Source of the DNA: Clostridiales bacterium
Lineage (GTDB): Bacteria; Bacillota; Clostridia; Acetivibrionales; RGIG10202
Assembly: GCA_017961515.1 (NCBI GenBank)
Contig: JAGCXC010000094.1
Coordinates: 9,222 to 73,221 of the forward strand
DNA length: 64,000 bases
Reading direction: 5' to 3'
Shown here in pieces: positions 1 to 64,000 of the stretch. Position numbers and translations under genes: made by a program. Numbering within the stretch: the first letter of the stretch is position 1; each line of letters opens with the position of its first letter. The notes under the pieces are model-generated. The model was not told the origin of the DNA. It saw only the letters and a list, made by a program, of their open reading frames with translations, and made no database searches.

Positions 1-1421
1 GCAACTGTAATCTCTTTATCTTCTATATCCTCAGTTAATTCTATATCCAATGCATTACCAACACCATCACAAACTCTGACTGCTGTTGTATCATCTGTAA
101 TGCTAAATAAACACAATACTGATTCTTTTATCTTGTCATCCAAAAATGGATAAACTCTATTTCCTCTTGAATCCCTTATTACTTCTTCTTCATAAGCCTC
201 TTTGGGTCCCTTTAGTGTAACTATCTTGTAGATTCCACTCTTTAAGTCTGTTGCTTCAACAATACCCTTTTTCTGCTCTCTACTAAAATATACTCTTGCC
301 CTTGCTGATTCTTCGTTACTTTTTTCAATTGTATATCCAGTTTCATCACTTCCATCAGCACTATATGAAATAATAACTGGAATATCTTTATCCAATACCA
401 ATGGTATTACTAACTCTCCTGGTTTAGGGTTATCTTCAGTTCCCATCTCATATTCTAAAACTAACTTTGTTGTACCAGAAGGTACGTTAGTATAAACATG
501 TCCTCCATTTATAGCAAGATCAACATCTTCTCCAGCCGCTGTCTTTATTCCTGTTAATTTGTACTCTGTTTCTATGTCCAAAGCTATTTGTGAACCATCA
601 ATATTTCTTGTATTATATACAATTTTAAATGGAATCTCTTCTTCTGCTGGTACCTCAAGTTTAGTAGCATTACCTAAAATATCATATATCATAAAATACT
701 CGTCTTCAGGCTCTAGCATATACTTTAATTCAACTTCTTTATCTCTTTCTTTCTCTCTTAAAACTACCCTATTAAGTCCGCACGCATCTTCTATTCTGTA
801 TACTTTAGTTTTATCAGTAAATTTTGCTTGCAAGTACCACCCTTGATTATTTGTAGATCTATACTGTATCAATGATTCCTTTTCACATGTAGGTCCATCA
901 TTATCTACTTCTGCATCAATCTCATTAAATGAAATTTCTATCCCATCATCATTAGAATTATTATTCTTTAAAATTACATATTCTGTATCTTTTGGAACCT
1001 CTATTACTACAAGTGCACTTTGTTGGCCCTTTACTGCACCTACATACTCTTTTAGCGCTTTGTTCGCGTCGGGTAAATATATACCTTCCAATTTTCTATT
1101 TTTATCAGACTCTTTTATTTCTATTTGGTATCTTGTGTATGTATTTTCTACAGTATCCTTTAACACGTCATTTTCGTAGGCATCCTCTTTCTGCACTTCT
1201 ACTTTGCGTCCATACTGATCTAGTTCTTTATTATAATAAACATCTTTCATGTGAGTTATTTTGTAACTCATAACGGCATGTGCTTCTTGACTAAACAATA
1301 CTACGCTTAATAAAGAGAGTCCCATTGCTAACAGTATTTTTTTAGTTTTATCTGAAAATAGCGTGTAACCCCCATTTTTCATTTCTTGAAACTTTTTAGT
1401 CATTCTTGTTGTCTTGAACAT
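1..1421 (-). CDS. Secreted protein of unknown function, N-terminal part only (gene runs off the left edge of the window)
   Basis: Absent from the ORF track because there is no stop codon inside the window. The minus-strand frame is open from 1421 to base 1 (about 473 codons). The ATG at 1421 lies 8 nt downstream of AGGAGG (1430-1435). The N-terminus MFKTTRMTKKFQEMKNGGYTLFSDKTKKILLAMGLSLLSVVLFSQEAHA looks like a Sec signal peptide. Plus-strand ORFs 559..846 and 992..1273 are antisense shadows of this gene. Confidence 0.75.
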   Translation of the reverse strand, partial: MFKTTRMTKKFQEMKNGGYTLFSDKTKKILLAMGLSLLSVVLFSQEAHAVMSYKITHMKDVYYNKELDQYGRKVEVQKEDAYENDVLKDTVENTYTRYQIEIKESDKNRKLEGIYLPDANKALKEYVGAVKGQQSALVVIEVPKDTEYVILKNNNSNDDGIEISFNEIDAEVDNDGPTCEKESLIQYRSTNNQGWYLQAKFTDKTKVYRIEDACGLNRVVLREKERDKEVELKYMLEPEDEYFMIYDILGNATKLEVPAEEEIPFKIVYNTRNIDGSQIALDIETEYKLTGIKTAAGEDVDLAINGGHVYTNVPSGTTKLVLEYEMGTEDNPKPGELVIPLVLDKDIPVIISYSADGSDETGYTIEKSNEESARARVYFSREQKKGIVEATDLKSGIYKIVTLKGPKEAYEEEVIRDSRGNRVYPFLDDKIKESVLCLFSITDDTTAVRVCDGVGNALDIELTEDIEDKEITV

Positions 1422-1612
1422 TAGCCATTCCTCCTTGAAATAATTTGTTTGAGTAATATACTGCTATTATCATCCCTAACAACCTTAAGGCTAAAACATT
1501 TCTATTACACTTGAATATTCTCGTCCATTCTTCTTTTTAAATTAACTTATTTTTACTTTTGTTAATAAAATTTCTTTTGATGTATTTTTTTGAATGTTAT
1601 CTACAAATAATA

Positions 1613-1654
1613 CCTAAAAAAAGATTTCTAAAAACTTTTTTGTCTTTAGAAATC
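1613..1654 (-). terminator. Rho-independent terminator downstream of rbr
   Basis: Perfect 10-bp stem: GATTTCTAAA (1623-1632) pairs with TTTAGAAATC (1645-1654) across a 12-nt loop. On the minus strand it is followed by a run of 7 T (plus-strand A-run 1616-1622). Confidence 0.75.
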
Positions 1655-1661
1655 CTCTTTA

Positions 1662-2201
1662 CTAATAGTTCTCTGCTTTGATTTGGAAGTACGCTTTAGG
1701 ATGTTCACATACTGGACATATCTCTGGAGCTTTCTTTCCTATATGGATGTGTCCACAATTACCACACTGCCATATCATATCCTGATCCTTCGAGAACACC
1801 AGCCCTCCTTGGACATTCTTCAAAAGCTTCCTATATCTCTCCTCGTGCTCCTTCTCTATCTTTCCTACCGCTTCAAACAAATATGCTATTTTTGTAAAGC
1901 CCTCTTCTTTCGCCTCTTGAGCAAATTTCGCATACATGTCGGTCCACTCAAAGTTCTCTCCATTTGCTGCATCCAACAAATTCTCATCTGTAGCTGGTAC
2001 CCCATCATGTAATAATTTAAACCAAATCTTTGCATGCTCCTTCTCATTCTCCGCTGTCTCTTTAAATATGTTTGCTATCTGCTCATATCCCTCTTTCTTT
2101 GCTTTTGCCGCATAATACGTATACTTGTTACGAGCTTGCGATTCTCCTGCAAATGCTGCCATAAGATTCGCTTCTGTCCTTGATCCTTTTAATTCTGGCA
2201 T
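1662..2201 (-). CDS. rbr: Rubrerythrin
   Basis: Ferritin-like diiron domain ([38 protein letters not shown]) plus a C-terminal rubredoxin-like CGNCGH...CPVC. The likely start is MPELKG at 2201, not the ORF-track start at 2273. The extra 24 codons are AT-rich leader with no RBS. Confidence 0.93.
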
Positions 2202-2301
2202 ACTTAACTTAAGTCCCCTTTCTCTTTGATTTTCGTAAAATATGTTTACCCATATAGTATATTTTATTCTCACGCTTTTTTCAAGTCAATATAACTCTTA
2301 A

Positions 2302-4722
2302 TTACTCCCTCGTTTTGCCATTCTTATCTACGTGCGTAATTTCCTCACACATGCACGCTCTTTTCTTTTCCTTATTTGATTCCCCTCTCTCCTCTTCTCC
2401 TAATAACTTGTAAAACCTATCTTTATCTTTCGCTTTTCCTGGATTTATTGCTCCTTTTCCTATAAGATATTTAGTCATCTTTATATCTTCTCTCTCAAAT
2501 GCTATTCCTACTGCCGTCCATCCACTATTGTCTATATTGTACACTAGTTCACTTTGTTTATTAACTAATGTTTCTACCACCTTCATATATCCTCCTTGAC
2601 ACGCATGCATCAATAAGTCTTTGCCGTTTTTGTCGACCATATTTACATCAACGCTATCTATCATAGCGTCTATTATAAATGCCATACTTTCGCCTTGCTC
2701 TAGCGCATACATCAATACACTTTTATCCCTAGCATCTTTTAACTCTACATTTGCTCCTCTCTCTACTAACTTTCTTGCTATATCAACATTCCCTCTTCTT
2801 ATTGCGTACATCAATGCACATCTTTTGTTCTTATCTGATTCATCAACATTAATCCCTTTGTCTAATAGCTTTGTTACTTTTTCTATTGTGCATCCACCAA
2901 TAATTAATTTAAGCAACACGTATTTTTCTATATTCTTTTGCTCATTCTTATTTATTTCCACTCTCTTTTCCACTTCTTTTGCACCGTAACTTTTCAATAT
3001 TTTTCTAATGTTTTCATTTACAGCCACCTTAAGGTATATTTCATCTTTCGTTACATCTATTCCCGTATCTAATAATTGCCTTACCTTAGCCTCATCTGAT
3101 TGTCTACACGCATCTATCAATCTATATGATATCTTTGCAGTAAGTATCCCATTAACATAATTTAATATATTTTTTCTGCCACATAATTCATCTATTATAT
3201 ATTTGTCATCCTTTATATATTGCAGAGATTCTATTGTTTTTTTAACGCCAAATCTGTCTACTAAATATCGTGTAACCTCTCTATTCGATTTACTAAAACA
3301 TTTTCCAAGACTTCCTGGCCCTATTATTCCCTCAGTGTCTAATATCTTAGCTAGTTCATTTATGTTACCATCCCTACAAGCAACTAACATCTTTTCTTTG
3401 TTTTTATTCTTAAGAATATTTAATATTACTTTATTTTTTGCCAAGTTTAGTGGTTTATCCCCACTGTCATTAACTGCATTTATATTTACTCCGTCGTATG
3501 ACAATAATTTTTTTATTATCTTTAAGTGCCCCTCTCTACATGCTACGTGCAATAGCGTATCTCCATTTTTTACAATTTCATTTACATTTTGATTTGATAA
3601 TAATTCGGTTACTATATCTGTGTACCCTTTGTAACATGCTGCACCAATTGGTGTGATTCCTTCAATATTAGCCTTATTCTTATCTGCACCCGCTTCAAGC
3701 AATTTTTTTACTACATCAATATGTCCCTTTTGGCTTGCTAAATATAGTGGCGTAACTTCTCTGCTGTTAGTTACATTTACATTTGCACCTGCCTTAATCA
3801 ATTTATCCACTATAGGCAGGCATCCATTATAGCAGGCTAAATATAGTGGAGTCTCTTCCCCATTCCTGGATTGCTCTGTATTCGCACCAGCCTCAAGCAA
3901 TTTTTCTACCACAACTACCCGCTTGTTCATACACGCAACATATAAAGGTGTAATTCCTTGGTTTGCTAGCTTATCTATATCTGCTCCCGCCTCCAAAAGC
4001 TTTTCTACTACTCCTGCATACCCTAACTCACTTGCTATATGTAATGGTGTACAACCATCGTCTCCACCCTTATTTATATCTGCTCCTGCCTTTATCAACT
4101 CATCCAATATCTCTTTCTGATTAACTGTACACGCCACATACGTTGGTGTTGTACCCGTATTATCTTCTGCATTTACGTCTACCCCAACCTTTAATAATAT
4201 CTCTACCACATTTTTAAATCCATAAAAGCACGTTACATGTAGTGGCGTATACCCATTTTCATCTGGTATATTTACATCTGCTCCTGCCTCTAATAATTTC
4301 TTTAATACATCCAATTTCCCCTTTTTACATGCTTTATACGCAGGTGTAGTTTTCGATTTATCTAACGAATTTACGTCTGCTCCTACCTCCAACAGTTTTT
4401 CTACTATTTTTTTATATCCACAATAACTCGCCAAATGTAGCGGTGTATATCCATCTATATCCTTCACATCTACTTTTGCTCCCAAACTCAATAATCTTTC
4501 TACCACCTTCAAGTTTCCTATTTCACACGCCCTATGTAGTGGTGTAGTTCCTCTTTCATTTACTGCATTTATGTCTTTGCCTTCTATTATCTTCAAATAA
4601 CCCTTTTTCTGCGCTTCGTATAATGGCACAAGCCCAGAACCATCAATGTCCTTGTCAAAATCAGTTTTTAATATTTTACTTGTTTTGGAAAATTCCATTT
4701 TTTCATTCTTTTCTGCTCTCAC
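2302..4722 (-). CDS. Ankyrin-repeat protein (~806 aa): about 13 N-terminal ANK repeats, a non-repeat middle, and more ANK repeats near the C-terminus
   Basis: Repeated 33-aa units of the form G.TPLH.A...G...VV..LL..GA.VN throughout. The probable start is GTG at 4722, 6 nt after AAGGAGG. There is no signal peptide or TM segment. Confidence 0.9.
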   Translation of the reverse strand: MRAEKNEKMEFSKTSKILKTDFDKDIDGSGLVPLYEAQKKGYLKIIEGKDINAVNERGTTPLHRACEIGNLKVVERLLSLGAKVDVKDIDGYTPLHLASYCGYKKIVEKLLEVGADVNSLDKSKTTPAYKACKKGKLDVLKKLLEAGADVNIPDENGYTPLHVTCFYGFKNVVEILLKVGVDVNAEDNTGTTPTYVACTVNQKEILDELIKAGADINKGGDDGCTPLHIASELGYAGVVEKLLEAGADIDKLANQGITPLYVACMNKRVVVVEKLLEAGANTEQSRNGEETPLYLACYNGCLPIVDKLIKAGANVNVTNSREVTPLYLASQKGHIDVVKKLLEAGADKNKANIEGITPIGAACYKGYTDIVTELLSNQNVNEIVKNGDTLLHVACREGHLKIIKKLLSYDGVNINAVNDSGDKPLNLAKNKVILNILKNKNKEKMLVACRDGNINELAKILDTEGIIGPGSLGKCFSKSNREVTRYLVDRFGVKKTIESLQYIKDDKYIIDELCGRKNILNYVNGILTAKISYRLIDACRQSDEAKVRQLLDTGIDVTKDEIYLKVAVNENIRKILKSYGAKEVEKRVEINKNEQKNIEKYVLLKLIIGGCTIEKVTKLLDKGINVDESDKNKRCALMYAIRRGNVDIARKLVERGANVELKDARDKSVLMYALEQGESMAFIIDAMIDSVDVNMVDKNGKDLLMHACQGGYMKVVETLVNKQSELVYNIDNSGWTAVGIAFEREDIKMTKYLIGKGAINPGKAKDKDRFYKLLGEEERGESNKEKKRACMCEEITHVDKNGKTRE

Positions 4723-4998
4723 AATTATCCTCCTTATATCTCTAGCTACCGCCACATTTTATATATTATTCTATTTTACCTTCACTACCCTAACTTTTTT
4801 GTCAAATAATAACTATAAACTGACTACCAGATTATATAATACTTTGCACAAATTGTAAACAGTAATATGTAACATAATCATTAATGTTTTTTTATCTCAA
4901 ATACCTTTTTAGAGGAGGCCGTAAAATATAGAAATGTATAAAATTTTCCATTGGAATCTATATAAAAGTCACTTTCAATTGTTTTTAAAATACTTTTC

Positions 4999-5029
4999 AA
5001 AAAAAAAGGGAGAAAATCACATTTCCCCC
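4999..5029 (-). terminator. Rho-independent terminator downstream of the superoxide reductase gene
   Basis: On the minus strand GGGGGAAA-UGUGAU-UUUCUCCC forms an 8-bp stem (one G-U pair) at 5008-5029, followed by a run of 9 U (plus-strand A-run 4999-5007). Confidence 0.8.
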
Positions 5030-5051
5030 AAAAATAATAATTAAAAATATC

Positions 5052-5429
5052 TTATATGCTTTTTGCAAAAAAACCATGTAAATTGCAATAAGCGTACAAT
5101 GTGCCTTTACCCATATTCAAAAATCTCGCTTCTGCTTTTTGCTCTGGATATAACTTTACAATATCACATCTATCACCTGTTACATACGCGATAAATGACA
5201 TATAGTGTTCTTTTGTCATACCATGAGTCATAGAAACATAATACTCATTTTCAATAGTATCACAAGTCATTGTGTGCTTCTCATTCTCTGGCATTGGCTC
5301 TAATGCCTGCAAATTAGAACCACAACAGTAAACTTTACTATCTACCATTGAATGAATTATGTTTCCACAAATCGGGCATACATAAAATTTGGATTTTGAC
5401 ATATCTTTCTGTGTACTTTGATTATTCAT
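5052..5429 (-). CDS. dfx: Desulfoferrodoxin-type superoxide reductase (2Fe-SOR)
   Basis: N-terminal desulforedoxin-like C-x2-C...CC (YVCPICGN...VYCCGS). Centre II ligand pattern: EKH, THGMTKEH and a C-terminal YCNLHG. AGGAGG lies 9 nt upstream of the ATG. Confidence 0.88.
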   Translation of the reverse strand: MNNQSTQKDMSKSKFYVCPICGNIIHSMVDSKVYCCGSNLQALEPMPENEKHTMTCDTIENEYYVSMTHGMTKEHYMSFIAYVTGDRCDIVKLYPEQKAEARFLNMGKGTLYAYCNLHGFFAKSI

Positions 5430-5521
5430 TTTTGTATTCCTCCTGTAATTTAGAATTTTTCTTTATACTAAAGCACAACTAGTACTTTTCTAAGTATAAA
5501 TACAAAAATTTGTGACATCCT

Positions 5522-5718
5522 CCCCTACCTACACCTCAAATTTTTGCCATAAAATTCTCGGTGTGGAGGTAGGGGCTTCCTTTTGCAACAATGTGCAAAC
5601 AGTCGGTTCTCCTTCGATAGCACTAATGTGCTAAGACAGTACGATGCTTATCCCGTGTGCCCCACGGTTTTTTATTTTCTATGTTGCAATTCATCTCACC
5701 ACCTATAGAGGTGGGAGA
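5522..5718. ncRNA. Candidate structured RNA or cis-regulatory leader; family and strand unresolved
   Basis: Five hairpins are packed into about 200 nt of non-coding sequence between the rplL terminator and dfx. They lie at 5522-5575 (14 bp with a 2-nt bulge), 5583-5598, 5618-5633 (6 bp, tetraloop), 5653-5667 (followed by T6 on the plus strand) and 5694-5718 (9 bp with a 1-nt bulge). No ORF with an RBS is present. Confidence 0.3.
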
Positions 5719-5735
5719 ATTCTTGCTAATATCTG

Positions 5736-5767
5736 TTAAAAAGCTCGTTACTACAAACGTAACGAGC
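5736..5767 (-). terminator. Rho-independent terminator of the rplJ-rplL operon
   Basis: 9-bp perfect stem: GCTCGTTAC (5743-5751) pairs with GTAACGAGC (5759-5767) across a 7-nt loop. U5 follows on the minus strand. It begins 27 nt after the rplL stop. Confidence 0.85.
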
Positions 5768-5793
5768 CTTTATCGAACAATTATGTAAAATAA

Positions 5794-6174
5794 TTACTTT
5801 ATTTCTACTGTTGCTCCGATTTCTTTAAATTTAGCTTCTATTGAAGCTGCTTCGTCTTTTGATACACTTTCTTTTAATGTAGCTGGTGCAGAACTTACTA
5901 GATCTTTAGCCTCTTTTAATCCTAATCCTGTAAATTCTCTTACTAATTTAATAGCTTGTATCTTCTCTGATCCACCGTCTTTTAATACAACAGTAAACTC
6001 AGTTTTTTCCTCTGAAGCTGCTGCTCCACCTGCTGCCGGTGCTGCTGCTACTGCTACTGGAGCTGCTGCTGATACACCAAACTTCTCCTCTAATTCTTTT
6101 ACTAACTCTGATAACTCTAAAACTGTTAAAGCCTCTACTTCTTCAATTACCTTTAATACTTTTTCACTAGCCAT
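5794..6174 (-). CDS. rplL: 50S ribosomal protein L7/L12
   Basis: Typical L12 sequence: Ala/Pro hinge ([18 protein letters not shown]) and C-terminal domain [18 protein letters not shown]. The ATG at 6174 is 8 nt after GGAGGA. The ORF-track TTG at 6180 is too close to the RBS. Confidence 0.97.
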
Positions 6175-6215
6175 TTTCAATATCCTCCATTTGTCAAATT
6201 ATTTTTTTTATTTTT

Positions 6216-6749
6216 TTACGCATTTGCTTTTTTCTCTGCAATCGCATTCAATGCAACAACTAGTCCTCGTAAATTTCCGTTAAGAACATTTACAAAGCCT
6301 GCAATTGGTGAATTGAATCCTGCAAGTACTTTCGCAATAAGCTCTTCTCTTGATGGTAACTCTGACAACTCTTTTATCTTCTTCTCGTCAAAGATACTTC
6401 CCTCTACTATTCCTATTTTTACTTCAAGATGCTCAAACTTTTTAGCAAACTCCTCTATCACCTTAGCAGGAGCTACAACATCCTCATAACTATATGCTAT
6501 AGCTGTAGGTCCATTTAAATACGCATCCACTTCACTATAACCACTATTGTTCATAGCAAACCTAGTAAGTGTATTCTTCACAACTTCATACTTAACATTT
6601 GCTTTTCTAAGAGCAGTTCTAAGTTCTGTATCTTGCTCAACTGTCAATCCTCTATAATCAACAAGTACAACTGTCTTCGAATTAGAAATCTTTTCTGTAA
6701 GTTGCTCAACTATAGTCTTTTTAGCCTCCAATATTTGCTTACTTGGCAC
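6216..6749 (-). CDS. rplJ: 50S ribosomal protein L10
   Basis: L10 family sequence in the conserved position upstream of rplL. GTG start preceded by AGGAGGAGG. Confidence 0.96.
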   Translation of the reverse strand: MPSKQILEAKKTIVEQLTEKISNSKTVVLVDYRGLTVEQDTELRTALRKANVKYEVVKNTLTRFAMNNSGYSEVDAYLNGPTAIAYSYEDVVAPAKVIEEFAKKFEHLEVKIGIVEGSIFDEKKIKELSELPSREELIAKVLAGFNSPIAGFVNVLNGNLRGLVVALNAIAEKKANA

Positions 6750-6979
6750 TATTGTTCACCTCCTCCTAAATATACCGGCAATACAAACAAGCCCTCAATA
6801 GGTTCTGCCTACGAGGACTTGTTTTAGAGTATATTTTTTAGACAACACTTAAACAAAATCCTCGGTAGGTAAATTTTTATATATTCTATATAGAATACAA
6901 CCTACTGTCTTCGGCATAATGCATTTACAAAAGATATTATATACTATAAATTAACCTTTGTAAATAGTTTTTTTTATTA
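6750..6979 (-). promoter_or_regulatory. rplJ 5' leader, probable L10(L12)4 autoregulatory leader
   Basis: A 230-nt untranslated gap lies between rplA and rplJ, with strong hairpins at 6788-6821 and 6864-6908. Firmicute rplJ operons are known to carry an L10-binding leader in this position. The family assignment was not verified by covariance model. Confidence 0.55.
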
Positions 6980-7675
6980 TTATTCCATAACCTTTGCAGG
7001 ATTAATTTTTATTCCAGGACCCATTGTAGACGCAATAACCAAGCTCTTTATGTATTGGCCTTTTGAAGCCGATGGCTTTGCTTTAACTACTGCCGCTAAT
7101 AATGTGCGGAAGTTTTCTGTTAATTTTTCTGTCCCAAATGACGCCTTTCCTATTGGACAGTGTATAATATTAGTTTTATCTAATCTATACTCTATCTTTC
7201 CGGCCTTTATATCAGCTATGGCTTTTGTTATATCCATTGTAACTGTACCTGCTTTAGGATTTGGCATTAACCCCTTAGGTCCTAACACCTTACCTAGTCT
7301 ACCAACTACACCCATCATGTCAGGAGTTGCTACTACAACATCAAACTCAAACCAATTGTCATTTTGAATTTTTGCTACTAAATCTGCATCCCCTACATAA
7401 TCAGCTCCGGCCTTCTCTGCTTCAGTAGCTTTATCTCCCTTAGCAAATACTAACACTCTTACTTTTTTCCCTGTTCCATGAGGTAACACAACCGCACCTC
7501 TTACCTGCTGATCCGCGTGCCTTGAATCTACTCCAAGTCTTATATGAACTTCTATTGTCTCATCAAACTTAGCCTTCGCTGTTTGCTGAACCAAACCTAA
7601 TGCCTCTTCAGGATCATATAATTTCAACTTATCAACAAGTTTTGAACTTTCAGCATACTTCTTTCCTTTTTTCAT
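6980..7675 (-). CDS. rplA: 50S ribosomal protein L1
   Basis: L1 family sequence ([32 protein letters not shown]). Conserved rplK-rplA order. Confidence 0.97.
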
Positions 7676-7731
7676 ATTATTTCACTCTCCTTGTGGTAAA
7701 TTTTACGGAAACTCCTAAATTTCCTCCCACA

Positions 7732-8178
7732 TTAACTATTAACGTTAACTGGTTTGCCTTCTACTACTATACCCATACTTCTCGCTGTACCTGCAACCAT
7801 ATTTGCAGCTGCTTCTACTGTCGCGGCATTTAAGTCAGGCATTTTCTGCTCAGCAATCTTTAATACCTCATCCCAAGATATTTTTGCTACCTTATCTTTA
7901 TTAGGTTTTCCTGAGCCACTCTCAATCTTACACGCTTTCTTTAACAACACAGATGCAGGTGGTGTCTTTAACACAAACGAAAATGATCTGTCAGCATATA
8001 TAGTAATAACTACTGGTATTACTAATCCTGCATCTTTCGCTGTCTTCTCATTAAACTCCTTACAAAACCCACCAATATTAACACCATGCTGTCCTAAAGC
8101 TGGTCCTACCGGTGGAGCCGGAGTTGCTTTTCCTGCACTAATCTGTAATTTTACAACGGCTGTAACTTTTTTAGCCAT
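7732..8178 (-). CDS. rplK: 50S ribosomal protein L11
   Basis: [35 protein letters not shown] is the canonical L11 N-terminus. The ATG at 8178 follows GGAGGTGG. The 14 extra N-terminal codons in the ORF track are unlikely to be translated. Confidence 0.96.
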
Positions 8179-8317
8179 CTTTTCCACCTCCCAATTTTTT
8201 ACAAAACGCGAATAATACACTTAACCTTAGGTGCATAGTTCACTTTTTAATATAACAAACACCTGTAGGTTGATACTAACCTACCAGCGTGTATTTTATC
8301 AACAAATTAACTATTTG

Positions 8318-8854
8318 TCAACCTATAATTTTTTGTATCTGCATAAATTCTAACTCAACTGGTGTCTCTCTACCAAACATAGCTACAGACACTCTAACTC
8401 GTTTCTTCTCCATATTTATCTCTTCAACTGTACCTATAAAATTCTCTAGTGGCCCCGTCACTATTTTAACACTATCTCCAACTTCAAAATCCACAACCGT
8501 GCTCTCTTCTACTCCCATAGCCCTCATTTCAGAATCTGATAGCGGAACAGGCTTAGTTCCAGCTCCTACAAATCCAGTTATTCCTCTTACTCCTCTTACA
8601 GCTCCCCACGAATCATCATTCATGACCATCTTTATTAAAACGTAATTAGGAAATACCTTTCTTAGTGTAGTCTTTCTCTTTCCCGCTTTTATCTCGGTTC
8701 TCTCTTCCATCGGAACAACAATATCTACTATATAGTTCTGCATTCCTCTGTTCTCTACCATCTTCTCTAAGTTGGCTTTCACTTTGTTCTCATAACCAGA
8801 ATATGTATATACCACGTACCACTTAGCTTCATTCGATGAATCACTCAACTCCAT
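8318..8854 (-). CDS. nusG: Transcription termination/antitermination factor NusG
   Basis: NGN domain (KWYVVYTYSGYENKV) plus a KOW motif (GDSVKIVTGPLENFIGTVEEI). Conserved secE-nusG-rplK order. Confidence 0.96.
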   Translation of the reverse strand: MELSDSSNEAKWYVVYTYSGYENKVKANLEKMVENRGMQNYIVDIVVPMEERTEIKAGKRKTTLRKVFPNYVLIKMVMNDDSWGAVRGVRGITGFVGAGTKPVPLSDSEMRAMGVEESTVVDFEVGDSVKIVTGPLENFIGTVEEINMEKKRVRVSVAMFGRETPVELEFMQIQKIIG

Positions 8855-9044
8855 CTAATTCCCTCCCTTCCTAATAGGTATGGTAAAACTTTTCCAAAAC
8901 CTAAATACTTTAACAACATATAAGCCTCTTGATATAGCCCAATAAGTCTATTAGAAACCTAATCACTTACGGCATCACAAGAAGCATATTTCTTATGTTT
9001 TTTTTGCATGTCAACACCTTGAAACAATAACCATGTCAAAATAT

Positions 9045-9290
9045 TTATCTGTATATCCAAGAAGCTAATTTACTGAATAATCCGTCCGCAACCCATATGA
9101 GCATTCCAGTTAACAAAGTAAATACCAACACAGTTACCGTATTATTGATTAGCTGAGCTCTATCAGGCCAAACTACCTTTTTTAACTCATTCTTCATATC
9201 TTTAAAATAATTTCTAAAATTTTTCATTTTTTTATTAACCTTTGCTTCCTTATTATCATCCATTTTTATATCCCTTGCTTCTCCTGTCAT
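9045..9290 (-). CDS. secE: Preprotein translocase subunit SecE
   Basis: Small protein with a single C-terminal TM helix (TVTVLVFTLLTGMLIWVADGLF) and the motif ELKKVVWP, positioned between rpmG and nusG. The start may be the internal Met (MDDNKE). Confidence 0.88.
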   Translation of the reverse strand: MTGEARDIKMDDNKEAKVNKKMKNFRNYFKDMKNELKKVVWPDRAQLINNTVTVLVFTLLTGMLIWVADGLFSKLASWIYR

Positions 9291-9325
9291 ATTTTCACAT
9301 CTCCATTATTTAAGAAGTATTTTTA

Positions 9326-9475
9326 CTATTTCGTTTCCTTGTGTGCAGTATGCTTTCTGCAAAATCTACAATACTTGCGCATTTCTAATCTATCAGGATC
9401 ATTCCTTTTGTTTTTCTTTGTATCATAATTTCTTTGCTTACACTCTGCACATGCCAATGTAATCTTTACTCTCAT
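9326..9475 (-). CDS. rpmG: 50S ribosomal protein L33
   Basis: Translated by hand; it falls below the ORF-track length cut-off. Sequence: [49 protein letters not shown] (49 aa). It has the zinc-ribbon CxxC...CxxC form of L33 and the canonical position upstream of secE. Confidence 0.93.
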
Positions 9476-9732
9476 TTCTACACCCCCATATATTCTTAAC
9501 ATTGATTTTACCTACACTATATATTCTCCTAAAATTCAAACTACCTCAAAGAAAAATAATGTACACCTAAACTATTGGCAGCTAACATTACATACTTTTA
9601 TGTAATGAAGACAAAAAAACTCACCAATCTAATAAGCCAGTCATTAATTTATCATATATATTGTCAAAAGTCAATACTAAATATTTTTCCTTATATGGAC
9701 TTTTTTTGTTTATATACCATTTTCTTATATTG

Positions 9733-9760
9733 TTGACAAACTTTCTTTTTTTGATACAAT
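9733..9760 (+). promoter_or_regulatory. Sigma-A type promoter for the orphan plus-strand gene
   Basis: TTGACA (9733-9738), a 16-nt spacer, then TACAAT (9755-9760) preceded by TGA (extended -10 TGnTACAAT). Confidence 0.7.
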
Positions 9761-9797
9761 GTATAGTTGTATTAATATTGCAAAAAGGAGTTATATT

Positions 9798-11468
9798 ATG
9801 TTTGGTAAAATTGCTACATGTGCGTTAAATAAATCTTTGAGAGACGATCCTTTTAGAGATACCCTAGATAATGCAATATCTTGTGGTAACTATGCCACCG
9901 TTAAATCTTTTTTAGATAGAGGAGCTATGCTTAACTTAGATATTAGCAATACAAAATCTTGTCTTAATATAGTTATTTTGAATAAGGACATCAAAACTTT
10001 GTATGTTCTATTAAATCATATAATATACAGAACAGAAAATGCTACATGTTTGTACGATAAAAAAGTTTCATCTTTGTTAACTACTTCAGACATTTCTAAA
10101 AAGTCCCCTATACGTACAGCTATAGATATGTTTTTATCATCTAGTTCTTTTGATGATAAAAAATTTTTCAAGCAATGCATTAAATTGCTTTATAATAACC
10201 CGTTATTCGATAAAAATAATTCTGAATTGTTTAATACTAATTGGAAAACAACTTCCAATTATTTCTTAGAATATAATCAATCTCTTTTGAAATCAGTTGA
10301 AAATTATGTACTTGATACCAAAGATCGAGAATTAATACAATTTTTCATAGAAAATGGATTAAACTATGTAGATAGCGCTATATTATGCGTTAATCCTAGC
10401 TTTTACTCACACTCAGCCATAATTATCAAATTTAACAAGCCAATTAAATTTAGAGATTCACTAGAAAATGTGGCAGGTATACTATATAGTTTCGCTCTTA
10501 AGGGAAAAACTGACAATTCTAAAATAACTTTTTGGGATAGAAATTTACATTCATTAGAACAAATAAAAAGTTTTATACTATCATGCAATGCTTATATGCA
10601 TAGAATATTTCTTACATCTCATGATTTTTCAAAAATGGACAAGTTTAGCGGCAATTCTATATTTGACTGTTCTTTGGTAGAGTCATCTTATGTTCATGAG
10701 AGTGTTTCATCTACATTCAATATTTTAAAAAACCTTAGAAAAGTTCCTGATTCCTCTTGGATAAGGCTTAATCCATTACTGAAAGAATTTACATCAAATG
10801 TTGAAAAAATGTCTTATTTGTTTAGTCTCTACAACTCTAATGCTATAAATTTTGCTTCAAAAGACAAAATTTCAGATTATTCTTTTGATTCAGGATGCCT
10901 TGTATTAAATTTAAATAATACAGGAAAAAGTGTCTATGAATTTATATGGGAAAAGCCAAAACGTCTTAATTTATCCCACGATCAAAAACTTGACATCATA
11001 GAAAAATTTCTTAATATGGAATGTTTAAAAGTTCTAAAAGAAAACTCTATACTATCAGTGGATTCTATTACATTTTCATTAGATGACTTTTACAAATTGC
11101 CAAGAACATATCCAAATGACTTACATGAAAAATTTTATTACCCAAAAACTCTTAAGCTTGATCTTAATTTTGATCCTTCAACTTCTGCCTTAAGAGATGC
11201 TGCAACCGTAGCACAGTGTGGTTATAAAATGATGTCTATGTTAGAAAATTTTAATATTCATTTAGAAACTTACTCTTTCTTTAGAAAAAACTGTGTAACC
11301 ACTCTAAAGCAGATTCTGTCTGAATGCGGCTATAAAGATCATATAGATCAATTGGATAAAAATCTTAACATATTTCAAAAAATACATCCTCTAACTGTAG
11401 TCACAAGACTTCAGCGATTGATTAAGAAAAAAAGTAAAAACCTTATCAAAGGAAAAGATATGGTTTAA
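9798..11468 (+). CDS. Hypothetical protein (556 aa), Ser/Asn/Lys-rich, with one ANK-like N-terminal unit and a C-terminal Y..FF..NC.T motif
   Basis: ATG at 9798 follows AAGGAG by 7 nt. The ORF-track start at 9759 overlaps the -10 box. The N-terminus DTLDNAISCGNYATVKSFLDRGAMLNLD resembles a single ankyrin unit. No family is recognised for the rest. It is the only plus-strand gene in the first 34 kb. Confidence 0.7.
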   Translation: MFGKIATCALNKSLRDDPFRDTLDNAISCGNYATVKSFLDRGAMLNLDISNTKSCLNIVILNKDIKTLYVLLNHIIYRTENATCLYDKKVSSLLTTSDISKKSPIRTAIDMFLSSSSFDDKKFFKQCIKLLYNNPLFDKNNSELFNTNWKTTSNYFLEYNQSLLKSVENYVLDTKDRELIQFFIENGLNYVDSAILCVNPSFYSHSAIIIKFNKPIKFRDSLENVAGILYSFALKGKTDNSKITFWDRNLHSLEQIKSFILSCNAYMHRIFLTSHDFSKMDKFSGNSIFDCSLVESSYVHESVSSTFNILKNLRKVPDSSWIRLNPLLKEFTSNVEKMSYLFSLYNSNAINFASKDKISDYSFDSGCLVLNLNNTGKSVYEFIWEKPKRLNLSHDQKLDIIEKFLNMECLKVLKENSILSVDSITFSLDDFYKLPRTYPNDLHEKFYYPKTLKLDLNFDPSTSALRDAATVAQCGYKMMSMLENFNIHLETYSFFRKNCVTTLKQILSECGYKDHIDQLDKNLNIFQKIHPLTVVTRLQRLIKKKSKNLIKGKDMV

Positions 11469-11588
11469 TCGTAAAATTTGCACGCAAAAAAGTAGACTTC
11501 TTTTGTAGCCCCTTTAGAGGGCAAACAGTTAACATCAATCTTATAGCCACAAAACAAACCACCGATTAAACCAGTGATGATGATTATT

Positions 11589-12809
11589 CTAAGCTTTTTT
11601 CTCTAACATAGAATACCTTGAAACTTTTTTATCCATTTTTATGTAAACTATCATTTGTGGATGTGGAGCAACATCTATACTCTCCATATTCTCATCCCAC
11701 ATTTCTTTTATCTCTTGGCAAAATTTCGTGCCATCCGGGTTCATCACCTCTATACTATCCCCTAGCATAAATCTATTTCTTTGTTCTACTTTTGCGATAT
11801 GAGTAAACTCATCGTACTCTAGCGCCATTCCTAAAAACTCATAGTCCCTTATATATGTACTTGTGTTATATATCTGTTCATTCCCATCCGGCTTTCTATC
11901 AAAAAATCCAGTTGTATATGCTCTATGGCTTGCTCGCGAAACTTCCTCTACTAGCGATTTATCAACTATATAATTTTCAGGATCTTTATAATATGCATCT
12001 ATTGCCTTTCTATATGCACCAACTACTGTTGCAACATAAAAAGCGCTCTTCATTCTACCTTCAATCTTAAGACTAGATACTTTTGCCTTTATTATTTCTG
12101 GTATGCGTTCTATCAAGCACAAATCTTTTGAATTATAAATGTAAGTACCCTTTTCATCCTCAAATACTGGCATGTACTCACCTGGTCTTTTCTCTTCCAT
12201 TAAATAATACTTCCATCTACAAGGATGCGCACACTGACCCTTATTGGAATCTCTACTGGCCATATAATTACTCAAAAGACATCGTCCTGAGTAGGATATA
12301 CACATAGCACCATGCACAAACATCTCAAGTTCCAAGTCCTCTTTTGTATTATCACGAATCTCTTTTATCTCCTCAAATGACAACTCTCGGGCCAATACTA
12401 CTCTTTTTACACCCATACTATGCCAAAAATTTGCACTTTTGTAATTTGTATTATTAGCTTGTGTACTAAGGTGGATCTCCATGTTGGGAGCATTTTCTTT
12501 TACTATACTAAACACACCTGGGTCAGACACCAATACCGCATCTACTCCTACTTTTGCTACCTCCTTTATGTAGCTATCCATGCCCGCTAAATCACTATTA
12601 TGAGGTATGATATTCATTGTAAGATAAACTTTTTTGCCTCTTTCATGTGCAAAAGAAACTCCCTCTCTCATTTCTTGCAACGAAAAATTATCTGCATACT
12701 CCCTTAATCCAAATTTTTCTCCACCTATATAAACCGCGTCAGCTCCGTAAGATATCGCAATCTTCAATTTTTCCAAATTCCCTGCTGGTGCTAATAATTC
12801 AACTTTCAT
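11589..12809 (-). CDS. Peptidase U32 family protein (YrrN/YrrO, TrhP-like)
   Basis: U32 signature EMFVHGAMCISYSGRCLLSNY and N-terminal ELLAPAGN..KL. It overlaps the upstream methyltransferase stop by 4 nt (ATGA). Confidence 0.9.
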   Translation of the reverse strand: MKVELLAPAGNLEKLKIAISYGADAVYIGGEKFGLREYADNFSLQEMREGVSFAHERGKKVYLTMNIIPHNSDLAGMDSYIKEVAKVGVDAVLVSDPGVFSIVKENAPNMEIHLSTQANNTNYKSANFWHSMGVKRVVLARELSFEEIKEIRDNTKEDLELEMFVHGAMCISYSGRCLLSNYMASRDSNKGQCAHPCRWKYYLMEEKRPGEYMPVFEDEKGTYIYNSKDLCLIERIPEIIKAKVSSLKIEGRMKSAFYVATVVGAYRKAIDAYYKDPENYIVDKSLVEEVSRASHRAYTTGFFDRKPDGNEQIYNTSTYIRDYEFLGMALEYDEFTHIAKVEQRNRFMLGDSIEVMNPDGTKFCQEIKEMWDENMESIDVAPHPQMIVYIKMDKKVSRYSMLEKKA

Positions 12810-13471
12810 AGATAATCCTCTCCACTTCTTGCAAATTTCAAAAAACTAAGTGCCACTCCGTCGCCTATAGGTATTATAGCTGTCTCCATTGACGCATCAT
12901 TACATATAGAATGCGCGTACTCCCTAAGCTTTCGTATTAATGTCTTCTTTCTTTTGTCCACAAGCTCATCACTTGCTACCATACCTTTGTATAAGACATT
13001 ATCAGACATTATAATCGCACCATCATTTAGTTTATTCCTTGCTCCTTCTAAAAATTCAAAATACTGCCCCTTCGCCGCATCAATAAACAACATATCGTAT
13101 TTCGCATCAATGTCTAGCAAAACTTCTCTTGCATCACCTAAAATAACATTTATCTTATTATCCAAATTAGCCCGCTTTATATTTTCTCTCGCTTTAGTCG
13201 CCATTTCATCATTTATCTCTATGGTATCTATCATACCACCTTCCTCTAACACCTGCGACATGGTAATAGCAGAATACCCTATTGCAGTGCCAATCTCTAA
13301 AATACGCTTGGGCCTCTTAATCATTCCTACCACAATAATAAACCTTGCCACCTCAGGAAGCACAATTGGCACATGCCGATCCTTAGCATATTCCTCCATC
13401 TCTTTTAATATATCTACCGACTTTGGAATCATATCTCTTATATAATTATTTATGTAATCGTAACAAATCAT
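12806..13471 (-). CDS. trmR: SAM-dependent O-methyltransferase, family 3 (YrrM/TrmR-like)
   Basis: Class I methyltransferase motif ILEIGTAIGYS. Has the mltG-yrrM-U32 gene order known from Bacillus subtilis (yrrL-yrrM-yrrN-yrrO). The symbol is inferred from context. Confidence 0.7.
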   Translation of the reverse strand: MICYDYINNYIRDMIPKSVDILKEMEEYAKDRHVPIVLPEVARFIIVVGMIKRPKRILEIGTAIGYSAITMSQVLEEGGMIDTIEINDEMATKARENIKRANLDNKINVILGDAREVLLDIDAKYDMLFIDAAKGQYFEFLEGARNKLNDGAIIMSDNVLYKGMVASDELVDKRKKTLIRKLREYAHSICNDASMETAIIPIGDGVALSFLKFARSGEDYL

Positions 13472-13480
13472 ACTATTCTC

Positions 13481-14569
13481 CTATTCATTCACTTTTTTAA
13501 TCGCCCTCATATGTTCTTCGTTTGTAGTGGAAAAAATATGCCCACCATCCTTTTTTGCAACAAAATAGTAGTAATCATTCTTTTCTGGATAAAGCACCGC
13601 TTCTATAGATGCCTTACCTGGGCAACATATGGGTCCTACTGGCAATCCCTCATTTAAATATGTATTATACGGGCTATCTATTTGTGTGTCACTTATACTA
13701 AGTACTGGCTTAGTTATACCATACTTGTTATACAATACATATTGTACAGTAGCACAAGACTGCAACTTTTTCATATCGGTACTATTTAATCTATTATAAA
13801 AAACTCCAGCTATTTTCCTTCTGTCAGATGGCAATTTTGCTTCCTTTTCCACAATAGATGCTAAAGTTATAACGTCTTGAATAGTCATATTCATTCTTTT
13901 TGCCCTAGTATAATACTCCTTTTCAAACTTCTTATCAAAATTTCTAAGAAACTTGTTTATAACATCCTTTGCCGATTCTGTAGCCATAAACTCATATGTG
14001 TCAGGAAATAAATATCCTTCAATCCACATGTTCTTTCCTCTCACATCATCCAAAAATTCATAATCAAAATATTCTTCATTAACTGCTCTTATAAATTCTT
14101 GTTCCCTTACTACTCCCTTACTAACTAATATGTCAACTATTTGCTTGTAGCAACTACCTTCCGGTATAGTTACCCTTACACAAACAGACTTCCCAGATAA
14201 TGCATTCATTATCTGGGCATAAGAATAATCTTTTGATATTATGTGCATACCAGCCTGGTACCTACCATCGTATCCATGTATCCTGGATACGATTCTAAAC
14301 ACCAGTCTGCTTTTTATAACACCTGCATCAAACAAATTTTCTGCTATTTGCCTTGTCCCAGCTCCATACGGTACATTAAATCTAACAACATCAGAAACAT
14401 TCGCACGAGCCAGCATACTTAAGTTATATACATCGCTTTTAGCATACTTATACGATAAACAACTCAACACCACTGCCGCTACAAGCACTCCGATACAGTA
14501 GATTTTCCTAAATTTCGACTTCCTTGTAATATCTCTTTGCTCATCTAACTCGTTTAAATCGTTCATCAT
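13481..14569 (-). CDS. mltG: Endolytic murein transglycosylase MltG (YceG family)
   Basis: N-terminal TM anchor and YceG-like domain (ASIVEKEA, YNTYLNEGLPVGPICCPG). Confidence 0.9.
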   Translation of the reverse strand: MMNDLNELDEQRDITRKSKFRKIYCIGVLVAAVVLSCLSYKYAKSDVYNLSMLARANVSDVVRFNVPYGAGTRQIAENLFDAGVIKSRLVFRIVSRIHGYDGRYQAGMHIISKDYSYAQIMNALSGKSVCVRVTIPEGSCYKQIVDILVSKGVVREQEFIRAVNEEYFDYEFLDDVRGKNMWIEGYLFPDTYEFMATESAKDVINKFLRNFDKKFEKEYYTRAKRMNMTIQDVITLASIVEKEAKLPSDRRKIAGVFYNRLNSTDMKKLQSCATVQYVLYNKYGITKPVLSISDTQIDSPYNTYLNEGLPVGPICCPGKASIEAVLYPEKNDYYYFVAKKDGGHIFSTTNEEHMRAIKKVNE

Positions 14570-14589
14570 AATATAACCTCTTTTATATA

Positions 14590-16416
14590 TTAGTTTTTAT
14601 TTCTTGCCTGAAACTTTGCCCTTTGCTCTGTGTTCAAAATCTTCTTCCTCATCCTTATATTTTCTGGGGTTATCTCTACCAATTCATCATCACCTATAAA
14701 CTCAAGGCACTGCTCCAAACTCATCACTCTAGGTGGCACTAATCTTAGTGCTTCATCTGCTCCTGATGCTCTCATATTAGTAACATGTTTTCTCTTACAA
14801 ACATTTATTACTATATCCTCTTGTCGTGCGTTTTCTCCTACTATCATGCCCTCATATACCTTCACTCCGGGCACTATAAACAAACTTCCCCTCTCTTGCG
14901 CATTGAACAAGCCATAAGTTACAGCCTCTCCATCTTCCCACGCAACCATGGATCCTCTTTGCCTTACCTGAATATCTCCTTTATATGGTTCAAATCCACT
15001 AAATAAGTGATTCATTATTCCATTTCCTTTTGTGTCAGTCATAAGCTCTGATCTATATCCTATCAGGCATCTCGATGGTATCTTAAACTCTAGCCTCATA
15101 TATCCACCATTAGCTGATGTCATATTGACCATCTCTGCCTTTCTCATACCGAGCTTTTCCATAACAACTCCCATAAATTCTTCCGGAACATCTATTATAA
15201 GATACTCCATAGGCTCATGTACCTTCCCATCTATTTCTTTTAAAATTACTGCTGGCTTGGATACCTGGAATTCATAGCCTTGTCTTCTCATTGTCTCTAT
15301 CAATATAGACAAATGCAATTCCCCTCTACCTGATACTTTAAATGAATCAGGAGAATCTGTTTCTTCAACCCTTAAACTCAAATTGGTCTCAAGTTCTTTA
15401 TAGAGTCTATCTCTTACATGTCTTGATGTAACAAATGTCCCTTCTCTACCTGCAAATGGACTGTTGTTAACACTAAACGTCATAGATAATGTTGGCTCAT
15501 CTATATCAATAAATGGTAGCGGATCCGGGCAATCGGCCGAACATATAGTCTCACCTATTGTTATATCTCCTACTCCCGACACAGCTATTATATCACCCAC
15601 TTTTGAATCGCTAACTTCTACTCTCTTTAAGCCCTCGAAAGTATATAGCTTGCCTATCTTAGTTGCATCATTATTACCATTTTTTCTACATATAACGGCC
15701 GGCATTCCAACCTTTATTTCTCCTCTTTCTACCTTTCCTATAGCAATTCTTCCAACATACTCATCATAATCTATACTAGATACCAAAACTTGTAATTCAC
15801 CATTCTCATCCCCCTTAGGCGATGGAACTTTATCTAGTATTGTTTCAAATAGTGGCTTTAAATCTTTCTTATCATCCCCTAAATCGTACACAGCATAGCC
15901 ATCTCTCGCCGATGCATACACAACCGGGAACTCTATTTGATCATCATCTGCACCAAGCTCTATAAATAGCTCCAGCACTTCATCTAATACTTCACTAGGT
16001 CTTGCTTCTGGCCTATCTATTTTATTAACAACAACTATCGGCTTCAAATTTAACTGAAGCGCCTTTTTTAGCACAAAACGAGTCTGTGGCATTGTACCCT
16101 CAAATGCATCTACCAAAAGAAGTACACCATCTACCATTTTTAAAACACGCTCAACTTCTCCTCCGAAATCCGCATGCCCTGGTGTATCTACAATATTTAT
16201 CTTTGTTTTGTTGTACCATACTGCAGTATTTTTAGCTAATATTGTAATTCCTCTCTCTTTCTCTAGATCATTTGAATCCATAACTCTTTCTGCAACTTGT
16301 TCATTCGCTCTAAATGTACCACTTTGTCTTAACAGACCATCAACTAATGTAGTCTTACCATGGTCTACATGGGCAATTATTGCCACGTTTCTAATATTTT
16401 CTTTCAAAGTACTCAT
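14590..16416 (-). CDS. typA: Translational GTPase TypA/BipA
   Basis: G-domain AIIAHVDHGKTTLVD, DTPGHADFGGEV, NKIDR, and a BipA-specific C-terminal domain; 608 aa. Confidence 0.96.
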   Translation of the reverse strand: MSTLKENIRNVAIIAHVDHGKTTLVDGLLRQSGTFRANEQVAERVMDSNDLEKERGITILAKNTAVWYNKTKINIVDTPGHADFGGEVERVLKMVDGVLLLVDAFEGTMPQTRFVLKKALQLNLKPIVVVNKIDRPEARPSEVLDEVLELFIELGADDDQIEFPVVYASARDGYAVYDLGDDKKDLKPLFETILDKVPSPKGDENGELQVLVSSIDYDEYVGRIAIGKVERGEIKVGMPAVICRKNGNNDATKIGKLYTFEGLKRVEVSDSKVGDIIAVSGVGDITIGETICSADCPDPLPFIDIDEPTLSMTFSVNNSPFAGREGTFVTSRHVRDRLYKELETNLSLRVEETDSPDSFKVSGRGELHLSILIETMRRQGYEFQVSKPAVILKEIDGKVHEPMEYLIIDVPEEFMGVVMEKLGMRKAEMVNMTSANGGYMRLEFKIPSRCLIGYRSELMTDTKGNGIMNHLFSGFEPYKGDIQVRQRGSMVAWEDGEAVTYGLFNAQERGSLFIVPGVKVYEGMIVGENARQEDIVINVCKRKHVTNMRASGADEALRLVPPRVMSLEQCLEFIGDDELVEITPENIRMRKKILNTEQRAKFQARNKN

Positions 16417-16469
16417 TTCTTATCACCTTTTATCTCCTTCAAAATATCTTAAAATTATGCAATCATCTC

Positions 16470-16498
16470 ATTGTACGATTTTTTTTGCAAAATGTCAA
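16470..16498 (-). promoter_or_regulatory. Consensus sigma-A promoter for typA
   Basis: On the minus strand: TTGACA (16498-16493), a 17-nt spacer, then TACAAT (16475-16470). It overlaps the stop codon of the upstream ORF. Confidence 0.75.
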
Positions 16499-17274
16499 GA
16501 TATTATACATCCCATATCTTTACCTTTTTGGGAGTTTCTTTCTTTTTTTATATCAAGCTTTACACCTTTTTCTATATTCCTTAGCTCTACAACAGCGTCT
16601 ATATCTTTCAATGTTAATCTTTTTTCTATTTTTTCTTCACCTTTTTGTTTGTTATAAATATCTATTAATGTAGGATCCATCCCACTTGCAGGTAAAATAG
16701 TTCTATTATCATCAAGTGATATTATATCAAAATTTTCTTTTATATCGTTTATAAACTTGTCCACTCCTTTTGTGTCTAAAGTTCTTGCTATGGTTTCCTT
16801 TTGACGCAATAAGCCATTTCTAGCTTGCTCCAAATTACGCACTTTCTCCTGATCGTTTTTTCTTATTTCTGATCCATTTTCACCGTAAAAACTTCTTTCA
16901 GTAATACCCATCATATTTAAAGCAATGTCGTAATCTCTAAATAGCTTCACTCTTCTATTTATCCCATCAACAACAACATCAAGTGATTTATTAATTTCAT
17001 TTGCTACAATATTATCAATTTGAGCATCATATTGAGGTTTGTATTCTACATCATTTATTCTACTACTAAGCGCTTTTAATCCTCTTAACAAAAGACACGC
17101 ATTCCTTTTAGTTAACTCTTTTATTTTATCTTTCACCTCAAACAATTCTTCATTTAAGGCATCTCTATATTTGTAAGCACTCGCCACCCTATTAATTGAT
17201 TCATCAAGCATAGCCACATTTAAATCTTGTATTTTTGCATCAACTGATTTTAATAATTCTTCTACATTTACCAT
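16495..17274 (-). CDS. Hypothetical helical / coiled-coil protein (259 aa), last gene of the ankyrin block
   Basis: Long ORF with AGGAGGGG upstream. Charged, heptad-like composition and no recognisable family motif. Confidence 0.6.
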   Translation of the reverse strand: MVNVEELLKSVDAKIQDLNVAMLDESINRVASAYKYRDALNEELFEVKDKIKELTKRNACLLLRGLKALSSRINDVEYKPQYDAQIDNIVANEINKSLDVVVDGINRRVKLFRDYDIALNMMGITERSFYGENGSEIRKNDQEKVRNLEQARNGLLRQKETIARTLDTKGVDKFINDIKENFDIISLDDNRTILPASGMDPTLIDIYNKQKGEEKIEKRLTLKDIDAVVELRNIEKGVKLDIKKERNSQKGKDMGCIIS

Positions 17275-17375
17275 AATATTCCCCTCCTCTTTCTTTATAA
17301 CAAAACTATCTCCTTTCTTATTCCTCGTATATACATAAAAATCCTTTTTTTATAAAGATTTTTTTTGCAATTTAA

Positions 17376-18299
17376 CTAACTATCTATCACCTTATTTTTA
17401 GACCTACTTATGTATTGACTAATGTTTTGAATTATACCCATCTCAAACTCTCTTCTTGCTGCCTTTATAAATCCCACAATTTGTTTTCTTATGTTGTCAA
17501 TTTTATTAACTTCTTTGGGTGCTCTGTTCCCTTTTTTCATTTCATTCAACTTTGGAAGTAATATCTTTAAAGAATTTGCAAAGTTATTGGCCCAATCTGC
17601 TTTTACATTTTTTTCTATTATTCTATTTACCTCCATGTTTGAAACCACTTTATTATGATTCCTCCAATATGTCTCGAAAAATTTACCCAAATCATCTAAT
17701 CTTTCAACATCGTTTAAATATATAGCTTTCATTAAATTTAATACTGGATATTCTTCTGTTACATCCTCATTTATATAATCCAGATACTTTTCAAGTTTTA
17801 AAATACTTGCTCCATGCTCTATAAGATATTCAGACATTTCCATATTTCTACTAAGCCATGCTCTCGTTAACGGAGTAAAACCTTTGTTATTACTAACATT
17901 AACTTGTGCTCCTTTTTCCACCAAGCACTTCACTGCCTCCATTTTTCCTCTAATACACGCTATCATCAATGGAGTAAAACCGTCTTTATCTTTCACGTCA
18001 ACCTGCGCTCCTTTTTCCACCAAATAATTTACTAATTCCTTATTCCATTTACCAAAAGCGTGTCCTAATGAATTAAATCCATCTTTATCTCTCACATTTA
18101 CTTTTGCCCCTTTTCCCACTAAAAACTTTACTAATTCCAAATCTCCATTCCCTGATGCATACATCAATGGGGTATAACCAGCTTTGTCAGCAATATTAAC
18201 TTTTACCCCTCTTTCTAATAAAATTTCTACTTCTCTTTTATCTCCTAAAATACAAGCTCTTAACATTAATTCCTCTGGTGTAAATTTTGACTTTTTCAT
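17376..18299 (-). CDS. Ankyrin-repeat protein, paralog A (307 aa): ~5 ANK repeats plus the conserved C-terminal module
   Basis: ANK units (GYTPLMYASGNGDLELVKFLVGKGAKVNV and others). The C-terminal module lies at 17379-17759 (EEYPVLNLMKAIY...KFFETYWRNHN...FANSLKILLPKLNEMKK...KIDNIRKQIVGFIKAARREFE). Confidence 0.9.
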   Translation of the reverse strand: MKKSKFTPEELMLRACILGDKREVEILLERGVKVNIADKAGYTPLMYASGNGDLELVKFLVGKGAKVNVRDKDGFNSLGHAFGKWNKELVNYLVEKGAQVDVKDKDGFTPLMIACIRGKMEAVKCLVEKGAQVNVSNNKGFTPLTRAWLSRNMEMSEYLIEHGASILKLEKYLDYINEDVTEEYPVLNLMKAIYLNDVERLDDLGKFFETYWRNHNKVVSNMEVNRIIEKNVKADWANNFANSLKILLPKLNEMKKGNRAPKEVNKIDNIRKQIVGFIKAARREFEMGIIQNISQYISRSKNKVIDS

Positions 18300-18411
18300 A
18301 TTGCCTTCCCTTCTTGTTTTATAATAGTCGCCAATACATTCTACATTACCTGGCGTTTTTGCTCAATTACTTATAACCAAAAACTTCATATTTATCTGAA
18401 TATTTTTTTAT

Positions 18412-19521
18412 CTACATTGATCTTCCTTTATCCTTACCCCTAATTTCGTTAATATTTTGAATTACACCAATCTCGCGCTCTCTTCTTTCTGTCTTTATAA
18501 ATTCAATAATTTGTTTTCTTATATTTTCAATTTTATCAAGTTCACTTTTTGCTCTACTTTCCTTTTTCATCTCGTCTAATTTAGGAAGTAATCTCTTCAT
18601 TGAATTAGCAAAATTATTAGTAAAATCTGCTTTCATTGTCCTTTCTAGCATCCTTCCCGACTTCCCTCTTGCACTTACTATATTATGATTTCTCCAATAC
18701 CCTTCAAAGAACTTGTTTAGGTCTGATATTTCCTCTAAGTCTTTTGTATATAAAGCCTTCACAAAATGCAATATTGGATATTCTTCTGTAGGATAATCAA
18801 TATAATTCGTATATTCTTCTAAGCCTAAAATGTCCGCTCCTTTTTCTAATAAATACTCAATCATTTTAGGATCTGCAAAATCCTCTTCTGTTAACTTAAT
18901 TAATATAGTTGCTCCATTTATATCCCGTGCATTAACATCTGCTCCCATATCTACTAAATACTTTACTATTTCCATGTTATTTATCTCACACGCACGCATT
19001 AAAGGAGTAGTTAAATTTTCATCTTTAGCATTAACGTTTGCTCCTTTATTTATCAAATATTTTACTGTTTTTAAATTGCCATACTCACATGCATACATTA
19101 ATGAGTCAATACCAAATTCATTACTTTCATTAATATCCAATTTCTTTTCTTCTACCAAATATTTTACTATAGCTAATTCTTTGCTTGAACAAGCGTTGAT
19201 CAATGACGTGTTATTAAACTGATCCTTTTCGTTAATATTGGCACCTTTCCCCTCAAGATATTTTACTATCTTTAAGTTTCCTCCTTTACACGCACTCATA
19301 ATTACAGTTCTTCCAAATTGATCCTTTGCATTAATATCTGCTCCGTTTTCAACCAAGTACTTTACCAATTCATAATTACCACTACCACACGCAAACATAA
19401 GTGGTGTATTTTCAAAAGAATTTTTCACATTAACATTTACCTTATTTTGAACTAAACGCTCCACTTCGGTTATATCCCCGTATCTACACAATTCTAATAA
19501 TTTTTCTTCTTCATTTGTCAT
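18412..19521 (-). CDS. Ankyrin-repeat protein, paralog B (369 aa): ~7 ANK repeats plus the conserved C-terminal module
   Basis: ANK units throughout. The C-terminal module lies at 18451-18789 (EEYPILHFVKALY...KFFEGYWRNHN...FANSMKRLLPKLDEMKK...KIENIRKQIIEFIKTERRERE). GAGGAG RBS. Confidence 0.9.
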   Translation of the reverse strand: MTNEEEKLLELCRYGDITEVERLVQNKVNVNVKNSFENTPLMFACGSGNYELVKYLVENGADINAKDQFGRTVIMSACKGGNLKIVKYLEGKGANINEKDQFNNTSLINACSSKELAIVKYLVEEKKLDINESNEFGIDSLMYACEYGNLKTVKYLINKGANVNAKDENLTTPLMRACEINNMEIVKYLVDMGADVNARDINGATILIKLTEEDFADPKMIEYLLEKGADILGLEEYTNYIDYPTEEYPILHFVKALYTKDLEEISDLNKFFEGYWRNHNIVSARGKSGRMLERTMKADFTNNFANSMKRLLPKLDEMKKESRAKSELDKIENIRKQIIEFIKTERREREIGVIQNINEIRGKDKGRSM

Positions 19522-19602
19522 ATAACATCTCCTCTTTTCTTTTTATTTTCATCTCCTTTTCATATGTATGTATAAAAAAAATTTCTGTCTAAAGGATTTA
19601 TT

Positions 19603-28443: not shown

Positions 28444-29754
28444 TTAATTGTTTTTTTCTATGTACGCCAATATAAGTTTGTCTTCATCCGGTTTCTTATC
28501 CTGATATGTATACGCACCAACAATAACATTTTTCGCAATTTCTACCTCATTATCCTTGTCTGTATAGATAGTAGCTAACACATCTCCTGGCTCTACCCTA
28601 TCCCCAACTTTCTTATTTAACACCATCCCCGCGCTATGATCTATTATACTAAGTTTTGTTTCTCTTCCTGCACCTAATATCATAGACGCTCTACCTACTG
28701 CTCTCGTATCTATGCTTTTTACATATCCTCTCATATTGGCCTTAATTTCCTGGCATATTTTTGCTTTTTTGAACAAGCTATAATCGTCTATAACTCTACT
28801 ATCTCCATTTTGCTTATCTATTAGCTCTCTTAATTTTTTTAATGCTTTTCCACTTTTTACAACATCCAACACTTTATCATAACATTCTTTAAATGTACCT
28901 ACATGTGCTAACTCCAACATCTTCGCCGCAAGTGTATACGATATCTCTTCCAAATCACTTGGCCCCTTGCCTCGAAGAGTCTCTATTGCTTCTATCACTT
29001 CAAGCGAATTACCCACTGCCTTTCCCAATGGTCTATCCATTCTTGTTATATACGCAACCGTATTTCTTCCTACTCTACTTCCTATATTAACCATGGCTCT
29101 CGCTAGTTTTTCTGCACTCTCTTGGTCCTTCATAAATGCTCCATTACCAACTTTTACATCCAAAACTATTTTATCCGCACCTGATGCTATCTTCTTACTC
29201 ATTATACTACTTGCTATTAGTGGGATACTATTTACCGTAGCTGTTAAATCTCTTAGTGAATACAATTTCTTGTCCGCTGGCACCAAATTCCCTGTCTGCC
29301 CCGCTATAGCTATTGATATATCCTTTATATTATTTATGAATGTATCTATACTAAGCCCTGTATTAAAATTAGGTATAGACTCTAACTTATCTATTGTTCC
29401 TCCTGTATGACCTAATCCCTTTCCTGACATTTTGGCCACTGGCACACCTAACGCCGCAACTATAGGCCCAAGTATTAGTGTTGTTTTGTCTCCAACACCA
29501 CCTGTACTATGTTTATCTACCTTTATGCCTTTTATACTAGACAAATCTATCATATCACCCGACTCAGACATAATCTTAGTCAAATTGGCTGTTTCTTCGT
29601 CTGTCATGCCATTTAAAAACATCGCCATAACCAGCGCTGCAGCTTGATCATCAAAAATTTTGTTATCACAGTAATTGTCTACAAAATATTTAATCTCCTC
29701 ATAAGTTAATTCCCCTTTGTCTCTCTTTTTCTCAATAATATCGTACATTTTCAT
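28444..29754 (-). CDS. pdp: Pyrimidine-nucleoside phosphorylase
   Basis: MYDIIEKKRDKGELT N-terminus, DKHSTGGVGDKTTL phosphate-binding motif, and GRAMVNIG-like region. The start MKMYD at 29754 follows GAGGAGG by 8 nt. Confidence 0.93.
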   Translation of the reverse strand: MKMYDIIEKKRDKGELTYEEIKYFVDNYCDNKIFDDQAAALVMAMFLNGMTDEETANLTKIMSESGDMIDLSSIKGIKVDKHSTGGVGDKTTLILGPIVAALGVPVAKMSGKGLGHTGGTIDKLESIPNFNTGLSIDTFINNIKDISIAIAGQTGNLVPADKKLYSLRDLTATVNSIPLIASSIMSKKIASGADKIVLDVKVGNGAFMKDQESAEKLARAMVNIGSRVGRNTVAYITRMDRPLGKAVGNSLEVIEAIETLRGKGPSDLEEISYTLAAKMLELAHVGTFKECYDKVLDVVKSGKALKKLRELIDKQNGDSRVIDDYSLFKKAKICQEIKANMRGYVKSIDTRAVGRASMILGAGRETKLSIIDHSAGMVLNKKVGDRVEPGDVLATIYTDKDNEVEIAKNVIVGAYTYQDKKPDEDKLILAYIEKNN

Positions 29755-29770
29755 ATCTCTTGCCTCCTCC

Positions 29771-30676
29771 TCAAAAAAGTGCATCTACAAACTCCTTGGA
29801 ATTAAACTCTTGTAGGTCATTTACTCCTTCTCCCACGCCTATCAAACAAACTGGCGTTCCTAATTCCTTCGCTATAGCTATGACAATTCCCCCTTTTGCT
29901 GTACCATCTATCTTAGTTAGCACTACTCCATCTATTCCAACTTCTTTTTTAAATGTCTTAGCTTGAGAAATTGCGTTCTGACCCGTTGTCGCGTCTAACA
30001 CCAACAATGTTTTACAATTTGCACTTGACACCTCTTTATCTATTACTCGATATATCTTTTTCAATTCTTCCATCAAATTTTTTTTGGTATGAAGTCGTCC
30101 CGCTGTATCACATATTAGCACATCTGCCTTTGATGTCTCAAAAGATTTTGCCGCGTCAAATACAACTGCTGCTGGATCACTTCCCTCTTTGTGCTTTATT
30201 ATATCAACACCTACTTTTTGGGCCCATAAATCAAGCTGGTCTATTGCTGCCGCCCTAAATGTATCCCCTGCCGCAACCAATACCTTCTTACCTCTCTCTT
30301 TATAGCTATTTGCAATCTTTGCAATAGATGTTGTTTTACCAACCCCGTTTACTCCTACCACAACCAATACCAATGGACTAGTTGATATATCAACTTTAGC
30401 ATCACCTTCATTTAGTATATTCTCTATTATTGACTTTAAGATCCCTTTTACCTCCGTCGCTTCAGTAACACGCCTTTTTTTTACCTCTTCCCTTAACTCG
30501 TCTATTATATACATGGACGTCAACACCCCAACATCCGCTGTTATTAGAACTTCCTCTAATTCCGAAAATAGATCCTCATCTATTTTAGTAAACATACTAA
30601 GTATCCCATCTATTCTCTTGGTTATGTTATTTCTAGTCTTTTCTAACCCCTTTTTTAACTTTTCGAAAAATCCCAT
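29771..30676 (-). CDS. ftsY: Signal recognition particle receptor FtsY
   Basis: SRP GTPase NG domain: GVNGVGKTTSIAK, DTAGR, TKIDGTAKGG. Conserved smc-ftsY order. Confidence 0.96.
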   Translation of the reverse strand: MGFFEKLKKGLEKTRNNITKRIDGILSMFTKIDEDLFSELEEVLITADVGVLTSMYIIDELREEVKKRRVTEATEVKGILKSIIENILNEGDAKVDISTSPLVLVVVGVNGVGKTTSIAKIANSYKERGKKVLVAAGDTFRAAAIDQLDLWAQKVGVDIIKHKEGSDPAAVVFDAAKSFETSKADVLICDTAGRLHTKKNLMEELKKIYRVIDKEVSSANCKTLLVLDATTGQNAISQAKTFKKEVGIDGVVLTKIDGTAKGGIVIAIAKELGTPVCLIGVGEGVNDLQEFNSKEFVDALF

Positions 30677-30677
30677 C

Positions 30678-33600
30678 TCACTCTACCCTTTCTAATATTT
30701 CTTCTTCACAAACTTCATCTAGTCTTAATGACACAACTTTAGACACTCCCTGTTCTTGCATTGTCACACCATATATACTATCAGCTGCCTCCATGGTTCC
30801 TTTTCTATGAGTAATCAATATAAATTGGCTTAAGTCAATATGCCTTTTTATATAATCCGCAAACTTGTATACATTTGCATCATCCAAAGCTGCCTCTATC
30901 TCATCTAGTATACAAAACGGCGCGGGCCTTAATTTTATTATTGCAAATAATAATGCTATTGCTGTAAATGCCCTCTCTCCTCCAGACAACAACATCATAT
31001 TTTGTAGCTTCTTCCCAGGTGGCTGCACTTGTATCTGTATCCCACTCTCTAAAACATTGCTCTCATCATCTAATATAAGCTTAGCCCTTCCACCTTCGAA
31101 TAGCTCACTAAACACTACATTAAAATTCTCATTTATCAATTCAAACTGTGTTACAAACTGCTCTTTCATTACATTGGTTATGTCTAGGATAGCTTTCTTT
31201 AAATTTTGTTCCGACTTCTCCATATCATTTTTTTGCTCCATCAAAAAGTCATAATTCTCTCGTACTTTGTCATACTCCTCTATAGCACCCATATTGACAT
31301 CACCCAATGCCTTTATATCAGCCCGAATATCATTTATTTCTTTTTGTGTAACCTTCTTTTGCACATCTTTATTTAAATTAACGGCATTGTTATAGGTTAG
31401 CTCATACTCTTCCCACAATTTATCTTTAAGATACTTTATCTCGCTATCAATTCTTTCTTTCTTGTTCTCTACTCTACTAAATTCTTCTTTTAATGCAATT
31501 ATATTTTTATTTATCTTGCGTATATCTCCAAATACCTTTTCTACTTCTTGCTCTATTTGCTTTTTATCCTTCTCTAGATTTACCATACTCTCATATATGC
31601 TATCTTTATTCTTACTCTCGCAAATTAAATCAGCTTTAAGCCTTGATATATCCTCATCAATTGCTAATATCTCTTTCTTAAACTCATCACTTTGCTCGTT
31701 TTTCTTAATAACACTATCTTCTAGCTCTTTTCTATGGTTTGCTTCCTTATTTTGAAGCTCTGTTATACTTCGCGCAAGTTCAATCACTTTATTTAGCTCT
31801 ATATTTATCTGCATAATACTTCCTTGCACACTTTCTCTCTCTCTCAATTTTCTCTTATGCTTTTCTTTGTTTTTTACTACCATAACCTGTATATCATCTA
31901 TCTCTTTTTCAACTTCTGCAAGCCTTTTTTTATCACTTTCGTACTTATCCTTCGCTTCTTTTTCTTCTTTTAGCAATTCATTTAATTGATTGCTACTGTT
32001 TTCTAAATCCTCCATTGCCCTTTCGTGATCATCCTTTAGCCTCTCTCTTGTGCCAACTTCCTTCAACATTGCCATTTCATATTCCTTCTGCTTTTGTTGA
32101 TCAAATGTAAGCTCCTTTTGATTATTCTCCCGATCTATCTTCATTTCTTCTAATTCTTCATCTTTTTCTTTAAGTAATATCTTCTTTGAATCTATAGCCT
32201 CTTTAAGTTCTTTTATCTGACGTCCCCTAGCTATCATCCCAGCATCTCTTCCGCTAATACTTCCTCCTGTTATAGATCCACCTATGTTTAAAAACTCTCC
32301 TTTTAAAGTAACTATCTTAAACTTATGATTAAACTTACGCGCCATATCTATCCCTTGTTGCAAATCATCCACTAAAACAATCTTGCCCAAAAAGCTAAGA
32401 ATAATACCCTCGTATTTTTTATCATAGGATATAACCTCATGTGCAAATCCAACAAATCCATCACTTAATTTTATCTTATCAGCTTGATCTTTATCAAAAG
32501 CTTTTCCTTTAACGCTGGATATAGGAAGAAACGTTGCTCTACCTATATTGTTCTTTTTAAGGTAATCTATAACCCGTTTGGCTTCATCCTCTGTATCCGT
32601 CACTATATATTGCAACGCGCTACCTAATGCAACTTCAATAGCAACTTCTGCCATTTTAGGGACAGAAATTAAACCAAGTAACGCTCCGTGAATTCCTCTG
32701 TCAAAGCTCTTGTCTGTACCGCAAAGCTTTAATATAAGCTTAACACTCTTAGTATACCCCTCAAAATTATCCTCTAGATCTTTCAAAATCTTATACTTTG
32801 ATATATCACTATTTAGCGCAACTGTTAAATCATTTAACTTTTTTGTTGTATCTTCTATTTTCCCTGATATGTCCTTTATACACTTTTCTTTAGATTTAAC
32901 AACTTCACTTGTCTTTATCAAAATATCTTGAAAATTTTGTATATTGCGCTCTAACTCATCCATATGTTTTTTATGTACTAAAGCATCACTTTCACATCTG
33001 TTCTTTTTATCAACAAGCTCAATCTTTTTAATCTCTATCCCCTCTAAAAGGCTAGTTCCACTGTTAACAACATTTATCATAACAGTTTTCTCATTTAGTT
33101 TTTCTAAATAACTGTCATTTAAATTTTCCATTTCTTTTTGCTTATCAGTTAAATTATCTATAATGCCATTTAATTTCTTCTCTTCTTGACCAAGCTTTAA
33201 GTTATACTCCTCTTGCTCTTTTTCTATTTTTTTCAGTTTGTCACTATAATTACTCTCTTCTCTTTTTGCATGTGAAATCCCAGCATCAAGCTTACCCATT
33301 TCATCCTTTAAACGAAATAAATTTAAGTTTATGCTCCTCTTTCGCTCCTCGTCCATTTGTATCTTATGTGCAATTCCTCCTATTGTCCCTTCATTCTTGT
33401 AATATTCGTTTTTTGTATCCTCTAACTTTTTTAACATGCACTGAAGATTTTCATTCTTTTCGCTATATAAATCCTCCATCTTCTTTAGGGCCATCTCTTC
33501 TTCTTGCACCATCGATAAGGACTTTTGATACTCCTCTCCAATCGACTTTTGGCCCTCGCATGTTTTTCCTATTTTATCTATATACAGTAATACTTCCAAT

Positions 33601-34271
33601 TCTTTTAACCTTTGCTTTAACTCTCTATATTTTTGAGCTACATGCGCTTGTTTCTCTAACGGATTTAGTTGTTCTTGTAACATACTTACTGTATCATTTA
33701 TTCTTTCCATGTTCCTACTTGTCTGTTCAAGCTTTCTTAACGCTTCATTTTTCCTAGACTTGTACTTTACTATACCAGACGCTTCTTCAAATATAGCTCT
33801 TCTATCCTCAGACTTAGTACTTAAAATTTCATCTACCCTTCCTTGTCCAATTATAGAGTAACCATCTTTACCTATGCCTGTATCCATGAAAAGTTCATGG
33901 ATATCTTTTAACCTACATGTTGTATTGTTAATGAAATATTCACTTTCACCTGATCTATATAATTTTCTAGTCACTGTCACTTCATCATAGTCTATAGGCA
34001 AACTACCATCCACATTGTCTAGCACAAGACTAACTTTTGCAAAGCCCATAGATTTTCTGTATTGCGTACCTGCAAAGATAACATCCTCCATTTTGCCACC
34101 TCTTAAATTCTTTGCACTTTGTTCCCCCAGTACCCATCTAACACAATCTGAGATGTTACTTTTGCCACTACCATTAGGGCCAACGACACACGTAACCCCT
34201 AAATCAAATTCCATATTAATTTTCTCTGCAAATGATTTAAATCCGTAAACTTCAATCTTTTTTAAGTGCAT
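30678..34271 (-). CDS. smc: Chromosome partition protein Smc
   Basis: 1197 aa. Walker A GPNGSGKSN, long coiled coils, a hinge, the signature LSGGE, and Walker B FCILDEIEAALD. Confidence 0.97.
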   Translation of the reverse strand: MHLKKIEVYGFKSFAEKINMEFDLGVTCVVGPNGSGKSNISDCVRWVLGEQSAKNLRGGKMEDVIFAGTQYRKSMGFAKVSLVLDNVDGSLPIDYDEVTVTRKLYRSGESEYFINNTTCRLKDIHELFMDTGIGKDGYSIIGQGRVDEILSTKSEDRRAIFEEASGIVKYKSRKNEALRKLEQTSRNMERINDTVSMLQEQLNPLEKQAHVAQKYRELKQRLKELEVLLYIDKIGKTCEGQKSIGEEYQKSLSMVQEEEMALKKMEDLYSEKNENLQCMLKKLEDTKNEYYKNEGTIGGIAHKIQMDEERKRSINLNLFRLKDEMGKLDAGISHAKREESNYSDKLKKIEKEQEEYNLKLGQEEKKLNGIIDNLTDKQKEMENLNDSYLEKLNEKTVMINVVNSGTSLLEGIEIKKIELVDKKNRCESDALVHKKHMDELERNIQNFQDILIKTSEVVKSKEKCIKDISGKIEDTTKKLNDLTVALNSDISKYKILKDLEDNFEGYTKSVKLILKLCGTDKSFDRGIHGALLGLISVPKMAEVAIEVALGSALQYIVTDTEDEAKRVIDYLKKNNIGRATFLPISSVKGKAFDKDQADKIKLSDGFVGFAHEVISYDKKYEGIILSFLGKIVLVDDLQQGIDMARKFNHKFKIVTLKGEFLNIGGSITGGSISGRDAGMIARGRQIKELKEAIDSKKILLKEKDEELEEMKIDRENNQKELTFDQQKQKEYEMAMLKEVGTRERLKDDHERAMEDLENSSNQLNELLKEEKEAKDKYESDKKRLAEVEKEIDDIQVMVVKNKEKHKRKLRERESVQGSIMQINIELNKVIELARSITELQNKEANHRKELEDSVIKKNEQSDEFKKEILAIDEDISRLKADLICESKNKDSIYESMVNLEKDKKQIEQEVEKVFGDIRKINKNIIALKEEFSRVENKKERIDSEIKYLKDKLWEEYELTYNNAVNLNKDVQKKVTQKEINDIRADIKALGDVNMGAIEEYDKVRENYDFLMEQKNDMEKSEQNLKKAILDITNVMKEQFVTQFELINENFNVVFSELFEGGRAKLILDDESNVLESGIQIQVQPPGKKLQNMMLLSGGERAFTAIALLFAIIKLRPAPFCILDEIEAALDDANVYKFADYIKRHIDLSQFILITHRKGTMEAADSIYGVTMQEQGVSKVVSLRLDEVCEEEILERVE

Positions 34272-34418
34272 CGAATACCCCTCTTTCTTTGTGTCAACAA
34301 CTCAATTGTAACATACTTTTGTAAAAAAACAACCTTATTTTTAAATTATTTTAACAAAAGCCTCTCTCCTTTACGTTTGTCTCATGACCTATTTAATAAT
34401 CCAATGGTCTTGTTTTAA

Positions 34419-35507
<1,089 letters not shown>

Positions 35508-35525
35508 TTATAAAGGAGTTTTATT

Positions 35526-36740
35526 ATGAGTAAACCTATGAGTATAAAAATTTTAGTTTTAAATTCGGGAAGTTCTTCCCTTAAATATCAACTTATTGAT
35601 ATGACCAATGAAGAAGTCATAGCAAAAGGGTTGTGCGAAAGAATCGGTATAAAAGATTCTGTTTTAACGTACGACAACAGACGTGAAAAGATTGTCATCA
35701 ATAAAGATATGAAAAATCACGAAGTTGCAATACAAATGGTGCTAGACATGCTAATGGATAAAGATAAGGGTGTTATCCGAAACATAAATGAGATAGGTGC
35801 TGTAGGACATAGAGTTGTGCACGGCGGAGAGAAATTTAGTAAATCAGTTGTAATAGATAATAACGTCCTTTCCGCAATAAATGATTGTATTGATCTTGCA
35901 CCATTACATAATCCTGCAAATATAACTGGTATTCGTGCATGTAAGGCACTTATGCCAAACACACCAATGGTAGCCGTGTTTGATACTGCTTTCCATCAGA
36001 CAATGGATAAGAGTACATATCTTTATGCAATACCTTATGAGCTTTACGAGAAGTACTCTATAAGAAAATACGGTTTCCACGGAACTTCACATAAATACGT
36101 TGCATCAAGAGCTAGTGCTATGCTTGGCAAAGATATAAAAGACCTTAGGATAATAACTTGCCACTTGGGTAATGGTGCTAGCGTATGTGCTGTTAAAAAT
36201 GGTAAATCTATTGATACATCAATGGGCTTTACTCCTCTTGCGGGGCTTGTGATGGGAACTCGTTGTGGTGACATCGATGCTGCTATAATTAAGTTCTTAA
36301 TGGAAAAAGAAAACTTTTCTATTGATGAAATTGATACGCTAATCAACAAAAAATCTGGTATCTTTGGTGTATCAGGAGTAAGCAGCGATTTCCGTGATGT
36401 CGAAAAGAAAGCTTCTCAACATGACGAACGCTCAAATGTTGCGTTAGATATGTTTGCACTAAGCGTAAGAAAATTCATCGGGCAATACATCGTAGAAATG
36501 GGCGGCGTGGATGCACTTGTGTTTACTGCCGGTTGTGGTGAAAATGATGCAGCTATGCGTAAGCTTATCACACGCGATCTTTCTTTCCTTGGTATTAGCA
36601 TAGATGACGACAAGAATAACGTACGCGGACAAGAAATTGATATAAGCTCGAGCACTGCCAAGGTTCATACATTGGTTATACCTACCAATGAAGAGTTGGC
36701 TATCGCAAGAGAAACTGAGACTCTTGTATTAAAAAGATAA
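35526..36740 (+). CDS. ackA: Acetate kinase
   Basis: [22 protein letters not shown] and GFHGTSH motifs. Confidence 0.96.
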
Positions 36741-36790
36741 CATGTTTAGGAAATTACACTTTCGTTACAAAGAGTGATTATGCTAGATAT

Positions 36791-36835
36791 AAAAAAAATA
36801 TAGGTGCTATGCTTTATGTATAGCACCTTTTTAGC
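36791..36835. terminator. Bidirectional rho-independent terminator between ackA and addA
   Basis: 9-bp perfect stem: AGGTGCTAT (36802-36810) pairs with ATAGCACCT (36820-36828). It is flanked by an A-run upstream and a T-run downstream. Confidence 0.85.
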
Positions 36836-36842
36836 TATTTTC

Positions 36843-39800
36843 CTAATACTTAATAACACTATCATTTGAGAATAAATAAATATACTGGTATCGCACTTCT
36901 TTTCCCGTCAACTTCTCTAGCACTTCTTTATATTTCATTATTTGCGTTTTATATCTTTCTTTTATTCGACAAATATCACTCTTATCTCTAACGAAATCAG
37001 TTTTGTAGTCTAACAGCACCAAATAACCCTCTTCCTCAAAATAACAATCTATAACCCCTTGTAGGACTACATACTCATCTTCAGAATCGCTTACATCAAA
37101 AACTTCACTACAAGGTATTTTTAAGAAGAATGGTTCCTCCCTATTTATTTTATTTGACGCTTTTATTCTTTGGCCAAGTTTAGACTCTATAAACCTTTTT
37201 ATTTTCCTAGTATCTACACTTGATGCTTCATCTTTAGTTAACAATCCCCTAGTAACCATACTTTCGATTTGTCCATTTATGTCTTGGTTACAAAAATTTA
37301 TGTGCTGCATTACAAAGTGTAGAGCCGTACCTATACTAGTCGCCTCTAGTTTATTTTGCTGTTCTAAAAATTTAGGCTTATTTACCACAACCTCATCATC
37401 CGAAGCAAAATTTTTCTTAAGTTGTGTAACCGACACCTTAGCCGGGATTGATTCTAACCCCTTATATTGATATTCCCAATTTAAACTTTGCAATATATCT
37501 GGGGGAATAAATGTAATTTCATCCGACACTTCTATATCATACAACGCTTGCTCAAATAATTCATTATCTTGCTGCACCTTCTTTACTTCATCTTTAATAT
37601 CACTCTTATTCACCAAAAATACTCTAAAGCAAGATTCATCATCTACACAATTTGTGGGAAACTCAAAACCTACGGGCACATCTTCAAAAAAATCACTACT
37701 GTTTTTATGCTTTAGTACAACCGGGCACATCCAATCCAAAAATGTTCTACCCCTATACACATCATAAGATGATATCTTATCCCTATATGCATTCGCAACA
37801 TCTCTCCATTTATTAAGCTTCTTATCTAAGTCTCTTACACTACCTGTTATTATCAATTTCTCTCTTGCTCTAGTTACTGCGACATATAAGATACGCATCT
37901 CCTCTGACAAAGTTTCTTGCTTTATCTTTTCTCCTATAGCTATTTTCAAAGCCGATGCCCACGATATTCTCCTTTTTATATCGACTACATCTGGGCCAAA
38001 ACCTAGCTTAGAGTGAAATATAACATTTTTAGTTGTGTCCATTAGATTAACTTTTTTGCCACACCCTGATAAAAACACTATCGGAAACTCTAGCCCTTTA
38101 CTTTTGTGTATACTCATTATTCTAACAACATTATCATTTTCGCCCAATATTTTGGCGCTACCAAAATCACTACTACTGTTTCTTAGTTTGTCTATAAAAT
38201 TTATAAAATTAAATAGCCCCTTATAGCTAGTCTCCTCAAATTGCCTTGCCTTCTCAAATAACATTCTCAAATTCGCCTGCTTTTGCTCACCCATTGGCAT
38301 CGCACCTACCATTACGTAATAGCCTGTTTTATCATATAAATTCCAAATAAGCTCATCTATCGACATGTACCACGCTTGCTCTTTTAATTCATTATACAAA
38401 TGCATAAAATACTCAAGCTTTTGTTTTATAAGCTTTGACTCATCATCATGCTCCATTGAAAGAAACTTTTCTATTGCATCAAACATCAAAACTTCCTTAT
38501 CAACTACACGTATCTGTGCTAGTTCATTCGCATTTAGCCCCACAATAGGTGATCTTAAAACCGCAAGCAAAGGTATATCCTGAAGAGGATTATCTATTAT
38601 TTGCAAAAATGATGTTACAACCATTATCTCTATTGTCTTAAAAAATCCCGTATTGATATCAGCAAATGCACTGATACCTACTTCATGCAACTCTCGTACA
38701 AAAATATCTGCCCAATTTTTTGTCGTCCTAAGTAATATTACAATATCCTTATATTCTATTGGTCTATAGCAACCCAGATTTTTATCATATACCATATTTT
38801 TATCTTTTTGCTCTATAAGATCTAATATTCTTTTGGCCACAACCCGAGCCTCACACTGTATAGCGTTTAAACTTTCTTCTTCATCCTCTTCTTCATCATT
38901 AACATAATCCTCTATGTTTATTAGATGTAGCTCAGCTTCATCTCCTATTGCACCATCATTATGAGGAAAACTTGCTGCAAAATTTAATGCCTCATCTTCC
39001 GTATAATCAAGATCTCCAACATAACTTGACATAACTTGTTCAAATATAAAATTAGCTATGTCTATAATACCTCTTCTACTGCGGAAATTTTTAAACAACT
39101 GTATTTTTCGATACTCGCTATTCTCATCCTTCGAATAATTATTGTACTTGTCCAAAAAAAGTGACGGATTCGCTTGTCTAAATCTATATATACTCTGCTT
39201 TACATCCCCTACCATAAAAACATTCGGATATCCAAGATCCTCTCTTGATATCATCGATATTATCTTTTCTTGAATATCATTACTATCTTGATATTCATCT
39301 ACTAAAATCTCCTCAAACTTATCCTTGTACATTTTTGCCACACCAGATGCTTCCACACTACCGTCTTGGTTAATAGTTGTTAATATTTGAAGGCAATAGT
39401 GCTCTAAATCTCCAAAATCTACTATATTCTTCTTTTTCTTTTTTTGTTCATACAAATCCGTAAATTTTTCAACTAACTCTACCAAACACTCTACGTTAGG
39501 ACAAACTCTACCAATATCTTCACCTATATCTTTCGACATACTTGTAATTTTCTTTTCTCTAATTTTTTTTACTATGTCTTTAACATCATCTCTTAACTCT
39601 TTTACTTTATCTTTTTTGTCCTCATCTACTTCAAGAGATTTATTAATGGCTGGTAATCGCTTAAACTCTAAATCATTTAGCAAATTGTACAACTTGTCCC
39701 ACCTTAATTTATCATCTTTGTTTCTTACCACGTCTATTATGCTAGATATTTTTACATAATCTTCATTGAATATGGGATAATACTTATCCTTTAGTGTTTT

Positions 39801-40514
39801 ATCCGTCGCCATTACATCCATAGCCGCCACGATATTTGCACATGCACAATTTAAATTTTGATATATATTATCCAAAATAATTTGTCCCCATGGTGTACAA
39901 GAAAAATCATCATTTGACGCTTTTTTTATGTTGTCGATCATATCATGTAACCACCTTGTAGGCCATGGATCACTTTGTATGAAATGATACAAGTCCAAAA
40001 CCATATCCTGTATAACCTTGTCATCCTTGTTACCACCGTAACTATCTAACAAGTTTAATAGCCTTAGGTTTTGTGACTCATACTCTTCTTCAAATAAATC
40101 ATTTAGAACCTCGTTTTTTAAAAGAATCGTCTCCGTTTCATCTGCTATCCTAAATGAAGGATCTAAATCTATGGCACAAAGATTATTCCGTATCACTTCT
40201 AGACAAAAAGAATGCATGGTTGTTATACTTGCTTTATCCAACAATGTCATCTGCCTTAATATATTCTTGCCACTTTCACATCCATCCAATTTCTTATTCA
40301 TTCCAAGATATATCCGCTCTCTCATTTCCGATGCTGCCGAATTGGTGAAAGTAACAATTAAAAGCCTATCTATATCAACATTTTTTTCAGTAACTTTTTG
40401 TATTATTCTTTCAACCAATACCGCAGTTTTGCCAGATCCAGCAGCTGCAGCAACCAGTATATTACAGCCATCAACACTTATCGCTTGCAACTGTTCTTTT
40501 GTCCATTCCCTCAT
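36843..40514 (-). CDS. addA: ATP-dependent helicase/nuclease subunit A (AddA/RexA)
   Basis: UvrD-type helicase N-terminus (ILVAAAAGSGKTAVLVERI) and a C-terminal RecB-family nuclease motif (GVIDCYFEEEGYLVLLDYKTD); 1223 aa. Confidence 0.93.
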   Translation of the reverse strand: MREWTKEQLQAISVDGCNILVAAAAGSGKTAVLVERIIQKVTEKNVDIDRLLIVTFTNSAASEMRERIYLGMNKKLDGCESGKNILRQMTLLDKASITTMHSFCLEVIRNNLCAIDLDPSFRIADETETILLKNEVLNDLFEEEYESQNLRLLNLLDSYGGNKDDKVIQDMVLDLYHFIQSDPWPTRWLHDMIDNIKKASNDDFSCTPWGQIILDNIYQNLNCACANIVAAMDVMATDKTLKDKYYPIFNEDYVKISSIIDVVRNKDDKLRWDKLYNLLNDLEFKRLPAINKSLEVDEDKKDKVKELRDDVKDIVKKIREKKITSMSKDIGEDIGRVCPNVECLVELVEKFTDLYEQKKKKKNIVDFGDLEHYCLQILTTINQDGSVEASGVAKMYKDKFEEILVDEYQDSNDIQEKIISMISREDLGYPNVFMVGDVKQSIYRFRQANPSLFLDKYNNYSKDENSEYRKIQLFKNFRSRRGIIDIANFIFEQVMSSYVGDLDYTEDEALNFAASFPHNDGAIGDEAELHLINIEDYVNDEEEDEEESLNAIQCEARVVAKRILDLIEQKDKNMVYDKNLGCYRPIEYKDIVILLRTTKNWADIFVRELHEVGISAFADINTGFFKTIEIMVVTSFLQIIDNPLQDIPLLAVLRSPIVGLNANELAQIRVVDKEVLMFDAIEKFLSMEHDDESKLIKQKLEYFMHLYNELKEQAWYMSIDELIWNLYDKTGYYVMVGAMPMGEQKQANLRMLFEKARQFEETSYKGLFNFINFIDKLRNSSSDFGSAKILGENDNVVRIMSIHKSKGLEFPIVFLSGCGKKVNLMDTTKNVIFHSKLGFGPDVVDIKRRISWASALKIAIGEKIKQETLSEEMRILYVAVTRAREKLIITGSVRDLDKKLNKWRDVANAYRDKISSYDVYRGRTFLDWMCPVVLKHKNSSDFFEDVPVGFEFPTNCVDDESCFRVFLVNKSDIKDEVKKVQQDNELFEQALYDIEVSDEITFIPPDILQSLNWEYQYKGLESIPAKVSVTQLKKNFASDDEVVVNKPKFLEQQNKLEATSIGTALHFVMQHINFCNQDINGQIESMVTRGLLTKDEASSVDTRKIKRFIESKLGQRIKASNKINREEPFFLKIPCSEVFDVSDSEDEYVVLQGVIDCYFEEEGYLVLLDYKTDFVRDKSDICRIKERYKTQIMKYKEVLEKLTGKEVRYQYIYLFSNDSVIKY

Positions 40515-40542
40515 TACGCTATCACCTTTTGCAATATAATTT

Positions 40543-41094
40543 TTATTTTAACACCTCAAACTGGCTAAACGGATAAAACCTTAATACTGCCCTTCCTTCT
40601 ACCTTCTTTAAATTTATAGGTCCAAATGTTCTACTGTCCAAACTTTCATTTGGCAATCTATTATCTCCCAATACATAAACATATCCCTCTGGTACAACTA
40701 TATTTTGATACGCTAAATCTATGGGATATGTGTTTATCCCATTTATATACGGTTCGTCAATTTTTTCTCCATTTATATATACTCCACCATTCTTTATTTC
40801 AACTAAATCCCCAGCTATGCCCACGACACGCTTTATTATAGGGCTTCTCTCATTTTCCAAATCCCGAGGCTTATTTATTATAATAATATTTCCTCTTTTT
40901 ATCCCTGTCACCTTATATACAAACTTCTCCATAATTAGCCTATTCCCATTGTGTAAATATCTTTCCATAGAATTTCCATTAACAATAGTTATCTGAAAAA
41001 CGTACCTTACTACAAATAAACCTAGCACAAAGGCTATTACTATGTGTACAATCCAATCAAACCAATAAGCTACCTTTTCTCTCATACCCTTCAA
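40543..41094 (-). CDS. lepB: Signal peptidase I
   Basis: N-terminal TM anchor, catalytic Ser box (NGNSMER), Lys box (IKRVVGIAGD) and GDNRLPNESLDSR. Confidence 0.92.
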   Translation of the reverse strand: MKGMREKVAYWFDWIVHIVIAFVLGLFVVRYVFQITIVNGNSMERYLHNGNRLIMEKFVYKVTGIKRGNIIIINKPRDLENERSPIIKRVVGIAGDLVEIKNGGVYINGEKIDEPYINGINTYPIDLAYQNIVVPEGYVYVLGDNRLPNESLDSRTFGPINLKKVEGRAVLRFYPFSQFEVLK

Positions 41095-41160
41095 TTTTAA
41101 GACCCCCTTAACAGATTCTACCTCTTTATTTTAGAAAAAATTTGTCATTTTGTAAACCCC

Positions 41161-41331
41161 CTATTTTTGTAAATACATCACAACAGGTAATATCACCACG
41201 AAAACATCTAGTACAAGTACAGCGATTCCACCTTTTATGTTGTTCTTTTTAAATGTCCACACACCGAAACTTACTGTATATAATGTCACCCACAAAACTG
41301 CAATTATCACAAATATATCATAAAACTCCAT
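41161..41331 (-). CDS. Small hydrophobic protein (56 aa, two predicted TM helices)
   Basis: Translated by hand: MEFYDIFVIIAVLWVTLYTVSFGVWTFKKNNIKGGIAVLVLDVFVVILPVVMYLQK. The ATG at 41331 is preceded by GAGGAGGA. It lies directly after the gerAC-like stop and falls below the ORF-track cut-off. Confidence 0.55.
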   Translation of the reverse strand: MEFYDIFVIIAVLWVTLYTVSFGVWTFKKNNIKGGIAVLVLDVFVVILPVVMYLQK

Positions 41332-41344
41332 AACACACTCCTCC

Positions 41345-42532
41345 TCATTGTTTAATCATTCCCGTCATTTTTATATTCATATCTACTTTTATGTTAAATT
41401 TTGCATCCCGATATTTTTTACTCCAATCATATTTTTCCCACTCTTGCCATGTCCAGAAATTTTTTCGTGCATTTTTCGCAAACAAGCATATATCACTTTC
41501 AAATTCTCGTGCCGTCTTCTCTAAAAGTTTTTTTGTCTTAGCCTCAATCTTTTTTTCTATATGATTTACTAAAACTGCATTTTTACCTTTATCATTGTAA
41601 TTTACATCACTTTCAAAATATAAATACTCTCCATTTAATTTTATGTCAATGTAAACATATGGCCCACCCTCCTTCGTAACCACCTTTATCTTAGGCCTAC
41701 TATACAACTTAAGGCTTACACTTATCATATCATCTTTAGACAAAGGATCTTCTACTGTATAAATTGCCCTTTTAAATTCTCCTATCGTCATCAAAAAATG
41801 CATAGCCTCCTCTCCTGTTAATACCGAAACCATTTTGTCTTTATTAAACACTACCACTCCCATTATCTGAACTTTGCTTTCTCGACCCTCCTCTTTCATT
41901 TCTCCCGCTAACAATTTCCCACTCTTGTCGTTATCTTTTGATTCATTGACTGCGACATATGGCACAACCGCTCCAACAAATTTATCACACATTTTATAAT
42001 AGAAATCATCTTTAGGTGATATAAAATAATATCCGCTATATTCATATGAAGAAAAAATTGATTTATAGTATCTAGCAATATTAGACTTCTTAAGTTGCTC
42101 TATTGCTTTAAGATATTTATTAGCCTCTCCCTTAGAGACTGCAACATAAACATTAGGCCTAAACTCTTTTGAATTTTGTAATGGCTTTAGTATCCCAATT
42201 AAATTCCCTTTCTTGGCCAACTTTTCTGACATAACTATAAGCTTAGTATGAGAAAAACTTAATTTCTTATCAACCGAATTATTGATTAGATTTATTCCTT
42301 CCATTATAGACGATGCTTCCAAAGTTATGCTTGCTGTCTCTTCATTTGCAGATTCCCCACCTGATTTTTCATTCATAGTAAAATATTGCATTGTAATTTT
42401 TAGCTTATCACTTTCGCCCTCATCTAGCCCTAACGCTATTACATAAGTTATTGAGTCTATCTCTTCTTTATCGTAACATGAAGTAAGAATCATTGGAAGC
42501 ATACATATGATGATTATTAATATCCTATTCAT
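41345..42532 (-). CDS. Spore germination receptor lipoprotein, Ger(x)C family
   Basis: Lipobox LTSC at the N-terminus and GerAC-like length. It is the third gene of an A-B-C operon with overlapping stop/start codons. Confidence 0.88.
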   Translation of the reverse strand: MNRILIIIICMLPMILTSCYDKEEIDSITYVIALGLDEGESDKLKITMQYFTMNEKSGGESANEETASITLEASSIMEGINLINNSVDKKLSFSHTKLIVMSEKLAKKGNLIGILKPLQNSKEFRPNVYVAVSKGEANKYLKAIEQLKKSNIARYYKSIFSSYEYSGYYFISPKDDFYYKMCDKFVGAVVPYVAVNESKDNDKSGKLLAGEMKEEGRESKVQIMGVVVFNKDKMVSVLTGEEAMHFLMTIGEFKRAIYTVEDPLSKDDMISVSLKLYSRPKIKVVTKEGGPYVYIDIKLNGEYLYFESDVNYNDKGKNAVLVNHIEKKIEAKTKKLLEKTAREFESDICLFAKNARKNFWTWQEWEKYDWSKKYRDAKFNIKVDMNIKMTGMIKQ

Positions 42533-43623
42533 TTTGCATTCACCTTCCTATTCTTAACGTTCGCTAGTGCAAATAACAACATTGGAACTATGTATGATGT
42601 TATATAACTCACTCTTCTGTATAACTTAACAAAATACGTTTCTTCTCCAATGATGTTTTTGTACATAAGTGATACTGAAAATATTATAACTATCATGCAC
42701 AATATGATGGGCTTACTGTATTTTAAATCAAACAATCTTCTAAAAATATATGCACTAACAAGCGCCGCCACCGCTATAAACGTCAATGCAGATATCACCC
42801 ATATTATAAAAAATATCGCTTCTATACGCTCTATCTTCCCACCTTGCTGTATAGATCTAGACAACGAATACAGCGGAATGAATTGTTTTTTACTGGCCGG
42901 ATAACTAAATACCCCCTGGTATACTAATGTAACCAAAAACATGAACAAGCCCGATATACCCACTGTTTTGTATAAAACTTCTTTTCCCTTTTCCTTATCA
43001 TCTAAAAAAGGTATAAACAAAAAATACGCAAGTATTCCTGAAAACCATGATATGCCAACAAATCCATTTTTTATCGTAATTCCATTTTTAAGACCTAGTA
43101 ACGGAAACAGATTTATAATCTTGAATTTGTCTATCACTCCCAAAAGTATTAGCAATATACCTCCGCTAACCACTTTATAGAAGATAAATGCCACTCTTGC
43201 AACTGTCTTTAGTCCTTGACATGCTACAATACCTGATCCTAACATCAAAAGAAATATAACAAAACCTATCGGTGAATTAGGAAGGGCAATAATATTTAAG
43301 CTCTCCCCAAATTGCCTTGCGACAACGATACCACCATATAATACCTGTGCTAGCGCAAGTAATGCTATTGGCACTTGCAACTTTCTCCCCCAAGTAAACA
43401 TCGCCACATCTAAAATATCTTTACCAACAAATGGCTCATATAGTTTATGGAGAATTACGACACCAATAAACGCAAACAAAAGTATTACCACCGCAAGTAG
43501 CCAACTTGCAGTACCTGCTAATTGTGTCATTCTAAGCGGAAATGTCAACATTGCATTTAGACTTATTATACTAGTCAATAGCACTATGAATTCATGTTTA
43601 TACATCATTTGTGATTTTTTCAT
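42529..43623 (-). CDS. Spore germination receptor permease subunit, GerAB family
   Basis: 364 aa polytopic membrane protein (~10 TM) in the middle position of the operon. Confidence 0.85.
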   Translation of the reverse strand: MKKSQMMYKHEFIVLLTSIISLNAMLTFPLRMTQLAGTASWLLAVVILLFAFIGVVILHKLYEPFVGKDILDVAMFTWGRKLQVPIALLALAQVLYGGIVVARQFGESLNIIALPNSPIGFVIFLLMLGSGIVACQGLKTVARVAFIFYKVVSGGILLILLGVIDKFKIINLFPLLGLKNGITIKNGFVGISWFSGILAYFLFIPFLDDKEKGKEVLYKTVGISGLFMFLVTLVYQGVFSYPASKKQFIPLYSLSRSIQQGGKIERIEAIFFIIWVISALTFIAVAALVSAYIFRRLFDLKYSKPIILCMIVIIFSVSLMYKNIIGEETYFVKLYRRVSYITSYIVPMLLFALANVKNRKVNAK

Positions 43624-45234
43624 TTATTTTTTCTCCCATTCTCTAACTATATCTCTATTTTGATCATTGCATTTTGTCATTAAATTTTTAGGTTTTCCGC
43701 CCAAAGCCCACAGCGGTGGTCTTAGAAAATTATCTATTAGACTACATTTGGTTTTATTTTGGCTAGAGCTTAAATATAAAACACCAAATGAAACCATATT
43801 ACAGAGAATACCTATATGCACAAATATACCGATGAATACTCCTACAATCCCCGCTATACTTCCTAAGAAAATATAAAAGAAACGCAATATCCTAAATGAA
43901 AACGCAATAGAAAAATTAGGTACCGCAAATGAACCTATCCCTGTGATGGCCACGATAATTATCAATATTGGGCTTACTATATTAGCACTAACTGCAGCTT
44001 GCCCAAGTATTATACCCCCAACAATACCTAACGTGGATCCAATTGGTTCGGGTACCCTTATGCTTGCCTCACGTATCAACTCAAATGAAATTTCCATAAA
44101 CACAAGTTCAATTAATGCCGAAAACGGTATTCGTTCTCTAGTAGCTTCTAACGCTATTAATAGATCTGTTGGTATTATCTCTTGATGAAAATTTATTATT
44201 GCTATATAAAACCCGGGTAAAAATAGCACCGCAAATATTCCCAGCATGCGCACTACACGCAATAAATTTGATGAAGGAAATCGTATATAGTTATCTTCTG
44301 CTGAATAAATAAGCTCATCGTGCGTTATGGGCATAATTAACGCAAATGGGCTTCCATTTACTATTACCCCAACTTTGCCTTCAGTTAAAAATCTGGAAAA
44401 TCTATCTGGGCGCTCTGTTGATAAAACTTGAGGAAATGGTAAGTATGGATTATCTTCTATCAGTTGTTCTAACTCTCCTGATGCCACCAAATAATCTATC
44501 TTGATACCTTTAAGCCTTCTTTTTACTTCATCTACTATACTATCGTTTACAATATCTTGTATATAGCATATGCTACACAAGGTCCGGCTTTTCTCTCCTA
44601 TGGTTATACTCTCTATTATCAAATTTTCATTGTCTACTATTTTTCTTACCAGAGCCGTATTAGTTCTAATTTTCTCTGTAAACCCTTCCTGTGGGCCACG
44701 AATAACCATCTCTGAACATGGCTTATCGACGCTTCTAGTATCCCAATCCTTTACATCCGCTAAAATAGCCAACTCTGCACCATTAATAAATATAGCACAT
44801 TCACCTATGTTCACGCCAGACACAACATCCGAAATTTTATTCGTTTTCTTAATCTGATTATGCGCTATAAGATTTTTTTCAACATAATCTACTATATTTG
44901 TGTTTTGTGTCACCATATCAATATTACTTAGTATCATAAGTGGTGTTATTATGTTGTCGTCTATAAACTTTGAATTACACATGCCATCAATAAAAAATAT
45001 AAATGCTCGATAAACTTTCTTCTCTATTCTCACACCAAACTCTCTTATTTGTATATCCTCATTTATTGATACATTATATAATTTCTTAAGATAAGATAAA
45101 TTCGTATCAATGTTTATGCTAACATCAGGGTACACTTTTGTTTGGACCGTGTTATTGGTGTAATTTTCATCTTCTAGCAAAAACGTGTTGTCATGTGGCT
45201 CCTTAAACAATATCAAATTTTTTATCTTATTCAC
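43624..45234 (-). CDS. Spore germination receptor subunit, GerAA family
   Basis: GerA family core (FPQVLSTERPDRF) and a C-terminal multi-TM region; 536 aa. Confidence 0.9.
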   Translation of the reverse strand: MNKIKNLILFKEPHDNTFLLEDENYTNNTVQTKVYPDVSINIDTNLSYLKKLYNVSINEDIQIREFGVRIEKKVYRAFIFFIDGMCNSKFIDDNIITPLMILSNIDMVTQNTNIVDYVEKNLIAHNQIKKTNKISDVVSGVNIGECAIFINGAELAILADVKDWDTRSVDKPCSEMVIRGPQEGFTEKIRTNTALVRKIVDNENLIIESITIGEKSRTLCSICYIQDIVNDSIVDEVKRRLKGIKIDYLVASGELEQLIEDNPYLPFPQVLSTERPDRFSRFLTEGKVGVIVNGSPFALIMPITHDELIYSAEDNYIRFPSSNLLRVVRMLGIFAVLFLPGFYIAIINFHQEIIPTDLLIALEATRERIPFSALIELVFMEISFELIREASIRVPEPIGSTLGIVGGIILGQAAVSANIVSPILIIIVAITGIGSFAVPNFSIAFSFRILRFFYIFLGSIAGIVGVFIGIFVHIGILCNMVSFGVLYLSSSQNKTKCSLIDNFLRPPLWALGGKPKNLMTKCNDQNRDIVREWEKK

Positions 45235-45294
45235 TCGTTTTCACCTCAAGTGATATATTACCCAATACTTTTTTTATATATGCATAGGTCAATT

Positions 45295-47115
45295 TTAATA
45301 CCTTTTAGCTACCTCTATATGGTGATTTATATTTATATTAGTTAATGCTTCCATTATGTTTTTGTCTCCTCTTATTTGAGAAATTTGATATACATCATTC
45401 CCGTTACTATCCATATCCGACGTCTTTGCCCCATACTGCAACAACAATTTTACAACATCCTTTCCCCAATATTTTACAGCATATACCAATGCCGTACCAT
45501 ATTCTCCTCTTGCATTAATGTTAGCCCCATTCTCTAGCAATAGTTTTGCTATTTTGAAATTATTTTTTTCGTTTTTTATATAAGTCAAAAATGTATATAT
45601 AAGTGCAGTTGCCCCATTCTTTGTTTTCGCATTAACGTTTGCTTGGTGTTCTATCAAATATTGCGCTACTTCAAATGACTTAAATTCGCATGCATACATT
45701 AATGCTGTTTGATTGCATCTACCCTTTTCATTCACATTCGCTCCTCTTTCTACTAATATCTTTACCACCTCAAAATTGTTTTGTTCGCATGCAATCATAA
45801 GCGCCGTATTCCCATTGCTTGCTCTATCATCTACGTTGGCACCAATGTCTAATAAAAATATTATCGCTTTGGGGTTCTTATTTTTACATGCCTTTACCAA
45901 AAGAGAATCTCCATTTATATCTTTCTCATTCAAATTTATACAATTATATTTATGTAATATATTAAGTGCTTTCATATCGTCATTTTTAAGCAAATATTCT
46001 TGCAATATCATACCTTCATTTTTTATCATCAATATGGATTTATTCTTACTTATGATTTTTATTTGATCTTCTATCTTTTTGCAACTCTTAACTTTATCTA
46101 ACATTTTTTTTATGTTTATAAGGTATCCTTCATCTACCAGCATTCTATATATAGCCTCAAATTTCATTATCCTACTTTGACCACAAAATATATTCGCCGC
46201 GAAAAAATCTGATATCTCACACTCTTCTCCACTATTACGAAAATAATTTGTGGCCCAATTCAATATATGATTGTAAAATTCTCCTTCGTTTTTACATTTA
46301 TCTCTTACATCATTTAACATCTCATGTAATAACAGTTCTTCTAAATCTATTGTTTTTATAAATCTTTCTATGTCTCTTTTTTCGATATTTATACCATATG
46401 GATCAGTTTCTTGTGGCACTGGCACATTAAAATTATATTTACTGTTTAAATATTTTTTGAAAAAATCCTCCATATGTGGATCAGTAAATTCTCTTCTTCC
46501 TGTCTTTATATAAACTTCATTCATTAATTTATTTGCAAGTTTTATCCTAGCATTTAAAAAAAGTTTGTCTAATGCACGTCTTAATGGATTTGGGTCTTCC
46601 TCTATTTTTATCTTACCTTGCGTTATGCTTTCGACATGTTCTCCTAACATACACACTATTTCAACAATCCCTCTTCTTTGGCCTGTAATGCAAACATCTC
46701 CCAAACTCGATAATAGATCCACAATTCCATATACTTGCGTATTATCTAAATCATCACTTGACTCTATAATCTTTGCAATACAAACCAATGCATTGGCATA
46801 TATTTCATCATTTACAATACTACTTTTATATAATTTTTTTATACCAGCACTATTAAGGCAAAATTTAGCATCCCTTAGTTTTAATATTATATTCTGATAA
46901 ATTAATCTACTAAGCTTTTGTGTTAGTTTTGAATAGTTAAGATTCCCAAACTGTCCTAAAATATCATCAACACCCCCTTTTTTATACGCTCTTTTTGTTA
47001 GTTTAGTTTTCATAGGTAATTTCCGAATAAAATATGTGATGTTGTTTTCCATTTTTTTAAACACCCAAATAATATATGTTTTTATAATATATGCAATATA
47101 TTTTTTGCTTGACAC
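45295..47115 (-). CDS. Protein with an unknown ~375-aa N-terminal domain and ~6 C-terminal ankyrin repeats
   Basis: ANK units occupy the C-terminal third (NGNTALMIACEQNNFEVVKILVERGANVNE and others). The start is uncertain: GTG at 47115 has no convincing RBS, and internal ATGs are possible. Confidence 0.8.
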   Translation of the reverse strand: MSSKKYIAYIIKTYIIWVFKKMENNITYFIRKLPMKTKLTKRAYKKGGVDDILGQFGNLNYSKLTQKLSRLIYQNIILKLRDAKFCLNSAGIKKLYKSSIVNDEIYANALVCIAKIIESSDDLDNTQVYGIVDLLSSLGDVCITGQRRGIVEIVCMLGEHVESITQGKIKIEEDPNPLRRALDKLFLNARIKLANKLMNEVYIKTGRREFTDPHMEDFFKKYLNSKYNFNVPVPQETDPYGINIEKRDIERFIKTIDLEELLLHEMLNDVRDKCKNEGEFYNHILNWATNYFRNSGEECEISDFFAANIFCGQSRIMKFEAIYRMLVDEGYLINIKKMLDKVKSCKKIEDQIKIISKNKSILMIKNEGMILQEYLLKNDDMKALNILHKYNCINLNEKDINGDSLLVKACKNKNPKAIIFLLDIGANVDDRASNGNTALMIACEQNNFEVVKILVERGANVNEKGRCNQTALMYACEFKSFEVAQYLIEHQANVNAKTKNGATALIYTFLTYIKNEKNNFKIAKLLLENGANINARGEYGTALVYAVKYWGKDVVKLLLQYGAKTSDMDSNGNDVYQISQIRGDKNIMEALTNININHHIEVAKRY

Positions 47116-47193
47116 AATGCTTTTCTACATTTAGTATAGTAGTTAGTTGACATTTTCAACACAATTAAACAACTCAAGGGAGATGTATTTTAA

Positions 47194-48201
47194 ATGGCAC
47201 AGCGAACTCATATATCAAATGATGAAATGCCAAATTTTTTAATAGATTACTTAAATTATTTAGAAACAATAAAAGGAAAATCTAAGAATACTATACTAGC
47301 CTATTCTTACGACTTAAGACTATTCTTACGATTTATTAAAGTACATAAACAATTAGTTGATAAAGATAACTTCGAAGATATTTCAATAAAAGATTTTTCC
47401 ACAGAAACTTTAGAGGATATCACTTTAAGCGATTTATACTCTTTTTTGTCCTTTGTAAATAGAGAACGCACCAACTCTTCTTACGCTCGTGCTAGAAAAG
47501 TCGCTAGTCTTAAATCATTTTTTAACTATCTAACAAATAAAGTAAAGATTGTATCGCTAAATCCTACTCGTGAATTGGAATCACCTAAAATACTAAAAAA
47601 ACTCCCTCGCTATTTAAATGTCGCTGAAAGCAAGAATCTCTTAAATTGTGTAGCATCACAAAAAAGTGCTCACAAATTTCGTGACTTTGCAATGTTAACA
47701 CTCTTTTTAAACTGTGGCATGCGTTTGTCTGAACTTGTGGGAATAAACTTAGACGACATAAGAAACAACACTATATCAGTCACTGGTAAGGGGGGAAAAG
47801 AACGCATAATCTACTTAAATCACGCTTGTGTCGATGCATTGAATAATTATCTAACTCAAAGACCTATTGACGGAGTTATAGATAAAAATGCTTTATTTTT
47901 AAGCTCACGAAAAACCCGCATTAGCAAAAATACTGTTCAATTTATTGTAAAAAAATACATCCGTATGTCGGGACTTGATGCAAAAAAGTATTCTACGCAC
48001 AAATTAAGACACACGGCCGCAACTTTGATGTATAAGCACGGCAAAGTAGATGTTCGCGCACTTCAAAAAATACTAGGGCATGAAACTTTAGCTACTACCC
48101 AAATCTACACTCATTTAGATAATCAACAACTACAAGATGCATTAGACAATAATCCATTGGCCGACTTCAAGCCAAAAGATTCTTCAAATACTACAGATTA
48201 A
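47194..48201 (+). CDS. Tyrosine recombinase, XerC/XerD family
   Basis: N-terminal SAM-like core-binding domain. Catalytic residues are in order (R in GMRLSEL, HKLRHTAAT, LGHETLATTQIYTHL with the nucleophile Tyr). Confidence 0.9.
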   Translation: MAQRTHISNDEMPNFLIDYLNYLETIKGKSKNTILAYSYDLRLFLRFIKVHKQLVDKDNFEDISIKDFSTETLEDITLSDLYSFLSFVNRERTNSSYARARKVASLKSFFNYLTNKVKIVSLNPTRELESPKILKKLPRYLNVAESKNLLNCVASQKSAHKFRDFAMLTLFLNCGMRLSELVGINLDDIRNNTISVTGKGGKERIIYLNHACVDALNNYLTQRPIDGVIDKNALFLSSRKTRISKNTVQFIVKKYIRMSGLDAKKYSTHKLRHTAATLMYKHGKVDVRALQKILGHETLATTQIYTHLDNQQLQDALDNNPLADFKPKDSSNTTD

Positions 48202-48223
48202 ATTTTTTGTCTAGAAAATCTAT

Positions 48224-48267
48224 AAAAAAACTCTGGTCAAAATACTTAAAAACCAGAGCTATTTTTG
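48224..48267. terminator. Bidirectional terminator between the recombinase and the 787-aa ANK gene
   Basis: 7-bp stem: CTCTGGT (48231-48237) pairs with ACCAGAG (48252-48258). An A7 run lies on one side and CTATTTTT on the other. Confidence 0.65.
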
Positions 48268-48268
48268 T

Positions 48269-50623
48269 CTACATTCCTCTTCCCATATTATGTTCTATTT
48301 TAGGAGGAATAATTTTTTTATTTACCTTAGCTACATATATATTAGTTAACTCTTCCACAAAATTCTTTATTTTCTTGTCAAATTTAGAATCATACTTTTT
48401 ATAAATATTCTTAGCTAACATAAGACATTCTCTTAAACTCCCTATTTTGTCCTCTCTTTTTGCCTTGTCTCTAAAAAACTTTATATATTTATCTAACATA
48501 TTCATATTCTCATTATCTGCTGCAGCTTGTAATATAGGGAAACAATATTTTATATCTATTTTGATCCCTCTGTCTATCAACAAATTCACCATATTAGCAT
48601 CATGCTTCCAACACGCATAATCTAATACATTATGCCCTTCTCTATCTCTTTCATCTATATTAGCACCCTCATCTAACAACTTTTCAACTTCCTCTAAATT
48701 GCCATTCCAACATTGCTTTTGTAAATTGGTTGATCCAAATACCTTTTGTATCTCAAATTTCTTTTCATAAGCACCATTTTTTATTAAGTATATACATATA
48801 TCTGGATCCTTCGACACCAACGCTCTATATAATGGATTACGTCCAGCTTCGTTTTCTATATTTAAATTAGCTCCATGTTCCACCAAACTTTTTACTAAGT
48901 CTAGATTTTTTCTCTTACACGCTATATATAACGGAGTACGTCCATTATAATCCTTACAATCCACATCGGCGCCATTTTCAATTAAATATTGGGCCATCTT
49001 AATATTATTTTTTTTGCATGAATAAATCAGTGCCGTTGTATCATCATCAGCTTTTAAATTAACATCTGCCTTCATACCTACTAAATATTTCACTATATTA
49101 AGGTCTCCGTTAACACATGCTCTATAAAGTGGCGTATATCCATCATCATCCACTTTATTTATATCTGCACCACTCTCTACTAAATGCTTCACTATATCAA
49201 GGCCTCCCCTAATACATGCCATATGTAGTGATGTAAATCCATTATCATCCACTTTATTTATATCTGCACCATTTTCTACTAAATGCTTTACTATATCAAG
49301 ATTTCCACTCTCACACGCTACGTATAATGGTGTATGTCTATTAACATTCTCTTTATTTACATCTGCACCCATATCTACCAAACACTTCACTATATCAAAA
49401 TCTCCCAGCATACATGCTATATGTAATGGTGTATGTCTATCAACATCTTCTATATTTATATCTCCACCACTCTCTACTAAAAATTTTATTAAATCTGGAT
49501 TCTTTCCAAAACATGCATTGTGTAAAGGGAATTCTCCATTTTCATCTTCTTCATCAATTTTTAGCCCTCTATTTACTAACTCTTTTACTTCTTCCAAATT
49601 ACCTTTACAGCATCTGTCTCTAAAAATTCTTTTAGTTTCCTCAATTTCTCCATATTCTTCTATCTCGGCTATATTCTCTTCCACACCATTCTCTCTTTCT
49701 CTAACTGGTGCTTTTGTCTTAACTATATTTACTAAATTCATCCAGAATTTTTTTAGCTTATCTATAAATTTTTGTCCAACAGTTTTTAATAATTTCCCAA
49801 CACCTTCTATTGCATTAATCAACTTAACAAAACCATCACTCATGTTTTTACCTATATTTTCAAAAATACGGATGCATTTGTCTATTAGCCTTTCATCCTC
49901 TTCTTTTATTGCAACATCAAGTAAAGGTACGCACATGTCCATATCAAGATTAATTCCTCTATCAATTAGTAAATCTATCATCCTAGCATCATTTCTCCAA
50001 CACGCATAATCTAATACATTATACCCTTCTCTATCTTGTTCGTTTATATTAGCGCCTTCATCTAACAACCTTTCAACTTCCTCTAAATTACCATCCCAAC
50101 ATTTTTCCTGCAAATCGGTTGCTCCATACATTTCTTTTATACTCACTCTTGGATCGTATGCACCTTTTTTTATTAGATAATTTGATACCTTGTATGCAGC
50201 TATTGTATCAGCCAAATACAGTGGTGTCTTTTTTTCTCTGTTATGCACATTTACATCAGCTCCACTATCCACTAGATACTTCACTATATCCGTATTTTGT
50301 CCTAAACATGCGTACATTAACGGAGTATCTCCTATATTATTTCTTTTATGTATCTGTGCTCCCTTGTTAATTAAGTAAATAACAATATCTAAATCTCCTT
50401 CCTTACAAGCTTTATATAAAGGAGTATCTCCATTAGTAAGTTCTCTATTTATATCAGCCCCATTTTCTATTAAAACTTTTACTATTTCCAAATTACCCTT
50501 AGCACAGGCTATATATAAAGGAGTCCTACCCATACTATCCTGAATATTTATTTTTTCCCCGGAAATTATCTTCTGCTTTACTAATTCTAAATTATTTTTT
50601 TCACATGCTTCAATCAAACTCAT
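48269..50623 (-). CDS. Ankyrin-repeat protein (~784 aa) built from two copies of an [ANK array + tail] module joined by a helical linker
   Basis: ANK units throughout. The likely start is ATG at 50623, 9 nt after GAAGGAG; the ORF-track ATG at 50632 abuts the RBS. For the internal duplication see findings. Confidence 0.88.
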   Translation of the reverse strand: MSLIEACEKNNLELVKQKIISGEKINIQDSMGRTPLYIACAKGNLEIVKVLIENGADINRELTNGDTPLYKACKEGDLDIVIYLINKGAQIHKRNNIGDTPLMYACLGQNTDIVKYLVDSGADVNVHNREKKTPLYLADTIAAYKVSNYLIKKGAYDPRVSIKEMYGATDLQEKCWDGNLEEVERLLDEGANINEQDREGYNVLDYACWRNDARMIDLLIDRGINLDMDMCVPLLDVAIKEEDERLIDKCIRIFENIGKNMSDGFVKLINAIEGVGKLLKTVGQKFIDKLKKFWMNLVNIVKTKAPVRERENGVEENIAEIEEYGEIEETKRIFRDRCCKGNLEEVKELVNRGLKIDEEDENGEFPLHNACFGKNPDLIKFLVESGGDINIEDVDRHTPLHIACMLGDFDIVKCLVDMGADVNKENVNRHTPLYVACESGNLDIVKHLVENGADINKVDDNGFTSLHMACIRGGLDIVKHLVESGADINKVDDDGYTPLYRACVNGDLNIVKYLVGMKADVNLKADDDTTALIYSCKKNNIKMAQYLIENGADVDCKDYNGRTPLYIACKRKNLDLVKSLVEHGANLNIENEAGRNPLYRALVSKDPDICIYLIKNGAYEKKFEIQKVFGSTNLQKQCWNGNLEEVEKLLDEGANIDERDREGHNVLDYACWKHDANMVNLLIDRGIKIDIKYCFPILQAAADNENMNMLDKYIKFFRDKAKREDKIGSLRECLMLAKNIYKKYDSKFDKKIKNFVEELTNIYVAKVNKKIIPPKIEHNMGRGM

Positions 50624-50652
50624 CCTAATCATCTCCTTCTCATTAGGTTATA

Positions 50653-50681
50653 ATTATAACAATATCCCCCCTGTAGTATAC
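50653..50681 (-). promoter_or_regulatory. Possible extended -10 promoter for the 787-aa ANK gene
   Basis: On the minus strand: TGtTATAAT (-10 at 50658-50653, TG at 50661-50660). The -35 is weak. Confidence 0.4.
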
Positions 50682-50814
50682 AACAAAAGAACATAATTGT
50701 CCTTTTTTATACATTAATTTTACATCTACTTTGTATATACACCACTGGACACCCAGAAATAATCTCCGAATGCCCAGTTCTCAATGTCAATCAATATAAC
50801 TTACAATACTACTT

Positions 50815-51042
50815 TTATACAACAAACTTCTTAATTTGTTCTACAAAGTCATCGCACTTGTCTGAGAAAATCTCAACTTTAATAGGTTTTGATAAATCTA
50901 AACTAAATATTCCCATTATAGACTTTGCGTCTACCACATACCTACCTGACGATAAATCAACATCGTATGGGCACTTACTAACAACGTTCACAAAATCCTT
51001 CACATCATCAATTGTCTTTAGTTGTACTTGTAATTCTTTCAT
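50815..51042 (-). CDS. HPr-like domain protein lacking the His-15 phosphorylation site
   Basis: 75 aa. VDAKSIMGIFSLDL matches the HPr Ser-46 region (KSIMG), but the N-terminal region has no HARPA-type His motif. It overlaps the folA stop by 4 nt. Confidence 0.7.
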   Translation of the reverse strand: MKELQVQLKTIDDVKDFVNVVSKCPYDVDLSSGRYVVDAKSIMGIFSLDLSKPIKVEIFSDKCDDFVEQIKKFVV

Positions 51043-51539
51043 TCTAAATTCCTCGCTTTCTTATATACACAAAATTTGAACTTGATACCATTATAACTTT
51101 GTTCCTCACTAGCTTTAACTAAACTCCAATCTCTTATTTCATCTAAGTTGGCAAAAAATTTATCTGCCTTATATTCATTGTATATCTTGGTTACGTAAAC
51201 CTCATCACAATATGGCAAAAACATATTATATATGCTCTCCCCACCTATGATAAAAACATCATCTCTATCATACTTATCTAGTATATGCAATGCTTGGTCT
51301 TTTGTTTTACATAACATAATATCTTTTTCTCGATACATATCTGATCTACTTAAAACTATATTGACCCTATCTTTTAAAGGCTCTTTATTCGGCAAAGACT
51401 CAAACGTAGCTCGACCCATTACAACTACCTTACCTACTGTAGTTTCCTTAAAAAACTTCATGTCAGAAGGTATTCTTTCTAGCAAATTCCCTTTAAATCC
51501 TATTCCCCAATTTTTGTCTACCGCAACTATCGCTTTCAT
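51039..51539 (-). CDS. folA: Dihydrofolate reductase
   Basis: MKAIVAVDKNWGIGFKGNLL, MGRATFESLP and FIIGGESIY motifs. Confidence 0.94.
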   Translation of the reverse strand: MKAIVAVDKNWGIGFKGNLLERIPSDMKFFKETTVGKVVVMGRATFESLPNKEPLKDRVNIVLSRSDMYREKDIMLCKTKDQALHILDKYDRDDVFIIGGESIYNMFLPYCDEVYVTKIYNEYKADKFFANLDEIRDWSLVKASEEQSYNGIKFKFCVYKKARNLE

Positions 51540-54185
51540 CTAGATCCACCTTTTTGAGTTTATCTTTTCTAATCTCTCCAAAACTTTTTTATACATATCC
51601 TGATATTTCTCTTTTTTAGCCTTCTCCTGTAATACAACCTGCTCTGGTGCCTTGCTAATGAAACCTTGATTGCTAAGCTTACCGTTAACCCTCTTTAGCT
51701 CCATCTCTAAATTTTCTTTCTCTTTTTCTAACCTTTCTTGCTCTATTTCCCTATTTACCAAATCATCCATAGGAATATATATAAAAGCCTTTGAATTTAC
51801 AACTGATGCGAAATCATTTAGATTGATTTCTTTTTCGTCCCTAACCTCAATCTCACTAGCATAAGCCAATTTTTCTAAAAATACAACACTATCTTTCAAT
51901 AATTCCCTTACTTCGTCATCTTCTACTACAAACACAAGCTTCGTTTTCTTTGATGGTAATACATTCATTTGCGATCTTAAATTTCTTATTCCCTTTATAC
52001 ATTCCTTCAAAAACTCAACTTGCTCCTCTTCCTTACGATATTCACAATCTTTAGAAATTTCTGGCCATTTAGAAATCATTATACTCTCATCATCATGTTT
52101 TAAGTTCATAAATATCTCTTCTGTTATAAATGGCATGTATGGGTGCAACAATTTTAGCGCCTTTATTAATATATCATTTAATACAAAACAAGCTTCATTC
52201 CTTGTATCACAATCTTCGTTGTATAGTCTTGGCTTCACCATTTCAATATACCAATCACAAAATTCTTCCCAAATAAAATCATACACCTTCTGCAAAGCTA
52301 TACCTAATTCAAACCTCTCAAGATTATCTGTTACCTCTCCTATCAGATTATTCATCTTGGATATAATCCATTTATCCTCTTTGGTAAATTTGTTCTTATC
52401 TACTTTAGCAAAATCTACATCGTCCTTAAAATTCATTATAACAAATCTTGATGCATTCCAAACTTTATTTGCAAAGTTTCTGCTAGATTCAACTTTCTCA
52501 GGTATATATCTAATATCACTTCCAGTTGAGTTCCCTATCATTAAAGAACACCTTAGTGCATCCGCTCCGTACTCATCTATTACTTCTAAAGGATCAACAC
52601 CATTTCCTAAAGATTTACTCATTTTACGGCCCTCTTGGTCCCTAACTATACCATGTATTAATACGTGCGAAAATGGAGTCTTTCCTGTATGCTCTATCGC
52701 AGAAAAAATCATACGTGCTACCCAAAAGAATATAATATCATACCCTGTAACTAACACACTGGTAGGATAAAAGTATTTGTAGTCCTCAGTCTTTTCTGGC
52801 CAGCCTAATGTTGAAAAAGGCCAAAGCGCTGAACTAAACCACGTATCTAGCGTATCCTCTTCTTGTCTTATAGCTTTACTTCCACACTTAGTACATACTT
52901 TAGGAGCTTCTTTTGATACCATCATTTCTTCGCAATCACAGCAATAATATGCAGGTATTCTATGCCCCCACCATAGTTGTCTTGATATACACCAATCCTT
53001 TACATTATCCATCCAACTAAAATAATTCTTTGAAAATCTATCTGGTACAAACCTAACTTTTCCTTCCCTAACTGAAGCGTTCGCAGGCCCAGCCAAAGGC
53101 TCCATCTTAACAAACCACTGTTTTGATATCACAGGCTCTATTACTGTATTGCATCTATAGCAAACACCTACATTATGTTTGTGATCCTCTATTTTTTCTA
53201 ATAATCCCAATTTATTTAGATCATCTATAATCTTCTTCCTTGCAGCATATCGGTCCAGTCCTTTATACTCCAATGCATTTTCATTCATCCGCGCATTATC
53301 GTCCATAACCTTTATTATAGGTAGATTATGTCTCTTACCCACTTCAAAATCATTAGGGTCATGTGCAGGCGTTATCTTTACTACTCCTGTTCCAAAATCT
53401 TTTTCTACGTAACTATCCGCTATAACAGGAATTTCTCTATTACACAATGGCAATATAACACTCCTACCCACTAAATTAGAATATCTATCATCATCGGGTG
53501 CTACTGCAATTGCTGTATCTCCCAGCATTGTCTCAGGCCTAGTTGTAGCTATAATAACATACTCGCTACTATCCTTTATTGGATACCTTATATGCCAAAA
53601 GTGTCCATCCTTTTCATCGTAGTTTACTTCCGCATCTGATATCGATGTGTTACAAGAAGGACACCAATTTATTATTCTCTCTCCCTTGTATATGTACCCC
53701 TTTTTATATAACTTCACAAAAACTTCTGCCACCGCATTAGACAATCCTTCGTCCATAGTAAATCTCTCTCTAGACCAATCACACGAACTTCCCAATTTCT
53801 TTAATTGCTCCACTATTCTACTTCCGTAATGTTCCTTCCAATCCCATGCTCTCTTCAAAAAACCATCTCTACCTACTTGTTCTTTTGATAAGCCTTCTTT
53901 TTTCATCGCTTCTACCACTTTTACCTCAGTTGCAATACTCGCATGATCTGTCCCAGGTACCCATAATGTACTATAACCCTGCATTCTTCTCCATCTAATC
54001 AATATATCTTGATATGTCTCATCCATGGCATGACCCATATGCAACTGCCCTGTTATATTAGGTGGTGGGATAACAATTGTATAAGGTTTTTTGTTTTTAT
54101 CAACATGCGCTTTAAAATACCCTCTCTCCAGCCATCTTGCATACAACTTGTCCTCTATATCCTTTGGTTTATACTTCTTTTCCAT
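51540..54185 (-). CDS. valS: Valine--tRNA ligase
   Basis: Class I HIGH (PPPNITGQLHMGHA) and KMSKS motifs, an editing domain and a C-terminal coiled coil. The ATG at 54185 is 6 nt after GGGAGAG. Confidence 0.97.
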   Translation of the reverse strand: MEKKYKPKDIEDKLYARWLERGYFKAHVDKNKKPYTIVIPPPNITGQLHMGHAMDETYQDILIRWRRMQGYSTLWVPGTDHASIATEVKVVEAMKKEGLSKEQVGRDGFLKRAWDWKEHYGSRIVEQLKKLGSSCDWSRERFTMDEGLSNAVAEVFVKLYKKGYIYKGERIINWCPSCNTSISDAEVNYDEKDGHFWHIRYPIKDSSEYVIIATTRPETMLGDTAIAVAPDDDRYSNLVGRSVILPLCNREIPVIADSYVEKDFGTGVVKITPAHDPNDFEVGKRHNLPIIKVMDDNARMNENALEYKGLDRYAARKKIIDDLNKLGLLEKIEDHKHNVGVCYRCNTVIEPVISKQWFVKMEPLAGPANASVREGKVRFVPDRFSKNYFSWMDNVKDWCISRQLWWGHRIPAYYCCDCEEMMVSKEAPKVCTKCGSKAIRQEEDTLDTWFSSALWPFSTLGWPEKTEDYKYFYPTSVLVTGYDIIFFWVARMIFSAIEHTGKTPFSHVLIHGIVRDQEGRKMSKSLGNGVDPLEVIDEYGADALRCSLMIGNSTGSDIRYIPEKVESSRNFANKVWNASRFVIMNFKDDVDFAKVDKNKFTKEDKWIISKMNNLIGEVTDNLERFELGIALQKVYDFIWEEFCDWYIEMVKPRLYNEDCDTRNEACFVLNDILIKALKLLHPYMPFITEEIFMNLKHDDESIMISKWPEISKDCEYRKEEEQVEFLKECIKGIRNLRSQMNVLPSKKTKLVFVVEDDEVRELLKDSVVFLEKLAYASEIEVRDEKEINLNDFASVVNSKAFIYIPMDDLVNREIEQERLEKEKENLEMELKRVNGKLSNQGFISKAPEQVVLQEKAKKEKYQDMYKKVLERLEKINSKRWI

Positions 54186-54867
54186 CACTTACTCTCCCTT
54201 GCCTATTAAGATTTTGCCACCAATCTTGATGCACAATAGTTCTAAGATTAAATGGCAAATGCGATACATCTCCATCTATCTTTAAATCAAACTTACCTGT
54301 ATCTGATTCATAATCAACTACAGTAACTGCTGTATTATCACACCAAGATACAGCCATCATATCCTTTAACTTAACCCCTGTAAATTTGCACTTTAACGCT
54401 TTTATAGCCGTACCATGCGTAACAATTAAAATTGTCTTTCCCTCATTTTCATGTATTATTCTATAAACTTCCCTTAGCAATCTTTCCTGGAAACCAACCA
54501 TACTCTCCCCATTTGGCAACTCCACCAAATGCGGATTTTTCTCCCAATTATTATGCTCTAAAGGCCACATCTTGGGTATATCAGCCCAAGACACATCCTC
54601 CCAATCGCCACCATTTATCTCTTTTAATTGTTCAGATGTTTTTATTGGCAATCCTAGCTCTTTAGATATATAAGTCGCAGTCTTATATGTCCTGTTCAAT
54701 ACACTAGAATATAATACGTCTACTTTTAATTTTTTTAACCTACCTGCAACTAACTTTGCTTGTTCCTCACCCTTTTCGGTCAAATCTGAATTGTACCATC
54801 CATGGAAAAGTCTTTTTACATTTCCCTCTGCTTCTGCATGTCTTACAAATATCAATCTAGTTCTCAT
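54169..54867 (-). CDS. Histidine phosphatase family protein (GpmB/CobC-like)
   Basis: Catalytic RHAEAEGN N-terminus and HGTAIK. The 3' end overlaps the valS start by 17 nt. Confidence 0.85.
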   Translation of the reverse strand: MRTRLIFVRHAEAEGNVKRLFHGWYNSDLTEKGEEQAKLVAGRLKKLKVDVLYSSVLNRTYKTATYISKELGLPIKTSEQLKEINGGDWEDVSWADIPKMWPLEHNNWEKNPHLVELPNGESMVGFQERLLREVYRIIHENEGKTILIVTHGTAIKALKCKFTGVKLKDMMAVSWCDNTAVTVVDYESDTGKFDLKIDGDVSHLPFNLRTIVHQDWWQNLNRQGRVSDGKEV

Positions 54868-54888
54868 ATAGCCTACTCCTTTTAAAAT

Positions 54889-55296
54889 CTACTTCTTCCT
54901 TTTTCTTTTATCATAGACAGCTAAAATATCTCCTCCGTCTGATCTACCTATACTAACCTTAGGCTCACCCGTGTACTCATACTCTATTTCTTCTTCTTCT
55001 TCTTCTTCAATATCTTCATCCTCTTCTACATCATCGCCCTCTTCATCATCACTTCCTTCGCTGTCCTCGTCATCTTCCTCTTCATCATCTGACTGGGCAA
55101 AAGATATTTTTTCATCTATTTCCCTTATATTATCTTTTAACTTCCTCACAAGCTCACTTGTGGTATCTCTTACTTCATCATCTTTTTCATCTAAAAGGCC
55201 CTCTAATAGATCATTAACTTTGGATAAGAGCCTAATCTTTTCTTTTTCTAATAAATCTATGTCCTCTCTATTCAAAAAAACACCCCCTAGAATCAT
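54889..55296 (-). CDS. Highly acidic hypothetical protein (start uncertain; TTG at 55275 has the better RBS)
   Basis: N-terminal helical region followed by a 50-residue Asp/Glu tract (DDEEEDDEDSEGSDDEEGDDVEEDEDIEEEEEEEIEYE) and a basic tail KRKRKK. AGGGGGTG precedes the TTG at 55275. Confidence 0.6.
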   Translation of the reverse strand: MILGGVFLNREDIDLLEKEKIRLLSKVNDLLEGLLDEKDDEVRDTTSELVRKLKDNIREIDEKISFAQSDDEEEDDEDSEGSDDEEGDDVEEDEDIEEEEEEEIEYEYTGEPKVSIGRSDGGDILAVYDKRKRKK

Positions 55297-55324
55297 TATA
55301 TTAATGCTCTTAAAATACCAAAAT

Positions 55325-56620
55325 CTATACTATCAATTTTTTTCTTAGCTGACTCACTTTATATTTTACCATTTCCTCATCTATTGTCAACAACTGTTTG
55401 TTCTCCATTAATATTTTTCCATTAACTATTACAGTATCAACATCTTGTGCTTGCATCGAGTACACAATACCTAAAATATAATTCCCCTTTGGCGTATTAT
55501 GAATTTTATCTACATCAACTATAACTAAATCTGCAACATTCCCCTCTTTTATAATACCTACATTTTTAAAACCTAGAGCTTTTGCCCCATTGACCGTAGC
55601 CATCTTTACAACATCTCTTGCCTTTAACACTGTAGGATCATTCATAATACCTTTATGCACCAATGACGTCAAATGCATTTCCTCAAACATATTAAGATTA
55701 TCATTGCTCGCACATCCATCTGTACCTAAGGTAATATTTATTCCTTGATCATTCATATAAGGAATCCTAGCTATACCGCTTCCAAGCTTTAAATTGCTCG
55801 TAATATTGTGTGACACATTTACATCCTTCTTTTTAAGTAACCTTATATTATCATCATCTAAGTGAATACAATGTGCTGCAATAACTGGCACTTCAAAAAC
55901 TCCGCATTCGTCCAAAATATTTACTGCATCCATACCATATTTTTCTTTGCATATACGCTGCTCTTCCTTTGTCTCAGCAATATGTATATGTATCCCTGTA
56001 TTTAGGTCAGATGCTAGTTTTGCCGCCTCTTTTAATGAATTTCTATCATAAATATACGCTGAATGAATTTCTATATAAACTTTTATCCTTTTATCACACT
56101 TTCCATTCCATTCACTAAAATATCTATATGCACCGTCTAAATCTCTCGATACAGAGCCTACTCCATCTTTATTTAGTGACAATACACTCTTAGACAAATT
56201 CGCTCTAATCCCTGTACTATCCACAACTTTTGCAACTTCATCCATATAATAGTACATGTCAGCGAAAGTAGTTGTTCCACTCTTTATCATCTCCGCTACA
56301 CCTAACATGGTCCCCCAATAAATAGCCTCATTAGTTAGCTTAGCCTCCACTGGAAATATCTTACTAAACAACCACTCTTCTAAGGGAATATCTGCTGCAA
56401 AATTTCTAAAAAGTGTCATGCCCGCATGCGTGTGTGAGTTGACAAGACCTGGCATAACAATTTTGTTTTTACCGTCTATAACTTTATCATATTTTCTCTC
56501 ATCAACATGCTCATTATCTTTTGCTATACGCTCAATTATCCCATCTTTTATTGCTATACTTACATTCTCTACTGTTTTATTCCAATTAACTATACTTGTG
56601 TTCTTTATGAATATATTCAA
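55325..56620 (-). CDS. mtaD: 5-methylthioadenosine/S-adenosylhomocysteine deaminase (amidohydrolase)
   Basis: Amidohydrolase metal motif PGLVNSHTHAGMT, later HIHIAET, and TDGCASNDNL. Confidence 0.85.
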   Translation of the reverse strand: MNIFIKNTSIVNWNKTVENVSIAIKDGIIERIAKDNEHVDERKYDKVIDGKNKIVMPGLVNSHTHAGMTLFRNFAADIPLEEWLFSKIFPVEAKLTNEAIYWGTMLGVAEMIKSGTTTFADMYYYMDEVAKVVDSTGIRANLSKSVLSLNKDGVGSVSRDLDGAYRYFSEWNGKCDKRIKVYIEIHSAYIYDRNSLKEAAKLASDLNTGIHIHIAETKEEQRICKEKYGMDAVNILDECGVFEVPVIAAHCIHLDDDNIRLLKKKDVNVSHNITSNLKLGSGIARIPYMNDQGINITLGTDGCASNDNLNMFEEMHLTSLVHKGIMNDPTVLKARDVVKMATVNGAKALGFKNVGIIKEGNVADLVIVDVDKIHNTPKGNYILGIVYSMQAQDVDTVIVNGKILMENKQLLTIDEEMVKYKVSQLRKKLIV

Positions 56621-56644
56621 TAAACTTGCTCCTTATCCTATTTT

Positions 56645-58312
56645 TTACACTTCCATTATTATAGGCAATATCATCGGTCTTCTTTTGGTTTTCTCATACA
56701 AATACTCTTTTAAATCCTCTTTTATTAACCCTTTTTTAGTAGCCCAATCACTCTTCTTCTTGCCTTGAGTTTTATTTAATGCTTTTTTAGCAACATTCTT
56801 TATATCGTCCATTAACTTTTCTGACTCTCTTACATAAACAAATCCACGAGATATAATATCTGGGCCTGCAATTACAGATCCACTAGCCCCATCTATTGTT
56901 ATAACAATAACAATCAATCCATCTTGCGATAAATGTTTTCTATCCCTTAGTACTATATTACCTACATCTCCAACTCCTAGTCCATCAACCAAAACTCTTC
57001 CCGCTTGCACAAAACCAGTTATTTGTGCCCTATCCTTTGTTAACTCCAAGGTTCTTCCTATTTCCATCAAAAATATATCCTTACTTGGCATACCCAAAGA
57101 GCTAACAAGCTCAGCATGTTTTCTCAAGTGCTTATACTCTCCATGCACCGGCATAAAAAACTTCGGCTTTACTAGTCTATGTATTATTTTAAGTTCCTCT
57201 TGGCAAGCATGACCAGAAACATGGATCTCTGCCAAATCTTCATATATAACATCTGCACCCTTCTTTAAAAGTTCATTTATAACTCTCGATATTAACTTTT
57301 CATTACCTGGTATTGGGGATGCTGATATAACTACCAAATCTCCAGGCACAATATCAACCTTTTTGTGTTCTGACACTGCCATCCTCGTTAACGCCGACAT
57401 TGGCTCCCCCTGGCTTCCAGTAGTTATAATAACTGTTTTTTCTTGTGGATACTTCTTTATTGAATCTATTTCAACCAAAACACCTTCAGGCACACTCATA
57501 TACCCCAGTTCTATCGCTACTTTTGCCATATTTAGCATACTTCGACCACATATAGCAACCTTTCGTCCATACTTTACTGCAGAATTTATCACCTGCTGCA
57601 CCCTATGCACGTTAGATGCAAATGTAGCTACTATTATCCTATTCTTTGCCTCAGAAAATATCCTATCAAACGTTGCACCAACTGTCTTCTCAGACATCGT
57701 GTATCCTTTTCTCTCTGCATTGGTGCTATCTGCCATAAGAAGTAATACTCCTTTTCTTCCAAGCTCTGCAAACCTTATTAAATCTATAGGTTCTCCTTCT
57801 ATTGGTGTATGATCTATTTTAAAATCGCCTGTGTGTACTACTATCCCCTCTGGCGTATATATAGCAAGTGCAACTGAATCTGCTATACTATGAGTCGTCC
57901 TTATAAATTCCACTTTAAAGCATCCCAATTTGATTGTATCGCCCTGATTTACTACTTTTGTCTTTACAACATCTTTTATTCTATGTTCCTCTAGCTTCTG
58001 TTCAACCAATCCTAAAGTAAGTCTTGTTCCGTACACCGGTACATTAATTTTTTTTAGAACATACGGCAATGCGCCTATGTGATCCTCATGTCCATGTGTT
58101 AATACAATACCCTTTATTTTCTCCACGTTTTTCTCTAGATACGTAACGTCAGGAATAACCAAATCTATTCCCAACAACTCATCTTCTGGAAAACCCATTC
58201 CACAATCAACAACAATTATGTTATCTTCGTACTCAATAACCGTAATGTTCTTTCCTATTTCACCTAGCCCTCCTAGTGGTATCACTTTTAATTTTTTTGT
58301 CATTTTTATCAC
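56645..58312 (-). CDS. rnj: Ribonuclease J
   Basis: Beta-lactamase / beta-CASP fold: IPLGGLGEIGKN, THGHEDHIGALPY, and a C-terminal domain; 555 aa. The start may be the ATG at 58303. Confidence 0.94.
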   Translation of the reverse strand: MIKMTKKLKVIPLGGLGEIGKNITVIEYEDNIIVVDCGMGFPEDELLGIDLVIPDVTYLEKNVEKIKGIVLTHGHEDHIGALPYVLKKINVPVYGTRLTLGLVEQKLEEHRIKDVVKTKVVNQGDTIKLGCFKVEFIRTTHSIADSVALAIYTPEGIVVHTGDFKIDHTPIEGEPIDLIRFAELGRKGVLLLMADSTNAERKGYTMSEKTVGATFDRIFSEAKNRIIVATFASNVHRVQQVINSAVKYGRKVAICGRSMLNMAKVAIELGYMSVPEGVLVEIDSIKKYPQEKTVIITTGSQGEPMSALTRMAVSEHKKVDIVPGDLVVISASPIPGNEKLISRVINELLKKGADVIYEDLAEIHVSGHACQEELKIIHRLVKPKFFMPVHGEYKHLRKHAELVSSLGMPSKDIFLMEIGRTLELTKDRAQITGFVQAGRVLVDGLGVGDVGNIVLRDRKHLSQDGLIVIVITIDGASGSVIAGPDIISRGFVYVRESEKLMDDIKNVAKKALNKTQGKKKSDWATKKGLIKEDLKEYLYEKTKRRPMILPIIMEV

Positions 58313-58354
58313 AAATCCAACCGTTAAGGAATTTTATATTACTCGTATAAATTC

Positions 58355-59593
58355 CTAACGGAATTCACCTCCTTTTTGTATATTTATATCTTCAATAATG
58401 TATTGTTTCCATTCTACCTTTTTTGTATCTTCTACAACATTTGTATAAACCCGTCTATATTCTTTTTCTAACTTATTCCAATCAAATTTTTCTAAAACTT
58501 TTTGCAATGCCTTATCCACCATTTTCTTTGATTTATTGGGATCCTTTAATATATCTAATACACAATCAGCCAAAGAATTACTATTCCCAACTATAAATTT
58601 CTTCCCATCAACATTATGTTGAACAATTTCTCCCAAACCACCTACATCTGAAACAACTATAGAAACTCCCGCCAACATTGCTTCTAGTGCGACTATACCA
58701 AATGGTTCATATAAACTTGGATATACTGCCACATCTACACATCTATAGAGTAATCTTAAGTCATCATCTCCTAAGTATCCCGTAAAATACACCTTGTTCC
58801 ATATCCCCATCGAATTTACTCTATCTTTCAAATAACTATCCTGATCTCCTTTTCCCACTATAACAAATTTCACATCATTATACTCTCTTATTATTTTCGG
58901 CATAGCTTCAACTAAAATAGATACCCCTTTTTCTTGTACTAATCTTCCAACAAAAAAAATTATCTTTTCATCATCTCTGGCATATCTCCTTCTAATATTT
59001 ATGTCATACGCATACTTTTTAAATTTTTTTATATCAATACCATTATTTATAATCTCGACCTTATCCTCTGGTAAGTTAAAGATTTTTATAATTTCTTTTT
59101 TCATATACAAACTATTGACAATAACCTTACTTGACTGGTAAGTAAGCCACCACTCCACACTATTTATATACTTTTGCAAGCATGTGTATATACCATTGTT
59201 ACGCCCATTCTCCGTAGCATGTATTGTAGAAATCATTGGTATACAATAAGAATTTTTTATAGTTACTGCACTAAATGCCACCAACCAATCATGTGCATGT
59301 ATTAAGTCTAACTTGCCTATTTTATTTATCAGGCCAACCAAATACTCTATCATGGCTATATTGAAATGGTACACCCACTGTACAAAATCAAATATTTCTA
59401 TACTTGGCAAACGCACTCTATGCACGTACACATAATCATCTTTTTCAAATTCTTCAGCGCAAGCCTCACAACACGTCACCACATGGACCTCATTACCTAA
59501 CTTACCTAACTTCTGGGATAACTCATAAACCACCCTGGATATGCCTCCCACAATTCTAGGAGGATATTCCCACGTAAGCATAGCTATCTTCAT
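58355..59593 (-). CDS. Glycosyltransferase family 4
   Basis: MKIAMLTWEYPPRIVGGISRVV N-terminus and the GT4 C-terminal E-x7-E region (PSLYEPFGIVALEAM). The ATG at 59593 is 7 nt after GGAGG. Confidence 0.85.
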   Translation of the reverse strand: MKIAMLTWEYPPRIVGGISRVVYELSQKLGKLGNEVHVVTCCEACAEEFEKDDYVYVHRVRLPSIEIFDFVQWVYHFNIAMIEYLVGLINKIGKLDLIHAHDWLVAFSAVTIKNSYCIPMISTIHATENGRNNGIYTCLQKYINSVEWWLTYQSSKVIVNSLYMKKEIIKIFNLPEDKVEIINNGIDIKKFKKYAYDINIRRRYARDDEKIIFFVGRLVQEKGVSILVEAMPKIIREYNDVKFVIVGKGDQDSYLKDRVNSMGIWNKVYFTGYLGDDDLRLLYRCVDVAVYPSLYEPFGIVALEAMLAGVSIVVSDVGGLGEIVQHNVDGKKFIVGNSNSLADCVLDILKDPNKSKKMVDKALQKVLEKFDWNKLEKEYRRVYTNVVEDTKKVEWKQYIIEDINIQKGGEFR

Positions 59594-59697
59594 ACTAGTA
59601 CCTCCGACCAATTGTTATTTTTAATATCAACTCATATATCATTATTAACTAATTGGCCTTTTTTTATTAATCTAAATCAAGCTACACCCCGCAAATA

Positions 59698-61086
59698 TTA
59701 CATTCTTGTAGAACCTTCATGCGCCAGTAAAGATCTCTCACACTCTAAATCCGTCAAAGTCACCTGATAACAAAGCTTACTTCCTCTCATCCTTTCGGAT
59801 GCATAACAAAGTCCGTTTGTTCTCCTATCCAAGAACACCTGATCTATTTGCTCTGGATCACCAAGCAGCACTATCTTCGTATCTTTTCCTGCTCGAGTTA
59901 TAATTCCCTTAACCTGCTTTGGAGTCAAATTTTGTGCCTCATCAATAATAACCCAATGTTTGGCAATGGATCGTCCTCTTATAAACGCAATAGCTTCCGC
60001 CGTTATTATCTTTCTGTCAAACAATTCATCTACTTTATCTTTAAGCTGAACTTCACTTTTGTATCTTTCATCCTCATTATTATCAACCAATATCTCTAAA
60101 TTATCAACAACCGGCCTTAAAAACGGTGCTATCTTTTGTGTCTCACTACCAGGTAAAAATCCTATATCTTCGTCCATCTTTACAGTAGGCCTACAAACTA
60201 ATATCTTCCTGTACATATTGTTTCTATCAACCAAAACTTTCTGCAACCCAACAGCCAACGAATAAAAAGTCTTAGCTGTACCTGCTGGTCCTTTTATTAT
60301 TGTAAGAGGTGCTCTATCCGCATCTATCATAAGTGCCTCTTGCATAAATACCTGTCCCCAATTCCTAGGCTTTACCCCAAAAGGACTAGCATTCTTATAC
60401 TCTAACTTTACTATGTACTCTCCATCAAATTTAGCCAACGCGACTTGATTACTATTATCTACACAATGTATAACCAAAAACTCATTAATGGTAAGCTCTG
60501 GTTGTATTTTTTTTGTATAACTATCCCCTTCAAATTCAAAAATATCTTCAACCTTTAATTTACCATTCTTGAAGAACACGTCCAAATTATCTTTACTGGA
60601 ATAAACATCTCTTCTTCCTTTATACTGTTTATCCACCTCTGGAGATTGTTCTGCAAAAAAATCCTGCGCCTCAACACCTATAATCTCTGCCTTTATCCTA
60701 AGAAATATATCCTTTGTGACAAGATATACAGCACCACCAATATTTTTTAAGTATAAACATGTTTTTAATATCCTATTGTCTTTTTTTCCATCTGACCAAC
60801 TAGACGGGAGCTCTACCTCGCTATGCCCTGTCTCTACTCGTATCAATCCCCCATTTTCTAATCTCAAACCACTGAGCAAATTTTCTCCACTCTGTGCCTG
60901 TCTTAACCTTTCTATAATTCTGGCTGTCTCCCTAGCATTGGCACCTAATTCACCTTTCTCTTTTTTGAATTTATCCAACTCTTCCAGAACAACATCAGAA
61001 ATCACAACTTCATTATCTCCAAACGAATATATCGCCCCTGGAGATTGCAACAATATGTTAGTGTCAATGACAAAGGTTTTCTTCAT
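59698..61086 (-). CDS. PIN domain + PhoH-like ATPase (YlaK family)
   Basis: N-terminal PIN (FVIDTNILL) and PhoH P-loop GPAGTAKT with Walker B VIIDEAQN. Confidence 0.9.
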   Translation of the reverse strand: MKKTFVIDTNILLQSPGAIYSFGDNEVVISDVVLEELDKFKKEKGELGANARETARIIERLRQAQSGENLLSGLRLENGGLIRVETGHSEVELPSSWSDGKKDNRILKTCLYLKNIGGAVYLVTKDIFLRIKAEIIGVEAQDFFAEQSPEVDKQYKGRRDVYSSKDNLDVFFKNGKLKVEDIFEFEGDSYTKKIQPELTINEFLVIHCVDNSNQVALAKFDGEYIVKLEYKNASPFGVKPRNWGQVFMQEALMIDADRAPLTIIKGPAGTAKTFYSLAVGLQKVLVDRNNMYRKILVCRPTVKMDEDIGFLPGSETQKIAPFLRPVVDNLEILVDNNEDERYKSEVQLKDKVDELFDRKIITAEAIAFIRGRSIAKHWVIIDEAQNLTPKQVKGIITRAGKDTKIVLLGDPEQIDQVFLDRRTNGLCYASERMRGSKLCYQVTLTDLECERSLLAHEGSTRM

Positions 61087-61136
61087 AGTAAGACTTCCTC
61101 CTTATGAAAACTTTATACCTTACTGTGAATCTACTT

Positions 61137-61210
61137 TGGCTACGGTACTAGGATTCGAACCCAGACCAAATGAACCAGAATCATTTGTGCTACCCTTACA
61201 CCATACCGCA
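61137..61210 (-). tRNA. tRNA-Gln (anticodon CUG), 74 nt with encoded CCA
   Basis: Hand-folded. The acceptor stem TGCGGTA/TACCGTA (one G-U pair, U1-A72) is typical of bacterial tRNA-Gln. D stem GTGT/GCAC, anticodon stem AATGA/TCATT with loop TTCTGGT, and T arm CTGGG-TTCGAAT-CCTAG. Confidence 0.88.
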
Positions 61211-61370
61211 TTATTATAAACGCAAGATTAATTCTAACATATACCCGAAACTAACACAAGCACTTTCTTTTCAAAAACTCTAAAACTCACAACAAAGATA
61301 TTATCATAAAAATCTTCCATTGTAAATAGCCTAAATTAAATTTTTTATAATTCCCATTAACCGTACACAT

Positions 61371-64000: not shown

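Follow-up and report, generated by a model that had tools for sequence, protein, structure and literature searches.

Ankyrin-repeat (ANK) genes in number on the chromosome of a Gram-positive spore former raise three questions: whether they belong to the bacterium at all, how they multiplied and what their products may do. The DNA that carries them, a stretch of 64,000 nucleotides hereafter called the window, belongs to an endospore-forming bacterium of the ruminant gut, an uncultured member of the Acetivibrionales (Clostridia). Its TypA protein is 90% identical to that of the closest genome, Acetivibrionales ruminal_MAG_481, and 79% identical to that of Acetivibrio mesophilus; the gut origin is indicated by the names of ruminal_MAG_481 and of the scaffold XIEF21-1_SAMN15830195. 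NCBI holds the contig as a 'Clostridiales bacterium' MAG, and its records already call the genes ANK proteins. The spore germination genes reported in the initial annotation are there, in the form of a gerA operon. The window has a GC content of 33%, keeps genes for sporulation, repair and biosynthesis, and displays normal housekeeping and sporulation genes near the ANK genes and no sign of reduction. No further ANK gene occurs in the 10 kb of contig beyond the window start, and no secretion system in the ~74 kb formed by the window and this extension.

Nine genes at three loci

All nine open reading frames first proposed as ANK genes scored far above the Pfam gathering thresholds, with Ank_2 E-values between 9e-31 and 9.5e-182. 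The models of the Pfam clan Ank (PF00023, PF12796, PF13637, PF13606 and PF13857) gave 74-590 bits for the nine, against cut-offs of 21-27. A profile HMM trained on the repeats of the window counted 82 repeats of ~33 residues with the framework G-TPL-A-G-VV-LL-GA-N, arranged in tandem at 4-18 per protein and with a DNA period of 99 bp. Applied to all ORFs of at least 50 aa, the same HMM revealed no tenth ANK ORF in the window. X569 (9759-11468) was considered as a degenerate tenth gene and set aside, as it contains a single marginal ANK-like segment that is not significant. The first estimate of about 4650 codons, or one fifth of the sequence, was close to the measured 13,842 nt (4,614 codons, 21.6% of the window, with the coordinates of the initial annotation); the ANK proteins amount to ~18% of the local genes. 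Some starts differ slightly in the gene calls for the source contig and in the NCBI record, namely 4722 for A1, 23794 for B5, 25596 for B6 and 47052 for C1.

All nine genes lie on the minus strand. A1 (2302..4722; 806 aa; Ank_2 1e-124; NCBI MBP5427592.1) has 15 repeats in two blocks and is flanked by a desulfoferrodoxin-like gene on one side and a rubrerythrin gene on the other. The rplL gene of the window has no rpoB after it. The second locus is a tandem cluster of six genes, namely B1 (17376..18299; 307 aa, 5 repeats; MBP5427607.1), B2 (18412..19521; 369 aa, 7 repeats), B3 (19603..21525; 640 aa, 14 repeats), B4 (21889..22941; 350 aa, 4 repeats; MBP5427610.1), B5 (22988..23800; ~268-270 aa, 4 repeats) and B6 (24142..25596; 484 aa, 10 repeats). 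At the third, C1 (45295..47052; 585 aa; MBP5427627.1) joins an N-terminal domain of ~370 aa to 5 repeats, and D1 (48269..50623; 784 aa) has 18 repeats. The initial annotation had counted four loci, each embedded in conserved core operons. Only one gene, a Xer-type tyrosine recombinase (47194..48201, plus strand) that does not reach the equivalog cut-offs of XerC and XerD, lies between C1 and D1. This reduces the loci to three, and the ANK genes sit between operons, at synteny breakpoints. The order typA-yceG-OMT-U32 is conserved across the Acetivibrionales; upstream of typA there is nothing in common with any relative compared.

The impression that such a load is unusual was borne out by the typA neighbourhoods of 80 related Clostridia genomes, where the same HMM detected a single ANK ORF in 1,291,838 bases, a density ~180-fold below that of the window. 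This ORF belongs to the closest relative. The ANK load is far above that of related Clostridia and very unusual for a Gram-positive bacterium. A search of the literature returned no report joining ankyrin repeats to rumen bacteria or to the Acetivibrionales.

Growth in place and long residence

The repertoire grew by duplication within its own genome, of repeats within genes, of whole genes in tandem and of a gene that became fused to its own copy. To separate expansion in situ from acquisition, the initial annotation had called for a phylogeny of the repeats. Against a pool of 1,791 repeats taken from the best database hits, 47 of 81 repeats were nearest to another repeat of the window, about 4% being expected by chance. 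Tandem arrays with a 99-bp period run within B3 (20126-21185, 10.7 copies, 75% matches), B6 (two arrays) and D1. The paralogues are 26-46% identical and have in common one idiosyncratic repeat consensus, G.TPLm.AC..Gn.eiVkyLvE.GAnIN. D1 arose by internal duplication of an entire unit, an ANK block plus a helical module, the two copies being 41% identical over 353 aa. The non-ANK modules, that is, the helical C-terminal domain of the B genes and the N-terminal domain of C1, joined afterwards.

An artefact or foreign DNA, be it chimerism or contamination of the contig, a eukaryotic source or a recent island or prophage, would account for the genes in another way, and the recombinase between C1 and D1, IS200/IS605 genes ~14 kb beyond the window start and the many eukaryotic proteins among the best full-length hits of D1 could be taken in its favour. 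These hits are merely 22-38% identical to D1, a generic ANK similarity. Apart from D1's own fragment, the full-length search returned nothing but such generic ANK proteins and was rejected as a clue to origin, as were two outliers that proved uninformative: an ANK gene with Metallophos-VWA-VWA-kinase neighbours, whose contig is similar in composition (P0002/L085), and a sequence of eukaryotic appearance (P0076/L090). The identical gene order recurs in at least three ENA assemblies, in Logan runs and in the NCBI MAG, with near-identical sequence; a direct comparison of two of these independent assemblies gave 1 mismatch in 16 kb. The contig is real and not chimeric; a chimeric or contaminated contig had been named in the initial annotation as a possible refutation. 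Composition points the same way, with ANK and core genes at 0.25 and 0.29 for GC3, 0.52 and 0.56 for GC3 skew and a codon-use correlation of 0.96 between the two sets. Matching the core genes in composition and codon use, the ANK genes are not a recent island. In addition, all genes are in leading-strand orientation, the ribosome-binding sites are bacterial (all nine ANK genes have Shine-Dalgarno sequences), and the window contains no phage family other than the integrase, its single mobility-type gene being the Xer-like recombinase. An artefact or foreign origin is therefore already largely refuted, and very improbable. The ANK genes have long been resident on the chromosome, lodged between core operons at the breakpoints of rearrangements.

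Domains restricted to the lineage

Five of the cluster genes end in a common helical C-terminal domain of ~135 residues (B1, ~17379-17804; B2, ~18415-18831; B3, ~19606-20028; B5, ~22991-23410; B6, ~24154-24579). B4 lacks it and has a different, unmatched tail; residues ~245-331 of D1 match it weakly. No homologue appeared in a word-indexed set of 5.8 G proteins, and an exhaustive search of 1.84 G proteins retrieved B1 and B5 themselves and nothing else. Since that search gave two genes of the window only, the B family looks confined to a single tandem cluster. A genome-wide proliferation, as proposed in the initial annotation, would go beyond the ~74 kb of the genome that the analysis covered. 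The JGI metagenome contigs and IMG/VR contained no homologue either, and no Pfam, PDB-sequence or fold match was obtained.

In poxvirus and Orientia proteins that combine ANK with F-box/PRANC, a variable N-terminal ANK array precedes a conserved C-terminal helical module. The B family has the same layout, an array followed by one helical module shared among paralogues, and a 'YP-L--L-----D---L-DL--FF--YW' pattern in the B-type domain had suggested an F-box/PRANC relationship. This idea found no support in Pfam, in PDB sequences or in Foldseek searches against PDB and BFVD; no F-box/PRANC match to Pfam was seen with whole proteins at E<=0.01 or with isolated C-terminal domains at E<=10. The B-type domain differs from the poxvirus and Orientia modules in its size of ~135 residues and in matching neither F-box/PRANC nor any PDB entry or fold. 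No other eukaryote-directed domain was detected in the nine proteins.

The N-terminal domain of C1 is all-helical, conserved and without an assigned family; its structure model is unreliable, with pLDDT <50 for residues 1-154. Full-length orthologues of C1 were found in two related species only, at 57% and 51-54% identity. In one of them, L088 (AddA 69% identical), the orthologue is next to a second ANK gene, in other surroundings, and lacks the adjacency to the gerA operon. This orthologue with a further ANK gene at its side suggests that ANK genes are a trait of the clade. The relatives do have ANK genes, at other positions and different in each.

The only ANK gene detected in the closest relative (L002) occupies a variable region, where an immunity-type gene of the SUKH/SMI1-KNR4 kind is found ~1 kb upstream of it, with another ORF in between. 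This neighbourhood is in line with a part of the ANK proteins in conflicts with phages or rival bacteria: the repeat arrays might serve anti-phage defence as sensors or decoys that diversify, or the proteins might give immunity to polymorphic toxins. Tandem, quickly diversifying genes with variable repeat numbers would fit an arms race, and each of the nine has a match among the ANK candidates of PADLOC (PDC-M72A, 'Ankyrin' or MzaA). Yet these matches run through the repeats only; those to PDC-M72A, which reach 395 bits, fall entirely inside the arrays, with no partner gene adjacent. Neither a nuclease, TIR, protease or NTPase partner or effector domain nor a toxin gene lies beside any of the nine, which adjoin core genes, orphans or further members of the ANK set, and no toxin domain was detected at the L002 locus. 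Relatives of the specific domains are absent from IMG/VR. Arrays of 14-18 repeats also exceed typical immunity proteins in size. On balance, a role in conflict is improbable.

Possible roles inside the bacterium or on a gut eukaryote

A crude hydropathy scan detected no N-terminal hydrophobic region in any of the nine proteins, as expected from the earlier statement that signal peptides are lacking, nor any stretch hydrophobic enough to span a membrane (the highest 19-residue Kyte-Doolittle mean was 1.37). None carries a recognised secretion signal. This absence of export signals would suit proteins that work inside the bacterium, serving its own proteins as scaffolds or adaptors in, for example, cell architecture, sporulation or regulation, the B-type domain docking on a common bacterial partner. 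That partner could be X259, an orphan protein of 259 aa (16495..17274, minus strand; hypothetical protein J6Y29_06975 in the NCBI MAG) encoded between B1 and typA, on the same strand as B1 and 101 nt downstream of it, with no match in Pfam, NCBIfam, PADLOC or PHROG. The ribosome-binding sites are ordinary and a perfect TTGACA-17-TATAAT, the consensus sigma-70 promoter, lies upstream of B3 at 21642-21614. The promoters are vegetative in appearance. Long residence and core-like codon use agree with an intracellular role, and the conservation of C1 over its full length in three species (51-57%, compared with 69% for AddA) fits a maintained cellular function. In contrast, related Clostridia do without such genes (one ANK ORF in 1.29 Mb); the fast turnover, seen in an orphan domain of one species and in ANK genes that differ between relatives, is more typical of genes directed at outside partners; and the adjacency of C1 to gerA is not kept in L088. 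A function inside the bacterium is rather unlikely, although less so than a role in conflict.

The best explanation overall, to which a probability of roughly 0.45 can be given, combines a soluble ANK repertoire built within the lineage with an action on a gut eukaryote. The ANK proteins would be variable protein-binding modules acting on proteins of a eukaryote that the bacterium meets in the gut, most plausibly a bacterivorous rumen ciliate. After engulfment of the bacterium or its spore, they may disturb digestion or trafficking, as is supposed for ANK proteins of other bacteria associated with eukaryotes. The specificity for targets would lie in the ANK array, which varies from 4 to 14 repeats, the shared B-type domain may be a common module for delivery, anchoring or partner binding, and export would proceed independently of a Sec signal peptide. 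Given that neither an export signal nor a secretion system was detected, this action on a eukaryote is the leading guess, at somewhat less than even odds, and not a result. That eukaryote-like repeat proteins would be used on a host is suggested by the way in which ANK load is known to go with life on a host: ANK abundance follows association with eukaryotes and not phylogeny, and ANK proteins make up ~2% or less of the proteins even in the richest bacteria (PMC3932732). Sponge-associated bacteria are similarly enriched (PMC6372511). Against a host effector count the ANK-rich free-living bacteria, such as Desulfomonile (PMC3932732), as well as the vegetative look of the promoters and the normal housekeeping and sporulation genes. 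The known routes of ANK effectors, T4SS, T3SS and T6SS, are Gram-negative, which also counts against it.

The ANK effector repertoires of intracellular Gram-negative bacteria, namely Legionella and Coxiella (Dot/Icm), Wolbachia, Rickettsia and Orientia, likewise comprise many paralogues per genome with high repeat numbers, no Sec signal peptide, lineage-specific extra domains and rapid turnover (PMC3932732). Unlike these bacteria, the host of the present genes is a Gram-positive spore former, with no T4SS in ~74 kb and no sign of genome reduction in the window. The NCBIfam Dot/Icm models (T4SS_AnkX/H/Y/G/F/I/C/J/Q) matched C1 and B4 through the repeats only, at 18-67 bits against cut-offs of 300-1400. 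ANK enrichment is also found in sponge symbionts, sponge-associated Shewanella and Brachyspira, which are not obligately intracellular and live among phagocytic eukaryotic cells (PMC6372511; PMC3932732). Such extracellular, host-associated bacteria are the closest ecological analogy to the ciliate-filled rumen. They differ in being Gram-negative and having T3SS, T4SS or T6SS or signal peptides, whereas no export route is visible here. Clostridia of protist-bearing guts offer a further parallel, namely Ca. Improbicoccus of termite flagellates and the candidate Ruminococcaceae/Acutalibacteraceae symbionts recently proposed in rumen ciliates. The latter, low-GC Bacillota at 25-33%, resemble the window at 33%; the preprint that describes them does not mention ankyrin (bioRxiv 10.1101/2025.07.29.667580). 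The protist symbionts belong to another order than the Acetivibrionales and have genomes of 0.7-1.6 Mb, with broken glycolysis and, in one case, an ATP/ADP translocase.

Large ANK repertoires rank with the best genomic signs that a bacterium manipulates eukaryotic cells and, to our knowledge, have so far been described almost solely in Gram-negative lineages with dedicated injection systems. In a bolder and improbable version, the clade would consist of Gram-positive spore formers that live in association with rumen ciliates or another gut eukaryote, whether as symbionts, as parasites or as prey that resists digestion; its home-grown B-family proteins would be effectors, the orphan C-terminal domain a new module for delivery or docking on the host, and the export route new to Firmicutes. 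The B-type domain, without a relative among ~15 billion predicted proteins, provides a concrete handle for experiments. If an action on a gut eukaryote holds true, it would represent an unrecognised interaction between a bacterium and a eukaryote, through a novel Gram-positive delivery route, in the rumen, where predation by ciliates shapes the community and methane output. Alternatively, the ANK load could show that large ANK families serve purely bacterial ends.

Ankyrin-repeat load and provenance of the window

The ankyrin-repeat (ANK) observation is confirmed as real and not an artefact, and the interpretation placed on it in the initial annotation is partly supported. All nine ORFs named there match Pfam ankyrin families far over threshold, and an HMM built from the window's own repeats located 82 repeats confined to these ORFs, with none in the other ORFs of the window. 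The nine coding sequences amount to 13,842 nt (21.6% of the window), in agreement with the proposed share of about one fifth, and represent about nine of the ~50 protein genes. As had been claimed, the proteins carry no signal peptide: an N-terminal hydrophobic stretch and a segment of transmembrane strength are absent from all nine, in contrast to two large proteins just past the window start, whose signal peptides are obvious. The load was also described as extreme, and this holds against 80 loci of related Clostridia recovered by a TypA scan (1.29 Mb; typA neighbourhoods, not whole genomes), where the same HMM found a single ANK ORF, located in the closest relative (L002, 8391-9572). Consequently, ANK density is locally ~180-fold higher in the window than in comparable stretches of related genomes.

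The window matches, in reverse, ENA contig ERZ27256983:k141_332012 (93,751 nt) from about 18.5 to 82.5 kb. The region of A1, the first ANK gene, recurs in ERZ28018909 and in ERZ28653446 XIEF21-1_SAMN15830195, a 132.9 kb scaffold that shows 1 mismatch over 16 kb, and Logan assemblies of several runs contain fragments. In GenBank the proteins have accessions MBP5427592 to MBP5427627 under a "Clostridiales bacterium" MAG, where they already bear the name "ankyrin repeat domain-containing protein"; the scaffold name and accession style point to a ruminant gut MAG study (PMC8199421) as the putative source. The nearest species-level genome by TypA is "Acetivibrionales bacterium ruminal_MAG_481" (90% identity), followed by Bacillota MAGs (~80%) and Acetivibrio mesophilus (79%). 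Taken together, the independent assemblies, the GenBank MAG and the TypA affinity exclude chimerism or contamination for practical purposes, and, of the host association that had been suggested, an origin in the ruminant gut holds.

The window has a GC content of 33% and an extreme strand asymmetry, with a GC skew of ~-0.4 on the + strand throughout and a third-position GC skew of ~+0.56 in its genes. Nearly all genes lie on the - strand, the exceptions being pta-ackA, the orphan X569 and an Xer-like recombinase. Pfam analysis of the larger ORFs revealed an ordinary Clostridia backbone: rubrerythrin, a desulfoferrodoxin-like gene (5052-5429), rplL-rplJ-rplA-rplK-nusG-secE-rpmG, U32 peptidase, O-methyltransferase, yceG/mltG, typA, two DUF881 genes, a PBP5-type carboxypeptidase, pyrimidine-nucleoside phosphorylase, ftsY, smc, pta-ackA, addA, signal peptidase, gerAC-gerAB-gerAA, folA, valS, RNase J and a PhoH-like gene. 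Rfam added two ordinary features, a ribosomal protein L10 leader upstream of rplJ (6773-6932, -) and a single tRNA (61140-61210, -) between the PhoH-like gene and an 832-aa ORF (61470-63968, -) that has no match in Pfam, NCBIfam or PHROGs and whose exact product is absent from the contig index.

Age and growth of the ANK set

The nine ANK genes are old, native bacterial genes. They resemble the core genes in GC3 (0.25 vs 0.29), third-position GC skew (0.52 vs 0.56) and codon usage (r = 0.96, where the core set split in half gives 0.99); a Shine-Dalgarno sequence precedes each of them, and a perfect TTGACA-17-TATAAT promoter lies upstream of B3. The paralogues are 26-46% identical in pairs and have one idiosyncratic repeat consensus in common, A1 being the most "generic". 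Tandem Repeats Finder detected 99-bp arrays (~70-77% identity) in B3, B6 and D1, and D1 consists of a complete unit duplicated head-to-tail (41% identity over 353 residues). Further, the nearest neighbour of 47 of 81 window repeats was another window repeat, from the same protein (27), the same locus (10) or another locus (10), although the pool included 1,791 repeats from 119 best database matches, which sets the chance expectation at ~4%. Arrays, self-duplication and repeat affinities show that the set grew in place. Proliferation within the lineage thus holds, and the genome-wide extent put forward in the initial annotation is a possibility.

Loci and family-specific domains

The ANK genes had been assigned to four loci embedded in core operons, but there are three, and they lie between operons. 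A1 is located downstream of rplL, between the desulfoferrodoxin-like gene and rubrerythrin; B1-B6 form a six-gene tandem cluster between X259, which adjoins typA, and the DUF881 pair; C1 and D1, between gerAA and folA, are separated only by the single Xer-type recombinase gene that they flank. All Acetivibrionales loci share typA-yceG-OMT-U32, but nothing upstream of typA is common to the window and any of them. The near-universal rplL-rpoB linkage is broken, rplL not being followed by rpoB/rpoC (window 1-6180; 10853-15781 of L082, a locus reaching beyond the window start), and L088, a contig of a related species, carries its C1 orthologue behind signal peptidase-addA-hydE/G/F and not beside gerA. 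These three differences place the ANK genes at rearrangement breakpoints between operons.

Several further genes were noted. Beyond rubrerythrin come genes for two large secreted proteins, paralogues of 835 and 790 aa with clear signal peptides and no family on record. Not far from A1, ~4.6-8.5 kb past the window start (L082 16704-20612), a small patch of mobile or accessory character comprises a Fic-domain protein, two HTH regulators, chloramphenicol acetyltransferase and IS200/IS605-type genes (Y1 transposase and a TnpB/Cas12f-like gene). X259 (16495-17274, -), an orphan of 259 aa squeezed in between B1 and typA, is kept in the NCBI MAG, has no family match and may be a partner of the B proteins. 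X569 (9759-11468, +) is an orphan of 569 aa that runs against the main gene direction and has the window's lowest GC (27.7%); it has no Pfam, NCBIfam or PHROG match and only one ANK-like segment, which is non-significant. In L002 the corresponding site past the U32 peptidase is occupied by a variable region of different content, in which a SUKH/SMI1-KNR4 immunity-type gene is accompanied by genes for an ANK protein and a kinase-DUF5050 protein.

B1, B2, B3, B5 and B6 have in common a C-terminal domain of ~135 residues (43-55% mutual identity), predicted by AlphaFold to form seven helices (pLDDT 76.6, pTM 0.72) and weakly matched by D1. It has no relative in a 5.8-billion-protein index, in JGI metagenome contigs or in IMG/VR, no Pfam family, no PDB sequence and no fold match in PDB/BFVD. 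Exhaustive HMMER searching of 1.84 billion cluster representatives returned B1 and B5 themselves only, an absence that is not absolute because that collection lacks B2, B3 and B6 as well. C1 has a different, conserved N-terminal helical domain of ~370 residues, whose only relatives are an identical NCBI protein and two full-length orthologues in Logan assemblies (57% and 51-54% identity). One of these is on L088, which has the same GC and skew and a 69% identical AddA; there, an unrelated 653-aa ANK gene adjoins it. The ANK genes of L088 and of ruminal_MAG_481 make elevated ANK content a clade trait, in which individual genes turn over fast.

The best non-self match to D1 is a 950-aa, 22-repeat ANK protein on another contig (L085 6394-13459; ENA ERZ27262656, from a run whose number is near that of the source sample). 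After it come Metallophos, a pair of VWA proteins and a protein kinase. In composition this contig is close to the window (GC 0.335, skew 0.26), and it may belong to another ANK-rich low-GC bacterium of the same habitat.

Possible roles of the ANK proteins

Nothing in the window directly reveals ANK function. The first-ranked reading, to which we give a probability of roughly 40%, is that the proteins would act on a gut eukaryote. The rumen is dominated by bacterivorous ciliates. Besides this habitat, the reading draws on the fast lineage-specific diversification of the genes, on a family architecture of variable array plus one constant module, and on the well-documented tendency of ANK-rich bacteria to be associated with eukaryotes (PMC3932732; PMC6372511); low-GC Bacillota symbionts of rumen ciliates have been newly proposed (bioRxiv 10.1101/2025.07.29.667580). 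Against it count the lack of an export signal or secretion system in the DNA seen and the unreduced housekeeping and sporulation gene set of the surroundings. A purely intracellular bacterial role is somewhat less probable than this reading, and involvement in conflict with phages or toxins is less probable still. Comparison with three kinds of known ANK-containing system pointed to none of them specifically: the NCBIfam Dot/Icm Ank effector models match far under cut-off and through the repeats only, the PADLOC ANK-containing defence candidates also match through repeats only, with their partner genes absent, and no toxin gene adjoins any of the nine. ANK expansions are known; what sets this one apart is that its bearer is a Gram-positive spore-former and that one family has an orphan domain of its own.
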